Below, piece by piece: positions 1 through 64,000 of a DNA stretch of 64,000 bases (position 1 is its first letter; the number at the start of each line of letters is the position of its first letter). This DNA is from an uncultured Hormoscilla sp. (lineage in GTDB: Bacteria > Cyanobacteriota > Cyanobacteriia > Cyanobacteriales > Desertifilaceae). The DNA is taken from assembly GCA_963921275.4 (NCBI GenBank), contig OZ001293.3, positions 608,001 through 672,000 on the forward strand, written 5' to 3'. The notes beneath the pieces are model-generated. The model was not told the origin of the DNA. It saw only the letters and a program-made list of their open reading frames with translations, and did no database searches. The translations under genes and the position numbers were made by a program.

Positions 1-1007
1 AGTTGCGACCTATTAAAAAAAATATGAATTACCCACTTAGACTTTACAGATATTTGGGATATTTCGTAGCTTTTGATACAAAATTATATTTTTTTTGTGC
101 TAGACGGCGGGTTGGCTGTTTATAGGTTATAATGTACTAAAATAATAGTTAATTGCTGGGGGATGTAGATGATGGAAGATATGATTACAACAATTTTTGT
201 TCTTTGTGACGAGCTACTAAAAGCGTTAAATATAAAAGAAGATCCACAAGTAAAAATGAACAATGCCGAAGTGATGACAGTCGGATTAGTTGCTGCATAT
301 TTTTTCGGAGGACACCACGATCGCTCTTGTCAATTTATGGTCGAACACAAGTATATAAAAAATCTGTTAAGTAAAAGTAGGTTCAATCGTCGATTACACA
401 ATATTGACGACCAATTTGGATGTTTTTCTTCCAAGTTATAGCTCAAACATTTAAAGAGCTCAATCCGGGTCAAGAATATATTCTTGATAGTTTCCCGGTG
501 CCAGTATGTGATAATATTAGGATTGATAGATGCCAAATTTATAACAAGGAAGAATATCGAGGGTATATTGCCAGTAAAAAACGTTATTTTTATGGATTAA
601 GAGTTCATATGTTGGTAAACAAAAATGGAAAGCCAATAGAATTTTATCTAGATCCTGGTAGTTATAATGATGTTAAAGTTTTGCAATCTTTTGGCTTTGA
701 CTTACCATCAAATTCAATAGTTTATGGAGATAAAGCTTATAATGATTATCAATTAGAGGATTTACTAAAAGAGTCGTCAAGTATAATGTTAAAACCTTTG
801 CGAAAAAAGAACTCAAAAAGAAAAGAATCTTCTTGTTTTGAATATATACAAAAAGTAACAAGAAAACAAGTTGAAACCTGTTTTAGTCGAATCACCAATT
901 TGTTTCCCAAGTCAATTCATGCTGTTACATCTAAGGGATTAGAGTTGAAAATAATTCTCTTTATCATAGCTTTTTGTATCCAATTTTTATAGATCGCAAT
1001 TTGAGTT
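1..1007 (+). mobile_element. IS982-family insertion sequence (left end clipped by the window edge)
   Basis: Transposase ORFs 169-441 and 420-992. Imperfect inverted repeats AGTTGCGACCTAT (1-13) and ATAGATCGCAATT (989-1001). Confidence 0.8.
169..992 (+). pseudogene. IS982-family DDE transposase, frameshifted near 420
   Basis: Motifs SKSRFNRR, LDSFPVPVC, GYIASKKRYFYG, GDKAY, RKQVETCFS split over two frames. Confidence 0.85.
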
Positions 1008-1396
1008 AAAATTACGTTACTGTATTTGCCCATGATCTCTACGTACAGGTGCCAGAGGGCTGGTTCTCCCGGACGCTTGGCAAATTGTAGGTCTAAGGCC
1101 CTTTCCCAAGGGGCGACTGTTTCAATGGCCACCCAGGCCAGACCATGCAGTTGATGTCGGAGTTGGTCGCTAAAGGTAAAGGTATCGGGGATTTTCGGCG
1201 GTGGGTCGCCGATGCATATATGTGCGGCTTGGGGATGCCAGCAGATATTTAGCCAATTTCGGCCCCTCAGGGTACGCAATGCTAGGGCCAGATTGTGCCG
1301 ATCGCGCTGATAGACTTGTTCTAGTCTGGCGGGCAGCATGCGATCGCGCAGTTCAGCACAAGCAGCAGTTAGGGTAGTAAAGTCAACGGGTTGCAC
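1008..1396 (-). pseudogene. rqcH: NFACT/RqcH (FbpA-like) ribosome quality-control protein, N-terminus interrupted by IS982
   Basis: MQPVDFTTL...LYVEIMGKYSNVILT is the typical cyanobacterial NFACT-N. Similarity stops at the IS right end. Confidence 0.8.
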
Positions 1397-1479
1397 GGCG
1401 AGTCTTACCTAGAGGACAGCGTGAGAGGCCGTTTGTAGTGACGACTACAGTCTTTACCATTTGTAGGGAGCCCCGTAAA

Positions 1480-1801
1480 CCATTAGGTCAAGTTTAGTAT
1501 TATCAAACCCGATATTGACAACTTGAGTAATAACTCCATACCTGCTGCTGATAGTCACCAGCAGTCATAGTCCTGGTAGAAAAGGAACCATTGGAACCGC
1601 TAATGTTGACATTAACGCCCCCTAGTCCTTCGCCGCTGTCGTAGAAATTGTCGCGCGTCAGCATCTGCAAACACTACTCCCAACAACCAGGGTAGGCCGT
1701 TGTTTGAGCGCGAGCCAAAATTCTGGACGACCACCAGGGGACCGACGCTAGTATTGGAGTTATTTTCGGGTAGGACCGCAATACCCACCTCCCGGTAATT
1801 C
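1480..1801 (-). pseudogene. C-terminal fragment of a CAP (SCP)-domain secreted protein
   Basis: YREVGIAV...VVVQNFG...LLGVVFAD resembles the end of a CAP domain. Frameshifted, and bounded by an intron 3' end at 1802. Confidence 0.5.
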
Positions 1802-2579
1802 GTTAAACTAAGCCAGGGTGTTGCCACCCCGTCTCGTCTTCAGAACCGGACGATCTGCTTTTCACCTCATCCGGCTCCTCAGTAATGCCATCCCTGTCAT
1901 GGATACGGCGACTACCATCGCTGGCAGTTTTTTTTACATCGTAGCAGTTGTCGCCACGTTGTGCCGCTCTGTAAATTCTCAGAAGCAAAAGACTTTCCTT
2001 TCCAGCTTTCGCCAGGGGGGGTTGTCCTCCATTCATTCATTGGTTTGATTACCGTGCTCATAAGGTTTTTACTGCTACTTACAACTTCACATTTGACATT
2101 ACCGTGGTCGGCTTATCCTGTCCATTACAGATAGGCGTTTGCTTCTCCACGAAATCCTTCCTAATCATGACCTGCCTGATGAAGGCAGAGGTTGCGCCTT
2201 TGGTGGCTATCGACTCGATAGAGAGTACATGATCAGGTTACTTCGTTCCTACAGGTGATTAGTTGTAGCTAAGGATGGATTCCTTACGCCGGGTTTGTTG
2301 TCGGTGCTTACTGGTCGGTGAGCAGAACCGCCAGCGACCTGTATCCTTTCCCTTTTGGGCCGTCAGCCTTATTTCACTGGTTTTATGTTACGACGCTGCA
2401 AATCTTTGCTTTATGCTCATCATGGCTACTTGCTTGGCTTCGATGCCTTCGGGATGCAACGCAGGCAACCCCTCAGGTATCGGACCGGTGTAGGCTACCA
2501 GTCGCCTTTCATTCCCGCTTTACGGATTGATGCCATCGCTACCGTCGGGAATGTGCTGTCACTCCTACACCTGGAGGGA
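1802..2579 (-). mobile_element. Group IIB intron, 5'-truncated, IEP ORF internally deleted
   Basis: DV/DVI GAGCCGGATGAGGTGAAAAGC...GGCTTAGTTTAAC ends at 1802. 2050-2579 parallels the 5' RNA of the 4964-9167 intron. The residual ORF joins RIYRAAQRGD directly to CYDVKKTASDG. Confidence 0.85.
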
Positions 2580-4565
2580 TTGAATGTTCTCCGCTCATGC
2601 AATCGTGGAAATAACATCCCTACCGCAGAATAGCTGGTCATCCTAACCACCTTGCTAACTTCAAATGACACAGGGTAAACCCTACAGGGTCTTGAGGACA
2701 GGTCGAATCCTCAAGTAAGTATGAGGCAACAAAGACCGAACGGAGGGTAGAAGATGAGGCAGGAAGCGAACGCTGCTCTGTAATGGAGTGGATAAGGGTT
2801 CAAAATTTGCCCTTGACCGAAAGGAATAGCAGACTTGCCTTGGGTCTTATACGAGAGAGACAATTGACAAGGAAACTTAACGGAGTGATAAGTTAGGTGT
2901 CAAACAAATGTTTGATAAACGGAAGCAACGGACAACTACTGGAGCCAGATTAATTGGAAAAAAGCCGATAATATTGTTAATAATTTCCCTCAATAAATCC
3001 TGCCCGAAAACTTGGTCAAGCAAGTACGTAACCGGCAAAAACTGTTAATAAGAAGCCGAGCAAACCTATTGCTTAGTGTCAGAGAAATTACTCAAAAAAG
3101 GAAAGAGCACCCCAGCTATTGATAAGGAGGTGATAGAAACACCAGGGGATAGAGTCAAGCTTGCCAACAACTGGGAAATGCCGAAAGCCAATCCCACTAA
3201 GCGGGTCCATATCCCGAAAGCTAATGGCAAGAAACGTCCTCTCGGTATCCCAACCATGAAGGATAGAGTCGCACAAGCTATAGTCAAAAACTCATTAGAA
3301 CCCGAATGGGAAGCAGTGTTTGAAGCCCACTCATACGGATTTCGGCCAGGCCGCTCGTGCCACGATGCCATCGAGCAATGTTTCATTAGATTGAGTAAAG
3401 GCAGAGACACTTGGGTTCTAGACGCTGATATTAAAGGATTCTTCGACAACATAGCCCATGAAGCCATTATCAAGAAAATTGGCTCGTTTCCATATAGCGA
3501 CTCAATCAAGAGATGGTTAAAATCTGGATTTATCGACAAGGGTAGTTATAGCCCAACTGAGACAGGCACTCCTCAAGGTGCTGTAATAAGTCCTTTACTA
3601 GCCAATATCGGACTGCACGGGTTAGAAGAATTTATCAAACAAGTTAACCCCTCGCTAGGCATCATCCGGTATGCTGACGATTTTGTCGTCACATCCAAGG
3701 ACAAAGAATCCTTAGAAACAGTGCTGATCCAGCTAAAGCAATGGATGTCTGAAAGAGGACTGGAAATCAGTACGGAGAAAAGCAAAATAGTTCACAGAAA
3801 TGAGGGGTTTGACTTCCTGAGCTTCAACCTCCGCCATTACGGCGGTAAACTTTTAACCAAACCTCAAAAGTCCAAAGTCCTTGACTTTTGAAAAAAGATA
3901 AGTGACGAAGTTAAGGAAAAAGTTGATTGGGCTCAAGAAGCTATAATAAACGAATCCAATTCTCCGAGGTTTTGCTAACTCCTAGTGGGGTAAGCAAAGA
4001 AGCCTTCAGCTACATCTAGTATCGATTGTGGCATCTTCCGTTGGGCTTTACGTCGGCATCCCAACAAATCAAAAACATGGGTCCTTAATCGTTACTTTGG
4101 AAAATGTAAGGGACGTAGCTATAACTTCGTAACTGATATAAAGGGTCGGAAAAAATTCCGGGATCTCTATGATATCAGTAGTAGGTCAGGCACATCAAAG
4201 TTAAAGGGACCGCAATGACGACCCAGCACTCCAAGAATACTGGTTCAAACGCAATAAACGGGCCAAATTACTGGGCAAAAGGCTCAAAATATGAAAGGGT
4301 TGCCCAAGAACTGGAATTGTCCCATTGGCAATGAACCTCTATTCAACGGAGAAAAGATTGAGACTCACCACATAGTACCTGTAAAGCAAGGTGGTTCGGA
4401 CGACACTGAAAACCTTGTCCATTTACACGCAGCGTGTCACAAACAGGTACATTCAAAATTCAAGAAAGAAAGGCTTGAAGTAAGGTCTTAGCCGTATGAG
4501 GGGATAACTCTCATGTACGGTTAGTCGGGGAGGGGAGAGAGGTGACTCTCAAACCTTACCCTCTA
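2580..4565 (+). mobile_element. Group II intron with degraded RT/HNH ORF, 5' end missing
   Basis: RT ORF followed by DV AGCCGTATGAGGGGATAACTCTCATGTACGGTT (4490) and a DVI ending near 4565. Confidence 0.85.
2908..4491 (+). pseudogene. ltrA: Group II intron reverse transcriptase/maturase with HNH domain, multiple stops and frameshifts
   Basis: KRPLGIPT, SYGFRPGRSCHDAI, GTPQG, RYADDF (3076-3891). HNH motif THHIVP...NLVHLHAACHKQVH (4291-4491). Confidence 0.9.
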
Positions 4566-4624
4566 AAGTCTCACGTCCGGTTCTGGAGACGAGTCGCCTC
4601 CTCGACTCCCTGGCTTAGTTTAAT
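4566..4624 (+). mobile_element. 3' half of DV plus DVI of another group II intron (host of the 2580-4565 intron)
   Basis: AAGTCTCACGTCCGGTTCTGGAGACGAG...GGCTTAGTTTAAT matches the 3' ends at 1802 and 4964. Confidence 0.75.
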
Positions 4625-4940
4625 CATAGCTTACTGTTACTACACGACCTGATATCGTGTTAATAATTACAGTAATATTATTGATGGCATCGTGATTGTT
4701 GTGCCAGGAACTTTTCCAGACATCGACGTACCCTAATTGCATTTTCAACGACCGACGGCTTTAAACCCCTTCTTTGCATTTATCCAAAGCATGACCCGAA
4801 TACTCGCGACCTGCAATTATTTTCGATGTATTTGTTTCGGATACTACTTTTAGAGGTGCCTCCTTTCTCCCAACTGGTTTCGATGCTGGTGTTGCATTAG
4901 ATAAATCATTCAATCTTTCTATCGCCTTTGCTCTCTGATC
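4625..4940 (-). pseudogene. Polymorphic toxin tip remnant (DUF4258/BECR-like RNase), frameshifted
   Basis: Manual translation across frameshifts: KPVGRK...IIAGREYSGHALD/MQRRGLKPSVVENAI...NNITVIINTISGRVVTVSY. Confidence 0.6.
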
Positions 4941-4969
4941 TACTCCTGTCAGTTATATTAGATATTAAA

Positions 4970-7618
4970 CTAAGCCAGAGGGTCACCCCTCCGACTCGTC
5001 TCCAAAACCGGACTTGATACTTTCGCATCATCCGGCTCCTCAGTAACGCCACCCTTGTCATGGGTACGGCTGTGACTACCATCGCTGGCAGTCTTTATAT
5101 CGTGGCAATGTTTGTGTAGTAACTGTAGGTTGTCGTACTGGTTTTTACCCCCTAATGAGAGGGGCTTGATATGGTCAACTTCCCACTTGTCACCATCCAT
5201 AAACGTTAATCCGCATTGTTGGCACTTTCCCTTTTGTCTCTTGAGTAGCGTTGCTACCCTCTTATTTAGCTCGGGGCTTTTGCCTAATCTCGTACTCCAA
5301 TATGTAAGGTTCCCGTCATATGGGCTTGCTGTACCTTTCACTTTTATGTGCCTGATTATCTCAGTTTCGGAGTATCTGTACAGCGTTATTTTTTCCTCTC
5401 CTATTTGGCACCGGAATCGCCATTTACCGTCCTCACTCAGGGACCAGTACTTACGAGCTATCCAATGACTGGATTTATTGGGATGTCTCCTTTTTGCCCA
5501 CTGCCAGAGAATGGTCCATAGGTAGTGGTCCATGTAGCTGTATGTTTCTTTACTTACCACTGTCCTATAATAGTTTGACCATCCCCGTATTATCGGGTTT
5601 AGCTTACTTATTAAGGCTGCTTGTGGTGCTGCTTTATGGCTGGCCACCATTTCTGATAGCCGTTCTTTATGCTTCCCTATGGACTTATTACTGGGTTTGA
5701 TTAGGGTTTTGAATCCTAGGGGTGTTCCGTTGGTTGACTTGCCGGTTCTGTATTTACCTATCTCATATTGCCTTACTTTGAAACCCAGGAAGTCAAACCC
5801 CGGGCTTTCTCCTTTTAGCGTATGAGCTATTTTTGTCTTCTCGGCTTTCAATTCTAGCCCTATTCCCTTTAGCCATTCTGCCACCACTATCTGCGCTCTG
5901 TCTATCATTCCCCTATCTTCATGCATTACCACAAAGTCATCAGCATACCTGACTACTGTCAGCTTTTGCTTTTCTTTTTGTGTCCTGGCGAGTTCCTTTA
6001 CTGCCTCCTCTAGTCCATGTAGGGCTATGTTGGCTAGTAGTGGTGATATGACTCCCCCTTGGGGTGTTCCCGCTTCGGTTGCATGCCATTCTCCTTTGTC
6101 TATCACCCCGGCTTTTAACCATGCCCGTATCTGCTTACGGATTGGTGACGTTGTATTTAATTTTTTTATTAGCGCTTTGTGGTCAATCTTATTGAAACAT
6201 TTTGCAATATCGGCATCCAATACCCACTTGGGTTTATATCTGATGCTGTTAAATATTGCCTTGATTGCATCGTGGCATCCCCGACCCGGTCTGAATCCAT
6301 AGGAGTTCCCTTCCATGTACGCTTCCCATTCGGGTTCGAGCGCAATCTTGAGGAGTCTGTGCGATTCGTTCTAGCCTAACGTGGTCAAACACGGAACGCT
6401 AGCCCGGTTTCATTAGCCGGGAACTCTGACCGCATGGGGGTTAAATTCCCCTCCCCCCAGGTACGGGGGTGACACCGGTCCTCGGTGCTACGAAGCGACA
6501 TCATCGTGGTGCTAAGCGAGGACTCAAATGTAGGATAACTGGCAGCCTAAGCCGGTGACGCCGCTAGGAAAGATATCCAAGGTTAGAGCAGGCAAACATG
6601 TGCAAGCCTCGTTATAAGGAACCAGCGAAATAAGGCTATATGCGCTGGCCTAAAAAGGAAATGGTAGCTAGTATTAGTTTTAGACTCTGGCTAATATAGT
6701 ACTCAAATAGCTCCCGGGGTATAGTGTGGACCTAAAGGTATCGCGAAATGTTGTTAGGGAACGAAGTAACCTCTCGTGTGCTGTCCATCAGGACAAGTTA
6801 GATGTTAAGCGCAAGCCACGGGGGGAGGGATGGCCCAAGAAGCGAATGCCCGGGGTAATTCCTGGGATAACATCTACAGTAATGTAGATGATGCTGGGTA
6901 GCCAGCGCTGACGTGGGTCGGTGATACTAGGAAGCTGCTGGAATGAGTAATCCTAAAAAGCCACGGAACTAATCCGAAACGCAAGTGGAGGATAAGGTAT
7001 GGATAACTGGTAAAACTGACTTGAAAATGGTGATACTAACGGTTATCAGAACAACCACTCGCTAAACCAGGAAAGGGAAGAAAAGACAGGCGGCAAGGGC
7101 TAACGGAAGTAATTCCTATTAAGTCTACCTATGAAAAGGGCCTAGTACCCAGTAGCCGGATGCGGTGAAAATCGCAAGTCCGGTTCCTCAAGGGAGGGTC
7201 GGGAAGCGATTCCCGGCTCGACCCCATCCCTGTGTCGCACGGTCGTACATCGTTGGTATTCCTAAAGGACGCTTCTCCTCTCTCCCCGGCTTTGGTATCC
7301 ATACACGACGTGTAGGTTTGGCCTTGTTTGAGATTTCAATCCGTCCTACCAGTTCTGAGCGTTGCTTTGGGGTCAGTGCTTTTACACTGTCCACTCCCGC
7401 CGTCTTCTTTCCCTGGTTGTCTTGAGTTACCTGTCGTACCGCTAGACTTTTGGCAGCCCGGGATTTTACCAGTAACCTTTGGAGTCTGCGAACTGGTCGC
7501 TTATTACGCCTTCCATTGCCGCTCTGTAAATTCGCTTTTGCAACTTAAAGACTACCCGCTCCAGCCGAGGCCAGGGGGTATCCTTTCATTCATTCATCGA
7601 TTCGGAAATCGTGCTCAT
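4970..7618 (-). pseudogene. ltrA: Group II intron RT-X-D-HNH protein, split by an antisense intron, with an early nonsense codon and a frameshift
   Basis: Removing 6359-7229 restores ...MYDRATQ|RLLKIALEPEWEAYMEGNSYGFRP. YADD and HNH (VDHIKP...HKHCH) are present. Confidence 0.92.
6359..7229 (+). mobile_element. ORF-less group IIB intron (871 nt), copy 1
   Basis: GTGCGATTCG start, DV AGCCGGATGCGGTGAAAATCGCAAGTCCGGTT, end CTCGACCCCATCC. Same sequence at 40340-41210. Confidence 0.92.
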
Positions 7619-7670
7619 GACCTGTGTATTGCTACTTACAACTTTACAATTAACGTTACCGTGAGGGCGT

Positions 7671-8613
7671 GGTCGGGGTCGAGCTGGGAATCACTTCCCA
7701 ACCCTCCAAGAGCGAAACCGGACTTGCGACTTTCACCGCTGGGGCTTGTCCTTAGGCATATCATCATCAATAATTAGGTCACCCCGTTTCCCCTTACCCT
7801 CTGTAATTTTACCCCTTATGGTCAATCCTATTGGACCGTTAATGATTTCAGCTCCGGAAGGTTCGCGGAGGGTAGTTCAGCAAACCGGTCTAACCGCTCT
7901 TTACTAACATTTCCCCATTCCTGATTTATCGGGGCTCTGAACTTTACCCGGCTGAGACTCTAGTCCATATTCATACTTTTGGATTTCTCCTAAGTTTTGC
8001 GACATATTAGGGCTACTTTCACCAAAGGCTTCTTACCATATCCGTCCGACGTCAGCTTATCCACGGGCATTACCCCGGGCATTTGCTTCTTAGGACATCC
8101 TTCCCCTCGTGGCTTGCGCTATGCGCTCCGCGCACGCTACGCGGACGTACATCTAACTGGTTCGGCCCCGTTGAGCCGAACTGCACACAAGAGGTTACTT
8201 CGTTCCCTGGTATCATTTCTCGATGCTTTTAGGTTCCTGCTATACCCCGGGAGTTCTTCGAGTGCGATGCTAGTAAGTACAGATTACCAACACTAACTAC
8301 CATTTCCCTTTTGGGCCAGCGTATCAGCCTTATTCCGCTGGTTATAGGTGACGAGGCTTACACAGGTTCGCTTGTTCTAACCATGAACATCTAACAAGCG
8401 CGGTGTTGCTAGCTTAGGCTGCCAGCTACCCTACATTTAAGTCCTAGCGGAGCACCACGGCGATGTGACTCCGCAGCACTAAGGACCGGTAGTACCCTCG
8501 ACCCCCCACACCTGAAGAGAGGGAATTTAACCCCCATGATAACCAGAGTTGTCTAGCAAATGAAACCAGACCAGACTTTCACCGTCACCGGTTTACGCCT
8601 GAACGAATCGCAC
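7671..8613 (-). mobile_element. ORF-less group IIB intron with damaged DV, nested in the outer intron RNA
   Basis: 5' GTGCGATTCG at 8613 and 3' CTCGACCCCGACC. The 5' strand of DV is replaced near 7740. Confidence 0.85.
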
Positions 8614-9259
8614 CTGCATATCCTATCCATTACAGACAGGCGTTGGCTTCTCCTCGAAATCTTTCCCAGATACAACCTGCCTTCCGGAGAGCAGATGTTG
8701 CGCCTGTGGTGGCTACTCAACCTATTGACCGGTGGTTGAGAGTATGTACCTGGTTTACTTCGTTCCTCTAGATGATTGGTCGTAGTTTTAGGTGGACTCT
8801 ATATGCCGGGTTTGTTGTCAGTGCTTATTGGTCGAATTACAACCGCCAATGACCTGTATCCTTTCCCTTTTGGGCCAGCGTATCAGCCTTTTCGCTGGTT
8901 TGGTATAACGACACTTATGAGCCTTTGCTTTTGCTCACCATGACTACTTGCTTGACGGTAACCGGTTTAAGCTGCCAGTTATTGCGCCTTTCTCTCCCGC
9001 TTTACGGATTGATGCCATCGCTACCGTCGGAAGAGTGCTGTCACTCCTGCACCTGGAGGGGTGGGCTTTCACCACCATCATCTAAAAGTTGTCAGGGCTA
9101 ATGGAACCCTGCTAGTGGTCCCTTTTTTTGACATGTGTCAAGTCATTTTACAATAAACGAATCGCACTATAACAGATATAATCATAGATGTCAAGCGAGC
9201 CGACGATCGCATCTTATGTTCCCGATCTCTAACAAGCAACAACTAACAACCAATAACTG

Positions 9260-9459
9260 AGTCCCCCCGTCAGTTCGTAGTCATAGCGACCCGAAGATAG
9301 GAAACGCATACCTCCTTGCAGCGCCGCATGCGCCAGTCCGCCATTCCGGGCAGGGACCATAGGTTTCCCGGCAAACACCGTGCCACCGTCAAAAATGCGA
9401 TTCAACTCATTCCACCCCATCTGTCTGACCAATCCCACTCCCGTTATAAAACTTAACAT
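9260..9459 (-). pseudogene. Collapsed remnant of a second giant Rhs gene (N-terminus fused to an internal segment)
   Basis: Similar to 36784-36887 and then to 39632-39730, joined at TGGT. Confidence 0.75.
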
Positions 9460-9518
9460 CTTGTAATTTATCGCAACAAAATTAAAATCTACTTAAGAAA
9501 CAGGGATCTCCCATGGGA

Positions 9519-10104
9519 GAGGAACGAAGTAACCCCCGTGGTGCTGTCCTCATTTGGACAAGTCAGATGTGCGTCCGCGTAGCGTGCGCGCAGCGCATAG
9601 CGCATGCCCATGAGGGGAGAGATGGCCCGAGAGGCTAATGCCTAGGCGGTGTCTGGAGCATGCCTTGGTGTCTGGAGCACACCGAGTCCTTCAGGACAAG
9701 AGTGTGCGGAAGACGCCAAAGTCCTTCAGGACAAGAGCATGCGGAAGACGCCGGTAATGCCTATGGATACGCAGACGCGGGTCGGTGATACTAGTAAACT
9801 ATTGGTACAAGTAGCTCTAAAATGTCATAAGCCCATTTACAGCGTTAGCGAAAGCGAGTTGAGGATTGAGGAATGTTTAACTGGTAAAACGGAGTGTTAA
9901 ATGGTGATACTAAAGGTTATCCGGCAGCTCCACTCACCAACCAGGAAAGGGGCGGACGTGCAAGTAGTAAGGGACAATGGGAGTAATCCCTAGTAATCCT
10001 ACCCGTGAAAGGGGCCCTAGTATCCAGTAGCCGTGTGCGGTGAAAGTCGCATGCACGGTTCCGAAAGGGAGGGTTGTCCCGCGAGGGACAGCTCGACCCC
10101 GACT
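9519..10104 (+). mobile_element. 5'-truncated ORF-less group IIB intron
   Basis: GGAACGAAGTAACC core, DV AGCCGTGTGCGGTGAAAGTCGCATGCACGGTT, end CTCGACCCCGACT. Confidence 0.85.
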
Positions 10105-10256
10105 TGCATTTAGCCTGTGCGGAAAAGATAAGGGTTGGTTATTTTATTACTTGTGACGATCACATGATTAAAAGGTATCGGGGATATCTGATTGTCATAA
10201 ATCCTACTACATTTGCTAATGATGCTATTAACACAGGAGGCGAAAATGACAAGTAA
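10104..10256 (+). pseudogene. C-terminal part of a PIN-domain toxin, truncated at the intron
   Basis: LHLACAE...YFITCDD...VINP PIN motifs begin at the intron 3' end. Confidence 0.65.
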
Positions 10257-10458
10257 ATTGGTTGTTCCGAAAATGGAGTATATTAGGATTGAAGGCATGA
10301 AAGCAATTATCGATCGATTGGTAATTGCTCAAGCGGCTTTCTTTTTCCGTGCTAATCTTTCCCAAGAGGTGGATTATTTACAAGTAAAAGAGGAGATGTT
10401 TGGCGATAAATCTGCTAGGGAACTTTATGAGGAAATTAAAAACCATAGTTCGGTGTAA
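10246..10458 (+). CDS. Small putative antitoxin partner of the PIN gene
   Basis: About 70 aa, overlaps the PIN stop, RBS AGGAGG upstream. Confidence 0.55.
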   Translation: MTSKLVVPKMEYIRIEGMKAIIDRLVIAQAAFFFRANLSQEVDYLQVKEEMFGDKSARELYEEIKNHSSV

Positions 10459-10609
10459 TATAGCGTTTCTCAAATTAATGTGGTACGGAATCATCGCCTA
10501 CTTGTCATTGCGAGGGGGGGAGTAAGGCGAGTAACTTATGCGAGGAGTGAGTTACCCCCCCCCGAAGCAATCTCCGACAGCATATCACACTAATATGAGA
10601 ACTGCTATA
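10459..10609. mobile_element. MITE with TATAGC ends carrying a GTCATTGCGAG...GAAGCAATCTC palindrome
   Basis: Imperfect ~27-bp inverted repeats TATAGCGTTTCTCAAATTAATGTGGTA / TATCACACTAATATGAGAACTGCTATA. Confidence 0.55.
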
Positions 10610-10656
10610 GCAGCTTTTATTTGTGAGAGATCGCCCGTTATCGCCGCTGCACGCGA

Positions 10657-11409
10657 TCACCCGATCGGGTGCCGCCCGTGCAGCCCGATCGCACCCCCCC
10701 ATCGCGCACTTGATCGCCCCTTTCCCCGATCGCCCCTTCCCCGATCGCCTTCCGGAACGCCCGCACTCACACCCGCTTCGCCCCTTTGCCCAAGCGCCCA
10801 TCTTCCAAGGGTTCGGGCTCTATCAGTTATATCTATACCTAGATTTGACAACCTTTGCAGTGATATACTTACTTCGTACCTAACCTGTTCTGAAGGGTCA
10901 TTTTTCATCTGCAAAAGCTCAGCTAATGCTTCCTGTGACAATTCTTCATCGCTCTCGTTTTGAACTATATGTTCTAATCCATGAGATACAAACGCTCTCG
11001 GACCTTCTTTTTCCAATGTCTTCATAGAACAGAGCGTTTCAAATGCCCGTCGATCCTGATAATATTCTCCTATAATTTCATAAATTACAAACCATGACAT
11101 CCAATCCTCGAATTTTTCATAAGAATCTTTTAATGCTGGAAGAAGTCGCTCTTTTTGTTCCTCAGACAGAAACTCCCAATTATACATCAATACCTGAACA
11201 AATAAGCATCGTGATTCTTCTAGTTCTAAAATCTCCCGTCGCTTTAATAAACTAAGAATCATTTGGAATATCTCTTCGGGAAAATTATCACAAAAAAAGA
11301 TTAGATTATCGTCCAGAGCCTTGCAAAACGCTTCAAACTGTGCAACACCACCAATACTAATAGCTTGGACAGCTTCTTGGAGAGCTTCTTCAATACTTTT
11401 TCTATCCAC
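10657..11409 (-). CDS. Orphan HEAT-repeat-like immunity protein, paralog of 19619-20323 (C-terminus reads into GC-rich repeats)
   Basis: Highly similar to 19619-20323 (NFPEEIFQMILSLL...KNDPSEQVRYEV). Confidence 0.7.
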   Translation of the reverse strand: MDRKSIEEALQEAVQAISIGGVAQFEAFCKALDDNLIFFCDNFPEEIFQMILSLLKRREILELEESRCLFVQVLMYNWEFLSEEQKERLLPALKDSYEKFEDWMSWFVIYEIIGEYYQDRRAFETLCSMKTLEKEGPRAFVSHGLEHIVQNESDEELSQEALAELLQMKNDPSEQVRYEVSISLQRLSNLGIDITDRARTLGRWALGQRGEAGVSAGVPEGDRGRGDRGKGRSSARWGGAIGLHGRHPIG

Positions 11410-11502
11410 TATCCCTACTCCTTATTAATCAACCTTTCTGTCGGTACATTAATAAAACTAATTGAACAAACCGTTGCCAAGTCCGAAATATTGTAGCTAT
11501 TA

Positions 11503-11593
11503 TATAGCATTTTTAATCTAGTGAGGTACGGAATAATTGGCTATCACTGGCAGTGCCAAGAATGTCGTACCTCACGAGGGTGAAACCGCTATA
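11503..11593. mobile_element. Short MITE of the TATAGC family (second copy ~20376-20466)
   Basis: TATAGC...GTGAGGTAC / GTACCTCAC...GCTATA inverted ends. Confidence 0.5.
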
Positions 11594-11638
11594 TAGGCTG
11601 TGGTCCGGGTATTAGTATGAGAACTCCAAACTTGTTTA

Positions 11639-12502
11639 TCATTCCCCCCAATGAGATCTCTTGTGAGAGTAATGACGTCTATTTTGAAAAGAGACTATGG
11701 AAAGGTTTTTTAACTTTAATAAAGGAGAAAGATCTCCATCTACTATCTTTGTCGAACCAGTAAACAAAACCATCTCTAGCTTGTTTAATTTTTCCAGTAG
11801 TTTTAACGAATCAATGTCACGGTTATCACAAATCTGTAGCTTTTTAAGCTTGTCAAGATTGGCAATTTCATTTATAGATGTTAAGGACGAACAGTTCTTA
11901 ATTTCGCATTCTTCTAGAAGAGTTAAATCTTCTATCCCAGACAAAGATGGTAGTTTTGTTAGATAATAAAGACCGAGAATTTTTAGTTTACATAGTTGTT
12001 TCAAACCCTCAAGACTTTTAATTGGTGCAACAGATATCCGCAATGACTCTAATTCGGTTAAATTTGAAAACTTGGATGTGTCTTGTTTAGTATAGCGATA
12101 GATAAACAACCGTTTTAAGGTTTTTCGATTAAATATAGATTTTGCTTTTGCTCTCCAAGATAAAAAGCAGTCTTCTAAATGAGGAAATTGCTCGAAATTT
12201 ATTTCGGTTTTACAATATGTACTTACTTCTAAGCTTTGTAATGAATGAAGATAGTTGATTGGAGAAATATCATCTATATTCCAATCAATTATGGAGAAAC
12301 ACCTTAAATGCGACATAGTTTTAAGAAAAGATAAATCTTTTCCTTTCCATCCTCTAGCATAATTAAGGTGAAGCTCTTTTATATCACGATCTAGAATGAA
12401 TTGGGTAATCTCATCGCTCCATGAAGAAGTTACTACAACCTTAACACCATGCTTTCCTTTTTCAAGAATAAATTTCTGCTCCATTGTTATTTTATGCTCC
12501 AT
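11639..12502 (-). CDS. Leucine-rich-repeat protein, probable immunity protein
   Basis: Repeated LxxLxxLxL motifs, AT-rich, directly downstream of toxin remnants. Confidence 0.8.
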   Translation of the reverse strand: MEHKITMEQKFILEKGKHGVKVVVTSSWSDEITQFILDRDIKELHLNYARGWKGKDLSFLKTMSHLRCFSIIDWNIDDISPINYLHSLQSLEVSTYCKTEINFEQFPHLEDCFLSWRAKAKSIFNRKTLKRLFIYRYTKQDTSKFSNLTELESLRISVAPIKSLEGLKQLCKLKILGLYYLTKLPSLSGIEDLTLLEECEIKNCSSLTSINEIANLDKLKKLQICDNRDIDSLKLLEKLNKLEMVLFTGSTKIVDGDLSPLLKLKNLSIVSFQNRRHYSHKRSHWGE

Positions 12503-12636
12503 TATTATTCACTGTGTGAGGGGCAAGAGTACCATTCAGGCTTAATATCCTGTAAGCCAGGACCTCTAAAGGCTTAAGCCTTTAGAGTAGGTCTTTTTTC
12601 AGGATAACTTTGCACTCTCCAGTTGTTTATCCAATG

Positions 12637-12830
12637 TTATTCATCCAATAAATGCCTTCTTTTTGGTCCAATCGGGTTTTTCTTATTCTCAAGATTTTGA
12701 ATCCCACCCAGTTCATCAATTATTCGTTGTTTGGCAATTTCTCGTTGGGTCTTACCGCCAACAACTTCTATTCTGTTAGCATTAGGTAACTCATCAGGAT
12801 CTAGTTTCCCTGTCTTTATATGTTGTTGCG
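12637..12830 (-). pseudogene. Toxin-tip remnant, possibly GIY-YIG/URI-like
   Basis: EVVGGKTQREIAKQRIIDELGGIQNLENKKNPIG with no N-terminus. Preceded by an LRR-immunity fragment (12835-12935). Confidence 0.4.
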
Positions 12831-12949
12831 AAAGATAAATCTTTTTCTTCCCATCCTTTAGCATGATTAATCTCGAGATCCTTTAGATCGCGATCTATAA
12901 TGAATTGTACAATCTCATCGCTCCATCGCCCAACAAGACCAATGAGATC

Positions 12950-13272
12950 GATCTCGGTAAACTGACCAATAGCATTGTAGCCAAAGTCCACCCGCTTATC
13001 CCTGACATTGTTGCCCGTCTGGGTGAGTTGGGTGAGGCGGTTCAAGGAGGAGAAGCTGTAGGCATTCGTGCCCCCTTTCGATGCCCTCGGGATGCTTCGC
13101 AAAAACCCCTCGGGCATCGCCACCCCATTGATAGTATCTGTCACCGACTTGACGTTGTCAACACCGTCGTAACTGTAGCTGAACCCACAAGGAACCACAT
13201 TGGGTGCCCCTGGAGTGCCAGTATTGTCTGCCGTCAGGACGCGATTCGCGGTTGTCATAGGTAAAGGCCAGG
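12950..13272 (-). pseudogene. Rhs core fragment
   Basis: Similar to 19250-19517 (RVLTADNTGTPGAPNVV...RVDFGYNAIGQFT). Confidence 0.85.
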
Positions 13273-13402
13273 TGTGGTCATAAGTAGTTGATAGCCGGGT
13301 GCATCTGGTGATACATGTATATAGCCCGCGCAGGCGGGCTTTGTTCATGTAGCCGGACCCTTTAGGGTGAGGGATCGAGCAAGCTCTGTATTGCGCATCG
13401 CT

Positions 13403-13888
13403 TCACCTATCATTTTTTTTCCAATAACTTTGAAGCGCTTCATCAGCGTCACCCAACGAGTACTCCTCATATTGCTCTTCCACACATTTTAAAAATGACG
13501 TAATCGCTTTTTTTTGTTCGCTTGTAAACTTAGCTACCCGCGATAGAAAATATTCTCTTAGCCTCGGTTCGCTGGGAGCTGATGCCGTCAAATTATAAAC
13601 CGTAAACATCAACACATTGCTATCTGGATTTTCCAGTCCATGAATCATATATGCTGGCAAAAAAAAGGGATAAGCTTCTGGACTTAAAAAAGACAAGGTG
13701 GAATAATTACTATTTATTATTTCCCTAGAAAGATCTTTCCAACTCTTCCAATGTTTTCCCTTAAAATCCTCAACTTCTGACTCCTCATAGCTTTGAGGAT
13801 GAAGAAGATGTTCGTCTCCTGGATATTTCACATTTTTAAATGCATCTTCTATTTCTTTTTTTACCTCTGTTGCTTTGACATTACCCAT
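13403..13888 (-). CDS. DUF6714-like immunity protein (orphan)
   Basis: IEDAFKNVKYPGD...FLSPEAYPFFLPAYM, with paralogs at ~14500-15000 and 17231-17725. Confidence 0.75.
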   Translation of the reverse strand: MGNVKATEVKKEIEDAFKNVKYPGDEHLLHPQSYEESEVEDFKGKHWKSWKDLSREIINSNYSTLSFLSPEAYPFFLPAYMIHGLENPDSNVLMFTVYNLTASAPSEPRLREYFLSRVAKFTSEQKKAITSFLKCVEEQYEEYSLGDADEALQSYWKKNDR

Positions 13889-14076
13889 CTTCTTACTTTT
13901 AACTTAGGAACTTAACTTACTTTTATCCAGGGTTATTTTATTCTACCCGATCGCCGTCACCCGTTCCCAGGCAGCGCATCCCGCAGAGCCGCATCCCGAA
14001 GCACGAGCGCCTAAGCGAGTGCGGAGAGGAGAGCAGCCGTGGGAACGAGGGGTGCGGCTACAAGAACCAAGCAATG

Positions 14077-15000
14077 TCATTGCGATTTTTCGCGCAGCGT
14101 GCGCAGCGTGGCAACCTTCCTGCGCTCGCTATATTGAGAAGCTCTACGCCGACAATTTTCTGCTGCACGACGCGCTTTGTCTGCTGCTTCTCTGTGACCA
14201 TCATCTTCACCTCTAAAAGATTTTTTATTTATAGCATCTCTGACTGCTGCTAACGCCTCAAAAAAAGCCGCATTTACAAGAGCTATTTCTTTATCCATGC
14301 CCGGGTTAAACCCCCACCCCTCCATTTGTAATACATCTTCTATTTCTTTTTTCGCGTCTTCAAATGTTGCTTTTACATTACCCAGATCGTAGCCGAAATT
14401 CGTGCTGCCACCACCGGGGTCGAGCGTCTCGTCGAGCGTCTCGATTAGGCGATCGCGAGGATCAATGCAGCTCGAACCACGCTCTGTATTGTGCATCGCT
14501 TCACTTATCATTTTTTTCCAATAACTTTGAAGCGCTTTATCAGCGTCCTCTCTATCGTATTCATCGTACTCATCATCTTGCTCTTTCACGCATTCTAAAA
14601 ATGACGTAATCGCTTTTTTTTGTTCGCTTGTAAACTTAGACATCTGCGATAGAACATATTCTCTTTGCCCCGGATCGCTGGGATCTGGTACCGTCAAATT
14701 ATAAACCGTAGACGTCAACATATCGCTATCTGGATTTTCCAGTCCATGAATCATATAGGCTGGCAAAAAAAAGGGATAAGCTTCTGGACTTAAAAAACAC
14801 AAGGTGGAACGATTATAATCTATTGTTTCCTTAGGAAGCTCTTTCCAACTCTTCCAATGTTTTCCTTGAAAATCCTCAACTTCTGACTCCTCATAGCTTT
14901 GAGGATGAAGAAGATGTTCGTCTCCTGGATATTTCACATTTTCAAATGCATCTTCTATTTCTTTTTTAACTTCTTCAATTGTTGCTTTTACATTACTCAT
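14077..15000 (-). CDS. DUF6714-like immunity protein cognate to 15038-17002; the stop is lost near 14510, so it reads into Rhs, immunity and toxin fragments
   Basis: The first ~163 aa match 13403-13888. The tail contains DPRDRLIETLD and an Ntox16-like fragment. Confidence 0.7.
   Translation of the reverse strand: MSNVKATIEEVKKEIEDAFENVKYPGDEHLLHPQSYEESEVEDFQGKHWKSWKELPKETIDYNRSTLCFLSPEAYPFFLPAYMIHGLENPDSDMLTSTVYNLTVPDPSDPGQREYVLSQMSKFTSEQKKAITSFLECVKEQDDEYDEYDREDADKALQSYWKKMISEAMHNTERGSSCIDPRDRLIETLDETLDPGGGSTNFGYDLGNVKATFEDAKKEIEDVLQMEGWGFNPGMDKEIALVNAAFFEALAAVRDAINKKSFRGEDDGHREAADKARRAAENCRRRASQYSERRKVATLRTLREKSQ
14120..14330 (-). pseudogene. Ntox16-like toxin tip remnant
   Basis: RDAINKKSFRGEDDGHREAADKARRAAENC parallels the 15038 tip. 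Confidence 0.7.
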
Positions 15001-15037
15001 ATTCTTACTTTTAACTTAGAAACTTTACTTACTTTTA

Positions 15038-17002
15038 TCAACAACATTGAGTAGCTATCTCCCGACATCTTTTTGCTGCATTACGCGCTTCGTTTGCCCT
15101 CTTTCTGTGACCACCATCTCCACCTCTAAAACATTTCTTATTTATAGCATCTCTGGTTGCTGCTTCGATATCATGTAAAATCGCATACATAAGAGCTGTT
15201 TCTTTATCGGTGACTCGTTTACACCCCTTGCCGTATGCATTAGCTTTAGCATCATTCACTGCCTGTTGTAGTTGATACCACTCCTGCTGCGTACAGTCCC
15301 CAGGTGGTTTTAATGTTACTGAGTCTGTTGCTGAGTCTGTTGGTGATTCAACATTTCCGTCTTCAAGTATTTCAGATAAAAGTAGCCCAGCTCCAATTCC
15401 CACAAGTATAACTAGCCCACCTATAATTATCGCACCGCCACCAATAAAGACAATCGGCGCAGCTGCTATGGTCGCCTCTCCTCTTGGATCGCTAGCATTT
15501 ATAGGCGAATTAAAAACATAACGATATAAATTAGGATCTCCGCCTCTAAACCCAATCGGATCGTTACTCAAGAACTTGCCCTGGATCCCATCGTAGTATC
15601 GCGCTCTATAGTAGTACAATCCTGTCTCCTCATCAAATTCCCGACCAGCGAACAAGTAGCACGTCTCAAAGTCTGCATCAGTCTCCGAGACTACATTACC
15701 AAAAGAATCGTAGGTTATATGGTTTATTACTGTACCGCTATTGTCCGCCAAATCGCGGATGGTTCCCAGGCGATCTGTCAGATGCCAGATCGCATCGCCA
15801 CCCACTTCTTCTTGAGCGAGAATTTGATCTACTTCCGGACCCTGTAGGTAACGGATGTCCAAAACTGGTTCATTGGCACCATCGGAATCGACAAACTCTA
15901 GATGCACATCAGACCCGTCATAAACAAAGTGAGTAACTAGGGCATTAACTGCATCTTGGGGGTTATTGTCTACCACCTTGGCAATACGCCGATCGAAAAC
16001 ATCATAGGTATACTCAACCCGCTGCGTCTCGTTACCCGCTGCATTCTTATCTATTACAGCAACCAACCGGTTACGATAATCCCACTCCAACTCCCGCACC
16101 ACACCCGTAGCAATCTCAGTCCGACGAATTAAATTCCCTTCATTATCATACTCATAGTTGAACGTACCGTCAGAAAGCAGCCTGTTGCCATCCCCCGTTT
16201 CATAACCTTCGCCGTGAATGCTGGAACTGACGCGGTTGCCATTGGCCTCGTAACTGTAGGACTCATCCGGGTTATTGGTATCACTGCGGTCAGATGCCGT
16301 CAACTGATCGCGGTTATCGTAGCTATAGTCAGTGACCCCGTCAATATCGGTAATCTGAGTAATGCGGCTACCAGCATCGTAGGCGAAGTTGTAGAATGCC
16401 ACATCTGCCGTACCGTTGTTGTGGGTTAAACTGGCCAGCCGGTTCATTTCGTTGTAGACATAGTCAGTGCCCGTCACCAACTGAGTCCCCGCCAGGTTAG
16501 CATAGCGATCGATCGCGGTAAACTGACCAATAGCATTATAGCCGAAGTCCACCCGCTTATCCCTAACATTGTTGCCCATCTGGGTGAGTTGGGTGAGACA
16601 GTTCAAGGAGGAGAAGCTGTAGGCATTCGTGCCCCCTGCCACCCCATTAATAGTATCTGTCACCGACTTGACATTGCCAACACTATCATAGCCGTAGCTG
16701 AGAACCACATTAGGTGCTCCTGGAGTGCTAGTATTATCTGACGTCAGGACCCGATCTCGGTTGTCATAGGTAAAGGCCAGGGCACTAAACCGGTCTTTCG
16801 CTGCTAGCAGATTGCTAGCTTTATCGTAACTGTAGTCGATCGCCTGCTCAGTTTCCACCCAAGTTTCCCCTATCAAGCGATCGATCTCATCATACTCGAA
16901 CTCAGTCCTGCGGCCATTCCCGTCCGTTCGGGCAATTAGGTTATCCACCGCATCATACTCATACTGAACGGTATTGCCCAGGGGGTCCGTCTCGCTAATC
17001 AA
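15038..17002 (-). CDS. Orphan Rhs module with Ntox16-like toxin tip (Rhs similarity begins ~17180)
   Basis: YD repeats, Rhs core ETGLYYYRARYYD...DPIG...SDPRG, a hydrophobic segment, then PPGDCT...INKKCFRGGDGGH. Confidence 0.9.
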   Translation of the reverse strand: MISETDPLGNTVQYEYDAVDNLIARTDGNGRRTEFEYDEIDRLIGETWVETEQAIDYSYDKASNLLAAKDRFSALAFTYDNRDRVLTSDNTSTPGAPNVVLSYGYDSVGNVKSVTDTINGVAGGTNAYSFSSLNCLTQLTQMGNNVRDKRVDFGYNAIGQFTAIDRYANLAGTQLVTGTDYVYNEMNRLASLTHNNGTADVAFYNFAYDAGSRITQITDIDGVTDYSYDNRDQLTASDRSDTNNPDESYSYEANGNRVSSSIHGEGYETGDGNRLLSDGTFNYEYDNEGNLIRRTEIATGVVRELEWDYRNRLVAVIDKNAAGNETQRVEYTYDVFDRRIAKVVDNNPQDAVNALVTHFVYDGSDVHLEFVDSDGANEPVLDIRYLQGPEVDQILAQEEVGGDAIWHLTDRLGTIRDLADNSGTVINHITYDSFGNVVSETDADFETCYLFAGREFDEETGLYYYRARYYDGIQGKFLSNDPIGFRGGDPNLYRYVFNSPINASDPRGEATIAAAPIVFIGGGAIIIGGLVILVGIGAGLLLSEILEDGNVESPTDSATDSVTLKPPGDCTQQEWYQLQQAVNDAKANAYGKGCKRVTDKETALMYAILHDIEAATRDAINKKCFRGGDGGHRKRANEARNAAKRCREIATQCC

Positions 17003-17230
17003 GCGATTCCGGTAATCGTAGACAAACGTCGTCTCGTTGTCAACCGGGTCCGTGACTGAGTTCAGGTTGTCATCCAGATCGTAGCCGAACTTAGTGCTGC
17101 CACCACCGGGGTCCAGCGTCTCTATTAGGCGATCGCGAGGATCGTAGATGTTCGTCGTCTCATTCCCCAGGAGGTCTACTGATTGATGTCAGAGCAATGC
17201 AGCGAGAACCACGCTCTGTATTGCGCCGCT

Positions 17231-17725
17231 TCACCTATCATTTTTTTTCCAATAACTTTGAAGCGCTTCATCAGCGTCATTCAACACGTACTTCTTATAT
17301 TGCTCTTTCACGCATTCTAAAAATGACGTAATCGCTTTTTTTTGTTCGCTTGTCAACTTAGCTATCTGCAATAGAAAATGTTCTTCTAGCTCCGGATCGC
17401 TGGGATATGATGCCGTCAAATTAAAAACCGTATACATCAACACATTGCTATCTGGATCTTCCAGTCCATAAATCATATATGCTGGCAAAAAAAAGGGATA
17501 AGCTTCTGGGCTGAAAAAAGGCAAGCTGCAATAATTATGAGCTATTATTTCCCCAGGAATATCTTTCCAACTCTTCCAATATTTTCCTTAAAAATCCTCA
17601 AAATCTGCATCTACATATTCTTGAGGATGAAGAATATCATCGTCATCTTCTGGATATTTCACATTTTCAAATGCATCTTCTTTTTTTTTTTTAACGTCTT
17701 CAATTGTTGCTTTTACATTACTCAT
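17231..17725 (-). pseudogene. DUF6714-like immunity gene, frameshifted
   Basis: Paralog of 13403-13888 with a frameshift near the 12-nt homopolymer at ~17681. Confidence 0.75.
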
Positions 17726-17762
17726 ATTCTTACTTTTAACTTAGAAACTTTACTTACTTTTA

Positions 17763-19517
17763 TCAACAACATCGATCAGCTATCTTTTGACAATTTTTTG
17801 CTGCATTACGCGCTTGCTCTAATGCCTTTCTGTGATTCTCATTTCCACCTCTAAAACATTTTTTATTTATAGCCTCTCTGGCTGCTGCTAGCGCCTCATG
17901 TAAAGCCGCATATGCAAGAGCTGTTTCTTTATCCATGCTCTATATACACCCCTTGCCGTGTGCATTACATTTAGCAGCTTTCACTGCCTGTTGTAGTTCA
18001 CGATGCTCCTGCTTTGTACAGTCTCCAGGTGGTTTTAAATTTTCTACTGAGTCTGTTGCTGAGTCTGTTGGTGATTCAACACTTCCGTCTTCAACTATTT
18101 CAGATAAAAGTAGCCCAGCTCCAATTCCCACCAATATAATTAGCCCACCTATAATTATCGCACCGCCACCAATAAAGACAATCGGCGCAGCTGCTACGGC
18201 CGCCTCTCCTCTTGGATCCCTAGCATTTATAGGCGAATTAAAAACATAACGATATAAATTAGGATCTCCGCCTCTAAACCCAATCGGATCGTTACTCAAG
18301 AACTTGCCCTGGGTCCCATCGTAGTATCTTGCCCGGTAGTAGTACAACCCTGTCTCACTATCGAACTCTCGTCCCGTAAACTGATAGCGCGTATCAAAGT
18401 CTGTATCAGTCTCGGAGACTACATTACCAAAAGAATCGTAGGTTATATGGTTTACCACTGTACCGCTACTGTCCACCAAATCCCGGACTGTACCCAGATG
18501 ATCTGTCAAATGCCACAAGACATTACTGGCCGCATCTTCTTGAGCAAGGACCCGATCGACACCAGGACCCTGGAGGTAACGGACATCCAAAACTGGTTCA
18601 TTGGTACCCGCTGCACCATCGGAATCGACAAACTCTAGATGCACATCAGACCCGTCATAAACAAAGTGAGTAACTAGGGCATTAACTGCATCTTGGGGGT
18701 TATTGTCTACCACCTTGGCAATACGCCGATCGAAAACATCATAGGTATACTCAACCCGCTGCGTCTCGTTACCCGCTGCATTCTTATCTATTACAGCAAC
18801 CAACCGGTTACGATAATCCCACTCCAACTCCCGCACCACACCCGTAGCGATCGCCGTCCGACGGATTAAATTCCCTTCATTATCGTATTCATAGTTGAAC
18901 GTACCGTCAGAAAGCAGCCTGTTGCCATCGCCAGTTTCGTAACCTTCGCCGTGAATGCTAGAACTGACGCGGTTGCCATTGGCCTCGTAACTGTAGGACT
19001 CATCCGGGTTATTGGTATCACTGCGGTCAGATGCCGTCAACTGATCGCGGTTATCGTAGCTATAGTCAGTGACCCCGTCAATATCGGTAATCTGAGTAAT
19101 GCGGCTACCAGCATCGTAGGCGAAGTTGTAGAATGCCACATCTGCCGTACCGTTGTTGTGGGTTAAACTGGCCAGCCGGTTCATTTCGTCGTAGCCATAG
19201 TCAGTGCCTGTCACCAACTGAGTCCCCGCCAGGTTAGCATAGCGATCGATCGCAGTAAACTGACCAATAGCATTGTAGCCAAAGTCCACCCGCTTATCGC
19301 TAACATTGTTGCCCGTCTGGGTGAGTTGGGTGAGACGGTTCAAAGCATCGTAGCTGTAGGCATTCGCGCCCCCTGCCACCCCACTGATAGTATCTGTCAC
19401 CGACTTGACATTGCCAACACTATCATAGCCGTAGCTGAGAACCACATTAGGTGCTCCTGGAGTGCCAGTATTGTCTGACGTCAGGACCCGATCGCGGTTG
19501 TCATAGGTAAATGCCAG
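17763..19517 (-). pseudogene. Orphan Rhs module with a second Ntox16-like tip, frameshifted near 17940
   Basis: ORF 17940-19445. The remainder of the tip (REAINKKCFRG...) is out of frame and ends at TGA 17763. Confidence 0.85.
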
Positions 19518-19618
19518 GTGTGGTCATAAGTAGTTGATAGCCGGGTGCATCTGGTGATACATGTATATAGCCCGCGCCGGAAGGTTGCCACGCTGCGCTC
19601 GCAATGACATTGCTTTGT

Positions 19619-20323
19619 TCATGTAGCCGGATCCTTTAGGGTTCGGGCTCTATCAGTTATATCTATACCTAGATTTGACAACCTTTTTGACAACCTTTGC
19701 AGTGATATACTTACTTCGTACCTAACCCGTTCTGAAGGATCATTTTTCATCTGCAAAAGTTCAGCTAATGCTTCCCGTGACAATTCTTCATCGCTCTCGT
19801 TTTGAACTATATGTTCTAATCCATGAGGTACAAACGCTCTCGGACCTTCTTTTGACAATGTCTTCAGAGAACAGAGCGTTTCAAATGCCCATCTATCCTG
19901 ATAAAATTCTCCTATAATTTCAGAAATTACAAACCATGACATCCAATCCTCGAATCTTTCATAAGAATCTTTTAATGCTAGAAGAAGTCGCTCTTTTTGT
20001 TCCTCAGACAGAAGCTCCCAATTAATTTCCAATACACTAACAAATAAACAATGTGATTCTTCTAGTTCTAAAATCTCCCGTCGCTTTAATAAACTAAGAA
20101 TCATTTGGAATATCTCTTCGGGAAAATTATTACAAAAGGTTAGATTGTAGTCCAGAGCCTCGCAAAACTCCTCAAACTGTGCAACACCACCAATACTAAT
20201 GGCTTGACATAGGGCTTCTTCAATACTTTCTTTATCCACACTAACGGCTTGGACAGCTTCTTGGAGAGCTTCTTCAATACTTTTTCTATCCACTATCCCT
20301 ACTCCTTGTTTCTGTCGGTCCAT
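19619..20323 (-). CDS. HEAT-repeat-like immunity protein cognate to the 20462 toxin
   Basis: Immediately downstream of the Rhs tip, acidic and helical, with LLQMKNDPSERVRYEV. Confidence 0.7.
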   Translation of the reverse strand: MDRQKQGVGIVDRKSIEEALQEAVQAVSVDKESIEEALCQAISIGGVAQFEEFCEALDYNLTFCNNFPEEIFQMILSLLKRREILELEESHCLFVSVLEINWELLSEEQKERLLLALKDSYERFEDWMSWFVISEIIGEFYQDRWAFETLCSLKTLSKEGPRAFVPHGLEHIVQNESDEELSREALAELLQMKNDPSERVRYEVSISLQRLSKRLSNLGIDITDRARTLKDPAT

Positions 20324-20461
20324 TAATAAAACTAATTGAACAAACCGTTGCCACGTCCGAAATATTGTAGCTATTATATAATGTTTTAATCTAGTGAGGT
20401 ACAGAATAATTGGCTATCACTGGCAGTGCCAAGAATGTCGTACCTCACGAGGGTGAAACCG

Positions 20462-23400
20462 CTATATAGGCTGTGGTCCGGGTATTAGTATGAGAACTCC
20501 AATCCCTATTACCCCTATTACACCAATCCCTATTAGAACTGCCCACTCTGCGGCTGTCAGGGTTCCGGTTTTTGATCCTGCAATAAGGTCTTGAATATAT
20601 TCTGTAAAATCATCAGTAATAGATTCATCGGCTGGCTTTTCTACTGGTTTTGCGACCGGAACTCCTGGTGGGTTACCTCCACACATATCCATGTATTTTT
20701 TCATTTTTTCTTCCAAATTCTTCTCTCGATCTCTCACTATATCTCGATGACCTTCCACACTCTCTCTCGGTTTCCCTCCCGGGCATGTCTCAGGAAGATT
20801 TAGGGGGTTTTCTTCTATCTCCCTTAGACGCTTCTCTATATCTTTCTGAAGATTTTTAATCTTTCTGGCAAGTGCTATGCAATCAGGATGACTTGGATCG
20901 AACCTCCTGACTTCGCCAAATGGATCTATATACTCTATTGGCAAATTTCCCACATAGGCATATAAATTCAACCCTCCTTCCAATCCTATTGGGTCTTCAC
21001 CAATGAAACGCCCTGCTTGGGGATCATAGAATCTTGCCCGGTAGTAGTATAAGCTTGTCTCCTCATCAAATTCCCGACCAGTGAACAAGTAGCGCGTCTC
21101 AAAGTCTGCATCAGTCTCCGAGACTACATTACCAAAAGAATCGTAGGTTATATGGTTTATTACTGTACCGCTATTGTCCGCCAAATCGCGGATGGTTCCC
21201 AGGCGATCTGTCAGATGCCAGATCGCATCGCCACCCACTTCTTCTTGAGCGAGAATTTGATCTACTTCCGGACCCTGTAGGTAACGGATGTCCAAAACTG
21301 GTTCATTGGCACCATCGGAATCGACAAACTCTAGATGCACATCAGACCCATCATAAACAAAGTGAGTAACTAGGGCATTAACTGCATCTTGGGGGTTATT
21401 GTCTACCACCTTGGCAATACGCCGATCGAAAACATCATAGGTATACTCAGCCCGCTGCGTCTCGTTACCTGCTGCATCCTTATCTATTATAGCAACCAAC
21501 CGGTTACGATAATCCCACTCCAACTCCCGCACCACACCGGTAGCGATCGCCGTCCGACGGATTAAATTTCCTTCATTATCATACTCATAATTGAACGTAC
21601 CGTCAGAAAGCAGCCGGTTGCCATCCCCCGTTTCGTAACCTTCACCGTGAATGCTAGAACTGACGCGGTTGCCATTGGCCTCGTAACTGTAGGACTCATC
21701 CGGGTTGTTAGTATCGGTGTGGTCAGATGCCGTCAACTGATCGCGGTTATCGTAGCTATAGTCAGTGACCCCGTCAATATCGGTAATCTTAGTAATGCGG
21801 CTGTCAGCATTGTAGGCGAACCTATAGAATGCCACATCTGCCGTACCGTTGTTGTGGGTTAAACTGGCCAGCCGGTTCATTCCGTCGTAGCCATAGTCAG
21901 TGCCCGTCACCAACTGAGTCCCCGCCAGGTTAACATAGCGATCGATCGCGGTAAACTGACCAATAGCATTATAGCCGAAGTCCACCCGCTTATCCCTAAC
22001 ATTGTTGCCCATCTGGGTGAGTTGGGTGAGACGGTTCAAGGAGGAGAAGCTGTAGGCATTCGTGCCCCCTGCCACCCCATTAATAGTATCTGTCACAGAC
22101 TTGACATTGCCAACACTATCATAGCCGTAGCTGAGAACCACATTAGGTGCTCCTGGAGTGCCAGTATTATCTGACGTCAGGACCCGATCTCGGTTGTCAT
22201 AGGTAAAGGCCAGGGCACTAAACCGGTCTGCCAGCAGATTGCTAGCTTTATCGTAACTGTAGTCGATCGCCTGCTCAGTTCCCACCCAAGTTTCCCCTAT
22301 CAAGCGATCGATCTCATCATAATAGAACTCAGTCCTGCGGCCATTCCCGTCCGTTCGGGCAATCAGGTTATCCACCGCATCATACTCATACTGAACGGTA
22401 TTGCCCAAGGGGTCCGTCTCGCTAATCAAGCGATTCCGGTAATCATAGACAAACGTCGTCTCGTTGTCAACCGGGTCCGTGACTGAGTTCAGGTTATCAT
22501 CTAGATCATAGCCGAACTTCGTGCTGCCACCATCGGGGTCGATCGTCTCGATTAGGCGATCGCGAGGATCGTAGATGTTCCTCGTCTCATTCCCCAGAGG
22601 GTCTACAATCGATACGAGATTGCCCAAAGAGTCATAACTGAAGCTAGTAACCTGACTCAGGGGGTCGAGCGTCTGGGTTAGGCGATCGAGCACGTCATAC
22701 CTGTTCTCAGTCACCTTACCCACAGCATCTGTAGAAGTCAATAGATTTCCCGCCCCATCGTAGGTGAAAGTAGTAACAGGCGCAGTCAGGGGGCCGTCCC
22801 CATCCGGGTCTGCTTCCGTAATCGAGATCGGACGATTCATAACGTCATATGCAAACTCCGTGCGATTGCCATTTTCATCGATAATAACCGTCCGGTTGCC
22901 AGCAGCATCGTATTCAAACCGCTGCGTCGCGGAATCTGTTGTCCCCACGGCAAAGGTAATAGAAGTCAGCAGACCAGAAGCATTATAATCATAATCCGTC
23001 ACCCGGCCCAGGGGGTCCGTGACCCGATCCAGCAGACCCTCCTCCGTGTAGGCGAACCTCCTCACGATATCGTCATCCCCCCCTACTTCTCCGATAACTT
23101 GGGTCGTAGACAACACATTACCATTAGCCGAGTCGATTTCAAACAGCGTTTGCCGTCCCAGTTCGTCAGTGATGCCAGTCAGTTGGTTGAATACCGAATC
23201 GTAGGTAAACTGCCGACCGCGAAGCGTACCCAATTCTGTCCGAGTCCTCTTTTCTTCCACCACCCGGAAGTTGTAATCGATCGTACCATCTGTCCTTTCA
23301 TCACTTAGAATCAGGATATAAGTCCCGTCTACAGGTAGCGTTACTTGAAAATCGCGCCCACCCCTTTCGTCCCTAATCGACCGATCGCCCGGTCCATAGA

Positions 23401-23899
23401 GTAACCACCTACCATTGAAACTGTCCAGGTTATCGAAGAACAATCGTCTATCTGCAGTCCCCACGCTGCGCGAAAAATCGAAACTGTAAAGGTCGCTTTC
23501 CTTGCCCAGACTGCCAGTTATCTCCGTCCCCAGGGTGAGAGTAGCAGCGTCCGCTACATCCAACAACCGGAAGTTATAGTTTCCAATATCTCCGAAGCCT
23601 CCATCCACCACCAAGCGATAAGTTCCTGCTTCCGTTAGGGTAAACAGCCCGGCGTCATAATTCGTATTGGCATACAAGTCGGTGGTCTTTCCACTGGGAC
23701 TGAACAACTGCACGCCTATATTGGAGTTCGTATCCAGACCGTCAAAGTACAGTCGCTGACCCACTGCACCTGTGAATGCGAACTCATCTACTTCCCCTGG
23801 TTCGGCAATCTCACCGGTTATCGTTTCTCCCAAGGTTAAAGCCGTGGTTGTCCTGTCGGGAGTCACCACCTGGAAGCTATAGTCAACCGTACCGTCCAC
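20462..23899 (-). CDS. C-terminal part of the giant Rhs/YD-repeat toxin (PPC-like domains, YD repeats, core, unassigned tip); similarity extends to ~24060
   Basis: Many YD repeats, ETSLYYYRARFYDPQAGRFIGEDPIG, cleavage motif YIDPFG. Confidence 0.92.
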   Translation of the reverse strand: MDGTVDYSFQVVTPDRTTTALTLGETITGEIAEPGEVDEFAFTGAVGQRLYFDGLDTNSNIGVQLFSPSGKTTDLYANTNYDAGLFTLTEAGTYRLVVDGGFGDIGNYNFRLLDVADAATLTLGTEITGSLGKESDLYSFDFSRSVGTADRRLFFDNLDSFNGRWLLYGPGDRSIRDERGGRDFQVTLPVDGTYILILSDERTDGTIDYNFRVVEEKRTRTELGTLRGRQFTYDSVFNQLTGITDELGRQTLFEIDSANGNVLSTTQVIGEVGGDDDIVRRFAYTEEGLLDRVTDPLGRVTDYDYNASGLLTSITFAVGTTDSATQRFEYDAAGNRTVIIDENGNRTEFAYDVMNRPISITEADPDGDGPLTAPVTTFTYDGAGNLLTSTDAVGKVTENRYDVLDRLTQTLDPLSQVTSFSYDSLGNLVSIVDPLGNETRNIYDPRDRLIETIDPDGGSTKFGYDLDDNLNSVTDPVDNETTFVYDYRNRLISETDPLGNTVQYEYDAVDNLIARTDGNGRRTEFYYDEIDRLIGETWVGTEQAIDYSYDKASNLLADRFSALAFTYDNRDRVLTSDNTGTPGAPNVVLSYGYDSVGNVKSVTDTINGVAGGTNAYSFSSLNRLTQLTQMGNNVRDKRVDFGYNAIGQFTAIDRYVNLAGTQLVTGTDYGYDGMNRLASLTHNNGTADVAFYRFAYNADSRITKITDIDGVTDYSYDNRDQLTASDHTDTNNPDESYSYEANGNRVSSSIHGEGYETGDGNRLLSDGTFNYEYDNEGNLIRRTAIATGVVRELEWDYRNRLVAIIDKDAAGNETQRAEYTYDVFDRRIAKVVDNNPQDAVNALVTHFVYDGSDVHLEFVDSDGANEPVLDIRYLQGPEVDQILAQEEVGGDAIWHLTDRLGTIRDLADNSGTVINHITYDSFGNVVSETDADFETRYLFTGREFDEETSLYYYRARFYDPQAGRFIGEDPIGLEGGLNLYAYVGNLPIEYIDPFGEVRRFDPSHPDCIALARKIKNLQKDIEKRLREIEENPLNLPETCPGGKPRESVEGHRDIVRDREKNLEEKMKKYMDMCGGNPPGVPVAKPVEKPADESITDDFTEYIQDLIAGSKTGTLTAAEWAVLIGIGVIGVIGIGVLILIPGPQPI

Positions 23900-24120
23900 C
23901 GTGCTGCCATCTAACAGTAATACATAAGTCCGTCCGTTGGTAGCGTCACATCAGAGTCACTGGACCAACGGATTAACTTATTTCCCGGTCCGTACAGGAA
24001 CCACAAACCCCTCGACGAACTCAGGCGATCGAAGAACAGTTTTTGATCTGCCGTCCCTTTCACGCCCCCTTCAGATAATTACCGATTAGGAGGCGATCGG
24101 CTCTTAGCCAATTGTTTTCC

Positions 24121-24513
24121 TTACAGACAGCGAAAACCGTCTTCTCCTCTTAACTTTTTATCAAAACTTGCTGTTTGGAGGCAACCCGCCTGATGGGCGA
24201 TCGCTTCTATCAAATAATCTGAAAAATCTGCGCGTCCCTCTCTCGTGCGCTGTAATGCTTGATATACAGCAGAATGATTTTCAAATTCAAAGGTGGGACT
24301 GTGCAACATTGCTTCTATAGTTTCGATGATATCTCCTTTACTAAACTTGTAAGGTTCTCCTTTAAGCACCCAAACTAGCTCGCAAAGCACTATATTAGTA
24401 ATAAAGCACTTTTCCCCTGCTTGAATTAATTCAGTAGCTTGTTTCCACTGTTCTTCATCATCGCAGGTGAAGTAGCGAATGAGAATGTTGGTATCAAGTC
24501 CAATCACTTGCAC
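24121..24513 (-). CDS. vapC: VapC/PIN toxin
   Basis: IGLDTNILIR...VLCELVWVL...ADFSDYLI...SFDK. Confidence 0.88.
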   Translation of the reverse strand: MQVIGLDTNILIRYFTCDDEEQWKQATELIQAGEKCFITNIVLCELVWVLKGEPYKFSKGDIIETIEAMLHSPTFEFENHSAVYQALQRTREGRADFSDYLIEAIAHQAGCLQTASFDKKLRGEDGFRCL

Positions 24514-24760
24514 CCTCCATTATTGCCGCTTCCATTTCCTCTATTGTTGCTTTCTGAATACCAGGACGGTGCCGAATTCCAGATAAACTTTCGACGGGGA
24601 CGTTCAGCGGAATGATTTTTACTTGTCCGTCACGATCTATGACAAAATTAATTTTGCTGCCATCTTTCAGTTTGAGGTACTCCCGAATTTCTTTCGGGAT
24701 GGTAATTTCTCCTTTGTTGGTTACTGTCGCGATCTCCATGTTCGAGTCCTCACTCTTCAT
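24494..24760 (-). CDS. AbrB/MazE-family antitoxin
   Basis: ATVTNKGEITIPKEIREYL. Overlaps the vapC start. Confidence 0.88.
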   Translation of the reverse strand: MKSEDSNMEIATVTNKGEITIPKEIREYLKLKDGSKINFVIDRDGQVKIIPLNVPVESLSGIRHRPGIQKATIEEMEAAIMEGASDWT

Positions 24761-24839
24761 AATGCAATTATAACGCAGTTTGGCAACAGGAGCGATCGTC
24801 CGCCCGATCTCCCACCCTTACGCCCGCCCCCCGTATCCC

Positions 24840-25190
24840 TTACTGCATTCTTATCTATTACAGCAACCAACCGGTTGCGATAATCCCACTCCAACTCCCG
24901 CACCACACCGGTAGCGATCGCCGTCCGACGGATTAAATTCCCACCGGGGTCCAGCGTCTCGATCAAACAATCGCGAGAATCGTAGATGTTCTTCGTCTCA
25001 TTCCCCAGGGAGTCTACTGATTGATGTCAGAGCAATGCAGCTCGAACCACGCTCTGTATTGCTCTTCGCTTCACCTATCATTTTTTTCCAATAACTTTGA
25101 AGCGCTTTATTCAGCGTCATTCAACACGTACTTCTTATATTGCTCTTTCATGCATTCTAAAAATGACGTAATCGCTTTTTTTGTTCCCTT
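24840..25190 (-). pseudogene. Patchwork of an immunity C-terminus and two Rhs fragments
   Basis: Matches 17110-17350 and 18775-18875. Confidence 0.75.
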
Positions 25191-25881
25191 GAGTTTACAG
25201 TAAAGAGCGAAGTCCCGTACTGATTTATTAACCGCAGATCCACATTTTGGAATCCAAGCACTAAGCTATCAAAGTACAACTGCTGACCGAAGGTTCCCGT
25301 AAAGCTATACACCTCTGTCTCAAATGCCGATACAGTTGCAGTTACTGTCTCGCCCAGAGTTAATTCTGTTGCATCGCCTTCGAGATCCAAGATTCGGAAA
25401 TTATAGTCTCCTACAGATGAACTACCATCCCCCAGCACCCTTACCGTATAGGTGCCCGATCGCGGGAGGATAAATGGTCTCCGATCAAAGGCAGCATTTT
25501 GGAAGAATAGTCGGGTTTCCGTGGGGTCAATAATCTCTACCCTCACCGGGTCATTGTCACCATCCAGACTATCGAAGTAAAGTTTTCGTCCTGCTGGTGC
25601 CGTGAAAGTAAAGGTCTCCTGCTGTCCTTCTGCAATATCTCCGCTAAATACTCCGTCCAAACCACTCACCGCTACTGGCTCGTCGCTCGTATCTACGAGT
25701 CGGAAGCTATAATTCGTCGTAACGCCCGTGACATTACCATCCAACACCAAGGCATAAATGCCATCTGCTGGCAAGGTTACCTCAAAGTCTCTGACCAGGA
25801 TTCCCCTATTCCGCCACCGATCCCGTCTATATATTTGCCAGTTAGCACTAAAAATCTCGTCATCATTAATGCCATCAACTA
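25190..25881 (-). pseudogene. Middle segment (PPC-like repeats) of the giant Rhs gene
   Basis: ORF 25157-25774 (KLYFDSLD, GTYTVRV, GQQLYFDS) continues the frame that ends at 41928. Confidence 0.8.
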
Positions 25882-26334
25882 GGGCGTGTCATCAGTTAGA
25901 TTAACGATATGGATCCCCACCAAAAATATATAACAAGATGATTGAGTTGACAACCAGGATATATTGGTGTGATCTAAGAGGGTAAAGGTTAGAGCAGGAG
26001 AATTTGAGAAATGCGTCGCTATGCTTTAAGAGATGACCAGTGGGAGAGAATCAGGGACCTATTGCCAGGTCGGGAGGGTTATGTGGGGGGACAGCTAAGG
26101 ATAACCGCTTATTTGTCTATGCTGTCTTGTATCGATCTAGAGCTCTGGGATACCTTGGCGGGACTTACCCGAGCGATTTGGGGACTTGAGGGTAATTCAT
26201 ACGCGCCATAGTAGGTGGTCAAAATCCGGGGTATGGGAAAGAGTATTCAAGGTACTTGCGTCCGATGCCGATAACGAATATGCAATGATTGATGCCACGA
26301 TATAAAGGGCTCATCAACATAGTGCAGGTGCTCA
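25882..26334 (+). mobile_element. IS5-family (IS427-like) element, 3' half deleted
   Basis: GGGCGTGTCATCAGTTA end and MRRYALRDDQWERI. Inverted near-copy of 42372-42823. Confidence 0.9.
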
Positions 26335-26703
26335 TTCAAGAAGCCTTGAAACAGAGTTCGGCCCCCCCACGAGATAACTGCGGTCAACGATGGCGTAGAA
26401 GCAATGGCCTATCTGCGCCAGGAAGAACCCTACAGTGGGGTATGGCGTCCAGACATCATCCTGCTAGACTTGAATTTACCCAGAAAGAATGGTATAGAGG
26501 TACTCACAGAATTAAAAACAGACCCGCAGTTGAAACGTATTCCCGTGTTGGTAATGACAACTTCTAGACACGCAGAAGACATTGCCATCAGCTACGACAT
26601 GCATGCCAATTGCTACATCAACAAATCAAGAAACTTGAACCATTTATTGACAATAGTCAGGAGAATTGAAGAGTTTTGGCTGGACACCGTCACTCTGCCG
26701 TAG
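26331..26703 (+). pseudogene. rcp1: Phytochrome response regulator Rcp1, N-terminus deleted
   Basis: LIQEALK...RPDIILLDLNLPRKNG...HANCYINKS...FWLDTVTLP. Confidence 0.8.
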
Positions 26704-26751
26704 TTGCGCAAACAGGGAAACTGTTAGCATTGAAATGAGAAAGATAATTTT

Positions 26752-29134
<2,383 letters not shown>

Positions 29135-29140
<6 letters not shown>

Positions 29141-30482
29141 ACCAATGGTCAGATGCGGGGTACAGTACTAGTGGCCCGGGATATGACTCACGCTTATGAA
29201 CTCGCCCGGGAATTGTCTTGGCAGGCCAGTCACGACCCCCTGACGGGTTTGGCCAACCGACGGGAATTCGAGCGGTGTTTGCAAGAAGCTGTCACAGATG
29301 CTAAGACCAGAAATCAACTTCACGCCCTCTGCTATCTGGATTTAGATCAATTCAAGATTGTCAACGATACCTGCGGTCATGCCGCTGGCGATCGGCTGTT
29401 GCGCCAGGTGACGGCCCTGTTGCAAAACCAGGTCCGCAAAACGGACATCCTGGCCCGTTTGGGGGGCGATGAATTTGGCCTGCTGCTGTACCAATGCTCC
29501 CTGGAAGAGGGACGAGCAGTGGCAACCCAGCTGCTCGATAGTATTGCGGCTTTTCGGTTTGTGTGGGCAGAGAAAACTTTTACGATTGGGGTCAGCATCG
29601 GTGTAGTAGCGATTGATGCCAAGATGGTAAGCTGTGCGATGGTATTAAGTGCGGCGGATACGGCGATGTATGCGGCTAAGGATGGCGGTCGCAACCGGTA
29701 CATGTCTACCAAACGGACGATCGGGATTTGGCACAGCGGTGCGGAGACATGCAATGGGTGTCGCGGATCGTCCAAGCTCTGGAGGAAAATCGGTTCTGCT
29801 TGTACTCTCAAGTAATTGCTCCGATCCAGGCAGATGCTGGCTATCATCATGAACTGTTGCTGAGGATGTACGATACCGAGGGTCAGCTAGTATTACCGAT
29901 GGCATTTATCCCGGCGGCAGAACGCTATAATCTCATGCCAGCGATCGACAGGTGGGTAGTGCGGACTCTGTTTACTCATTTGTCCTTAACTAAGAACAAA
30001 GGCAAAAATCTCTATGCTGTAAACCTTTCAGGTGTGAGTCTCAACTCCGACCAGTTTTTGGGATTTCTGACGGAGCAGTTTGCACTCCATCAGATAGATC
30101 CCCAGCAGATATGCTTTGAGATTACGGAAACCTCAGCCATTACTAACCTGAACAAAGCCGCTCATTTCATGAGTACATTGAAGGAACTTGGTTGTTGCTT
30201 TGCCTTGGATGATTTCGGCAGTGGCATGTCCTCTCTAGCTTATCTGAAAAATCTGCTGTGGATTATCTGAAGATCGATCGGCACTTTGTCAAGAACATTG
30301 TCTCCGATCCGATTAATGCTGCCATGGTCGAAGCAATTAATCGGATCGGGCATATAATGGGTCTGCAAACCATTGCTGAGGGGGTGGGAAATCAAGCTAC
30401 CCTGGAAAAACTCAAATCCCTGGGAGTTGATTATGCCCAGGGTTACTCAATTGCCAAACCTGCCCCTTGCCTTGTAAGTTAA
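29135..30482 (+). pseudogene. GGDEF-EAL protein, N-terminally truncated, two frameshifts
   Basis: HDPLTGLANR, RLGGDEF, ELLLRM, FEITET, LDDFGSG, IAEGV across three ORFs. Confidence 0.88.
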
Positions 30483-30523
30483 ATAATGTGGTACCTGGGT
30501 ATCCCCTCGCTTGTCCTATCCCC

Positions 30524-32119
30524 TTAAAGGTGGCGGTCTAATTTTAGAGGTTGACGGGGGGCAAGTTTTTTCACTTCCTCTGTCAAGTCTAGCCAAGGCT
30601 GTAATTGTCCCAGTTGGAAGGTGCGACTCATGACTACATATATGGATGTCTGGTCGCCACCGATACCTGCTGCCTGTACGGGCTGCCACGATTTGGTTTG
30701 CAATTCATCTGTTACCTGCCACTGGTGATTTTGCCATCGCAGCCGCCGGGAAAAATAGAAGGGCGCATCTTGTTTGCCTGTAATGAGCATTTTTTGCAGG
30801 AGTTTGCGAATTAAGTTGGGAAAGAACCGTCCGAATGTTAACATTACTACCCGCAGGATTAATAAGTTGACTGGGGTCATCTGCTTTTGTTTGGCCCACC
30901 CTAGTTGACCCATAATGGTGATTTCCTCGGCACTTACTTGCACGTCGTAGTTATCGATCAGGTGACCGACGGCATTCTTTAGTTTACCTCCCGATCGCAC
31001 TTGCAGGGAGAACTGGGTATCTGAAGCCACCAGCTTCTGGTCGCGAAACAGCTTGAACGCGCCGCCTTTATTCAGGGCGATATAGAGTTCCACATTTTCA
31101 CGCCTGTCAATCAGTATTTGGGCTGACTTGAGCCATATTCTGCCGGACCTGTGCGGGACTGCTAGGGGGGTGCGATCAACAAAATCTCGCCAGGTCAGGA
31201 GATAATTCCAGGTATGATGTCCGATGATATGGTCGTCAGCATAGCATGGTGCCAAACCTCGTGCAAGTCCCTGCAGGAAACAGTCATTAATGCGTAAGGC
31301 CCCTGGCAGCCATTGCCCGATCAATTCAAAGCCGTGAGGGAAGAAATTATAGGTGTTGCGACTGGTATACTCGCCGCCGTAGGAACCGTCGGGATGCAGG
31401 AAATGGGCTGCTAGTTCGACTGCTTTCTTGAGGGCTTCTTTGAGTCTATTATTATCTGGTTGGAGTTGGTAAATTCTTGCTAAACATGATATAGTCAGGG
31501 TATGATAGCCTGGGTCGCAGCCTTCGTATTCGGGAAACCAACCTTCTTCATCTTGCCAATCTAACACTTGTTCTAAGCGTAGGGCTTTGGCTCTGTCCCA
31601 GCGGGGAGTACATAACATCTGACTGAGTATTTCCAGACAGAGGACTATGAGGGCTTGGTGATTGGTCAGGCGTCCGCTTTCCTGGTGATGGGCCAGCCAA
31701 GATGCCCGCAGTTCAAAGAATCTGAGAATTTCTGGGTTGTCTAATCCTAACATCGAGTAACTTTCGATACATGCTAGCAGGGAAAAAGCCGCTGCACCAC
31801 CGGCCCGTTCAAAGGGAAAATAATCGTCGCAGGAACCGTCTTTATGGGCGGTTTTGGCGGCAAAGAGGATTCCTGCTTCTACCCAATCTCGGATGGCGGC
31901 TTGTTGGTAAAATGGATTGCTGGGAATGTTAGTGTAGTACGCCAGGGCCAGGGGATAGACGAACTCTTGGGTCATGCCGCTGGGAAAGTCGATAATCTTG
32001 TATTGCCAAAAGTTGCGATCGCAGCATCCGTAGGTGGGACTGTGGGGGTTGCGATCGCACAAAGTCAGGATTTTGGGAATTTGCGCTAGGGCCTCTTTGG
32101 CAAATAGGTCTCCATTCAT
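30524..32119 (-). CDS. Conserved hypothetical protein, possible alpha/alpha-toroid glycan-related enzyme
   Basis: Intact 531-aa ORF with QDEEGWFPEYEGCDPGYHT and HPDGSYGGEY motifs. Function not established. Confidence 0.6.
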   Translation of the reverse strand: MNGDLFAKEALAQIPKILTLCDRNPHSPTYGCCDRNFWQYKIIDFPSGMTQEFVYPLALAYYTNIPSNPFYQQAAIRDWVEAGILFAAKTAHKDGSCDDYFPFERAGGAAAFSLLACIESYSMLGLDNPEILRFFELRASWLAHHQESGRLTNHQALIVLCLEILSQMLCTPRWDRAKALRLEQVLDWQDEEGWFPEYEGCDPGYHTLTISCLARIYQLQPDNNRLKEALKKAVELAAHFLHPDGSYGGEYTSRNTYNFFPHGFELIGQWLPGALRINDCFLQGLARGLAPCYADDHIIGHHTWNYLLTWRDFVDRTPLAVPHRSGRIWLKSAQILIDRRENVELYIALNKGGAFKLFRDQKLVASDTQFSLQVRSGGKLKNAVGHLIDNYDVQVSAEEITIMGQLGWAKQKQMTPVNLLILRVVMLTFGRFFPNLIRKLLQKMLITGKQDAPFYFSRRLRWQNHQWQVTDELQTKSWQPVQAAGIGGDQTSIYVVMSRTFQLGQLQPWLDLTEEVKKLAPRQPLKLDRHL

Positions 32120-32166
32120 ATTGCGAATTGTAAATTGTGAATTGCGAATTGCGAATTGAGCCGTAG

Positions 32167-33259
32167 CCGTTCGTAGTAATTAGGGGTCGAGCTGGGAATC
32201 GCTTCCCAACCCTCCCTTTCGAACCGTGCATGCGGTTTTCATCGCACACGGCTACTGGTTAGTTGGACCTTGTCATTGGCAGGATTACTGGGGATTGCTC
32301 CCTTTGTCCCTCTTCTTATGCAGTTTTTCCCCTTTATGGTAGTCGATAGGACTGTTTCGTATCTAGCTCCGGAAGGTTCGCGGGGGGTATCCAGGAAACC
32401 ACTTATACCGCTCTTTGCTAACATTGCCCCTGTCTCGTCATTAGGGGACTTTTCAAGTTTTACCCGGCTAGAGTTTTAGTCCATATTACAATCTAGGATT
32501 TCTCCTGATTTTTGGTACGTATTAGGGATACTTCCACCCAAGATTTCCAACTATATCCGACCCACGTCTGCCGGTACATTCCTGCACCACTTATACAAGG
32601 AGTTACCCCTGTCCTTTGCTTCTTGGGCCATCTCTCTCCACATGGCTTACGCTTATCATCTAACTGGTCCCTATCTCCTGACCACCGGTCGATAGTCGAG
32701 TAGTTATGGACAGCACACGTGGAGTTACTTCGTTCCCTGGTATCATTTCACGATGTTTTTAGGTCCCTGCTTTACCCCGGGAGCTACTTTGAGTGTGATG
32801 TTGGCCATATGCAACAGCCAACACTAGCTACCATTTCCTTTTTAGGCCAGCGTGTAAGCCTTCTTCCGCTGGTTACACATAACGAGGCTTTCACAGATTC
32901 GTTTTCCTAACCATGAGCATCTTTCCTAGCGGAGTTGCCGACTTTGGGCTGTCAGCTATCCTACATTTAAGTCCTTGCTCCGCACCACGGTGATGTCACT
33001 CCGCAGCACTAAGGACCGGTGTCACCCCCACACCTGGGGAGAGGGAATTTAACCCCCATGATGACCAGAGTTACCATATTGAGCCTGATTATGATTAGTT
33101 TTGGTTCTAAACATTCAGTCCAATTTTGGCTCGGCTTTTCCGTGTTTGTACAGGTTAGGCCGAAACGAGTCGCACAACACTTTAGTGTTTATCTCCGTTC
33201 GTAGTAAACACTTTAGTGTTTATCTCCGTTCGTAGTAAACACTAAAGTGTTTATCTCCG
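32167..33259. repeat. 31-bp tandem palindromic repeat (CCGTTCGTAGTAAACACTTTAGTGTTTATCT, ~3 units) split by an intron; single copy at ~58507
   Basis: Half unit 32167-32178 plus units at 33176-33259. Confidence 0.8.
32179..33175 (-). mobile_element. ORF-less group IIB intron (997 nt)
   Basis: 5' GTGCGACTCG at 33175, DV AGCCGTGTGCGATGAAAACCGCATGCACGGTT, end CTCGACCCCTAAT. Confidence 0.9.
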
Positions 33260-33457
33260 GGGGCGGTATTATGGCTAACCTGTAGGAATTGATATCATAT
33301 TTGTACCATATTCTGTCTCATAGGAACCCAACGGACGGGCGATCGTCCACTGCGCCTCCCCGAGTAAGGCCCGTGTTAAGTTACACCAGAGGCTCTGCCT
33401 CTAGATGTGCGTTCCCTGCCTTCCTCAGGGAACGAGAGAAGTCCCTTACAATTGACA

Positions 33458-35077
33458 ATGAACAATCAACAATTAACAATAGACAAAATTAGCTTCCGTA
33501 CAGTCCTAGTTATAGCGGGCATATTTTTCTGCTGCCTGCTGGGTTTCTCTCTCCATCGTCATTATAGCTTCTTTACCAGTTACGATCAAGGAATTTTCAA
33601 CCAGGTTTTCTGGAATAATCTCCACAGACGCTGGTTTGAAAGTTCTCTCTCTTCGGCTCTTTCTACTAATGTCGTTCACGATCGCTCATTCCCAGATGTT
33701 GGTTATCGCCGCTTGGGACAACATTTTACTCCCGCTTTGCTGCTGTGGCTACCTATCTATGCCCTATTTCCTTCCCCCGCGACTCTGTTGGCGATTCAGG
33801 TGACGCTGATTGCGGCGGCTGGTCTGCTACTCTATGTTTTGGCCAGAGTTTATCTCTCTCCTCGACTGGCTTTGACGATCGCGGCTAGTTATTACTGTGG
33901 CAATGCGGTAATCGGACCGGCCTTTTCTAATTTTAACGACCTGTGTCAGATGCCGCTATTTATCTTTGGGTTGCTGCTGGCCCTGGAAAAACGGGTTTGG
34001 TGGCTGTTTTGGTTGCTAGCAGTTGCTACTTTGGCGATTCGGGAAGATAGCGGCGTGGTATTGTTTGGAGTGGGAGTCTATATGGTGGGCAGTCGCAGGT
34101 TTCCTGGGCCGGGGTTGGCTTTATGTTCTCTTAGCTTTGGCTATATAATGTTGGCGACTAATCTGCTGATGGCGCTGTTTTCTCAGGATGTCTCCCGCCG
34201 GTTTACGATCGAACATTTCGGTCAGTATGCCCGGGGCAATGAAGCTTCGACTCTGGAGATTCTCTGGGGCATGATCTCTCAACCTCATAAGGTGATTATA
34301 GCACTATTCTCTCCTCTGGGCAAGACGATGAATTTCTTGGCCGGACAATGGTTGCCTTTGGCTTTTGTTCCGGCTGTTTCTCCCGCCTCCTGGGCGATCG
34401 GGGGTTTTCCGATGCTGCAACTGATGCTGCAAGAGGGGAGTTTTGCTCTGCGCTTGAATTGGCGTTATGCTATTACTGTTGTCCCCGGTATCTTTTATGG
34501 CACTATTTTATGGTGGTCCGCCCATGGCGATAAGTTTACTCCCTTGCTGCGCCGCTTCTGGATCGCTTGCTGGGCGATCGCCTTAACTTTTACTCTTTCC
34601 TCTAGTCCCCATCAGGTATTTTATTTCCTGATCCCTGATTCTCGGGAACCTTTAGTCTATACTTCTCTCAGTCAGCGTTGGGAACATGTGGGCCATATCC
34701 GAACTTTGATGCAGAAAATTCCCCCTGATGCTTCGGTTTCGGCAACTACTTTCCTGGTGCCTCATTTGTCCGGACGCCGGGAAGTTTTACGTTTGCCTGC
34801 TTTGCAACTGCGGAATGATGCTGCTGAAGTGGTTTGGGTGCAGTATGCGATCGCGGACTTCCAGCATTTCCGGCAATACTTGCCTGCTTTCAAGTTTTTC
34901 GGTCCCCAAATGTCAGCGACAATAACAGTAATTGACCGGGTTGTAGCCCAGGGTTTGTATGGGATAATTGAGGTAAGAGATGGAGTGGTGTTGCTGGAAA
35001 AAGGTATGTTATCTCAACCACAAGCTTTGACTGACTGGGAAACTTTGCGGGAACGGGTTCGTAGCACCGCCCACTAA
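33458..35077 (+). CDS. DUF2079-like membrane protein (GT-C-like)
   Basis: YDQGIFNQVFWN, LGQHFTPAL, many TM segments, ASVSATTFLVPHLS. Confidence 0.8.
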   Translation: MNNQQLTIDKISFRTVLVIAGIFFCCLLGFSLHRHYSFFTSYDQGIFNQVFWNNLHRRWFESSLSSALSTNVVHDRSFPDVGYRRLGQHFTPALLLWLPIYALFPSPATLLAIQVTLIAAAGLLLYVLARVYLSPRLALTIAASYYCGNAVIGPAFSNFNDLCQMPLFIFGLLLALEKRVWWLFWLLAVATLAIREDSGVVLFGVGVYMVGSRRFPGPGLALCSLSFGYIMLATNLLMALFSQDVSRRFTIEHFGQYARGNEASTLEILWGMISQPHKVIIALFSPLGKTMNFLAGQWLPLAFVPAVSPASWAIGGFPMLQLMLQEGSFALRLNWRYAITVVPGIFYGTILWWSAHGDKFTPLLRRFWIACWAIALTFTLSSSPHQVFYFLIPDSREPLVYTSLSQRWEHVGHIRTLMQKIPPDASVSATTFLVPHLSGRREVLRLPALQLRNDAAEVVWVQYAIADFQHFRQYLPAFKFFGPQMSATITVIDRVVAQGLYGIIEVRDGVVLLEKGMLSQPQALTDWETLRERVRSTAH

Positions 35078-35299
35078 CAGTTTCTGGGCCTACGCACCGG
35101 GGTTGAGAAACCGGGTCGGCTGCGCAGCAGCTAGCCTGTGCGCGCAATCTTGAGATGCTCAACTGCTAGCCGCTGCGCTGACGCCACGGCTACGCCTGCA
35201 CTAACGCCCCTACAGTTATCTTTGAAAAATGAAAGGCTCCCGAACCAGGAGGCTTACGGTAGGAGCCGGAGAAACCGGGTTTCTTTTACCTAAACGCCG

Positions 35300-35655
35300 A
35301 ACAAATTCTTGATGGGCCTGAGTTTGCAAACCCTACTGCAAAACTGCAAAAAGTTCACTCTGGTTTTTTTGGCGCAGGGACTCTACCGATAACCACAAAC
35401 CAGGGAACACAATACTAGAGATAATGCCATTGTCATCGAGGCGCAAAGGGACATAGCGACCTGCTTCCAGATAAAACCAATCAACTCGGTTCTCATAGAT
35501 TTGCCAGACAATATATTCTTGTACGCCATTGCGACGATAGGCATTGAGTTTGTCATGCAGGTCGTAAGCGGCGCTGCTGGCCGCAACTTCGACAATTAGT
35601 TCCGGCGATCGCCGTTTGAGCGCATGGGTAGGTCTAGCTGGGGACTGACAACCAT
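35300..35655 (-). pseudogene. Uma2 endonuclease with an internal deletion
   Basis: MVVSP...NGDR joined out of frame to PELIVEVAASSAAYDLHDKLNAYRRNGVQEYIVW...VFPGLWL. Confidence 0.75.
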
Positions 35656-35965
35656 AGGGGCAAAAAATAATTACTGCTAAGTCTATTTTATCATATCAAT
35701 AGCGTCAGGTAGGCGAGGGTGCGATCAAAATCCTTGGGTTTATAACAGGTATACCCGCCGGAATGGGATCTACTTGCGCTTTTTTCTGGTTTGGTTGGGA
35801 CCGAGGGGCGCTTGATCGCCGGAGAAACCGGGTTTCTTTTACTATCTCCGTGGAAATGCCAAAATCTGCGGTATAAACCCGGTTTCTGCTCCTCTCTGCG
35901 CCAGCTAGCTGTCTTGCACCAAAATAGGATACAATTTAAACATATCAGGTAGAGGTACAGTAGAT

Positions 35966-36649
35966 ATGGTACAGCAACTAGAACATTTAAAAAATCCTAC
36001 CCAGCCAGACATTATCTATCCCGATAGCGACGGTCAACCAATGGCAGATAACACCACACAATTTCGCTGGATCGTAATCATCAAGGAAAATCTCGAATTG
36101 CTGTTTGCGGCCTATGCCGATATTTTTGTCGCCGGAGACCTGTTATGGTATCCGGTTGAAGGAAATAATAAGATTAGAATGGCACCGGATGCCATGGTTG
36201 TCTTTGGCAGGCCCAAAGGCGATCGGGGTTCCTACAAACAATGGAGAGAAGATAACATTGCTCCGCAGGTAGTGTTTGAAATCTTATCTCCAGGGATCCG
36301 CGCTTCCGAAATGGACAAGAAATTGGAGCTTTACGATCGCTATGGCGTGGAAGAATACTACCTCTACGATCCCGAGAAAGTCAACTTGACCGGTTGGCTG
36401 CGTAGGGAAGGAAAATTAGAATCGATCGACAAGCTAGATGGTTGGGTAAGTCCCAGACTCAAGGTGCGGTTTGATTTGACAGGGCCCGAACTACAGATTT
36501 TCACGGCATCAGGCGATCGGTTTTTAACTTATTTGAAAATGGGACAACTCAAAGAACGGGAACGACAACGGGCCGAACAGGCTGAAGCGAGAATTAAAAT
36601 GCTTTCACACCGACTGCAAGAACTGGGCATCGATCCCGAACAGTTGTAA
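35966..36649 (+). CDS. Uma2-family PD-(D/E)XK endonuclease
   Basis: YPDSDGQPMADNT, APDAMV, PQVVFEILSPG, YGVEEYYLYDP. Confidence 0.92.
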   Translation: MVQQLEHLKNPTQPDIIYPDSDGQPMADNTTQFRWIVIIKENLELLFAAYADIFVAGDLLWYPVEGNNKIRMAPDAMVVFGRPKGDRGSYKQWREDNIAPQVVFEILSPGIRASEMDKKLELYDRYGVEEYYLYDPEKVNLTGWLRREGKLESIDKLDGWVSPRLKVRFDLTGPELQIFTASGDRFLTYLKMGQLKERERQRAEQAEARIKMLSHRLQELGIDPEQL

Positions 36650-37619
36650 TATCATGTCCGATCGAATGCCCTAACATAAAAATTGTATCACTTGTAGGTT
36701 GGGTTGAGGCACGAAACCCGATTGGGTAACGCGAGACACTCATGGTGGTGGGCGGTGCCCTTTGTTGCGAGAAAGATTACAAGATGTTAAGTTTTATAAC
36801 GGAAGTGGGATTGGTCAGACAGATGGGGTGGGATGAGTTGAATCACATTTTTAGTGGTGATACTGAGTTGGCCGGAAAACCTATGGTGGGGCACTGCTCG
36901 GGTGCTGGCGCTAAGGAGGGGGGGCCTGCTCGCTGGTGCTGGCGCTTTAGCGCTCACTACGAACCTAGAGAGAGGATGTAATGGAAAATTAGGAGGTATT
37001 ATTGGGCTCCACAGGCCCGCTAGAACTGCCTGATGGGAGTCGGTTGGGGCTTTTGGGCATTGCTGGAGATTCTATAGTACCCCAAAGTCTGGAAGGGCGA
37101 TCGGCTGGAGTGGAAAGTCAGGCAGTTCTAGTGCCGCTAGAGGTTAGTCCCGATGAGATTGAGGAAATTCCACCAGATGTAGACCCGTTGACGGGCATTC
37201 CAGAGACGGGGGGCACGAACAATAATTTAACTCTCAAGCTTGCTAATAATTCTGAAGCGCCTCTGCTTCTGGATATCGATCGCAATGGCAGAGTGGAAGC
37301 TTGGACCGATGGGATTATGATTGTTCGCCATCTGTGGGGATATTCTGGGGAGAGTGTGGTTCTATATGCAGTTGCGCCAGATGGGACGAGGACTGATGCG
37401 GCCGAAATTACATCATACCTTGATAAACTGGGTCTGGTCCTGGACGTGGATGGGGATGGCGAATTAATGCACCAGACAGATGGGGCAATGATTTTTCGCT
37501 ATCTGTTGGGATTTTCTGGTGTGTTTCTGGTTCACAATGTGATCGGCCCCGGCGCGACTCGGGATACGGTGGAGGAGGTGACGGCATACCTGGATGAACT
37601 CAAGAGTATGACTGTGACA

Positions 37620-38515
37620 CCTCCAGCAGAAAATCAAGCACCGGTACTGGAACCAGTAGGGGACCTGGAAGTGATGCCCGGCGGTCGTCTGGAGGTGCAG
37701 TTACAAGCAACAGACCCGGATGGAGATCCGATCAAATTCTTTCTGGGTAACTCATCAGCTCTGCCCACGGGAATGCTGGAAGGGAATGGCATTCTGGTAT
37801 TTACTCCGACAATAGATGAGTTGGGAACTTATAGTTTTACAATTATTGCCTCGGATGGCGAGTTGGAAGCGACAGAAGAGGTCACCTTGAAAGTGATACC
37901 GGATACGGTTGTGACTCCAGAACCTCCAGCAGAAAATCAAGCCCCGGTTCTGGAACCAGTGGGGGACCTGGAAGTGATGCCCGGAGGTCGTCTGGAGGTG
38001 CAGTTACAAGCAACGGACCCGGATGGAGATCCGATCACATTCTCTCTGGGTAACTCATCAGCTCTGCCCACGGGAATGCTGGAAGGGAATGGCATTCTGG
38101 TATTTACTCCGACAATAGATGAGTTGGGAACTTATAGTTTTACAATTATTGCCTCGGATGGCGAGTTGGAAGCGACAGAAGAGGTCACCTTGAAAGTGAT
38201 ACCGGATACGGTTGTGACTCCAGAACCTCCAGCAGAAAATCAAGCCCCGGTTCTGGAACCAGTGGGGGACCTGGAAGTGATGCCCGGAGGTCGTCTGGAG
38301 GTGCAGTTACAAGCAACGGACCCGGATGGAGATCCGATCACATTCTCTCTGGGTAACTCATCAGCTCTGCCCACGGGAATGCTGGAAGGGAATGGTATTC
38401 TGGTATTTACTCCGACAATAGATGAGTTGGGAACTTATAGTTTTACAATTATTGCCTCGGATGGCGAGTTGGAAGCGACAGAAGAGGTCACCTTGAAAGT
38501 GATACCGGATACGGT
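37620..38515 (+). repeat. Three near-identical 303-bp coding repeats (101-aa cadherin/Ig-like unit)
   Basis: CCTCCAGCAGAAAATCAAGC at 37620, 37923 and 38226. NQAPVL...ATDPDGD...ASDG. Confidence 0.92.
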
Positions 38516-39235
38516 GACGACGACTCGCATCTCTGGGACGATCCAAAATACAGAGGAAGAACCTCTAGCTAGCGTACCTATTGAACTGGGCGATTTGCAG
38601 ACGGTGACGGCGGCAGATGGTTCCTTCACTATTGAAATTACGGGTACGCTATCAGACGATACCCTGAAGGTGCGCGGGGAAGAAATAGCCGGAGACCTTA
38701 CCTACCCGTTCGTTGCGGAGAAGTTGCCCTGCTGCTAGGACGGGACCCGCTGACGGGAGTTAATAATGTCGTCAGTCGTCCGATATTCCTGCCGGCGATC
38801 GATATAGACAATGGGGTAAAAATTGACCCATCTGTGGATACGATGGTGACGACAGATGCTATCCCTGGGGCGGAAGTGTTCGTGGCAGCGGGAACCCTGG
38901 AAAGTATGGATGGCAGTCTGTTTACGGGCCAGTTGAGTATTACGGAAGTGCCGCGAGACCTCACCCCCGCAGCCCTACCAGAAAATCTGTTACCGGATGT
39001 CGTGGTAACTATTCAACCGGCAGAGATAATCTTTACTACGCCAGCACCCCTGTCGATGCCCAATGAGGCGGGCTACGATCCGGGAACGGAGATGGACCTG
39101 TGGTCAATTAATCCAGAAACGGGCGAATTTGAACGGGTGGGAACTGGTGAGGTAAGTGCGGATGGCAGTACGATTAATACGATAGAAGGCGGTATCCGCA
39201 ACAGTAGTTGGCATTTCTTTGTGCCATTTTTATTA

Positions 39236-39325
39236 TTAGAAGTGCCGACTGACCCAGAAGATAACCCGCGCAACCCAGATTTAGAAGTGCCGACTGACCC
39301 AGAAGATAACCCGCGCAACCCAGAT
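39236..39325 (+). repeat. 45-bp in-frame tandem duplication
   Basis: LEVPTDPEDNPRNPD occurs twice. Confidence 0.9.
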
Positions 39326-40339
39326 GATGAATGTAGCTGTTGTAAGGTAACGGCACCAGGGACTTCAGAGGTAGAATTGCATTCAGGTGCGGTGTTGGAG
39401 TCTCACGACTTGGTGCCTTATCAGTCTTTGGGCGTGAGTCGGGGTTTAACCCTCAGCTACGATTCTCTGCGGGCAGACCCCAGACAAATTATGCATTTTG
39501 GCTATGCTAACGTACAGGCGGACCAGAATCGCCGCTTGGTGGCCGAACTGGCAATCAGTCGGGGCGATTTTGAGTTCCAAGTACCGGGGTTTGCAGGGGG
39601 TGAGTACGGACTGGATGGGGGCGAACATTTTTGGTCCCTGCCCGGGAATGGCGGACTGGCGGATGCGGCGCTGCAAGCGGATATGCGTTTTCTATCTTCG
39701 GGTCGCTACGACTACGAACTGACGAGGGGACTGCTACAGTTGAATGATGAGAATCTGTTTAGCGGTTCGACTTCGACCAGTTCGGGACGGCTGCTGCATG
39801 TCAATAGGATCGACAGTCCCTTCGGTAATGGTTGGGGACTGGCGGAATGGCAGGAATTGGTGGAAAATCCCGATGGTTCGGTCCTGCTGATCGATGGAAA
39901 TGGTGGGGAACTGCTGTTTGAAGCGTCAGCAACAGGAGATGGTTACGAGTCTCCTCGTGGGGACTTCTCAACTCTGGAACGCTTGCCAAATGGGACTTTT
40001 CAGCGGACGATGAAGGACCGGACGGTCTACAGCTTTAACGGACAAAATCAGTTGGCGCGGATGGTAGACCGCAATGGGAATGAAACTGAGTATGTTTATA
40101 CGGGAGGCCAGTTAAGCAAGATTGTTGACCCGGTCGGACTGGAAACTACCTTTACCTATACTAATGGCAGGGTGACGGCGATCGCGGACCCAGCGGGGCG
40201 GGTGACTCTGTTGGAGTATGATGCAGCAGGAAACTTAACTAGGATTACTGACCCGGATGGCACTCGGCGGACTTGGGAGTACGATGCTAACAACCACATG
40301 ATTGCTGAGATTGACAAGCGGGGTAATCGAGAGGAGACT

Positions 40340-41210
40340 GTGCGATTCGTTCTAGCCTAACGTGGTCAAACACGGAACGCTAGCCCGGTTTCATTAGCCG
40401 GGAACTCTGACCGCATGGGGGTTAAATTCCCCTCCCCCCAGGTACGGGGGTGACACCGGTCCTCGGTGCTACGAAGCGACATCATCGTGGTGCTAAGCGA
40501 GGACTCAAATGTAGGATAACTGGCAGCCTAAGCCGGTGACGCCGCTAGGAAAGATATCCAAGGTTAGAGCAGGCAAACATGTGCAAGCCTCGTTATAAGG
40601 AACCAGCGAAATAAGGCTATATGCGCTGGCCTAAAAAGGAAATGGTAGCTAGTATTAGTTTTAGACTCTGGCTAATATAGTACTCAAATAGCTCCCGGGG
40701 TATAGTGTGGACCTAAAGGTATCGCGAAATGTTGTTAGGGAACGAAGTAACCTCTCGTGTGCTGTCCATCAGGACAAGTTAGATGTTAAGCGCAAGCCAC
40801 GGGGGGAGGGATGGCCCAAGAAGCGAATGCCCGGGGTAATTCCTGGGATAACATCTACAGTAATGTAGATGATGCTGGGTAGCCAGCGCTGACGTGGGTC
40901 GGTGATACTAGGAAGCTGCTGGAATGAGTAATCCTAAAAAGCCACGGAACTAATCCGAAACGCAAGTGGAGGATAAGGTATGGATAACTGGTAAAACTGA
41001 CTTGAAAATGGTGATACTAACGGTTATCAGAACAACCACTCGCTAAACCAGGAAAGGGAAGAAAAGACAGGCGGCAAGGGCTAACGGAAGTAATTCCTAT
41101 TAAGTCTACCTATGAAAAGGGCCTAGTACCCAGTAGCCGGATGCGGTGAAAATCGCAAGTCCGGTTCCTCAAGGGAGGGTCGGGAAGCGATTCCCGGCTC
41201 GACCCCATCC
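40340..41210 (+). mobile_element. ORF-less group IIB intron (871 nt), copy 2, sense orientation in the Rhs gene
   Basis: Same as 6359-7229 by eye. Removal gives GNREET|TYDFAGR. Confidence 0.92.
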
Positions 41211-41928
41211 ACCTATGATTTTGCCGGTCGCGCTGATGCAGCGGTAGCTAAGGATGGTTCTCAGTTAGATTTTGACCAGTCCAGGTGCAGGGACTGTACG
41301 AACCGGGTGAAACTATTGACCCCCTGGATGCCCCAGTGGCGTTCCAGTTGGGGGCTGTGGAGTCTAGTTATGTGGATGCAAATGGCAATACGATCGTCTA
41401 TACCTTAGACCAAGCGGGGCAAATTGTCTCGGCGATGGATGAAGTCGGGGCGTTACCGACGGTGGTCCGGAATGAGGAGAATCTCGTGACTAGCAGGACG
41501 GTGCCCGAGGTAATGTTACCTCCTTTACCTACGATGAGAATGGGAATGTCCTGAGTAGCGTCGATATCGGTCTGGTTAGCGGTTCGATCTCCGTACTGGG
41601 GGAAGTAGACGAGTTTACCTTTGAGGGAACGGCGGGACAATGGCTGTACTACGATGGTCTGGGTAATGACGTTAATATAGATGTCCAACTGCTCAGCCCT
41701 AGCGATGACATATTTAACGTCAGAAATAGGAGATTCTTGAGCCTGACGGAGACAGGTACATATCGCTTGGTTCTGAGAGGAAACACGGGCGACTACAGTT
41801 TCCGGTTGTTAGATGTGGCGGATGCTCCGACTTTGAATTTGGGTACCATTGTGACGGACAGTCTGGGCCCGGGCGCGGAAATGGATATCTATAAGTTCCG
41901 GGGCACTGCAGGTCAGCGGATCCTAGTT

Positions 41929-42823
41929 GGGCGTGTCATCAGTTAAGCCAAACAACAGTAGCAGCCAGGTAGATAGCACCCAAGAAATTCTGAGCCCTCT
42001 TATCGTAACGGGTGGCAATGGCTCGATATTGCTTGAGTTTGGCAAAAAAATTCTCAATCAAATGACGTGCTTTGTATAGATATTTGTCATAACGGCGTTG
42101 TTCTTTTCGATTGGATTTAGGCGGAATCACAGGTTCGCATTGCTGGGCTTCAAGACGTTTCAAAACCCGTTCGTCAGCATCAGAAGCTTTGTCTGCGAGT
42201 AACGCATCAGCCTTAATATTATCAAGTAACACATCAGCCCCTTCCAAATCGTGAGCTTGACCGGCTGTTAAATGAAAACCCGTTGGGTTCCCCAATGCGT
42301 CACAGGTCGCGTGAATTTTGGTACTCAAACCCCCTTTACGGCGTCCGATGGCTTGGTCGCAATCTTTTTTTTGAGCACCTGCACTATGTTGATGAGCCCT
42401 TTATATCGTGGCATCAATCATCGCATATTCGTTATCGGCATCGGACGCAAGTACCTTGAATACTCTTTCCCATACCCCGGATTTTGACCACCTACTATGG
42501 CGCGTATGAATTACCCTCAAGTCCCCAAATCGCTCGGGTAAGTCCCGCCAAGGTATCCCAGCTCTATATCGATACAAGACAGCATAGACAAATAAGCGGT
42601 TATCCTTAGCTGTCCCCCCCACATAACCCTCCCGACCTGGCAATAGGTCCCTGATTCTCTCCCACTGGTCATCTCTTAAAGCATAGCGACGCATTTCTCA
42701 AATTCTCCTGCTCTAACCTTTACCCTCTTAGATCACACCAATATATCCTGGTTGTCAACTCAATCATCTTGTTATATATTTTTGGTGGGGACCCATATCG
42801 TTAATCTAACTGATGACACGCCC
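41929..42823 (-). mobile_element. IS5-family (IS427-like) element, full length; orfA has an in-frame TAA, orfB 41939-42328
   Basis: 17-bp terminal inverted repeats GGGCGTGTCATCAGTTA. TKIHATCDALG...RHLIENFFAKLKQYRAIATRYDK, with an A-rich slippery site. Confidence 0.93.
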
Positions 42824-42833
42824 TAACATCTTA

Positions 42834-45085
42834 TCACAATTGCTCCCGGGCTGGAAGCGTGAAGTAGAAGGTGGCCCCCTGTCTCAGTTCTGATTCTACC
42901 CAGATGCGCCCGCGTGGCGATCGACTATTTTCTTGCAGATGACCAGACCGATGCCAGTGCCGGGATACGAGTATCGCGGTTGCAGGCGCTGAAAAATGAT
43001 GAAGATGCGATCGGCGAACTGGGGATCTATACCAATGCCATTATCCTGGACGGAGAATAGCCACTCACCATCAAGCTGTTTTGCCCCCACGTGAATTTGC
43101 GGAGGTTGGTCGCTGCGGAACTTGATGGCGTTGCCGATCAGGTTCTGGAACAGTTGGATCAGTTGGGTGCTATCGGCATTGAGTGCGGGCAAGGGGTCGG
43201 TGGTAATGACTGCTCCACTCTCAGCGATCCGGATCTGCAAATTGGTGAGGGCGCGATCTAATGCTGTCTCAACCGCAGTGGGCACAAACTCCTTGCCTCT
43301 GGTCCCCACCCGCGAGTAAGCTAACAAGTCATCAATCAGTGTTTGCATGTGGGTAACTCCCTCAACGGCAAAGTCGATGAACTCCTTGGCGTCTTGGTCG
43401 AGTTGGTCTATATAGCGCATCTCCAACAGCTGCACGTAGCTGGACACCAGATTCAGCGGTTCTTGTAAGTCATGGGAGGCGACATAGGCAAACTTTTCTA
43501 ATTCGGCATTGGAACGTTCTAGTTCCCGCGCTAATGAGGCTAGTTCGTCGGCTTGACGCAGGACGATGTTAATAATTGCATTCCTCAGTTCCCCTGCCGC
43601 CTCAATTTCACAGGGCTTCCAGGGTAAGGACTTGCAGCGCACGATTTCTTTCCATGCCTCAAATGACCCTCGAGGAGTCAGACGCACAGTTCCTTGGTCG
43701 GAGATGGTTTTGACAATGGGTTGATTGGGGTCTCCGGCCCAATTGACGGTTTGAATATATTCCGGTCGAAACCACAAAATATAATTCTGCTCTGCGATCG
43801 CAATTGCCAGTAACCCACTAGCTATATCTTTATACTTTTCTGCTGCCGGATAAATGCGAGGCAGAGAGTCGGTCGCGAAAACTTTTTCATCAGCCTGGTG
43901 TTCTAGCCAGACAATCAATTCCTGGATATCTGCATCTTCAGGTGTTCTTCCCACCTTAGTGCCCTGTTCGCCCCACCACACTACTGCGCCTTGAGCGCGA
44001 ACCAGATCGAGTAAATTCGGTTGATACTTAACCAACCCATCAATAAAATTCTTGGTGGTAGACATATATTCTACCAGTTTCCCTTGAATATCTTTCAATT
44101 CGACGCGATATTCATTGTTTTCATCCTCTTCTTTGACTGTCAGTTCTACGGACATCACTTGTCCGAGGAATTCACAAGCTTCCCGCACCTCATAATCTAC
44201 CTGCTTGGGGGAATAATGATGGCAAGATATCAGTCCCCAGAGTTGTTGTTCTTTAGTTAAAGAGATTACCATTGTAGCACTAACTCCCATATTTTGCAGG
44301 TATTCTCTATGACAGGGAGAGACCCCTCTGAGCACGGATAAGCTCAAATCCAGCGGACTGTTGCTCACAGGATTAGTTTCGGGAATAATTTTAACAGATT
44401 GACCATTTATATCCGTAATTAACCTGACCCATTTTAAGCCAAATAGTTTTCTACAGGGTTGAGTATCTGCTGCTGGGTAATGCAAACCCAAAAATGCTTC
44501 TAGGTCTGCTCGTTTATCTTCGGCGATTACATGACCGTGCCAATCCCGATCGAATTTATACAGCATCACCCGGTCAAATCTAGTTATTTTTCTGATTTCT
44601 TGGACAATGATTTGACTCATGTCCGAAATTTTTGATGTTTTTCGCAGCTTGAGAGCCGAGGCTTTAACTAAATGATAAAATTCTAAAAAGTAGATATCAT
44701 TCTGAGAATATGCTGGTTCTAATTCCAGAATCAAAACATTATCATTATTTCGATGAAAGATGCGATTAATTAATAAGTATTTATCTGCTTTTTTGAATCT
44801 CAACTTGATATAATTGAAAGAGTCAAAGTCATTATGTTTGATAATTTTGGTTAATTTTGCCATCTGAGATTTGGAGATGAATTTTCGCAAGGGCTTTTGC
44901 AGCATTTCTTGGGGGGCAACGTCGAATAAGCTAGGGGTATTGTTGCTCGCTTGTAAGATCTTGAGCTGGGGTTCTGCTAATGATAACAGGACGCCGTGAG
45001 GTTGAATGTAATCATAGAGGTGAATCTGTTCTTGCTCTAATTTACTCAAATCAAATGCTTGGAGATTTATGCTTGTGTTTTCCAT
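42834..45085 (-). CDS. cph1: Cph1-like phytochrome histidine kinase (PAS-GAF-PHY-HK), frameshift near the C-terminus
   Basis: IQPHG, FDRVMLYKF, SPCHREYLQNMGV (bilin Cys), PRGSF, ASHDLQEPL. The real tail RIWVESE...ATFYFTLP is in a shifted frame ending at 42834. Confidence 0.88.
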
Positions 45086-45139
45086 TGTCAGTTGTCAGTT
45101 GTCAGTTGTGAGAAGAAAATCAGACGGGGGCTCGACATC

Positions 45140-45260
45140 GAATGGCACTGACTTAAGCCCCAAAATCCTATTTGTCATTGCGAGGGGGTCGGAGGGATTA
45201 ACTTGTGTTGTATATGAGTTGACCCCCCCTCGCTCCGGACACGTTATGTCAGTGCCATTC
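45140..45260. mobile_element. MITE with GAATGGCACTGAC inverted ends carrying a GTCATTGCGAG palindrome (related end at ~51080)
   Basis: GAATGGCACTGACTTAA / TTATGTCAGTGCCATTC. Confidence 0.55.
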
Positions 45261-45273
45261 GGCCCTACATCTG

Positions 45274-45852
45274 ATGAATCCACTGGATCGATTCTCCCAT
45301 CGGGTGGGGGATTATGTCAAGTACAGACCCAGTTACCCAGCAGGGGCCATAGACAGGATCTTGCAGGGGTTGGACCGACCAGTAGCAGCCGCTCTCTGTG
45401 CCGGTACGGAGATCGCCTCCCGTTTGTTGGCCTCACGAGGGGCACCCGTCCTGCTGCGCGAGCCAAATGGGGCGATGAGAACAGCCGCAGCACCCCATCC
45501 ATTGGTAGAATTCCGGGATGGGACGGCGATGTCTCCCCGGAGTTGTGCGATTAGACACGCGAGCGGTCTCTTGGGTAGTGCGAGTAGCGCGGCCTTCGCG
45601 AGACACCTCACCGGGAGACATCGAAGGAAGGGACTCACCTCCCAGATGCCTCGGTGGATGCTGCCCTTAACCTTTGCTGGAGTTGGCACCCGCGATGCCG
45701 CCCTGATTCTATTTTATCAATCTTATTTTACCGCGTCAACTGCTGCGGCCCTAGGATTATTATGTACTTCCCGCTATCTGATTCCCGCGATCGGGGGTTT
45801 GCCCTTTTTGGGAAAATACATGGCTGGCATTCGTAGCCAAGATCCCCCTTAG
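45274..45852 (+). pseudogene. Chimeric remnant: SAM-methyltransferase N-terminus + palindromic insert + LPG-synthase-TM-like C-terminus
   Basis: RFSHRVGDYVKYRPSYP, then LPLTFAGVGTRDAA. Confidence 0.65.
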
Positions 45853-46056
45853 GCGCTCGCTCGATCGTGCCATGTTCGGACGGATCGCCAGTTTGTAACT
45901 AAACTGGGAAGTTATAGCATTCAGAGGGGAATATTGCGGAACCAACAACAGGAAAAAAATACTATCGCAACGAGGATTTGCCAGAGGAACTGAAAAAAAT
46001 GTTAACTCCATGTGGTAGCGCGTCTGGGCGAAAGTAGAATAAAATAGAGAAAAATT

Positions 46057-46527
46057 ATGCACTCAGCAACCAAAAACTCAATGGGTAAAATAACCACAAG
46101 TATAGTCATCACCAATCGTGCAGACCAAGCGATCGCATCTCGGGGCTTTATGCCTGCGGGGGATGTGCGGAAGATCGATCTTAACGATGTTCTGGTGGAT
46201 ACGGGAGCAACTACTCTCTGTTTGCCACCAGAGGCGATCGCTCAATTGGGGCTAGAACTGCTAAAGGAAGTAGATGTAAAGACTGCCACGGGTCTCAGTA
46301 AAGCCCGTATTTTTCGGGATGCCACTATTTCTCTACTCGGGCGAGAGGGGACTTTTGAGTGTTTGGAAGTTCCTGGTGGCAGCGATCCTTTATTAGGAGT
46401 GATTCCCCTGGAGGCTTTAGGGATCGAACTCGACCTGCAAAACCAACAGTTAAAAGTATTGCCTATGAACTCCAGTCAGACTTATCTGACGATTCTGCCA
46501 GTGGTAGTTAAGAGAACATCGTTCTAA
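46057..46527 (+). CDS. Retropepsin-like (clan AA) aspartyl protease
   Basis: VLVDTGATTL and LLGVIPLEALG. Confidence 0.85.
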   Translation: MHSATKNSMGKITTSIVITNRADQAIASRGFMPAGDVRKIDLNDVLVDTGATTLCLPPEAIAQLGLELLKEVDVKTATGLSKARIFRDATISLLGREGTFECLEVPGGSDPLLGVIPLEALGIELDLQNQQLKVLPMNSSQTYLTILPVVVKRTSF

Positions 46528-46665
46528 CCACAGAAACCCGGTTTCTTGACCGACGCTATAGGCATCGCCCTTGAAAAATTTTAAATTTCTTAATAAAAAT
46601 CTGTCAAGATCGTGGTAAGGTATCCATGATTGATAATCGTTTATAGACAGAGGTAGCAAATTACC

Positions 46666-46881
46666 ATGACGAAAGAAAGATACGATTGCCTTTGCTGCAA
46701 CCCCCTGATCCGTGACTTGTTATCATATGTGCTATCGACTAAAGATGGCGCTAAGAAGCTTGGTGACGTGTCAACATTGGCCGATCGCGTTAGCCAGGGC
46801 CGCAAAAAATCTGCTGCTGCTGTGAGCCAAGACACGACAGTGTTTGCGAACGCCAATATACTGACTCATTCGGGAGGATGA
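46666..46881 (+). pseudogene. Possible amidohydrolase N-terminal remnant
   Basis: Cys-rich leader, then DTTVFANANILT and a stop. Confidence 0.35.
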
Positions 46882-47059
46882 GGGAAAAGATTATTGTCTG
46901 TATGAAGCAGAAAGATGTCAGAACAGTTGCTACTTAGTCAGGGCAAGTCAGGTTAGGCGATCGCCCGAAAAGTTAACATTTATTCACAAAAACAACTGCG
47001 GTAAAGTAGAAAAAGGCTTAACCCCAGAGGTAGCAGCGCAAACAGAGAGGGGCCATTAG

Positions 47060-47262
47060 TCTGGAAGAATATAAAACATTTTATCGGAGTTGGCGGATTC
47101 CCGATCGCGCTGCGCTGCAGCCATGGAATTAGCGGCGGAAATTTTTCCCAAGTTAGACCTAGATGATGACGGCGGTATAAGCAAAAAGGAATTTATGGTA
47201 CTGATATGGCAATTCCATCACAGCGATGACCCAGATGGAAACTTATTTTTTGGTCCCTATTA
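47060..47262 (+). pseudogene. EF-hand protein remnant
   Basis: IFPKLDLDDDGGISKKEF...GNLFFGPY stop, with no intact start. Confidence 0.55.
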
Positions 47263-47400
47263 AATAGGGTGACAGCGTGATAGCGAAGCTGGCGTCGGGA
47301 TGCTAGGGAGTCGGTTAAGAAACCGGGTTTCTCTGGTCACAACCTTGATATCTTGTTGATAACTACAGTAGAAACCCGGTTTATGAGAATACTCGATGTC

Positions 47401-49266
47401 CTAGGAAGCAGAACAATGATAACGTCGATATCGATAGCCCGCCACTCGCGCAATGGTTTTTTTGTCTTTAATACAACCTTGGGCTTTAATCTTGACAGAG
47501 GCCGAGAAATTGACCACCCATAATTCTAAAGGTTTGGGTAGTTTATCCAGGGTTTGCTGAAGAGTTTGGGTAGCAACTAGGGGGTCATCCTCTTTGTGTG
47601 CTAAGAGAAAGTTAATCCTGGCGTGTACTTGACGATCGGTCCGCGGACGGCCCGAAAAATCGAGATGAGTGAGTTCCCAGGCTAACCCCATCATTTCTCC
47701 AGTTTGTTCGTGGGTTTTGTGGACAGTGGCAATGAGGACGGGAACTTCTAAATTGCTAGTTTCGAGAATGTCTGCAACTACAAGGTCCGGTCGATCGGGC
47801 TTTTGATAGGCGAGGTTGGTAACTACTGTCAGCCCCCCTATGAGTCCCGCAAGCAAAATTATTGCTACCCCTCGCTGAGATAAAAAGCCCGCGCAGGCGG
47901 GCTTCGTTCCTGTAGCCCCACCCTTTAGGGTGGGGCTATGGGTGGGGGTATGGATGATTTCTCCCTGAGATAAAAAGCCCGCGCAGGCGGGCTTCGTTCC
48001 TGTAGCCCCACCCTTTAGGGTGGGGGTGGGGGCGGGGGTGGGGGTATGGGTGTGGGTATGGGTGGGGGGGTGCCAAAAGCTGGCAAAGCTACTGGCGAGG
48101 AGGGCGATCGCGGCGGGGAAGTAGACAAATTGGTAGCGGGCAACTAGAGTTAAATCAATGCCCAGACCGTAAGTGAGTCCGAGAATGAGGGAGATCGCCC
48201 CTATAAGGAAGCCGCCCAAAACCCGCATGATGAAACCATGCTGACTAATTTTGATTCCTTTAATAAAAAATCGGACTGTCAAAGACAGCAAAAACAGGAC
48301 TGCAAATATGGAGATGATAATAACAGGTAAAGTTTGTCCTTCCACGGGCATGATGAACAGCATAGTAGTTGTCCAAGCCAAAATTCTCCCCAAGGGTGCG
48401 AGAAAATTCCCGAGAGAATGGCTATGATAAATCCATCTTGTCAGCTTGCTACCGGGAATGTTCTGCCACACGGGTAACCAGACCAAAACCCCGATGGCAG
48501 TTCCCGCAGCAGTTGCGCCAACTCGCGCCCAATGTGGGTAGTCTCGATGTCTAATTAGCAGATAAAATATTACCAAACTTTCAGCAGCGAGGACGAGGAT
48601 AAAGAAGTAATGCACGGCCATACCCAAGCTGTTAATGCTAACCCAGGTTAATATTAACCAAATGGGACATGAGATGTGCAATTTAACAGCTTGGGTGGCG
48701 AGGATCAGGCAACTGAGAGAGGCGATAATCAACAAAATTGCCAGAGTGTAATGGCGGGCTTCTTGTGCTAAATAGATGCCATAGGGGGAAACGGCCATTA
48801 ATGCTGCTGCCAGGTGACAAACTTTCAGGGCACGAAAGGCTAACCAACTTAATCCAAACATGGCCGGAATGGAAATTATCCCCAGCAGGACACTTAGCGA
48901 TCGGGCCCCCCAGAGAGATACCAATTCTCCAGGAAATAGCTGCAACCAGAGATGATTGAGCATAAAGTATACTGGCGGATGATTAGTTTCACTCATCAGG
49001 TGATGAACGACTGCGCCCACATCAGTAACTGGGTGGAGTTTTAATGGTGCCAAAAGGCTATCTAAGGCAATCACTTGGTCCAGGGGCACAGTTCTGAAAC
49101 CGTGACCGAGACTGAAAACTAGGGTAGAAAATTCATCTGCCCATGGGGGTTTTTCTCCTAGATTTGTCAAGCGTAAAATAGCCGCGATCGCCATCCACCC
49201 TAGCAGCACAAGTAAATGAAATTGTACTTTTTCTTGATTCTTCATTTTTAATAATTTATTGTTCAT
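47401..49266 (-). CDS. Glycosyltransferase family 39-like (GT-C) membrane protein with in-frame repeat insertions
   Basis: WADEFST, NHPPVYF, AQEARHYTL, multiple TM segments. Confidence 0.85.
   Translation of the reverse strand: MNNKLLKMKNQEKVQFHLLVLLGWMAIAAILRLTNLGEKPPWADEFSTLVFSLGHGFRTVPLDQVIALDSLLAPLKLHPVTDVGAVVHHLMSETNHPPVYFMLNHLWLQLFPGELVSLWGARSLSVLLGIISIPAMFGLSWLAFRALKVCHLAAALMAVSPYGIYLAQEARHYTLAILLIIASLSCLILATQAVKLHISCPIWLILTWVSINSLGMAVHYFFILVLAAESLVIFYLLIRHRDYPHWARVGATAAGTAIGVLVWLPVWQNIPGSKLTRWIYHSHSLGNFLAPLGRILAWTTTMLFIMPVEGQTLPVIIISIFAVLFLLSLTVRFFIKGIKISQHGFIMRVLGGFLIGAISLILGLTYGLGIDLTLVARYQFVYFPAAIALLASSFASFWHPPTHTHTHTPTPAPTPTLKGGATGTKPACAGFLSQGEIIHTPTHSPTLKGGATGTKPACAGFLSQRGVAIILLAGLIGGLTVVTNLAYQKPDRPDLVVADILETSNLEVPVLIATVHKTHEQTGEMMGLAWELTHLDFSGRPRTDRQVHARINFLLAHKEDDPLVATQTLQQTLDKLPKPLELWVVNFSASVKIKAQGCIKDKKTIARVAGYRYRRYHCSAS
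47875..48025. repeat. Two REP-like palindromes (90-bp period) translated in frame
   Basis: AGCCCGCGCAGGCGGGCTT...CCCTTTAGGG twice. The same element is at 13322, 53198 and 60369. Confidence 0.85.
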
Positions 49267-49383
49267 AACTTACCCATAATCACCATAGTAATTGCCCACC
49301 TTACGCTTAGTGGTTTGGGTTGAATGCTAGTAAAACCCAACCATCTGGTATCGAGAAAACTCTTCTCCATTAGCAATTAGCAA

Positions 49384-51015
49384 TTAGCCAATTGGTGTAA
49401 CTTTCCAGAGTCTAATCTTACGTCTTTTATAAGACATGTCCCAGAGATGCAACAATTCTACATGATAATTTTCATGTTGCATCAGGATAGCTGGTAATGG
49501 TTCCTCTCGCCTCACCGTTAGCAAAAAGATATCGCTGAACCCGCGACCATCGAACTGGTGCAGGTTCTCGGGCAGAAATCCCTGAATTCGCGCCTCCGGT
49601 TTCAGCAAATAACTCAAAGACATCAGGCGACTTTGAGTTGTATTTAAGGTAATATCTCCAATTAACAGCGGTGACGGTGCTTGGTTAACTATGGCCGCTA
49701 TGCGATCGTTATAATAGTCAGTATACTTAGTCCAAGCAGTCTGGGAGTGAGAAATTAACACCCCCGAAGTTACTCCCGAAGCAATCACGATCAGCATCAC
49801 CAACTTCCAGAATTGACGTGTTATCCGAGAACGGTCGGCGATCTTAGAGGCGAAGAGATAAGCAACAGCTAACTGAATGGACAAATAACAGGGAATCAGA
49901 TATCTGCCAATACTGGTGCGCTGTCCTCCGAAGATGATATCTGGTAAGAGGAGGGGAAACACTGTTCCGGCCATCAACATTAAGACAAATGTCCAAATTC
50001 GCTTTTGCCGACATAGCCAATAGATAGCATAGCAGACTAGGGCGAGGATGAAAATAATATAGTAGGTGAGGGGTCGGTCTAATGCCATTCTAAAGGTAAA
50101 GGGATCTTCCCGATCCCGAAACTCGACAAAGTTACTCACCAAGTTTAAGATCCAGAAGCAGATGACATACATGTTTTTGGCCTTTTTTCCCGTCCACTCC
50201 ATCCCTGACTGGATATTACCGAAATAGATGGCTATTACTAAACCCCAAGGCAGAAACACTAAGATCGCTGCTACCAAGGCTAGTAAATATTGTTTCACAA
50301 TTTGGGTGAGGCGCCACCCTTCCGTGTAAATTAGATAAACTGCTTGGGCGATCGCCACCAAGGCAGAAAACATATATGTATAGAAACCCATTGCTAAGCT
50401 GAGGGCGTAAATGCCCCAACTGACAGTAGTTTGGCGGGCCATGGCCGATAAGAGGGCGGCGCTGGAGAATAAAATCGTCAGAGTCCACAAACTATATTCT
50501 CGCACTTCCTGGGCGTATAATATCTGAAAAGGGGAAATTGCCAGCAGACCAGCAGCTATTCCTGCCGTTGTGTGGGAAGCAAACAATGAGTAGCATAGCC
50601 AATAGATAGCCGGAATGGCTAGCAAGTTAATCAGGACAGGCAAACTTCTTCTGACAAACAGGGAATCCCCAAATAGTTGCTGCCAAAACCGCCCGATGGT
50701 AAAGTAAAGCGGCGCATGTTCTGGGGCTTCTACCACTAAAGAATGCAGGGTATCGGATAAAGTCCGATCAGGAGTAAGGTGCTGAAAATGTTGAAAATAG
50801 GCCGGACTGTGGATTTCACAGTTAAAAAGCTGCCGATCGACCTCTTCTTGAGTGTAACCGGCCATGCGGAACGAACTAATGATCTCGTCACCCCAGCAAA
50901 CCTTCTGGTCGAGATTGGCAAACCGAAACCAAACTCCTAGAATCAAGAGTAGGACGATGGCAAACTGTAAAGGCGAGAGTCGCCAATTTGTTTGCTGGAT
51001 CCACTTCCAGTTCAT
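49384..51015 (-). CDS. Glycosyltransferase family 39-like (GT-C) membrane protein
   Basis: WGDE, EHAPLYF, YAQEVREYSL. Confidence 0.85.
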   Translation of the reverse strand: MNWKWIQQTNWRLSPLQFAIVLLLILGVWFRFANLDQKVCWGDEIISSFRMAGYTQEEVDRQLFNCEIHSPAYFQHFQHLTPDRTLSDTLHSLVVEAPEHAPLYFTIGRFWQQLFGDSLFVRRSLPVLINLLAIPAIYWLCYSLFASHTTAGIAAGLLAISPFQILYAQEVREYSLWTLTILFSSAALLSAMARQTTVSWGIYALSLAMGFYTYMFSALVAIAQAVYLIYTEGWRLTQIVKQYLLALVAAILVFLPWGLVIAIYFGNIQSGMEWTGKKAKNMYVICFWILNLVSNFVEFRDREDPFTFRMALDRPLTYYIIFILALVCYAIYWLCRQKRIWTFVLMLMAGTVFPLLLPDIIFGGQRTSIGRYLIPCYLSIQLAVAYLFASKIADRSRITRQFWKLVMLIVIASGVTSGVLISHSQTAWTKYTDYYNDRIAAIVNQAPSPLLIGDITLNTTQSRLMSLSYLLKPEARIQGFLPENLHQFDGRGFSDIFLLTVRREEPLPAILMQHENYHVELLHLWDMSYKRRKIRLWKVTPIG

Positions 51016-51321
51016 AGATGTAAAATCAAAGAGATTGCTCTGTTAGCTTACAATTAAATGCGAGTCTTGTCTATAATGTAATGGCACTGACTTAACTTGT
51101 CATTGCGAGGGGGGATCCCAAACCGGCAAAAGTGGGAAGCGACCGCCATCAGACCCCCCGAAGCAATCTCCCCTGTCTAGCTCTCTAGGAGATTGCTAGC
51201 CCTCCTGCGTCGGGCCGCTGCGAAGGCCGGGGGGAGGTTGATTCTACAGCATATGTTAACCCAACAACCGCCCCCCTCGCAATGACATAAAAGAGTATGT
51301 GTTCGCTGAAGTTAGTGACAT

Positions 51322-53130
51322 TTGTCTATAATGATTATGCTGTCCGATCCGAATTATGGCAATCCGCGATGGCGCGATTGCCATTCACCATTCACCATTA
51401 TTACCATGTTATTGACGCGCCTGCACAAGTTGATTACTACGCCAACTGCGAAAACCCCTCGCGGCCAGTCGATCTTTTGGTTCGGCCTCAGCTTGACATT
51501 TGCCCTTATTTATGCATGGTTGGGGTTACGCAAAGCCTTTAGCGGCGAGTATGTAGTGCAGGATGATGCGCGACAACATGTATTCTGGATGGTACGATTT
51601 CTCGATCCGCAGTTGTTTCCCAATGATTTGATTGCTGATTATTTTCAGTCAGTGGCACCAGCAGGATATACTAAGGTTTACCGCCTTGCTGCAGATGTGG
51701 GCATCAATCCTTTATTATTCAATAAACTGCTGCCCCCGGTGCTGGGTTTAATCATTACTGGTTATTGCTTTGGTCTTTGTTTGGAGATTTTTCCTATCCC
51801 CGCTGCTGGGTTTATCGCTACATTGCTGTTCAACCAACATATGGGGTTTAAGGAAGATGTAATTTCGGCAACTCCCAGGGCTTTTGCCTATCCATTATTA
51901 CTGGCATTTTTGTATTATCTATTACGAGGAAAGTTGTTGCCCACCCTAGGGGCGATCGCCCTGTTAGGACTATTCTACCCTCAAGTCTTGCTCATCTGTG
52001 TCCTAATCCTGGTGCTGCGCTTGCTAGACTGGGAAAATGGTCAACTGAGGTTTTCTCAACAACGGTCGGATTATATTTTCTGTGCTGCGGGGTTAGGAGT
52101 AACTTGTTCGATCCTATTGCCCTTCGTCTTCAGTACCTCTGAATATGGACCGGTTATCGCCGTAGCTGAAGCCAAAACATTACCGGAATTTTGGTCCAAA
52201 GGACGCAGTATTTTCTTCCGGGAAGATCCTTGGGAGTTTTTCCTATTTGGCGGTCGCAGCGGCATGTTTCCCAAAGCTATATTAACTCCAGTTACCCTCT
52301 GTGTGGGATTATTGTTACCCTTGCTGCTGGCCTTTAGCAGTCGTTTTCCTTTAGCAAAGCAGCTGCGGAGTGGCATCAAAATTTTACCGCAAATGCTGCT
52401 GGCCTCGATCGCCCTTTTTTGTGCTGCCCACGCCCTGCTGTTCAAACTGCATTTACCCAGTCGCTACACCAGTTATAGCTTTCGAGTTATCATCGTCTTA
52501 GCAAGTGCGATCGCCTTCGTCCTGATCCTGGACGCCCTGTTAAGCTGGGCCCAGCAGGGAACATTCCCCCGCCAAATAATAGCATGGGTAACAGTTGCGC
52601 TCGTCAGTATTAGCCTTCTGTACTATCCCAGCTTTGTCAAAAGCTTCCCCAAAGCTTCTTACAAACATGGAAAATTACCAGAACTGTATCAATTCTTTAG
52701 GCAGCAACCCAAAGACATTTTAATTGCGTCCATCGCGGAAGAAACCGATCTCCTACCCAGCTTTACCCAGCGATCGGTTTTAGTAGCCAGAGAATATGCC
52801 ATTCCCTATCAACTGGGCTACTACCGCCAGTTTCGCCAGCGTCTGCTTGACTTAGTCCGCGCACAATACAGTCCCGACTTAGCAGAAGTCCAAAAATTCA
52901 TTCAGACTTATGGAGTAGACTTCATTTTACTAGATCCTGGAGCCCTAACACCAGAATATCTTTATCATAAGAGACAACGCTGGATTATCAAACTGCAACC
53001 TACTCAAGCAGCCCTCGATCGCATGAAACAGGAAAAACCCCCAGCTTTAGCCAAAGTAATGAACAGCTGTCAGGCTTTCCAGACTCAGGAAATGGTTGTC
53101 CTCGACGCCAACTGTATCCTGAAGCAATGA
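51322..53130 (+). CDS. Polytopic membrane protein, probable GT-C fold
   Basis: VQDDARQHVFW, many TM segments, located among GT genes. Start uncertain. Confidence 0.65.
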   Translation: MSIMIMLSDPNYGNPRWRDCHSPFTIITMLLTRLHKLITTPTAKTPRGQSIFWFGLSLTFALIYAWLGLRKAFSGEYVVQDDARQHVFWMVRFLDPQLFPNDLIADYFQSVAPAGYTKVYRLAADVGINPLLFNKLLPPVLGLIITGYCFGLCLEIFPIPAAGFIATLLFNQHMGFKEDVISATPRAFAYPLLLAFLYYLLRGKLLPTLGAIALLGLFYPQVLLICVLILVLRLLDWENGQLRFSQQRSDYIFCAAGLGVTCSILLPFVFSTSEYGPVIAVAEAKTLPEFWSKGRSIFFREDPWEFFLFGGRSGMFPKAILTPVTLCVGLLLPLLLAFSSRFPLAKQLRSGIKILPQMLLASIALFCAAHALLFKLHLPSRYTSYSFRVIIVLASAIAFVLILDALLSWAQQGTFPRQIIAWVTVALVSISLLYYPSFVKSFPKASYKHGKLPELYQFFRQQPKDILIASIAEETDLLPSFTQRSVLVAREYAIPYQLGYYRQFRQRLLDLVRAQYSPDLAEVQKFIQTYGVDFILLDPGALTPEYLYHKRQRWIIKLQPTQAALDRMKQEKPPALAKVMNSCQAFQTQEMVVLDANCILKQ

Positions 53131-53232
53131 ACAATTGTGGGTTGTCAGTTGTGGGTTGTCAATTGTGGGTTGGGTACATCCCAATGCAAGTAATTAGGCC
53201 CGCGCAGGCGGGCTAAGTTCAAGTAGCCCCAC

Positions 53233-53319
53233 CCGTGTCTCCTGGGAGTTCGATGTTCCCCGAGAGCGCTACTCGCACTACCCGGGGAACATCGTAGTCG
53301 CACTACCCAGGAGACACGG
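53233..53319. repeat. Nested palindromic short dispersed repeat (inverted copy at 62978-63064)
   Basis: CCGTGTCTCCTGGG...CCCAGGAGACACGG enclosing CGATGTTCCCCG...CGGGGAACATCG. Confidence 0.8.
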
Positions 53320-53404
53320 TCTCCTCGTTTCCAGGCGGAGCCGTGGGAACGGGTGAGGGCGTGGCAGGGCGTGGTAGCTGTTGGTTTTTCATTCCAATTA
53401 ACTC

Positions 53405-54064
53405 TCAAGGGGATAACTTAATTATACCTCTGCCCAAAGGAAATTTTAACTCCTGGAAGCGAAAATTTATCCCCACGATCGTCCCTCCGAAAATATTTAG
53501 TTCTAGCTCCTCTGTTAAGGAAATTTTAACACCAATCAGCGGCGTCTGGAAAATTAAACGCCAGGGAGCGAGTGAAAACTTAAAGTTAAAAATGCCATCC
53601 CAATCTTTCCCGATCGCGGTCCCGGGCAAGGAAGCAGTAACTCCCGCATAATTAATAATTCTGGCAACATAGCTATTGGAGTTCGGTCCGGGCCAAAGCA
53701 AATATCTATTCCGGGAGATATAATTCTCAGCATGCTCGTGGAGAGTAGCAATAATTTTTTTCGCAGCAACTCCATCCCAGGTTTGCACCATAAAACTGGG
53801 ACCGCCACCTATTTCACTCAAAGGAGCCATCAGATTAACATGTAAATGACCGTAAGCTTTTTGTCTGGTATTTTTGGGCTGACTAAAAGCTTTTCGCCAT
53901 TGCCAAACTTCCCACCTTTCCCATTGGCTATTCTCACCAGAAGAGACAACAAAATACAGGTGAACCGCCAACAGTCCGATGCTCGGTAGAGGTGCTGCTC
54001 TCAGATGTACTGTCGGCACAGCAGGAGGTTGCTTGTAAAGTTCGTTCTCTTGTATATCGTTCAT
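53405..54064 (-). CDS. DUF3750-like protein
   Basis: AVHLYFVV, WERWEV, YLLWPGPNSNSY, LPGTAIGKDW. Confidence 0.75.
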   Translation of the reverse strand: MNDIQENELYKQPPAVPTVHLRAAPLPSIGLLAVHLYFVVSSGENSQWERWEVWQWRKAFSQPKNTRQKAYGHLHVNLMAPLSEIGGGPSFMVQTWDGVAAKKIIATLHEHAENYISRNRYLLWPGPNSNSYVARIINYAGVTASLPGTAIGKDWDGIFNFKFSLAPWRLIFQTPLIGVKISLTEELELNIFGGTIVGINFRFQELKFPLGRGIIKLSP

Positions 54065-54133
54065 TTTCTAGCCTTTTTTGAGGAGTAATTCTAAGCCCAA
54101 GACAATAGCAGCGATCGTGCCAGAGACACGAAT

Positions 54134-54646
54134 TTATCCTTTGAATATCTGCCTTACCTCTGCTACTAGAATTAATACTACTTCAATATCTTCGGTTATG
54201 TCAAGTTGTTGTTCGCAAAACTTAGCAACATTTTCAGTCAGAAAGACATGAATGAGATTTGTGTCCTTGACAGGGTTATCATAAAGAGTGGCCAGTTTAA
54301 TCAGTTGCGGGGCGACATAACCAGTTTCTTCTCGAAGCTCTCTGGCGGCAGCAGATGCACCGGTTTCCCGCTCTGGGTAAAAATGGCCAGCGGGAAGCTC
54401 TAACAAAATTTCCCCTACCCCATATCTGTATTGGCGGACGAAAACAATTTCTTGGACCTGAGTAATAGGAAGCACGAGAGCAACATCGGGTCGAATCGTG
54501 ATAAAATAGTCATCGATAACCTGGCCATTAGGTAACTGGATTTCATCTTGCCTGACTTGGTACCACGGGTTGTCAAAAACCAGGCGGGATTGCAAAATAT
54601 TCCACTTTTTGATTTCTTTCATGGGAGAAGTGCCCGGCAGTATCAC
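54134..54646 (-). CDS. NUDIX hydrolase (ADP-ribose pyrophosphatase-like), possibly C-terminally shortened
   Basis: RQYRY...LELPAG...AARELREETG. Confidence 0.88.
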   Translation of the reverse strand: MILPGTSPMKEIKKWNILQSRLVFDNPWYQVRQDEIQLPNGQVIDDYFITIRPDVALVLPITQVQEIVFVRQYRYGVGEILLELPAGHFYPERETGASAAARELREETGYVAPQLIKLATLYDNPVKDTNLIHVFLTENVAKFCEQQLDITEDIEVVLILVAEVRQIFKG

Positions 54647-54968
54647 TTAACATGGGTGATAATATATTATCGCGCTATGTCAAGTGATACTGGCTCGTCG
54701 TCAGCCATTGTGGCACGAAACGCGATATAATAGCATAGGGACGGGACTTGTCCCGCCTGCATTCCGCTATAATCGGAGATATCCCTGTTCGGAGGTAAAT
54801 CACCTCCAAACAGAGATCGGAGGTAAATCACCTCCAAACAGAGAGAAAACTCCCCCTTACAGGGGTATGTTTTTTATATTTTGGTTTGTTTGAAGGGGTG
54901 AGGGGGTGAGGGGGTGAGGGGGTGAGGGGGTATAAAAGGTAAATAAACTGAGTCTAATATAGATAATT

Positions 54969-55475
54969 ATGACCAAAAGGCAGCTCCCACTCCCCCACTC
55001 TCCCACTCAGTTGGATCTGGTAAAAATTAAAAACATACCCTTGAAAGGGACTCCCCCCCAGGTAGTCCGAGACGCAAAAAACTCTGGAAGTGAAAAGAAA
55101 ACTCCTGCTGTGTTAGAACAGATTTTGTTAGTTGTTTCTCTAGGTCTGATGCCCCCTACTGCACTTTCGGTGTGGATGATGTATAAAGTAGAGGGGCAGA
55201 AGCAACAACGGGTGGTATCGGCGATGGAAATACTCACCCCACCGATGATGCGATCGCTCGCTGAAGAGCCGCAAAGCATTCTGGAAATGCCACCGCCAGT
55301 ACCTCAGATCCCCTCGGAGCATCATTATATAGAGGGTATAGGTCTACTGATTGGGGATGTCACTTGCTACTATAATGCCCGTTCTGCTTACATCCGCTGC
55401 GCGGTGAATCCCGAAGGGCCATGTGAAAATTGCCCCCATTACCAACCCACTGAGGATAAGGACTGGAAGCATTGA
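54969..55475 (+). CDS. DUF6464-like protein
   Basis: IGDVTCYYNARSAYIRCAVNPEGPCENC. Confidence 0.75.
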   Translation: MTKRQLPLPHSPTQLDLVKIKNIPLKGTPPQVVRDAKNSGSEKKTPAVLEQILLVVSLGLMPPTALSVWMMYKVEGQKQQRVVSAMEILTPPMMRSLAEEPQSILEMPPPVPQIPSEHHYIEGIGLLIGDVTCYYNARSAYIRCAVNPEGPCENCPHYQPTEDKDWKH

Positions 55476-56671
55476 AAGGTTTTTCTGGTCAAGTCGGTAT
55501 TTTGGCAGCGGGTCGCTGCTTATCCCAAATTGGCAATGGATTTACCATATTCTACGCCCCCATCTTGTTCGTGAATCAGCTGGGTTTATCGGCGACGGCG
55601 GTGGGAATAGGTATCGGTAGCGGTGCCATCTCTGGGGTGCTCGGTCGCTTCTTAGGAGGAACCTTCGCGGACTCTCCATTGGTGGGACGGCGAGGTACGC
55701 TTTTGCTTTCAGCGGCAATTTCTGCATTAGCCGACCTGGTGTTTATCTGCACCCATAACTTGCCCATCTTTATGATTGGTAACTTGTTGATGGGTTTGGG
55801 AATTGGTCTTTACTGGCCTGCAACAGAAGCAGCAGTGGCAGATATGACAACCGATGGGCAGCGTAACGAAACATTTGCCATTATGCGGCTGGCAGATAAT
55901 CTCGGCTTGTGGATGGGAGTGGTGTTGGGAGGGGCCTTGATGGCAGCTGCTGTCAATTATCGAGTTTTGTTTGCGATCGATGGCATCTCATTTGTGATTT
56001 TCTTTGGCATAGTGTATGGGGCGATCGCGGAAACAGGGGACTTCAGCAAGCATGACAGCAACCAGAGACTAAAGGGTTGGGTGGTAGCATGGCGCGATCG
56101 GCCTCTAATGATATTCCTTGTAGTCAATATCCTGTGTACCACCTACCTGTCTCAATTACAAAGTACGCTACCCCTGTATCTGAGCAATTTCGTCAGCGGA
56201 TTCGATCCGAAAATCATCAGTGGTTTGTTCGCCTGGTATATTGTCTTTGTCGCCCTGTGTCAATTACCTGTTGCCCGGTGGCTGAATCGTTTTAGCCGTC
56301 CCCAAGCCTTAGGAATTTCTTTACTGCTATGGGAAGTAGGTTTTAGGTTAATTTGGGTTACAGGAGTGATGGGTGGGGTAATTTGGGCAATTTTGGCACT
56401 CTCAATCATGGGGTTAGCTACTGCTGCTTATACGCCATCTGCGTCTGCCCTCGTCGCCGACTTAGCCCCTCCATCTCTGCGGGGAATATACATGTCGCTC
56501 AACGCTCAATGTTGGGCGATCGGGTATTTCATCGGTCCGTCCTTGGGGGGCTGGGCCCTAGATCGATCGCGTTTGATTGCCGATGGTTTCTGGTTAGTAG
56601 CCGCAGTCAGCGTCGGCATTGGCATGCTGATTTTACAATATCTCCAGGGACTGCTGCCGTTAAAGAATTAA
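55472..56671 (+). CDS. MFS transporter
   Basis: Multi-TM pattern, GTFADSPLVGRR motif A. Tandem paralog of the next gene. Confidence 0.88.
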   Translation: MKGFSGQVGILAAGRCLSQIGNGFTIFYAPILFVNQLGLSATAVGIGIGSGAISGVLGRFLGGTFADSPLVGRRGTLLLSAAISALADLVFICTHNLPIFMIGNLLMGLGIGLYWPATEAAVADMTTDGQRNETFAIMRLADNLGLWMGVVLGGALMAAAVNYRVLFAIDGISFVIFFGIVYGAIAETGDFSKHDSNQRLKGWVVAWRDRPLMIFLVVNILCTTYLSQLQSTLPLYLSNFVSGFDPKIISGLFAWYIVFVALCQLPVARWLNRFSRPQALGISLLLWEVGFRLIWVTGVMGGVIWAILALSIMGLATAAYTPSASALVADLAPPSLRGIYMSLNAQCWAIGYFIGPSLGGWALDRSRLIADGFWLVAAVSVGIGMLILQYLQGLLPLKN

Positions 56672-56672
56672 T

Positions 56673-57920
56673 ATGTTCACAGTTAAGGAAATTACCGTCA
56701 ACGAGAAATCTTGGTTCCCCCAGCTACCGGTTCAAGTCTGGATCTTAGCAGTGGGGAGAGTATTAACCGAAATAGGCAATGGACTTGTCATATTTTATGC
56801 GCCCATCTTGTTTGTAAATCAGGTAGGTTTATCGGCAACAGCGGTAGGAATTGGGATCGGTAGCGGTGCGATCGCGGGAGTAATTGGCAGGTTCATAGGC
56901 GGATCCTGGACGGACTCTCCGATGGTGGGACGCAGGAGGACGCTTTTACTCTCAGCAGTAATTTCTGCTGGCGCTGACTTCGTGTTTGCCAACAGCCACA
57001 ACTTGCCAATTTTTATTCTGGGTAACTCGCTGATGAGCTTGGGAATTGGTCTTTACTGGCCCCCCAGAGAGGCAGTTGTCGCAGATGTAACGACTTACCA
57101 ACAACGAGACGAAGCCTTTGCTGTCATGCGCTTGATAGATAGTATTGGTTCGGGGTTGGGAGTGCTGTTAGGAGGACTGTTAATTTCCGCAAATGTCGAT
57201 TATCGCCTATTATTTGCGATCGATGGCATTTCATTTCTGGTTTTCTTCGGCGTGGTGTATGTCGCCCTGGGTGAAACGGGTGAGTTTACAGAACATAACA
57301 GCAACCAAGGACTACAGAGTTGGTTGGCCGTCCTGGGCGATCGGCCTCTGATGGTATTCCTGGTAGTAAATATCCTCTTCACATCTTACCACAGTTTGTT
57401 ACACAGCGCCATGCCCCTATATCTGAGCAATTTCGTTCAAGCAGGGGGCTTATCTGCTGGGACGATCGGTAGTTTATTCACATGGCACATGGTGTTTGGG
57501 GCATTATGTCAGTTACCCCTTACCCGTTGGCTAAATCGCTTTAGCCATCCGAACGCTTTAACAATTTCCATGCTATTATGGGGAGTAGGATTTGGGCTGA
57601 TGTGGGTTACTGGAGTTGCCCCGATGGCTGTCCTCTGGGCAATTTTAGCACTGTCAATCATGGGTGCAGCAGTCTCTGCTTACATCCCCGCCGCTGCTGC
57701 CTATATCGTAGATGTAGCACCAGAATCTATGATGGGCGTTTACTTTTCTATCTACTCCCAATGTTGGGCGATCGGGTATTTCATCGGTCCTAGCTTGGGG
57801 GGATGGGCCTTAGATCGGTCCCGTTACATTGCTGATGGCTTCTGGTTAGCTGCCGCAGTCAGCGTCGGCCTTGGCATCCTGATTTTACAATATATCCAGG
57901 GCCAACTACAGAAAAATTAA
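56673..57920 (+). CDS. MFS transporter
   Basis: GSWTDSPMVGRRRT, multi-TM pattern. Confidence 0.88.
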   Translation: MFTVKEITVNEKSWFPQLPVQVWILAVGRVLTEIGNGLVIFYAPILFVNQVGLSATAVGIGIGSGAIAGVIGRFIGGSWTDSPMVGRRRTLLLSAVISAGADFVFANSHNLPIFILGNSLMSLGIGLYWPPREAVVADVTTYQQRDEAFAVMRLIDSIGSGLGVLLGGLLISANVDYRLLFAIDGISFLVFFGVVYVALGETGEFTEHNSNQGLQSWLAVLGDRPLMVFLVVNILFTSYHSLLHSAMPLYLSNFVQAGGLSAGTIGSLFTWHMVFGALCQLPLTRWLNRFSHPNALTISMLLWGVGFGLMWVTGVAPMAVLWAILALSIMGAAVSAYIPAAAAYIVDVAPESMMGVYFSIYSQCWAIGYFIGPSLGGWALDRSRYIADGFWLAAAVSVGLGILILQYIQGQLQKN

Positions 57921-58006
57921 AATTTCACCGATCGCCCAGCTATTTCTCAGGCTTTACTCATTTATGTGATCTTTAATCATAGATAGTCGAAGAGAAAACT
58001 ATTGCC

Positions 58007-58516
58007 ATGAAAATCAAATCATTGGCCATCCTGGCCAGCCTCTCAATGCTGAGTATCGGACTAGCTTATTCTTTGGGGAACCGCGCTTCCATCAATGCTG
58101 ATGCTGCCACTCCGGTGATGCTAGCCCAAGGGAGTCGCCCCTCCTTTTACCAAGCAAATGGCATCGCCATTAGGGGCACAGATCCAGTCGCCTATTTCCG
58201 AGAAGGTAAAGCTGTTGCTGGCAGCTATCAATTCACCCACCGCTGGGAAAATGCTACCTGGAAATTTTCCAGTGCTGAAAATCGGGATTTGTTTGCCCAA
58301 AACCCGAAAAAATACGCGCCGCAATATGGTGGTTACTGTGCATGGGCAGTGAGTCAAGGCTACACGGCATCTACAGATCCAAACGCCTGGAAAATTGTCG
58401 ATGGCAAACTGTATCTTAACTATAACAGAAGGGTACAGAAAAGTTGGGAAGGAGACATTCCCGGTCACATCGCCCGGGCTAACCGGAACTGGCCTGAAGT
58501 TCTCAACCGTTCGTAG
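58007..58516 (+). CDS. Secreted YHS-domain protein
   Basis: Signal peptide, AIRGTDPVAYF, YAPQYGGYCAWA, DGKLYLNY. Confidence 0.88.
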   Translation: MKIKSLAILASLSMLSIGLAYSLGNRASINADAATPVMLAQGSRPSFYQANGIAIRGTDPVAYFREGKAVAGSYQFTHRWENATWKFSSAENRDLFAQNPKKYAPQYGGYCAWAVSQGYTASTDPNAWKIVDGKLYLNYNRRVQKSWEGDIPGHIARANRNWPEVLNRS

Positions 58517-59398
58517 TAAACACTTTAGTGTTTGCGGGTTCGTAGTGCGATCGGGCTTTCCGGATACGGTCAGCAAATACGCAGCAGACTGCCAGGGTAA
58601 GCAAATATTAGGATTATCCGTATTCGATCGCCCGAGGGAAGGAAAAAGAGTCAGTTTCGCCTGCTGGAGTGCCAAATGGACCGATAGTTCCAGGACAGGA
58701 GAATGGTTGTCTTGCCGTTTCCCGGGGCTGTGTCTCGTGACACAGGGAGGAGGCGGGGTTTGCCAGTTCCTGGAATTGTCGCCCTACCAATTGCGAAAAA
58801 GTCCTAACAAAGTGGCGATAAAAATACTTCGGATCAAAGCAAACAAAATGTGAATGCGCTACGAAAAGCGGTAATTTATCTCTTGATATTGCCAAGTCCG
58901 GGGTAGAGAAAGTAGAGGTCGAATGCCATTTTTTTGCCTACCAGTTGTGGGATGAGAATGGGGATAAGTCACCGATGGAGATAATGGAGTTAGCTATACT
59001 ATTGCTACCTTTGAGTTGGAAATTGCTAATGGTGAATGGAAAATGGTGAATAGTGAATGAAAAAAGGGTCAATTCTCAATGAACAATTCTCCCTAAATTA
59101 ACAAAATTCACAGCCAATTTCCGACCAGAACGAAAGGTGCCCAATAGAATGGATCCTTGTAGCGGGGTGACTGCAAAATTTCCAGCTGTGCTTGTCGGAG
59201 GGCTTCAGATTTGCTTACACCCTCATGGGTGAGTGCTTGATAGAACTTAACCATGAGGTTACACAAACCCATGAATCGTCAACTATTTATCCAAAATTTT
59301 GTACGACAGCCTGTAATATACTAATTAATATGCAATAATACGGTACGATCGCCTGTATTACGTGACATCTGACAACTTAGCAAACACAACGTAGGGCC

Positions 59399-59638
59399 AA
59401 ACACGCTCGTCTTAACCGAAAATCTGCGGATGCCGTGCCCCTACATTTAATTGGCGATCGCCCTCTGGCACCGGGGCACGGCGGGCAAAACACGATCGTC
59501 TTAACCGAAATTAGCTGATGCCGTGCCCCTACATTTAATTGGCGATCGCCCTCTGGCGCCGGTGTACGGCGGACAAAACACGCTCGTCTTAACCGAAAAT
59601 CTGCGGATGCCGTGCCCCTACATTTAATTGGCGATCGC
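59399..59638. repeat. Three ~89-bp tandem REP-like units, each with a HIP1 site
   Basis: AAACACG(C/A)TCGTCTTAACCGAAA...GATGCCGTGCCCCTACATTTAATTGGCGATCGC at 59399, 59488 and 59576. Confidence 0.88.
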
Positions 59639-59767
59639 GCCCCAGCGAGTGGAGAAGATACTTGCACGGAGACTCCCGAGAAAACCTATGAAATTGCCAG
59701 TTCGGTTGGAGAAAGCGCCAGCGAGTGAGAACTCTTTCTCATCCGAATCACCAAAAATGCGGGCTTC

Positions 59768-59956
59768 GTCACGTGACTCTATGGCAAAGTTGCGTGACTC
59801 TATGGCAAAGTCACGCAACTTAAACGCAAAGTCACGCAACTTAAACGCAAAGTCACGCAACTTAAACGCAAAGTCACGCAACTTAAACGCATAGTCACGC
59901 AACTTAAACGCAGAGTCACGTGACTTAATATACTGGTCATGTGACTTTCACGCAGA
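59768..59956. repeat. Nine tandem 21-bp units with a quasi-palindromic GTCACG(T/C)(G/A)AC core
   Basis: GTCACGCAACTTAAACGCAAA and variants at exact 21-bp spacing. Confidence 0.9.
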
Positions 59957-60344
59957 TGCTCCGATAACAGTTACTCAAAACCTCATGTAAGGTTTTGGGG
60001 GTTGCGTCCCATCGACCCCCAGTTGAGAACTGGCTGTGATTTGACTATCAGGACCTAGAAAGATACCCGAGGTGGTAATTTGAATATTCCCGCCGTTACC
60101 AGCAAAGGCATTCGCATTGATATTGCTGCCCTCTATCCCGCTGTTTATCGTGATGTTGCCCCCATTGCTTTCACTGCTATCATCCGTTCCGGCACGAGTA
60201 GTAATGGCACTATTGTGGCGCCAAATCAGAGCATCAGCAATATTCAGTTGGATATTTCCTCCTTTTCCTGATATTATGTCACCGCAGTAATGGCATTACA
60301 GTAGTATGAATAGGAATATCTGCTTGGTTTGTGCCAATCATGTT

Positions 60345-60445
60345 GGGTGCATCTCACTTTTGTAATCTAGCCCGCGCCGGCGGGCTTTGTTCGTGTAGCC
60401 GGGCCCTTTAGGGTTCGAGCGGCTAAGCAAATATGAGATGCACCC
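60345..60445. mobile_element. 101-bp MITE with 12-bp inverted ends and a 9-bp target duplication, carrying a REP
   Basis: AATCATGTT-GGGTGCATCTCA...TGAGATGCACCC-AATCATGTT. Confidence 0.8.
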
Positions 60446-60658
60446 AATCATGTTTATGTCGAATGACATATTGATGCTGATGCTTCCGGATGGTTCTGAC
60501 CCTCGATTTTGAATTCAAATCGTCGAACCACCATCCATCAACAGATTCCCTCCTTGCACAAGGATATCCCCGCCACTAATCTTTCCATGAACTTAAGAGT
60601 CCTAACTTCCAGGATCTGCTCGCAAAATTAATTTTCATGTCTATATTAATCCAAATAG

Positions 60659-61300
60659 TTAACGACGGCGTTCCTGCAACTTGCGATAGACATCCTTGAC
60701 ATCAACGTTGTGATGTGCTAAGGCTACCAGAGTATGATAAAAGAGGTCAGCAGCCTCAGATGCGATCGCCTCTTTATCGTCATCCTTACAGGCCATTACC
60801 ACTTCGGCGGACTCTTCGCCAATCTTTTTGAGAATCTTGTTATCCCCACCTGCGAATAACTTGCAGGTATAGGAATCCTCCTTGGGGCGATCGCGGCGTG
60901 AGCGAATGACAGCAGCGACTTGAGAGAGGGTATCTGCGGGGGGCGTCCTAACTGTGTCGCTTACCTGATGAAAACAACTACGTTCGCCCTTGTGACAAGC
61001 GATATCCCCCACTTGCTCTACACCTATTAGCAGGGCGTCACTGTCACAATCATAACGGAGCGATCGCACATTTTGCCAATGTCCGGAAGTAGCGCCCTTA
61101 TGCCACAACTCGGCACGGGAACGACTCCAAAACCAGGTTTGACCAGTTGAGAGAGTCTTTTCCAGGGACTCCCGGTTCATCCAGGCCATCATCAGCACCG
61201 TACCATCCAGATAGTCCTGGATAATGGCGGGCACCAGTCCTTGCTCATCATAGCGAATTTGCTCGATCGGGATCGGTTGGGTAACAGCAGCTTGGGACAT
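60659..61300 (-). CDS. hisIE: Bifunctional phosphoribosyl-AMP cyclohydrolase/phosphoribosyl-ATP diphosphatase
   Basis: WSRSR...[32 protein letters not shown]. Confidence 0.97.
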
Positions 61301-61635
61301 AAGACATTGGGTAATCTTCTCTTAACACTTATTTAGAATATATTTTGAAAGGGATCGACTTGCGAGAAAGAGGCATTATTGGTGTCATTGCGAGGGGGGC
61401 TACCGCAGCAGTAACTCCTCTCAATTACGATCCCCCCTCGCTCCGGACATATTAGCTGCTGGAGATCGCGCAGTTCTTGACCTTCGTAGTATAGCATTGG
61501 CAGCCCAGGGACAGGCATCTGGTCCGGGGCGGAAGGCGGGTCAACCGAGCAACAGATGATGAAAATAGTTTATTTGTGCTAATCTAGCGCCTATTCTCAA
61601 ATCAATAGTTGAGCATTCAAGCAAGGAGAACAACT

Positions 61636-62937
61636 TTGATCGCAACCACTCTCAAGACCACCAAATCACAAGAGATGTTCGCTGCGGCCCAGAAACTGAT
61701 GCCAGGGGGTGTCAGTTCACCAGTGCGAGCCTTCAAATCCGTAGGTGGAAAACCCATAGTGTTCTCACGGGTAAAAGGCGCTTACATCTGGGATGTGGAT
61801 GGCAACCAGTACATCGACTACGTCGGCACCTGGGGGCCAGCCATTTGCGGTCACGCCAATGCCGAAGTGAACGAAGCCCTGCGCAAGGCGCTAGAAAATG
61901 GCACCAGCTTCGGTGCGCCCTGTGAACTAGAAAACGTGCTAGCGAAAATGGTGATCGATGCCGTCCCTAGCATAGAAATGGTGCGGTTTGTCAACTCTGG
62001 CACCGAAGCCTGCATGTCTGTCCTGCGCTTGATGCGAGCCTTCACAAATCGTGACAAGATCGTTAAGTTTGAAGGATGCTATCACGGTCACGCCGATATG
62101 TTCCTGGTGAAAGCGGGTTCTGGGGTCGCCACCTTGGGATTACCCGACTCCCCCGGCGTTCCCAAATCTACCACTGCCAACACCCTCACAGCTCCCTACA
62201 ACGACCTGGAAGCCGTGAAAGCCCTATTTGCCGAAAACCCCGAGCAAATAGCGGGGATAATACTGGAGCCAGTAGTAGGTAATTCTGGATTTATTGCCCC
62301 CGATGCTGGTTTTCTGGAAGGCTTGCGGTTGATCACCCAAGAGAATGGGGCCTTGCTGGTGTTTGACGAAGTAATGACTGGCTTTCGGATCGCTTACGGC
62401 GGTGCCCAGGAGAAATTCGGCGTCAAGCCCGATCTAACGACCTTGGGCAAGATTATCGGCGGCGGCTTGCCTGTGGGGGCCTATGGCGGACGCAAAGATA
62501 TCATGTCTATGGTGGCACCAGCAGGTCCAATGTATCAGGCAGGGACGCTTTCGGGTAATCCTTTGGCCATGACCGCTGGCATCAAGACTCTGGAGTTGCT
62601 GCAAAAACCGGGCACTTACGTAAAACTGAATCAGATTACCAAAAAGCTAATCGATGGGTTGCTCTCAATCGCCAAAGAAATGGGTAATGAAGCCTGTGGG
62701 GGTCATATTAGCGCTATGTTTGGCTTATTCTTCACCAAGGGCCCCGTTCACAACTTTGAAGATGCCAAAAAGTCGGACACCAGTAAGTTTGGGCGCTTCC
62801 ATCACGGAATGTTAGAACGGGGTATCTACCTAGCGCCTTCTCAGTTTGAGGCCGGGTTTACTTCTCTGGCTCACACAGAGGAAGATATCGATAAGACTTT
62901 AGCAGCAGCTAAAGAAGTGATGGCGACTCTGAAGTAG
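61636..62937 (+). CDS. hemL: Glutamate-1-semialdehyde 2,1-aminomutase
   Basis: [48 protein letters not shown] start after AGGAG. Confidence 0.98.
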
Positions 62938-63164
62938 CCCTCACCCGTTCCCAGGCGGGAGCCTCTTAACGAGGGGACCGTGTCTCCTGGGTAGTGCGAC
63001 TACAATGTTCCCCGGGTAGTGCGAGTAGCGCTCCCGGGGAACATCGAGCTCCCAGGAGACACGGGTGGGGCTACAGGAACAAAGCAATTGTCGCTCGCGA
63101 GCGTAGCGTGGCAACCTTCCTGCGATGTCTCCTGTGTGCCGTATGTCCCCTGGGACAAGAGCAA

Positions 63165-63964
63165 GGAGCATCATGAACTAAAAAGCCCTTGAAGCCATTG
63201 GTATCGCGGTAGCCGAGGTTAGTTTTAATCATAAACTCGGCCAGCCTGAATAAACTTGGCAATGTCATGTTCTGGGTTAACTCGGGCAATCTCAGAGGCC
63301 ATTTTCTCAGTGAAAATCAGCTTGTGAGTTACGTCTAGGGGTATGACTGCGATATCCTCCCGGGCAGCAAAGAAAGTTTCTGCTGCTTCGGGGTTGTGGG
63401 CTTCGATACTTCTCGGGAGCGCTAATCGCACTACCCGAGAGGCATCGATGTTAAACTCGGCAAGAGGGGTGACGTTTCCCCGACAATTAAATGCCCCGGC
63501 CATCGTCACAATTTGCTTCGCCGCTTGAGAATGCCCGGTTGTTTCCTTTCCGCTGCTGCTAAGTTCGTTAAGGGCGCGATCGCGACCAGGGTAATTTCTC
63601 CAGGTTCAGCACTGAGTTTGTCGATAATAATCTCGTCCGAGTAGCGAGCAATGTCAAATTTATGGACAGATTTTGGTAAAGTAGGGGAGAGATTGCCCAT
63701 GCCGTCGGCTCCGTGAATGTGGGCAGCATCTCCTATTTCGCTTTCATGGGGTATGCCGCGACCTACTTCTACCCGATCGAAACCACCTAAGCTCAGGATT
63801 TTGCTCTTCTAGGCAAAGATATAATTAGCGCGGACATTTCCGTCAGCGGTGGCGATCGCGACGATCTCGGCGAGACCTTTTTTCGCCAAACTCATCAACC
63901 ACAATAAGGCGAAGGTATCTTCTCCGCCGGGGTCCGTATCTACGATAATTTTCTTTGCAGTCAT
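63165..63964 (-). pseudogene. Nucleoside hydrolase (IUNH family), frameshifted and repeat-interrupted
   Basis: IIVDTDPG, HIHGADGMG, APLTNLA, AEFN, PLDVT, LVHDA across several frames. Confidence 0.85.
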
Positions 63965-64000
63965 GAGATGTAGTCATAAATTTGTGATTTATGCAATTTT

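Follow-up and report, generated by a model that had tools for sequence, protein, structure and literature searches.

A putative ORF-less group II intron in 138 near-identical copies in the genome of an uncultured Hormoscilla sp.

Group II introns usually end in AY, and the bulged branch-point A of their domain VI lies 7-8 nt from the 3' end. In relations of the SINE/LINE type, a non-autonomous retroelement uses the enzyme of its partner. ORF-less group II introns that are moved by the protein of a related intron are already an established kind of element, known from TeI3/TeI4 of Thermosynechococcus. In T. elongatus, ORF-less TeI3 introns occur together with TeI4 'driver' proteins, among which the TeI4h protein selects an A at position -15, as described in the available text of Mohr, Ghanem and Lambowitz (2010, PMC2882425). 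An EBS2a-IBS2a rule for IIB1/IIB2 introns, with EcI5 as an example, is given in the available text of Monachello et al. (2021, PMC8643678). On the genomic scale, the available text of the survey by Miura et al. (2022, PMC8919778) reports a maximum of 101 introns per genome, in Arthrospira platensis, among 1,790 representative bacterial genomes.

Here we describe an intron that was noticed in a 64,000-nt stretch of DNA (hereafter the window) from an uncultured Hormoscilla sp. The original prediction was that the window contains two identical 871-nt stretches, and alignment confirmed it, as 6359-7229 and 40340-41210 are identical at 871/871 positions. The shared sequence continues for just 2 nt (CT) on the left and 0 nt on the right, and the unrelated 200-nt flanks, compared without gaps, share 29% and 26% identity, which is at chance level and therefore excludes a segmental duplication. 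Copy 1 is directly preceded by GAGGAGTCT (6350-6358) and copy 2 by GAGGAGACT (40331-40339). The copies and their hosts are arranged as follows, a slash marking the insertion point here and below.

4964..6358, minus strand: downstream part of the copy 1 host, the 3' piece of an intron-encoded RT/maturase/HNH ORF (4970-6358)
4964-5040, minus strand: domain V/VI of the copy 1 host intron
6344..6358, plus strand: target (5' exon) of copy 1, with A-15 at 6344, IBS2 TCTTG at 6346-6350 and IBS1 GAGTCT at 6353-6358
6359..7229, plus strand: copy 1 of the putative ORF-less group II intron (GUGCG ... CCCCAUCC), 871 nt
7230..7394, minus strand: upstream part of the host RT ORF (...IPTMYDRATQ/)
38636..40339, plus strand: copy 2 host, an open frame with RHS repeats on the same strand as the intron
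40325..40339, plus strand: target of copy 2, with A-15 at 40325, IBS2 TCGAG at 40327-40331 and IBS1 GAGACT at 40334-40339
40340..41210, plus strand: copy 2 of the putative ORF-less group II intron, identical to copy 1
41211..41405, plus strand: RHS frame after copy 2 (..REET/TYDFAGR..), open for 65 codons

Copy 1 is antisense to its host gene, and excision of the 871 nt restores the RT frame around it. The +1 base after copy 2 is an A (41211).

Both copies start with GUGCG (6359-6363 and 40340-40344), in agreement with the GUGYG start of group II introns, and RF00029 (domain V/VI) matches both of them with 44.4 bits, at 7151-7227 and 41132-41208, the gathering score being 40. Immediately downstream of the 5' end are two extra stem-loops, and the MFE fold, with a z of -2.9, presents EBS1 and domain V/VI in hairpins. 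Judged from its sequence, the element is best explained as a group IIB, chloroplast-like-class, ORF-less intron of 871 nt, of which the following parts could be assigned.

6615..6619 (copy 2: 40596-40600), plus strand: EBS2 (UAAGG), pairing with -13..-9, from the site logo and covariation
6682..6687 (copy 2: 40663-40668), plus strand: EBS1 (AGACUC), a hairpin loop pairing with -6..-1
6954..6985, plus strand: domain IV remnant of the start of an intron-RT ORF, 32 nt, with the ATG now AAG
7112..7127, plus strand: internal look-alike target ATTCCTATTAAGTCT/A, at intron position 768/769
7154..7185, plus strand: domain V, beginning with AGC and with a GAAA loop (RF00029 hit; RF04356 alignment)
7191..7229, plus strand: domain VI and 3' tail AUCC, with the candidate branch A at 7221

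Comparison with sister lineages revealed covariation between the EBS1 loop and the 5' flank in at least 10 of them and compensatory changes in the stem of the loop; the EBS2 columns covary with target positions -13..-9, and the upper stem of domain VI has compensatory changes as well. The loop AAAUAAGGCUAUAUG (intron positions 268-282) was also considered as EBS2 and was dropped, since it is nearly invariant across lineages with differing targets; the covarying segment is the UAAGG at 257-261. At the 3' end the mobile unit terminates in CAUCC, whereas the AU that ends the Rfam model (7227) lies 2 nt inside, so the unit departs from the AY ending. The candidate branch A7221, placed by the Rfam alignment, has 8 nt between it and the end of the unit, one more than is usual. 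The empty sites fit this longer unit: 27 of the 133 sites tested, from at least 10 different contexts, have an exact empty 28-mer at another place in the genome, compared to 3/133 for a unit shifted by 2 nt. For the 3' end of the sister lineages, an exact empty 28-mer was found at 0 of 97 sites.

The EBS1 loop had been predicted to pair perfectly with the first site and with one mismatch to the second, and indeed AGACTC pairs at 6/6 positions with GAGTCT of copy 1 and at 5/6 with GAGACT of copy 2. Together with EBS2, the target of copy 1 forms 11/11 pairs, two of which are G-U, whereas that of copy 2 pairs poorly once EBS2 is counted (IBS2 3/5, IBS1 5/6, in total 8/11). A site logo built from 103 non-redundant sites, in contexts unrelated to each other, consists of A(-15), CCTTA (-13..-9), G(A/G)GT(C/T)T (-6..-1) and A(+1). 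A target proposed for the intron is given below.

Target sequence for the 871-nt intron: AACCTTnnnGAGTCT/A

The tolerated substitutions are of the wobble type, with C 75 and T 23 at -2 opposite G, and A 64 and G 35 at -5 opposite U. An A is found at -15 in 75 sites and at +1, the candidate IBS3 position, in 80, though no EBS3 was located; position -14 is A in 47, C in 32, T in 19 and G in 5, the candidate EBS2a being a U. The proposed EBS-IBS complementarity extends to the other copies, as 72/103 sites have at least 9/11 EBS1+EBS2 pairs, compared to 0.25% of 200,000 random genomic positions. All 11 positions are paired at just 4/103 sites, however, and it is here that the earlier inference of a recent retrohoming of a protein-less ribozyme, with an IEP supplied in trans, needs amendment: it is supported except in the word homing. 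As most sites are imperfect, the intron would have moved mainly by retrotransposition to look-alike sites. Moreover, 156 of the 162 genomic sites that fit the wobble-allowed IBS2+IBS1 pattern are unoccupied and copy 2 sits at a site with 8/11 pairs, so pairing alone does not fix the insertion site.

The window pair is a small sample of the family. The genome-wide count, which had been suggested along with the prediction, yielded 138 full-length copies (BLAST of the whole genome; alignments covering 1-871 at >95% identity), 64 on the plus and 74 on the minus strand; the intron family makes up ~1.7% of the 7.03 Mb genome. No clear chromosome-wide pattern of replication-strand bias was found among the copies, the GC skew being weak. 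A simple domain V pattern has 354 matches in the genome, 146 of them from this one lineage, and a reversed control has 0. Differences from the master sequence number zero in 61 copies, one in 31 and two in 28, hence 120/138 copies are within two positions, and 93/108 variant types are private to a single copy; a two-base variant, 830-831 TC>GA, occurs in 21/138 copies and has the same state as the sister lineages. The identity of so many copies, in addition to the empty sites at 27/133, supports the view that this lineage spread very recently through the chromosome. Three runs from other studies (X4, X5 and X7) contain the intron at >=99%, and the five loose-end flanks that were looked up, of the many listed, are all found in this genome beside introns. 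These runs probably contain the same organism and are uninformative on presence/absence polymorphism.

Several insertion contexts recur. Sixteen copies lie antisense within intron RT genes; seven are found at AACCTTTACGTGTCT/GATTAT in an RT gene, six in a DUF4347/LRR/cadherin-like gene family of ~20 paralogues, and five other family copies carry a nested copy at intron position 768/769. Tandem arrays and self-nested copies also occur in the family. The members of tandem arrays and the copies at the repeated RT-gene and cadherin-like sites bear differing private or sub-lineage variants, and they appear to be independent insertions. Sense insertions include those in a ribD-like gene at C1:37709, in a SulP-like gene at C1:5071765 and in the RHS frame of the window. 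In long open frames, a proxy used in place of gene calls, 33 insertions are sense and 19 antisense (binomial p = 0.07), and sense-in-gene copies have no pairing advantage (mean 9.03 vs 9.05 of 11). With this orientation ratio and equal pairing across contexts, selection for splicing is not visible. The copies occupy ordinary genes on both strands, where purifying selection has left little sign yet.

The intron was predicted to be ORF-less, and its longest frame is in fact 58 aa; tblastn with 29 RT frames gave no match with E below 0.3 in the intron. At the nucleotide level, the domain IV remnant aligns to the start of an intron-RT ORF with a local score of 34, compared to 19.1 +/- 2.5 (maximum 31) for 200 shuffles, and blastn-short gave 21/24 identities; it may be the leftover of a protein-binding site. 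A C-terminal remnant of the RT ORF was not found in the intron. The window holds no intact RT, as had been noted from its reading frames: tblastn with an intron RT recovered two frames, both broken.

3052-4491, plus strand: RT frame interrupted by a stop, with pieces of RVT_1 and HNH and no maturase domain
4970-7394, minus strand: RT frame split by copy 1

The search for an intact intron-encoded protein elsewhere in the genome was more rewarding, as 23 of the 29 RT frames of >=540 aa are RT-maturase-HNH frames that lack internal stops. Full-length RT frames measure about 591-609 aa. Five of six RT frames tested have RVT_N, RVT_1, GIIM and HNH above the Pfam cut-offs; the exception is L040, the most divergent RT, whose HNH reaches 21.1 bits against a cut-off of 21.4. 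The best solved relative of the genome's RT is 6me0_C/6mec (T.el4h protein), with an E of 1.4e-113. Ribozyme similarity did not single out a helper, for the ORF-bearing introns match the element in just short blocks (251-303 and ~790-828, at ~85%). Most likely, the intron borrows the enzyme of related ORF-bearing introns.

What we observed directly are the copies with their boundaries, the site logo, covariation, the absence of an ORF and intact RT genes elsewhere, and from these we propose, with considerable confidence, that this is a non-autonomous IIB intron in a recent burst, supplied in trans with the RT/maturase/HNH protein of related introns. Transcripts would release the intron RNA by splicing, aided by the protein of ORF-bearing introns located elsewhere. 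The resulting RNA-protein particle would reverse-splice into DNA that pairs with EBS2 (UAAGG) and EBS1 (AGACUC) and has an A at -15 and +1, after which the inserted RNA would be copied into DNA. A very recent burst would have led to at least 138 full-length copies, mostly at imperfectly matching sites and on either strand of genes, among them its own domain IV, the 5' junction of copies already in place and RT genes that belong to other introns. Splicing, the identity of the helper and the priming route are the parts of this scheme that we infer from sequence.

If many copies were instead passengers of other duplicating DNA, such as host introns or paralogous genes, same-flank contexts should recur, and they do, in the RT gene, the cadherin-like family and the intron itself. 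We nevertheless consider this unlikely, as 103 contexts are mutually unrelated and the inner copies of the recurring contexts differ by private or sub-lineage variants; a minority of copies at most would be accounted for. Somewhat less probable still are old insertions homogenised by gene conversion, under which identity would be no clock for the spread. Such concerted evolution could yield the 830-831 variant with its sister-lineage state, but the variant pattern is star-like and dominated by private types, and empty paralogous sites are present. The lineage is also absent from the other genomes searched: among 40 relatives, the best match reaches 92% identity and has other EBS1/EBS2, and the exact 29-mer of the EBS1 hairpin occurs nowhere outside its own genome among the matches listed for the species collection.

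Gene conversion or assembly polishing could inflate the identity among copies. We give very little credence, though, to the multiplicity or identity being an artefact of a repeat that was over-placed or polished alike; 871-nt repeats are prone to consensus polishing, yet each copy has unique flanks, and word depth in run X1, which is not a copy number and comes from what may be the assembly's own sample, is ~5,560-6,000 on intron contigs compared to 46-48.5 on two flank contigs. Equally improbable is movement by a transposase or without any intron-encoded protein. That the element encodes no protein speaks for it; however, terminal inverted repeats and target duplication are absent, removal of 871 nt exactly restores empty sites, the sites are picked by complementarity to two RNA loops, and a group II domain V/VI is present.

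Beyond the proposed burst of a trans-supplied intron, we tentatively advance a joint reading that we regard as rather doubtful, namely that the element is a hyperactive derivative of relaxed specificity, caught mid-burst, with a shifted 3' splice site and parasitic on its own helpers. Its 3' splice site would then be displaced by 2 nt beyond the canonical AY, leaving the branch A one position farther from the end than usual, and sites on either gene strand would be open to insertion despite one to three mismatches. The 16 antisense copies in RT genes would be unspliceable, so that the helpers would be parasitised and the burst would carry its own brake. If true, it would provide a natural bacterial model of the genome-wide intron invasion proposed for early eukaryotes.

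The element stands out by its scale and its freshness, as a single lineage has 138 near-identical copies and the genome at least 354 domain V motifs. The tolerance of a genome for an intron invasion, the protein behind it and the looseness allowed in target pairing become directly testable in a bacterium, as does the question whether non-autonomous introns restrain their helpers through destruction of RT genes. For gene-targeting vectors, too, a ribozyme that is compact and highly mobile and whose targeting rules are simple and readable has practical interest.

Compared to the TeI3/TeI4 system as given in the available text of PMC2882425, the present one shares an ORF-less IIB intron with many copies at EBS1/EBS2-matching sites, related ORF-bearing introns in the same genome that encode an RT with an En domain, twintrons arising from insertion into other introns, and a preference for A at -15 with the 3' exon unselected past +1. 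They differ greatly in number, with 17 copies in six families there and 138 near-identical copies of one lineage here. The sites here are mostly imperfect, whereas PMC2882425 argues that retrohoming after EBS divergence dominates; many copies here are within genes, in either orientation, whereas few of the introns in T. elongatus are, and neither the word 'tandem' nor the word 'antisense' is found in the available text of that paper. In addition, just the 5' ORF remnant is detectable here, the C-terminal one not being found, and the end of the mobile unit lies 2 nt beyond AY.

Similar to EcI5 and other IIB introns in the available text of PMC8643678, the element has a 5-bp EBS2-IBS2 pairing at -13..-9, a U then an A two positions upstream of EBS2, at the expected place of EBS2a, and, like IIB2 introns, two additional stem-loops right behind the 5' end. 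It differs from EcI5 at -14, where the preference for A is weak (47/103; C 32) and shows no evident strict Watson-Crick EBS2a-IBS2a pair. As in the intron-rich cyanobacteria of PMC8919778, in its available text, chloroplast-like-class and ORF-less introns have expanded in a genome of cyanobacterial type, here with 354 domain V pattern matches against the maximum of 101 introns per genome in that survey.

The relation also resembles that of SINEs and LINEs, in that a short protein-less element outnumbers, and would depend on, its protein-coding partners, with the difference that here the ribozyme chooses its target by RNA-DNA base pairing.

Superposition of the two ORF-less introns, which the original prediction described as apparently identical, revealed that they agree at 871 of 871 positions (6359-7229 and 40340-41210). 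This is not a segmental duplication, as the flanks show: identity over the 200 nt on each side is at the chance level (29% and 26%), and outside the copies the shared sequence amounts to 2 nt (CT) to the left of them and 0 nt to the right. Copy 1 directly follows GAGGAGTCT and copy 2 follows GAGGAGACT, and both start with GUGCG. Domain V/VI matches (Rfam RF00029, 44.4 bits, cut-off 40) are located at 7151-7227 and 41132-41208, in addition to five more in the window. The longest open frame inside the element is only 58 aa, and no intron-RT similarity with E < 0.3 was found inside it using 29 intron-RT frames of the genome as queries. The introns and further features of the window are as follows.

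Introns and related features in the window
6359-7229, plus strand: copy 1, 871-nt ORF-less intron
40340-41210, plus strand: copy 2, 871-nt ORF-less intron
4964-9160, minus strand: ORF-bearing group II intron, host of copy 1 (within its RT gene, in antisense) and of a second guest
~7675-8538: the second guest, ORF-less intron of another lineage, in sense orientation, just upstream of the host RT frame
3052-4564, plus strand: unrelated intron RT broken by a stop, just 34% identical to the others
~9500-10105 (plus), 27187-28022 (plus) and 32179-33060 (minus): sister-lineage ORF-less introns, 75-80% identical to the 871-nt element, with domain V/VI above the Rfam cut-off
13322-13345, minus strand: one match only to the CRISPR direct-repeat family RF01356 (36.6 bits, cut-off 35)

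In intact paralogues of the copy 1 host (e.g. C1:1140739-1142442, C1 being the chromosome contig), an ORF-less intron also ends ~130 nt before the frame. The RT at 3052-4564 consists of RVT_1 (3076-3888), an HNH piece (4291-4488) and its own domain V/VI (4487-4564), with no maturase domain found, and probably represents an intron from a different class that has decayed.

A BLAST search of the 871 nt against the 7.03-Mb assembly, in which the window is C1:608001-672000, gave 672 alignments, among which 138 are full-length copies (positions 1-871, >95% identity) that make up 1.7% of the assembly (138 x 871 nt). Compared to the window copy, 61 have no difference, 31 have one, 28 two, nine three, and nine 4 to 12. 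The variants fall into 108 types, 93 of them private to a single copy, with 68 transitions versus 17 transversions; a two-base variant (830-831 TC>GA) marks a sub-lineage of 21 copies. A simple domain V pattern matched the genome 354 times versus 0 in the reversed sequence, and 146 of these matches are the exact domain V of the family. In the public sequencing run X1, word depth is ~5,560-6,000 for intron contigs versus 46-48.5 for flank contigs, a rough artefact check only, as this depth does not measure copy number and the sample behind X1 may be the one that was assembled. Another contig of the assembly, C3 (31,420 nt), has 17.6% G+C versus 47% for the chromosome and may be foreign, either a contaminant or an unrelated replicon.

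The insertion sites were compared after excluding tandem members as well as related contexts (criterion, Hamming distance over 15 of 50), leaving 103 sites.

Base preferences at the 103 insertion sites (counts of 103)
-15: A 75
-13: C 69, T 20
-12: C 60, T 31
-11: T 69
-10: T 63
-9: A 64
-6: G 91
-5: A 64, G 35
-4: G 77
-3: T 80
-2: C 75, T 23
-1: T 90
+1: A 80

Positions -6 to -1 (IBS1) are complementary to AGACUC, the tolerated alternatives being exactly the G-U wobbles, and positions -13 to -9 (IBS2) to UAAGG; past +1, the 103-site logo has no conserved 3'-exon position. AGACTC (6682-6687) sits in a predicted hairpin loop, and this EBS1 loop covaries with -6 to -1 in at least 10 lineages (TGCACT/AGTGCA, ATTTTC/GAAAAT, GTCCAC/GTGGAC and GGGAAT/ATTCCC), with compensatory changes in its stem. 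The segment CGUUAUAAGGAAC changes together with -13 to -9 (AACCC/GGGTT, CCCTT/AAGGG, CATCC/GGATG and TGTAG/CTACA), which assigns EBS2 to 6615-6619. Another UAAGG, in the loop of a hairpin close by, was rejected as EBS2, for that loop is near-invariant among lineages with different targets. Complementarity extends to the other copies: scored as Watson-Crick plus G-U pairs over 11 positions, 72 of the 103 sites form at least 9 pairs, compared to 0.25% of 200,000 random positions. All 11 pairs form at just four sites; the copy 1 site has 11 (two G-U) and the copy 2 site eight. The wobble-allowed IBS2+IBS1 pattern occurs at 162 genomic sites, 156 of which are unoccupied. According to PMC2882425, the TeI4h protein of Thermosynechococcus selects the distal -15 A and no 3'-exon base. 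IIB introns usually form an EBS2a-IBS2a pair at -14, as stated in PMC8643678; here -14 is only weakly A (47/103), and U then A sits at the expected EBS2a place. In domain I, CATGGGGGTTAAATTCCC (6433-6450, intron positions 75-92) is the target of a sister lineage with EBS1 GGGAAU (e.g. C1:1428685), indicating that some lineages aim at other ORF-less introns.

To define the ends of the mobile unit, 14 nt of left flank and 14 nt of right flank were joined and searched in the genome for 133 copies (138 minus five tandem members). An exact unoccupied 28-mer exists elsewhere for 27 of the 133, representing at least 10 different contexts; when the unit is shifted by 2 nt, just three fit, copy 1 among them. 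Intact paralogues of the copy 1 site read GAGTCC/CTGTG versus GAGTCT/ in the window (slash, junction), so both end models coincide there. The empty sites thus define the unit as GUGCG...CCCCAUCC, which extends 2 nt past the canonical AY: in the Rfam alignment, the domain VI stem takes its usual place with a bulged A at 7221, and the AU terminus falls at 7226-7227. Removal of 871 nt, not 869, restores the host frames at both copies (..DRATQ/RLLKIALEPE.. on the minus strand for copy 1, ..REET/TYDFAGR.. for copy 2). The two extra 3' bases are a departure from a defining group II feature. Sister ORF-less lineages have 2 common nt past a canonical-looking GAC (GAC+TA in 76 of 97; other ends, GAC+CA and AGC+TT; example locus C1:14956-15035), and empty sites were found for 0 of the 97. 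Judging from these sequences, a displaced 3' end may characterize the ORF-less clade as a whole. In the ORF-bearing introns of the genome, the 3' end is AAU, and the flanks diverge directly after it.

Insertion contexts of the 138 copies, classified by an open-frame proxy, the longest stop-to-stop frame across the intron-removed site (threshold 150 codons)
Low-copy DNA, no long frame over the site: 46
Long frame, intron in sense: 33
Long frame, intron in antisense: 19
Other repeated DNA: 14
Intron RT ORF, antisense: 14
Intron RT ORF, sense: 2
Within another family copy (position 768, TTAAGTCT/ACC): 5
Head-to-tail array member: 5

Copy 1 splits an RVT_1/GIIM/HNH frame in antisense (4970-6358 and 7230-7394, minus strand), and the host RT frame is therefore not restorable by splicing. 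Copy 2 is inserted in sense into a frame that contains RHS repeats. This frame stays open for just 65 codons past copy 2, and a weak RHS-repeat match lies in another frame (41494-41943); the host gene may be broken downstream too (41211-41943). Other sense insertions lie in a response regulator/Hpt protein, in DUF3352 and, in either case 19 codons ahead of the frame end, in RibD-like and SulP-like genes; antisense ones lie in a TPR/glycosyltransferase protein, an Hpt protein, a SpoIIE phosphatase, a Ser/Thr kinase and a GAF protein. Six copies occupy one site in a DUF4347/LRR/cadherin-like family of ~20 paralogues. The sense excess is weak (33 versus 19, p = 0.07) and pairing quality is equal across all contexts, which fits a burst too recent for sorting by selection.

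The arrays are head-to-tail without spacer, with three full copies at C1:5447656-5450268 and two at C1:824934-826675; the latter also lies antisense in an RT gene, raising that total to 16 copies. Within the arrays, the copies are told apart by private or sub-lineage variants (of the triple array, only the first copy belongs to the GA sub-lineage), and hence represent separate insertions. These variants suggest that insertion recurred at one 5' junction, and not that copies were duplicated locally. We propose that an occupied site would keep IBS2/IBS1, so that a new copy could enter at the old 5' junction; +1 is G in 13 of the 103 ordinary sites. The full copy at C1:3454542-3455412 shares its left flank with the copy at C1:1028772, and its right flank is the intron from position 769 onward; from these flanks, it looks like a recombinant of an ordinary insertion and a nested one.

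A tblastn search with an intron RT identified 139 frames in the genome, 29 of at least 540 aa, of which 23 have no internal stop; none in the window is intact, as originally predicted. RVT_N, RVT_1, GIIM and HNH exceed the Pfam cut-offs in five of six frames tested, and in the sixth, the most divergent RT (L040), HNH falls just short of it (21.1 bits; cut-off, 21.4). Of the solved relatives, chain 6me0_C (also 6mec; E = 1.4e-113) is the best, 6MEC being the T. elongatus Th.e.I3/T.el4h particle according to PMC8643678. Given an available endonuclease domain, priming by target cleavage is expected, and the even strand split of the copies (64 plus, 74 minus) agrees with it without proving it. The ORF-bearing and ORF-less introns have similar starts (GUGCGAUUCGUU followed by two stem-loops); elsewhere the two match only in short blocks, so that the helper is not nameable by similarity. 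In domain IV, 32 nt remain from the start of an ORF (6954-6985, ATG changed to AAG), nearest to MSRNL-type RT genes (score 34 versus 19.1 +/- 2.5 for shuffles). The RT ORFs, at 4970-5040 (minus strand) in the window and in all full-length RT genes, continue through domain V into domain VI, with the last residues (..EEPD-KVS-PVL-TSR-GD-LA) encoded by the catalytic helix itself.

Long matches occur in four of 40 related genomes, all of the same genus and at best 91-92% identical; the best relative copy has a different EBS1 and EBS2 that fit its own flank. Among the matches listed for the genomes searched, the AGACUC/UAAGG lineage was not found outside this genome. As a lead at most, a RibD-like protein of the genome groups with clusters in which Cyanobacteriota is the most common phylum. 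A 2022 survey gives at most 101 group II introns per bacterial genome (PMC8919778), and our literature search found no report of hundreds in a bacterium. By analogy, the family would resemble T. elongatus TeI3/TeI4, where, according to PMC2882425, ORF-less IIB introns are moved by the protein of a related intron and insert into other introns. This kind is already known; the 871-nt family stands out by its size and freshness. Compared to TeI3/TeI4, it has 138 near-identical copies versus 17, imperfect sites predominate, insertion is frequent within genes in both orientations and within RT genes in antisense, and the 3' end is not AY.

Follow-up and report, generated by a model that had tools for sequence, protein, structure and literature searches.

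The closest described counterparts of the elements reported here are the group IIB1 introns of Thermosynechococcus elongatus, in which TeI3 introns are ORF-less and TeI4 introns bear an ORF (Mohr, Ghanem & Lambowitz 2010, PMC2882425). According to that account, T. elongatus carries 28 introns in all, 17 of them ORF-less and falling into four families, and the ORF-less TeI3 introns retain remnants of an ORF and have siblings that bear one. For subgroups IIB1 and IIB2, Monachello et al. (2021, PMC8643678) reported that the EBS2a-IBS2a pairing is needed for mobility, is dispensable for splicing and is held in place by the reverse transcriptase (RT), and that it is not detected statistically in organellar ORF-less introns. 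The same report gives a rule by which Glu at RT residue 173 goes with G-15 in the target and Ala with A-15; for trans-mobilised introns its rules were predicted, and illustrated with T. elongatus only. The highest number stated in the survey by Miura et al. (2022, PMC8919778) is 101 introns per genome, in Arthrospira platensis.

The DNA analysed here, referred to as the window, is a 64,000-nt stretch from an uncultured Hormoscilla sp. (contig OZ001293.3, positions 608,001 to 672,000). Compared with TeI3/TeI4 as described in PMC2882425, its ORF-less ribozymes are likewise more numerous than the ORF-bearing introns, its families are likewise set by different EBS1, EBS2 and EBS3 with sites that mostly fit the guides, and other introns, RT genes and IS elements are likewise among the insertion sites. 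The RT lineage is also the same (best PDB match 6ME0_C), and A-15 and A-14 matter in targeting in both. Unlike that system, however, this genome contains 323 full-length ORF-less copies with 48 guide sets, no ORF-bearing sibling or ORF remnant was found in it, and insertions of its largest family, F0, in RT genes are mostly antisense. The swarm is an unusually large case of an already known route of intron spread.

ORF-less introns of the window

Between positions 6359 and 41210, the window carries five full-length ORF-less group IIB introns and one 5'-truncated copy. A preliminary description had listed six related introns at 6359, 7671, 9519, 27187, 32179 and 40340. All six are real intron boundaries and alignment confirmed the common scaffold, but 9519 does not mark a full intron (only the 3' 589 nt are present, at 9517-10104), and 7671 and 32179 each mark the 3' end of an intron on the minus strand, with the 5' end at 8613 and 33175, respectively. 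The term "non-autonomous" used in that description is justified, because no copy contains an ORF. The ORF-less introns are 835-997 nt long. Using the Rfam RF00029 covariance model (DV-DVI, gathering cut-off 40), scores of 42.1-47.9 bits were obtained for the units at 6359, 40340, 27187, 32179/33175 and 9517. All five full-length window copies, as well as all 25 family representatives inspected (of 49), start with GTGCG. DV is canonical, MFE folds of DVI display an unpaired GA, the bulged A of which is located 8 nt from the 3' end, and the alignment contains compensatory changes in DVI between families.

The F0 intron at 6359..7229 (plus strand, 871 nt, RF00029 at 7151-7227) is inserted antisense in the RT gene of a minus-strand host intron, and excising it restores the RT frame (...DRATQ joined to RLLKIALEP). 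A second F0 copy of 871 nt at 40340..41210 (plus strand, RF00029 at 41132-41208) is 100% identical to it over 871 nt, so that the two carry one guide and not two. This second copy is inserted in sense in the gene of an RHS-repeat protein; the 5' exon (38834-40339) matches RHS_repeat, and the junction is in frame (...NREET joined to TYDFAGR). The F1 intron at 27187..28021 (plus strand, 835 nt, RF00029 at 27943-28020) is inserted in sense inside a response-regulator/histidine-kinase gene, whose two exons, 26752-27186 (Response_reg) and 28022-28774 (HisKA, HATPase_c), form one continuous frame once joined. The site is empty in all four congeners compared, where ...ELEIRV/I is followed directly by AERT..., and in the RNA library of a relative one contig bridges 27187 to 28026. 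The F6 intron at 32179..33175 (minus strand, 997 nt, 7 genomic copies; RF00029 at 32179-32256(-), 5' profile match at 33175) is inserted in a 31-nt tandem repeat, which adjoins its 5' end at 33176-33259 and resumes beyond its 3' end.

The host intron ("type 2", 4964..9167, minus strand, 4204 nt) bears an ORF; its own sequence accounts for 2390 nt, and the rest is made up by the 871-nt F0 insert and a 943-nt F11 insert. It starts with GTGCGA at 9167 and ends with an RF00029 match at 4964-5040(-) of 53.6 bits. Its RT gene is frameshifted and split, with the N-terminal part spread over two frames. ORF 4970-6316(-) matches RVT_1, GIIM and HNH, and its best-scoring PDB entry is 6ME0_C, the maturase RT of T. 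elongatus (E 2e-78). The F11 intron (7671..8613, minus strand, 943 nt) is nested in sense in this host just upstream of the RT ORF, forming a twintron, and has two genomic copies in identical host contexts. A 5'-end profile match was found at 8613, whereas no RF00029 match reached the gathering threshold for 8613->7671, and the nhmmer profile alone gave a partial DV-DVI match (7739-7673). Since its DV is damaged (the 5' strand is mutated; fold z-score -0.77), this copy is probably dead. The Trichodesmium group II twintron (Pfreundt & Hess 2015, PMC4649490) is also an intron within an intron in a cyanobacterium; unlike what is reported for it, nesting is frequent here, including antisense insertion, self-nesting and tandem arrays, and the nested copy of the window looks dead.

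The truncated F9-type intron (9517..10104, plus strand, 589 nt, RF00029 at 10026-10103) keeps the end of domain I and domains II-VI and is devoid of EBS1 and EBS2, unlike six other F9-type copies (99% identity), which extend upstream into a full domain I. Five of the insertion targets named in the preliminary description could thus be recognized: the RT gene (hit in antisense), the intron RNA (a sense twintron), the kinase, the repeat and, to the extent of its RHS repeats, the putative Rhs toxin. A sixth, the PIN toxin, was not recovered, as the flanking frames had no Pfam match at E<=1.

Genome-wide census

The genome-wide census started from 492 DV-DVI ends and 413 5' ends, which gave 369 pairs; the census covers these pairs and leaves aside the ends that stayed single (123 at the 3' side and 44 at the 5' side). 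Full-length ORF-less introns accounted for 323 of the 369 pairs and were sorted into 49 families (139, 71, 16, 14, 8, ... copies in descending order), so the window shows part of a population of more than 300. Together, the 323 full-length copies cover 282,050 nt, or 4.0% of the genome, represent 288 unique insertion events and carry 48 guide sets. As in the survey of Miura et al. (PMC8919778), CL-type and ORF-less group II introns have expanded in a filamentous cyanobacterium. Set against the maximum of 101 stated there, the 492 DV-DVI matches and 323 full-length ORF-less copies place the scale several-fold higher, an approximate ratio because the counting methods differ.

The F0 family (871 nt) comprises 139 copies at >=98% identity spread over 121 different sites; 58 of the 139 are letter-identical and 138 of the 139 end in CC. 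Head-to-tail F0 arrays are also present in the genome. The F1 family (835 nt) has 71 copies across 59 sites. Among the 31 genomes searched, F0 at >=99% identity was confined to this one, the best congener match being 91-92% identical and likewise ORF-less. Within open frames, 44 sense and 14 antisense insertions were counted when F0 was excluded (binomial p 1e-4), as compared to 818 sense and 847 antisense for random sites, and F0 itself had no sense bias (25 vs 24). The sense excess outside F0 is consistent with selection for insertions that can be spliced. In RT genes, 12 of 14 F0 insertions, plus the window-type site, were antisense.

Pairing between guides and targets

The preliminary description had also proposed that EBS1 loops differ among copies and usually match their own 5' exons. 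EBS1 was scored against the last six exon bases, counting Watson-Crick and GU pairs. The scores were 6/6 for the 6359 copy (AGACTC/GAGTCT; EBS2 5/6), and 5/6 for the 40340 (AGACTC/GAGACT), 27187 (TGCACT/AGGGTA) and 8613 (CTGTAC/ATGCAG) copies. The 33175 copy, whose match had already been called weak, scored 4/6 (TGCATA/AGTGTT; EBS2 4/6). The pairing of window copies is far above chance, and the proposal stands at 4 to 6 matches out of 6, except that 6359 and 40340 share one guide.

The correlation between guides and flanks was strong over the whole genome. Among the 288 unique events, own EBS1-IBS1 pairing averaged 5.23/6 as compared to 2.63 for other guides, in the correct register only, and own EBS2 pairing averaged 4.12/6 as compared to 2.57. 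For families F2 and beyond (108 events), the corresponding values were 5.35 vs 2.59 for EBS1 and 4.21 vs 2.35 for EBS2. Own flanks were paired better than those of other groups in 46 of 48 guide groups (Wilcoxon p 3.6e-14). When 6-nt windows of the ribozyme were ranked by variability across the 49 family representatives, EBS1 and EBS2 came second and third.

Unbiased scans of alignment columns identified two further guide positions. Column 364 of F0 (EBS3) formed a Watson-Crick pair with +1 in 40 of 48 groups (28 for the next column), and column 255 (EBS2a) formed one with -14 in 40 of 48 groups (25 for the next column), with all four pair types among the EBS2a/-14 pairs. EBS2a-IBS2a was weaker at the event level (169 of 288 paired), and in F0 alone EBS2a paired with -14 in just 57 of 121 events. 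In the EBS2 loop, U254, A256 and the AA that follows 261 are invariant, and 255 and 257-261 vary, which corresponds to the arrangement of EBS2a and EBS2 described by Monachello et al. (2021, PMC8643678). As in E. coli EcI5 and the IIB1/IIB2 rules of that paper, EBS2a, the partner of -14, precedes a 5-nt EBS2 by two positions, and -15 is a purine. Taken together, EBS1, EBS2, EBS3 and EBS2a-IBS2a all covary with the target. The introns display the pairings of subgroup IIB (EBS1-IBS1, EBS2-IBS2 and EBS3-IBS3) together with the mobile IIB1/IIB2 signature, i.e. EBS2a-IBS2a and a purine at -15.

Position -15 and the resident RTs

With guide groups equally weighted, the -15 base was A in 0.45, G in 0.45, C in 0.01 and T in 0.09 (purine 0.90). 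F0 had A at 85 sites vs G at 4 (120 events), and F1 had A at 39 vs G at 2 (59 events). The genome contains 92 resident RT loci, of which 22 have ORFs of >=555 aa and are apparently intact. The RT residue expected to contact -15 was defined by alignment to position 173 of the T. elongatus RT; it sits within the otherwise constant GFRPGRGCHDAI-x-AI motif and, in the 63 of 92 loci where this motif was found, was E in 25, A in 20, G in 10, Q in 4 and K in 4. At the own sites of ORF-bearing introns, G-15 accompanied E at residue 173 in 9 of 14 cases; with A or G at this residue it was seen in none of 16, and 13 of these 16 had A-15 (Fisher p 1.4e-4). This association agrees with the rule given in PMC8643678 (Glu-173 with G-15, Ala with A-15). 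Unlike in that report, the rules apply here within one genome and in ORF-less introns, and residue 173 can also be Gly, Gln or Lys.

Tentatively, with slightly less than even confidence, we suggest that retargeting may proceed on two layers in parallel, namely the ribozyme guides (EBS1, 2, 2a and 3) and the RT residue reading -15. The purine at -15 could instead be read through RNA pairing by the invariant U254, without protein contact, the A-over-G preference of F0 and F1 being the sole point against such a reading. If two-layer retargeting is true, different ORF-less families would depend on different RT allotypes, the recent F0 and F1 bursts would have been driven by non-Glu (Ala/Gly-type) RTs, and the genome would amount to a natural library in which RNA guides are combined with protein allotypes, in what would be the most intron-laden bacterium so far described.

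Mobility and origin of the ORF-less introns

It is very probable that these introns are non-autonomous, RNA-guided group IIB (TeI3-like) retroelements with an RT supplied in trans. Each element would be a complete ribozyme of 835-997 nt without a protein gene, recognizing its DNA target through the base pairs of four guide elements: the 6-nt EBS1 loop with target -6 to -1, the 5-nt EBS2 loop with -13 to -9, the single EBS2a nucleotide two positions upstream of EBS2 with -14, and the single EBS3 nucleotide with +1. The intron would then reverse-splice into the guide-matched site and be copied into DNA by the RT of an ORF-bearing intron of the same genome, acting in trans. Changes of guide nucleotides would open new targets, leading to 48 guide sets on one conserved scaffold. 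This would be the mechanism of the Thermosynechococcus TeI3/TeI4 introns. Like TeI3, the elements lack an ORF and are present in many nearly identical copies, at independent sites that fit their guides. What we infer from sequence comparison is splicing in vivo, the route through reverse splicing and cDNA, and the identity of the helper. The mobility-specific signatures (EBS2a-IBS2a, purine at -15), the agreement of -15 with residue 173 and the 22 apparently intact RT genes argue indirectly for trans-mobilisation by resident RTs, probably of several allotypes rather than a single one.

A different helper, either a free-standing maturase/RT-like host protein or none at all, with protein-free splicing and mobility long ended, is unlikely. 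It would fit the finding that no ORF-bearing intron of this genome shares the ORF-less scaffold or DIV, so that an intron-encoded helper would need to act on a diverged ribozyme. Intact RT introns match F0/F1 in pieces only (~70-78% identity), and the F0/F1 DIV motif was never followed by an ORF at its 235 sites, 228 of which lie within 250 nt of a DV-DVI end. The poor conservation of DIV also speaks for such a helper; it is the least conserved intron region, and neither a common hairpin nor the shared protein-binding element anticipated in the preliminary description was found in it. Likewise, an origin of the TeI3 type, in which a single deletion in DIV of a co-resident ORF-bearing intron leaves ORF remnants on either side, was not found within this genome. 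However, 58 letter-identical F0 copies, absent at that identity from congeners, require very recent reverse transcription, the -15 preference obeys the residue-173 rule of the resident intron RTs, and EBS2a-IBS2a is maintained in 40 of 48 guide groups.

Multiplication of the copies as DNA, by host-segment duplication or recombination or by riding inside other mobile elements, is very improbable as the general explanation. It would account for the 35 of 323 copies that share flanks with another copy, such as F0 inside repeated RT introns and F11 in its two identical contexts, and for the head-to-tail F0 arrays. The other 288 copies, in contrast, each sit between flanks of their own, which stop precisely at the borders of the intron and fit the guides of that copy in register, and relatives have a clean empty site. 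Independent in-place loss of the ORF by every copy is hardly conceivable: it has one precedent in the window, the 2578->1802 intron with its single close copy, but family members have the same length and near-identical sequences at hundreds of sites, and a congener carries the same ORF-less form. The 139 copies at 121 sites and the 71 copies at 59 sites also count against independent decay of each copy. The preliminary description had named such decay, or a missing guide-flank correlation, as fatal to its reading; neither applies, and the reading is supported.

Other introns of the window

The intron at 1802..2578 (minus strand, 777 nt, weak RF00029 match at 1802-1879(-)), which was absent from the preliminary list, derives from a type-2 ORF-bearing intron by deletion of the ORF. 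Its segment 1948-2578 corresponds to the 5' 630 nt, and 1803-1946 to the 3' end, of many type-2 introns (70-88% identity), and its one other close copy is 97.5% identical. The DV-DVI at 4487..4564 (plus strand, RF00029, 45.8 bits) belongs to a decayed ORF-bearing intron of another RT lineage, whose RT fragment (3076-3891) has an RVT_1 match and shares ~35% aa identity with the other RT of the window.

Introns of the window and their host sites

The group II DV-DVI model of Rfam (RF00029) matched the window above its gathering threshold at 4487-4564 (+), 4964-5040 (-), 7151-7227 (+), 10026-10103 (+), 27943-28020 (+), 32179-32256 (-) and 41132-41208 (+), with a weaker match at 1802-1879 (-). These matches were paired with a 5'-end profile built from the genome and with the limits of multi-copy similarity, which delimited five full-length introns devoid of an ORF. 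Two of them, at 6359-7229 (+) and 40340-41210 (+), are identical 871-nt members of F0, the largest family of such introns in this genome, and the 835-nt intron at 27187-28021 (+) belongs to the second largest, F1. The remaining two lie on the minus strand, namely a 997-nt intron of family F6 (33175 to 32179) and a 943-nt intron of family F11 (8613 to 7671). The preliminary description had listed six elements with a common scaffold, and alignment confirmed this kinship, with hypervariable EBS (guide) loops and compensatory changes in DVI. Its positions 7671 and 32179 are indeed intron boundaries, but they are the 3' ends of minus-strand introns and not starts. The element it placed at 9519 is intron-derived, but it is not a full intron: 9517-10104 represents only the 3' 589 nt of an F9-type intron, without EBS1 and EBS2. 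Its domain I is incomplete, and six other copies at 99% identity extend upstream with a complete domain I. The 8613 copy is probably dead, since its DV has a mutated 5' strand and no longer folds (z -0.77) and it falls below the Rfam threshold.

The 6359 copy is inserted in antisense orientation in the reverse transcriptase (RT) gene (RVT_1, GIIM and HNH domains) of a minus-strand ORF-bearing intron (9167 to 4964). Its excision in silico rejoined the RT frame (...DRATQ to RLLKIALEP); this RT gene is also frameshifted close to its start. The 8613 copy is nested in the same host intron in sense orientation, directly before the RT ORF. The 27187 copy lies in sense and in frame between the Response_reg exon and the HisKA and HATPase_c exon of a hybrid kinase gene, which is uninterrupted in all four congeners searched and reads ...ELEIRV/I followed by AERT... 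across the site. The interval from 27187 to 28026 was bridged by one contig from the RNA library of a relative (contig depth and gaps were left out of the analysis). Only one RNA run shared words with the window (share 0.08), and its content was the sequence of a relative, at about 90-95% likeness; it is therefore uninformative on splicing in this organism. The 40340 copy is inserted in sense in an RHS-repeat gene with an in-frame junction, and the 33175 copy in a 31-nt tandem repeat. Downstream of the 40340 copy, at 41211-41800, the RHS-repeat frame shifts at least once, and this gene is possibly a pseudogene. A PIN toxin had been proposed as the target of the 9517-10104 element; this was not confirmed, as the flanking frames contained no Pfam family at E≤1.

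Genome-wide census

The genome (7.03 Mb, 7 contigs) contained 492 DV-DVI profile matches (449 nearly full-length) and 413 5'-end profile matches. Stack pairing of the ends gave 369 pairs, while 44 5' ends and 123 3' ends remained unpaired and were left out of the analysis. The pairs of 700-1100 nt with an anchored 3' end corresponded to 323 ORF-less introns, which sum to 282,050 nt and make up 4.0% of the genome. At a threshold of at least 95% identity, they formed 49 families, the largest having 139, 71, 16, 14, 8, 7, 7 and 5 copies. Among the 139 copies of F0, 58 are letter-identical. At 99% identity or more, F0 was found in this genome only, among the 31 searched; its best matches in congeners had 91-92% identity and were likewise ORF-less. 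No obvious replication-strand bias appeared in the plus and minus copy counts per 0.7-Mb bin, in which the position of the origin is not fixed.

Several arrangements of copies were observed on contig C1. Head-to-tail F0 arrays comprise three copies at 5447656-5450266 and two at 824936-826675, every added copy having entered precisely at the 5' junction of its predecessor. F0 is also found inside its own DIV, at position 768 (e.g. 1325884-1327625; five copies, same flank). In the F9/F10 lineage (e.g. 6223863-6224450), which bears the EBS1 GGGAAT, all seven copies are inserted directly after ...ATTCCC, a conserved domain I stretch of other group II introns. This lineage is a specialist for insertion into other introns.

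Guide-target pairing

Pairing registers were set on F0 (EBS1 AGACTC with target positions -6 to -1, EBS2 positions 256/257-261 with -13 to -8, where -1 is the last base of the 5' exon) and every copy was scored. After removal of copies with common flanks, 288 events were kept of 323. EBS1 paired with its own flank (Watson-Crick or GU) at a mean of 5.23 positions out of 6, versus 2.63 against the flanks of other guides; the score was 6/6 in 123 events, 5/6 in 127, 4/6 in 27 and lower in 11. For EBS2, the corresponding means were 4.12/6 and 2.57. Outside F0 and F1 (108 events), they were 5.35 versus 2.59 for EBS1 and 4.21 versus 2.35 for EBS2. Pairing with the own flank was better in 46 of the 48 guide groups (Wilcoxon p 3.6e-14), and the signal was lost when the flank was shifted by 1-3 nt either way. 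The correspondence between guide loops and 5' exons, which the preliminary description had read from the window copies, thus holds genome-wide.

Across 49 family representatives, EBS1 and EBS2 ranked second and third in variability among the 6-nt windows of the intron (entropy 1.76 and 1.51; mean 0.66), and family F3 carries two wholly different EBS1/EBS2 sets despite an identity of at least 95%. A less variable stretch, CCAAGGTTAG, was considered as EBS2 and rejected, the cross-family comparison pointing to the hypervariable pentamer 257-261. An unbiased comparison of every intron column with the first 3'-exon base (+1) showed F0 position 364 to be Watson-Crick to it in 40 of the 48 groups, which identifies this position as EBS3; pairing of EBS3 with this base is a mark of subgroup IIB. 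The swarm is real, and its reading as a retargeted ORF-less family is supported.

EBS2a and target position -15

When the intron columns were scanned against position -14, the sole column picked was F0 position 255, Watson-Crick in 40 of the 48 groups (25 for the runner-up column), with all four pair types present. The EBS2 loop consists of an invariant U254, the variable 255, an invariant A256, the variable 257-261 and an invariant AA, which is exactly the EBS2a-IBS2a arrangement described by Monachello et al. 2021 (PMC8643678). According to these authors, the RT keeps this pair in position, and retrohoming, but not splicing, depends on it; organellar ORF-less introns give no statistical evidence of it, and it is expected to persist in ORF-less introns still mobilised in trans (PMC8643678). 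Counted per event, pairing of EBS2a with -14 was weaker (169/288 overall, 57/121 in F0, 79/108 outside F0 and F1); in the window it occurs in four of the five full-length copies.

The strongest family-independent target position is -15, which is a purine regardless of family (A 0.45, G 0.45, C 0.01, T 0.09 with guide groups weighted equally). F0 shows A 85, G 4, C 16 and T 15 (120 events) and F1 has A 39 and G 2 among 59 events, while A and G are about equal in the smaller families. Pairing with the invariant U254 might in principle account for the purine, but this is disfavoured for F0 and F1 because G is nearly absent at -15 in both. A bias towards purines at -15 is also described by Monachello et al., where the base correlates with RT residue 173, Ala or Ser going with A and Glu with G (PMC8643678).

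The equivalent of residue 173 was located by alignment to 6ME0_C, the T. elongatus intron RT. Among 92 RT loci found by tblastn, it was E in 25, A in 20, G in 10, Q in 4 and K in 4, the motif not being found in 29; in the 22 loci with an ORF of at least 555 aa, the counts were E 8, A 6, Q 3, G 2 and K 1, with 2 not found. The surrounding motif is constant; by entropy, this column is the 15th among the 574 columns of an alignment that comprised 21 intact RTs. An own 5' end was unambiguous for 35 of the 63 motif-bearing loci, giving 33 unique sites; one row was dropped since its apparent start was that of an adjacent F0 copy. The -15 base of these introns was G 9, A 2 and C 3 with Glu, A 6 and T 2 with Ala, A 7 and T 1 with Gly, and A 1 and G 1 with Gln. 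The published rule holds in cis in this genome, since Glu differs from Ala plus Gly (Fisher p 1.4e-4). We infer that RTs with a residue other than Glu at 173 drove the F0 and F1 bursts, which include the three F0/F1 copies of the window, and that the swarm was served by more than one RT allotype.

In the window, -15 is a purine in four of the five full-length copies, and the 27187 copy is the exception both here and for the EBS2a pair. Its IBS2-like stretch and the two preceding As (27170-27186) lie 2 nt more distant from IBS1 than the F1 consensus would place them, which suggests a slipped or off-target insertion, though in frame in a gene.

ORF-bearing introns as potential helpers

ORF-bearing introns measure about 2,390 nt. 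At 4964-5040 (-) in the window and at other RT loci of the genome, the RT frame crosses DV and stops in DVI, about 27 residues beyond the part homologous to the T. elongatus RT of known structure; DIV of these introns is therefore almost without a 3' strand. No close scaffold relative of the ORF-less introns was found among them. An ORF-bearing sibling of F0 or F1 was sought in a blastn search of the 22 intact RT loci plus 1.7 kb upstream, which returned only nearby ORF-less copies and short matches of 70-85%. The DIV motif of F0 and F1 occurs 235 times, in some other families as well but not in all, and was never found followed by an ORF. The swarm therefore has no visible parent, unlike the situation in T. 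elongatus. A DIV element binding the intron-encoded protein, proposed earlier as common to the family, was not confirmed: no hairpin convincingly common to the 49 representatives emerged from RNAalifold, and DIV (F0 about 600-790) is the least conserved intron region, with the highest column entropy.

A full ORF-less intron was present inside 16 of the 92 RT loci (F0 antisense 12, F0 sense 2, F1 sense 3, F4 antisense 1); four further antisense F0 insertions at the window-type RT site are outside this count. Because of these insertions, potential helper RTs are often destroyed by non-autonomous elements. In two of the 22 intact RT loci, the ORF-bearing intron is itself wholly within DIV of an ORF-less-type intron (contig C1, approximately 1144913-1147417 and 6623500-6625993), so that about 115 nt separate two DV-DVI units.

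Orientation and reading frames

In a crude frame test, distinct from gene annotation, each intron was removed in silico and an open frame of at least 150 codons was sought across the junction. The 288 events comprised 69 sense, 38 antisense and 181 without such a frame; for 3000 random sites, these numbers were 818, 847 and 1335. Outside F0, sense exceeded antisense by 44 to 14 (binomial p 1e-4), whereas F0, the youngest family, had 25 and 24. This pattern, an indirect sign of splicing, fits a purging of unspliceable insertions over time.

Comparison with known systems

A long-standing question about the origin of spliceosomal introns is how group II introns could have become so numerous in a genome. 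The swarm comprises over 300 copies that encode no protein, in 48 guide sets, and goes several-fold beyond the 28 group II introns reported for T. elongatus, the textbook bacterial case (PMC2882425), and the maximum of 101 per genome among 1,790 representative bacterial genomes surveyed (PMC8919778). Its mechanism and anatomy match those described for the ORF-less TeI3 and ORF-bearing TeI4 introns of T. elongatus: most copies are ORF-less, families are delimited by their EBS sets, insertions occur in other introns and in IS elements, and A-15/A-14 requirements apply (PMC2882425). It departs from that system by being larger, by having no ORF-bearing sibling and by often hitting RT genes in antisense. 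The known mechanism is unchanged, and the swarm is a very large case of a known kind. Some copies lie in frame within ordinary genes that are uninterrupted in relatives. For the targeting rules on which targetron engineering depends, namely EBS2a-IBS2a and -15 versus RT residue 173, the swarm offers a natural data set of several hundred independent integrations whose guides are known. A literature search, most subscription journals being outside its reach, found neither a link between Hormoscilla and introns nor a cyanobacterium with ORF-less introns in the hundreds. The nearest named relative of a window protein was a Hormoscilla sp. MAG (84% aa identity).

Other elements of the window

The first 1010 nt of the window contain the terminal part of an insertion sequence whose DDE transposase is encoded at 420-992 (DDE_Tnp_1_3/DDE_Tnp_1); it is present in about 85 genomic copies at 98% identity or more. 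Four 24-nt matches to CRISPR-DR28 (Rfam) were found on the minus strand, at 13322-13345, 47885-47908, 47975-47998 and 60368-60391, one just above the gathering threshold and three below. As they are scattered and form no array, they probably represent a dispersed short repeat rather than a CRISPR.
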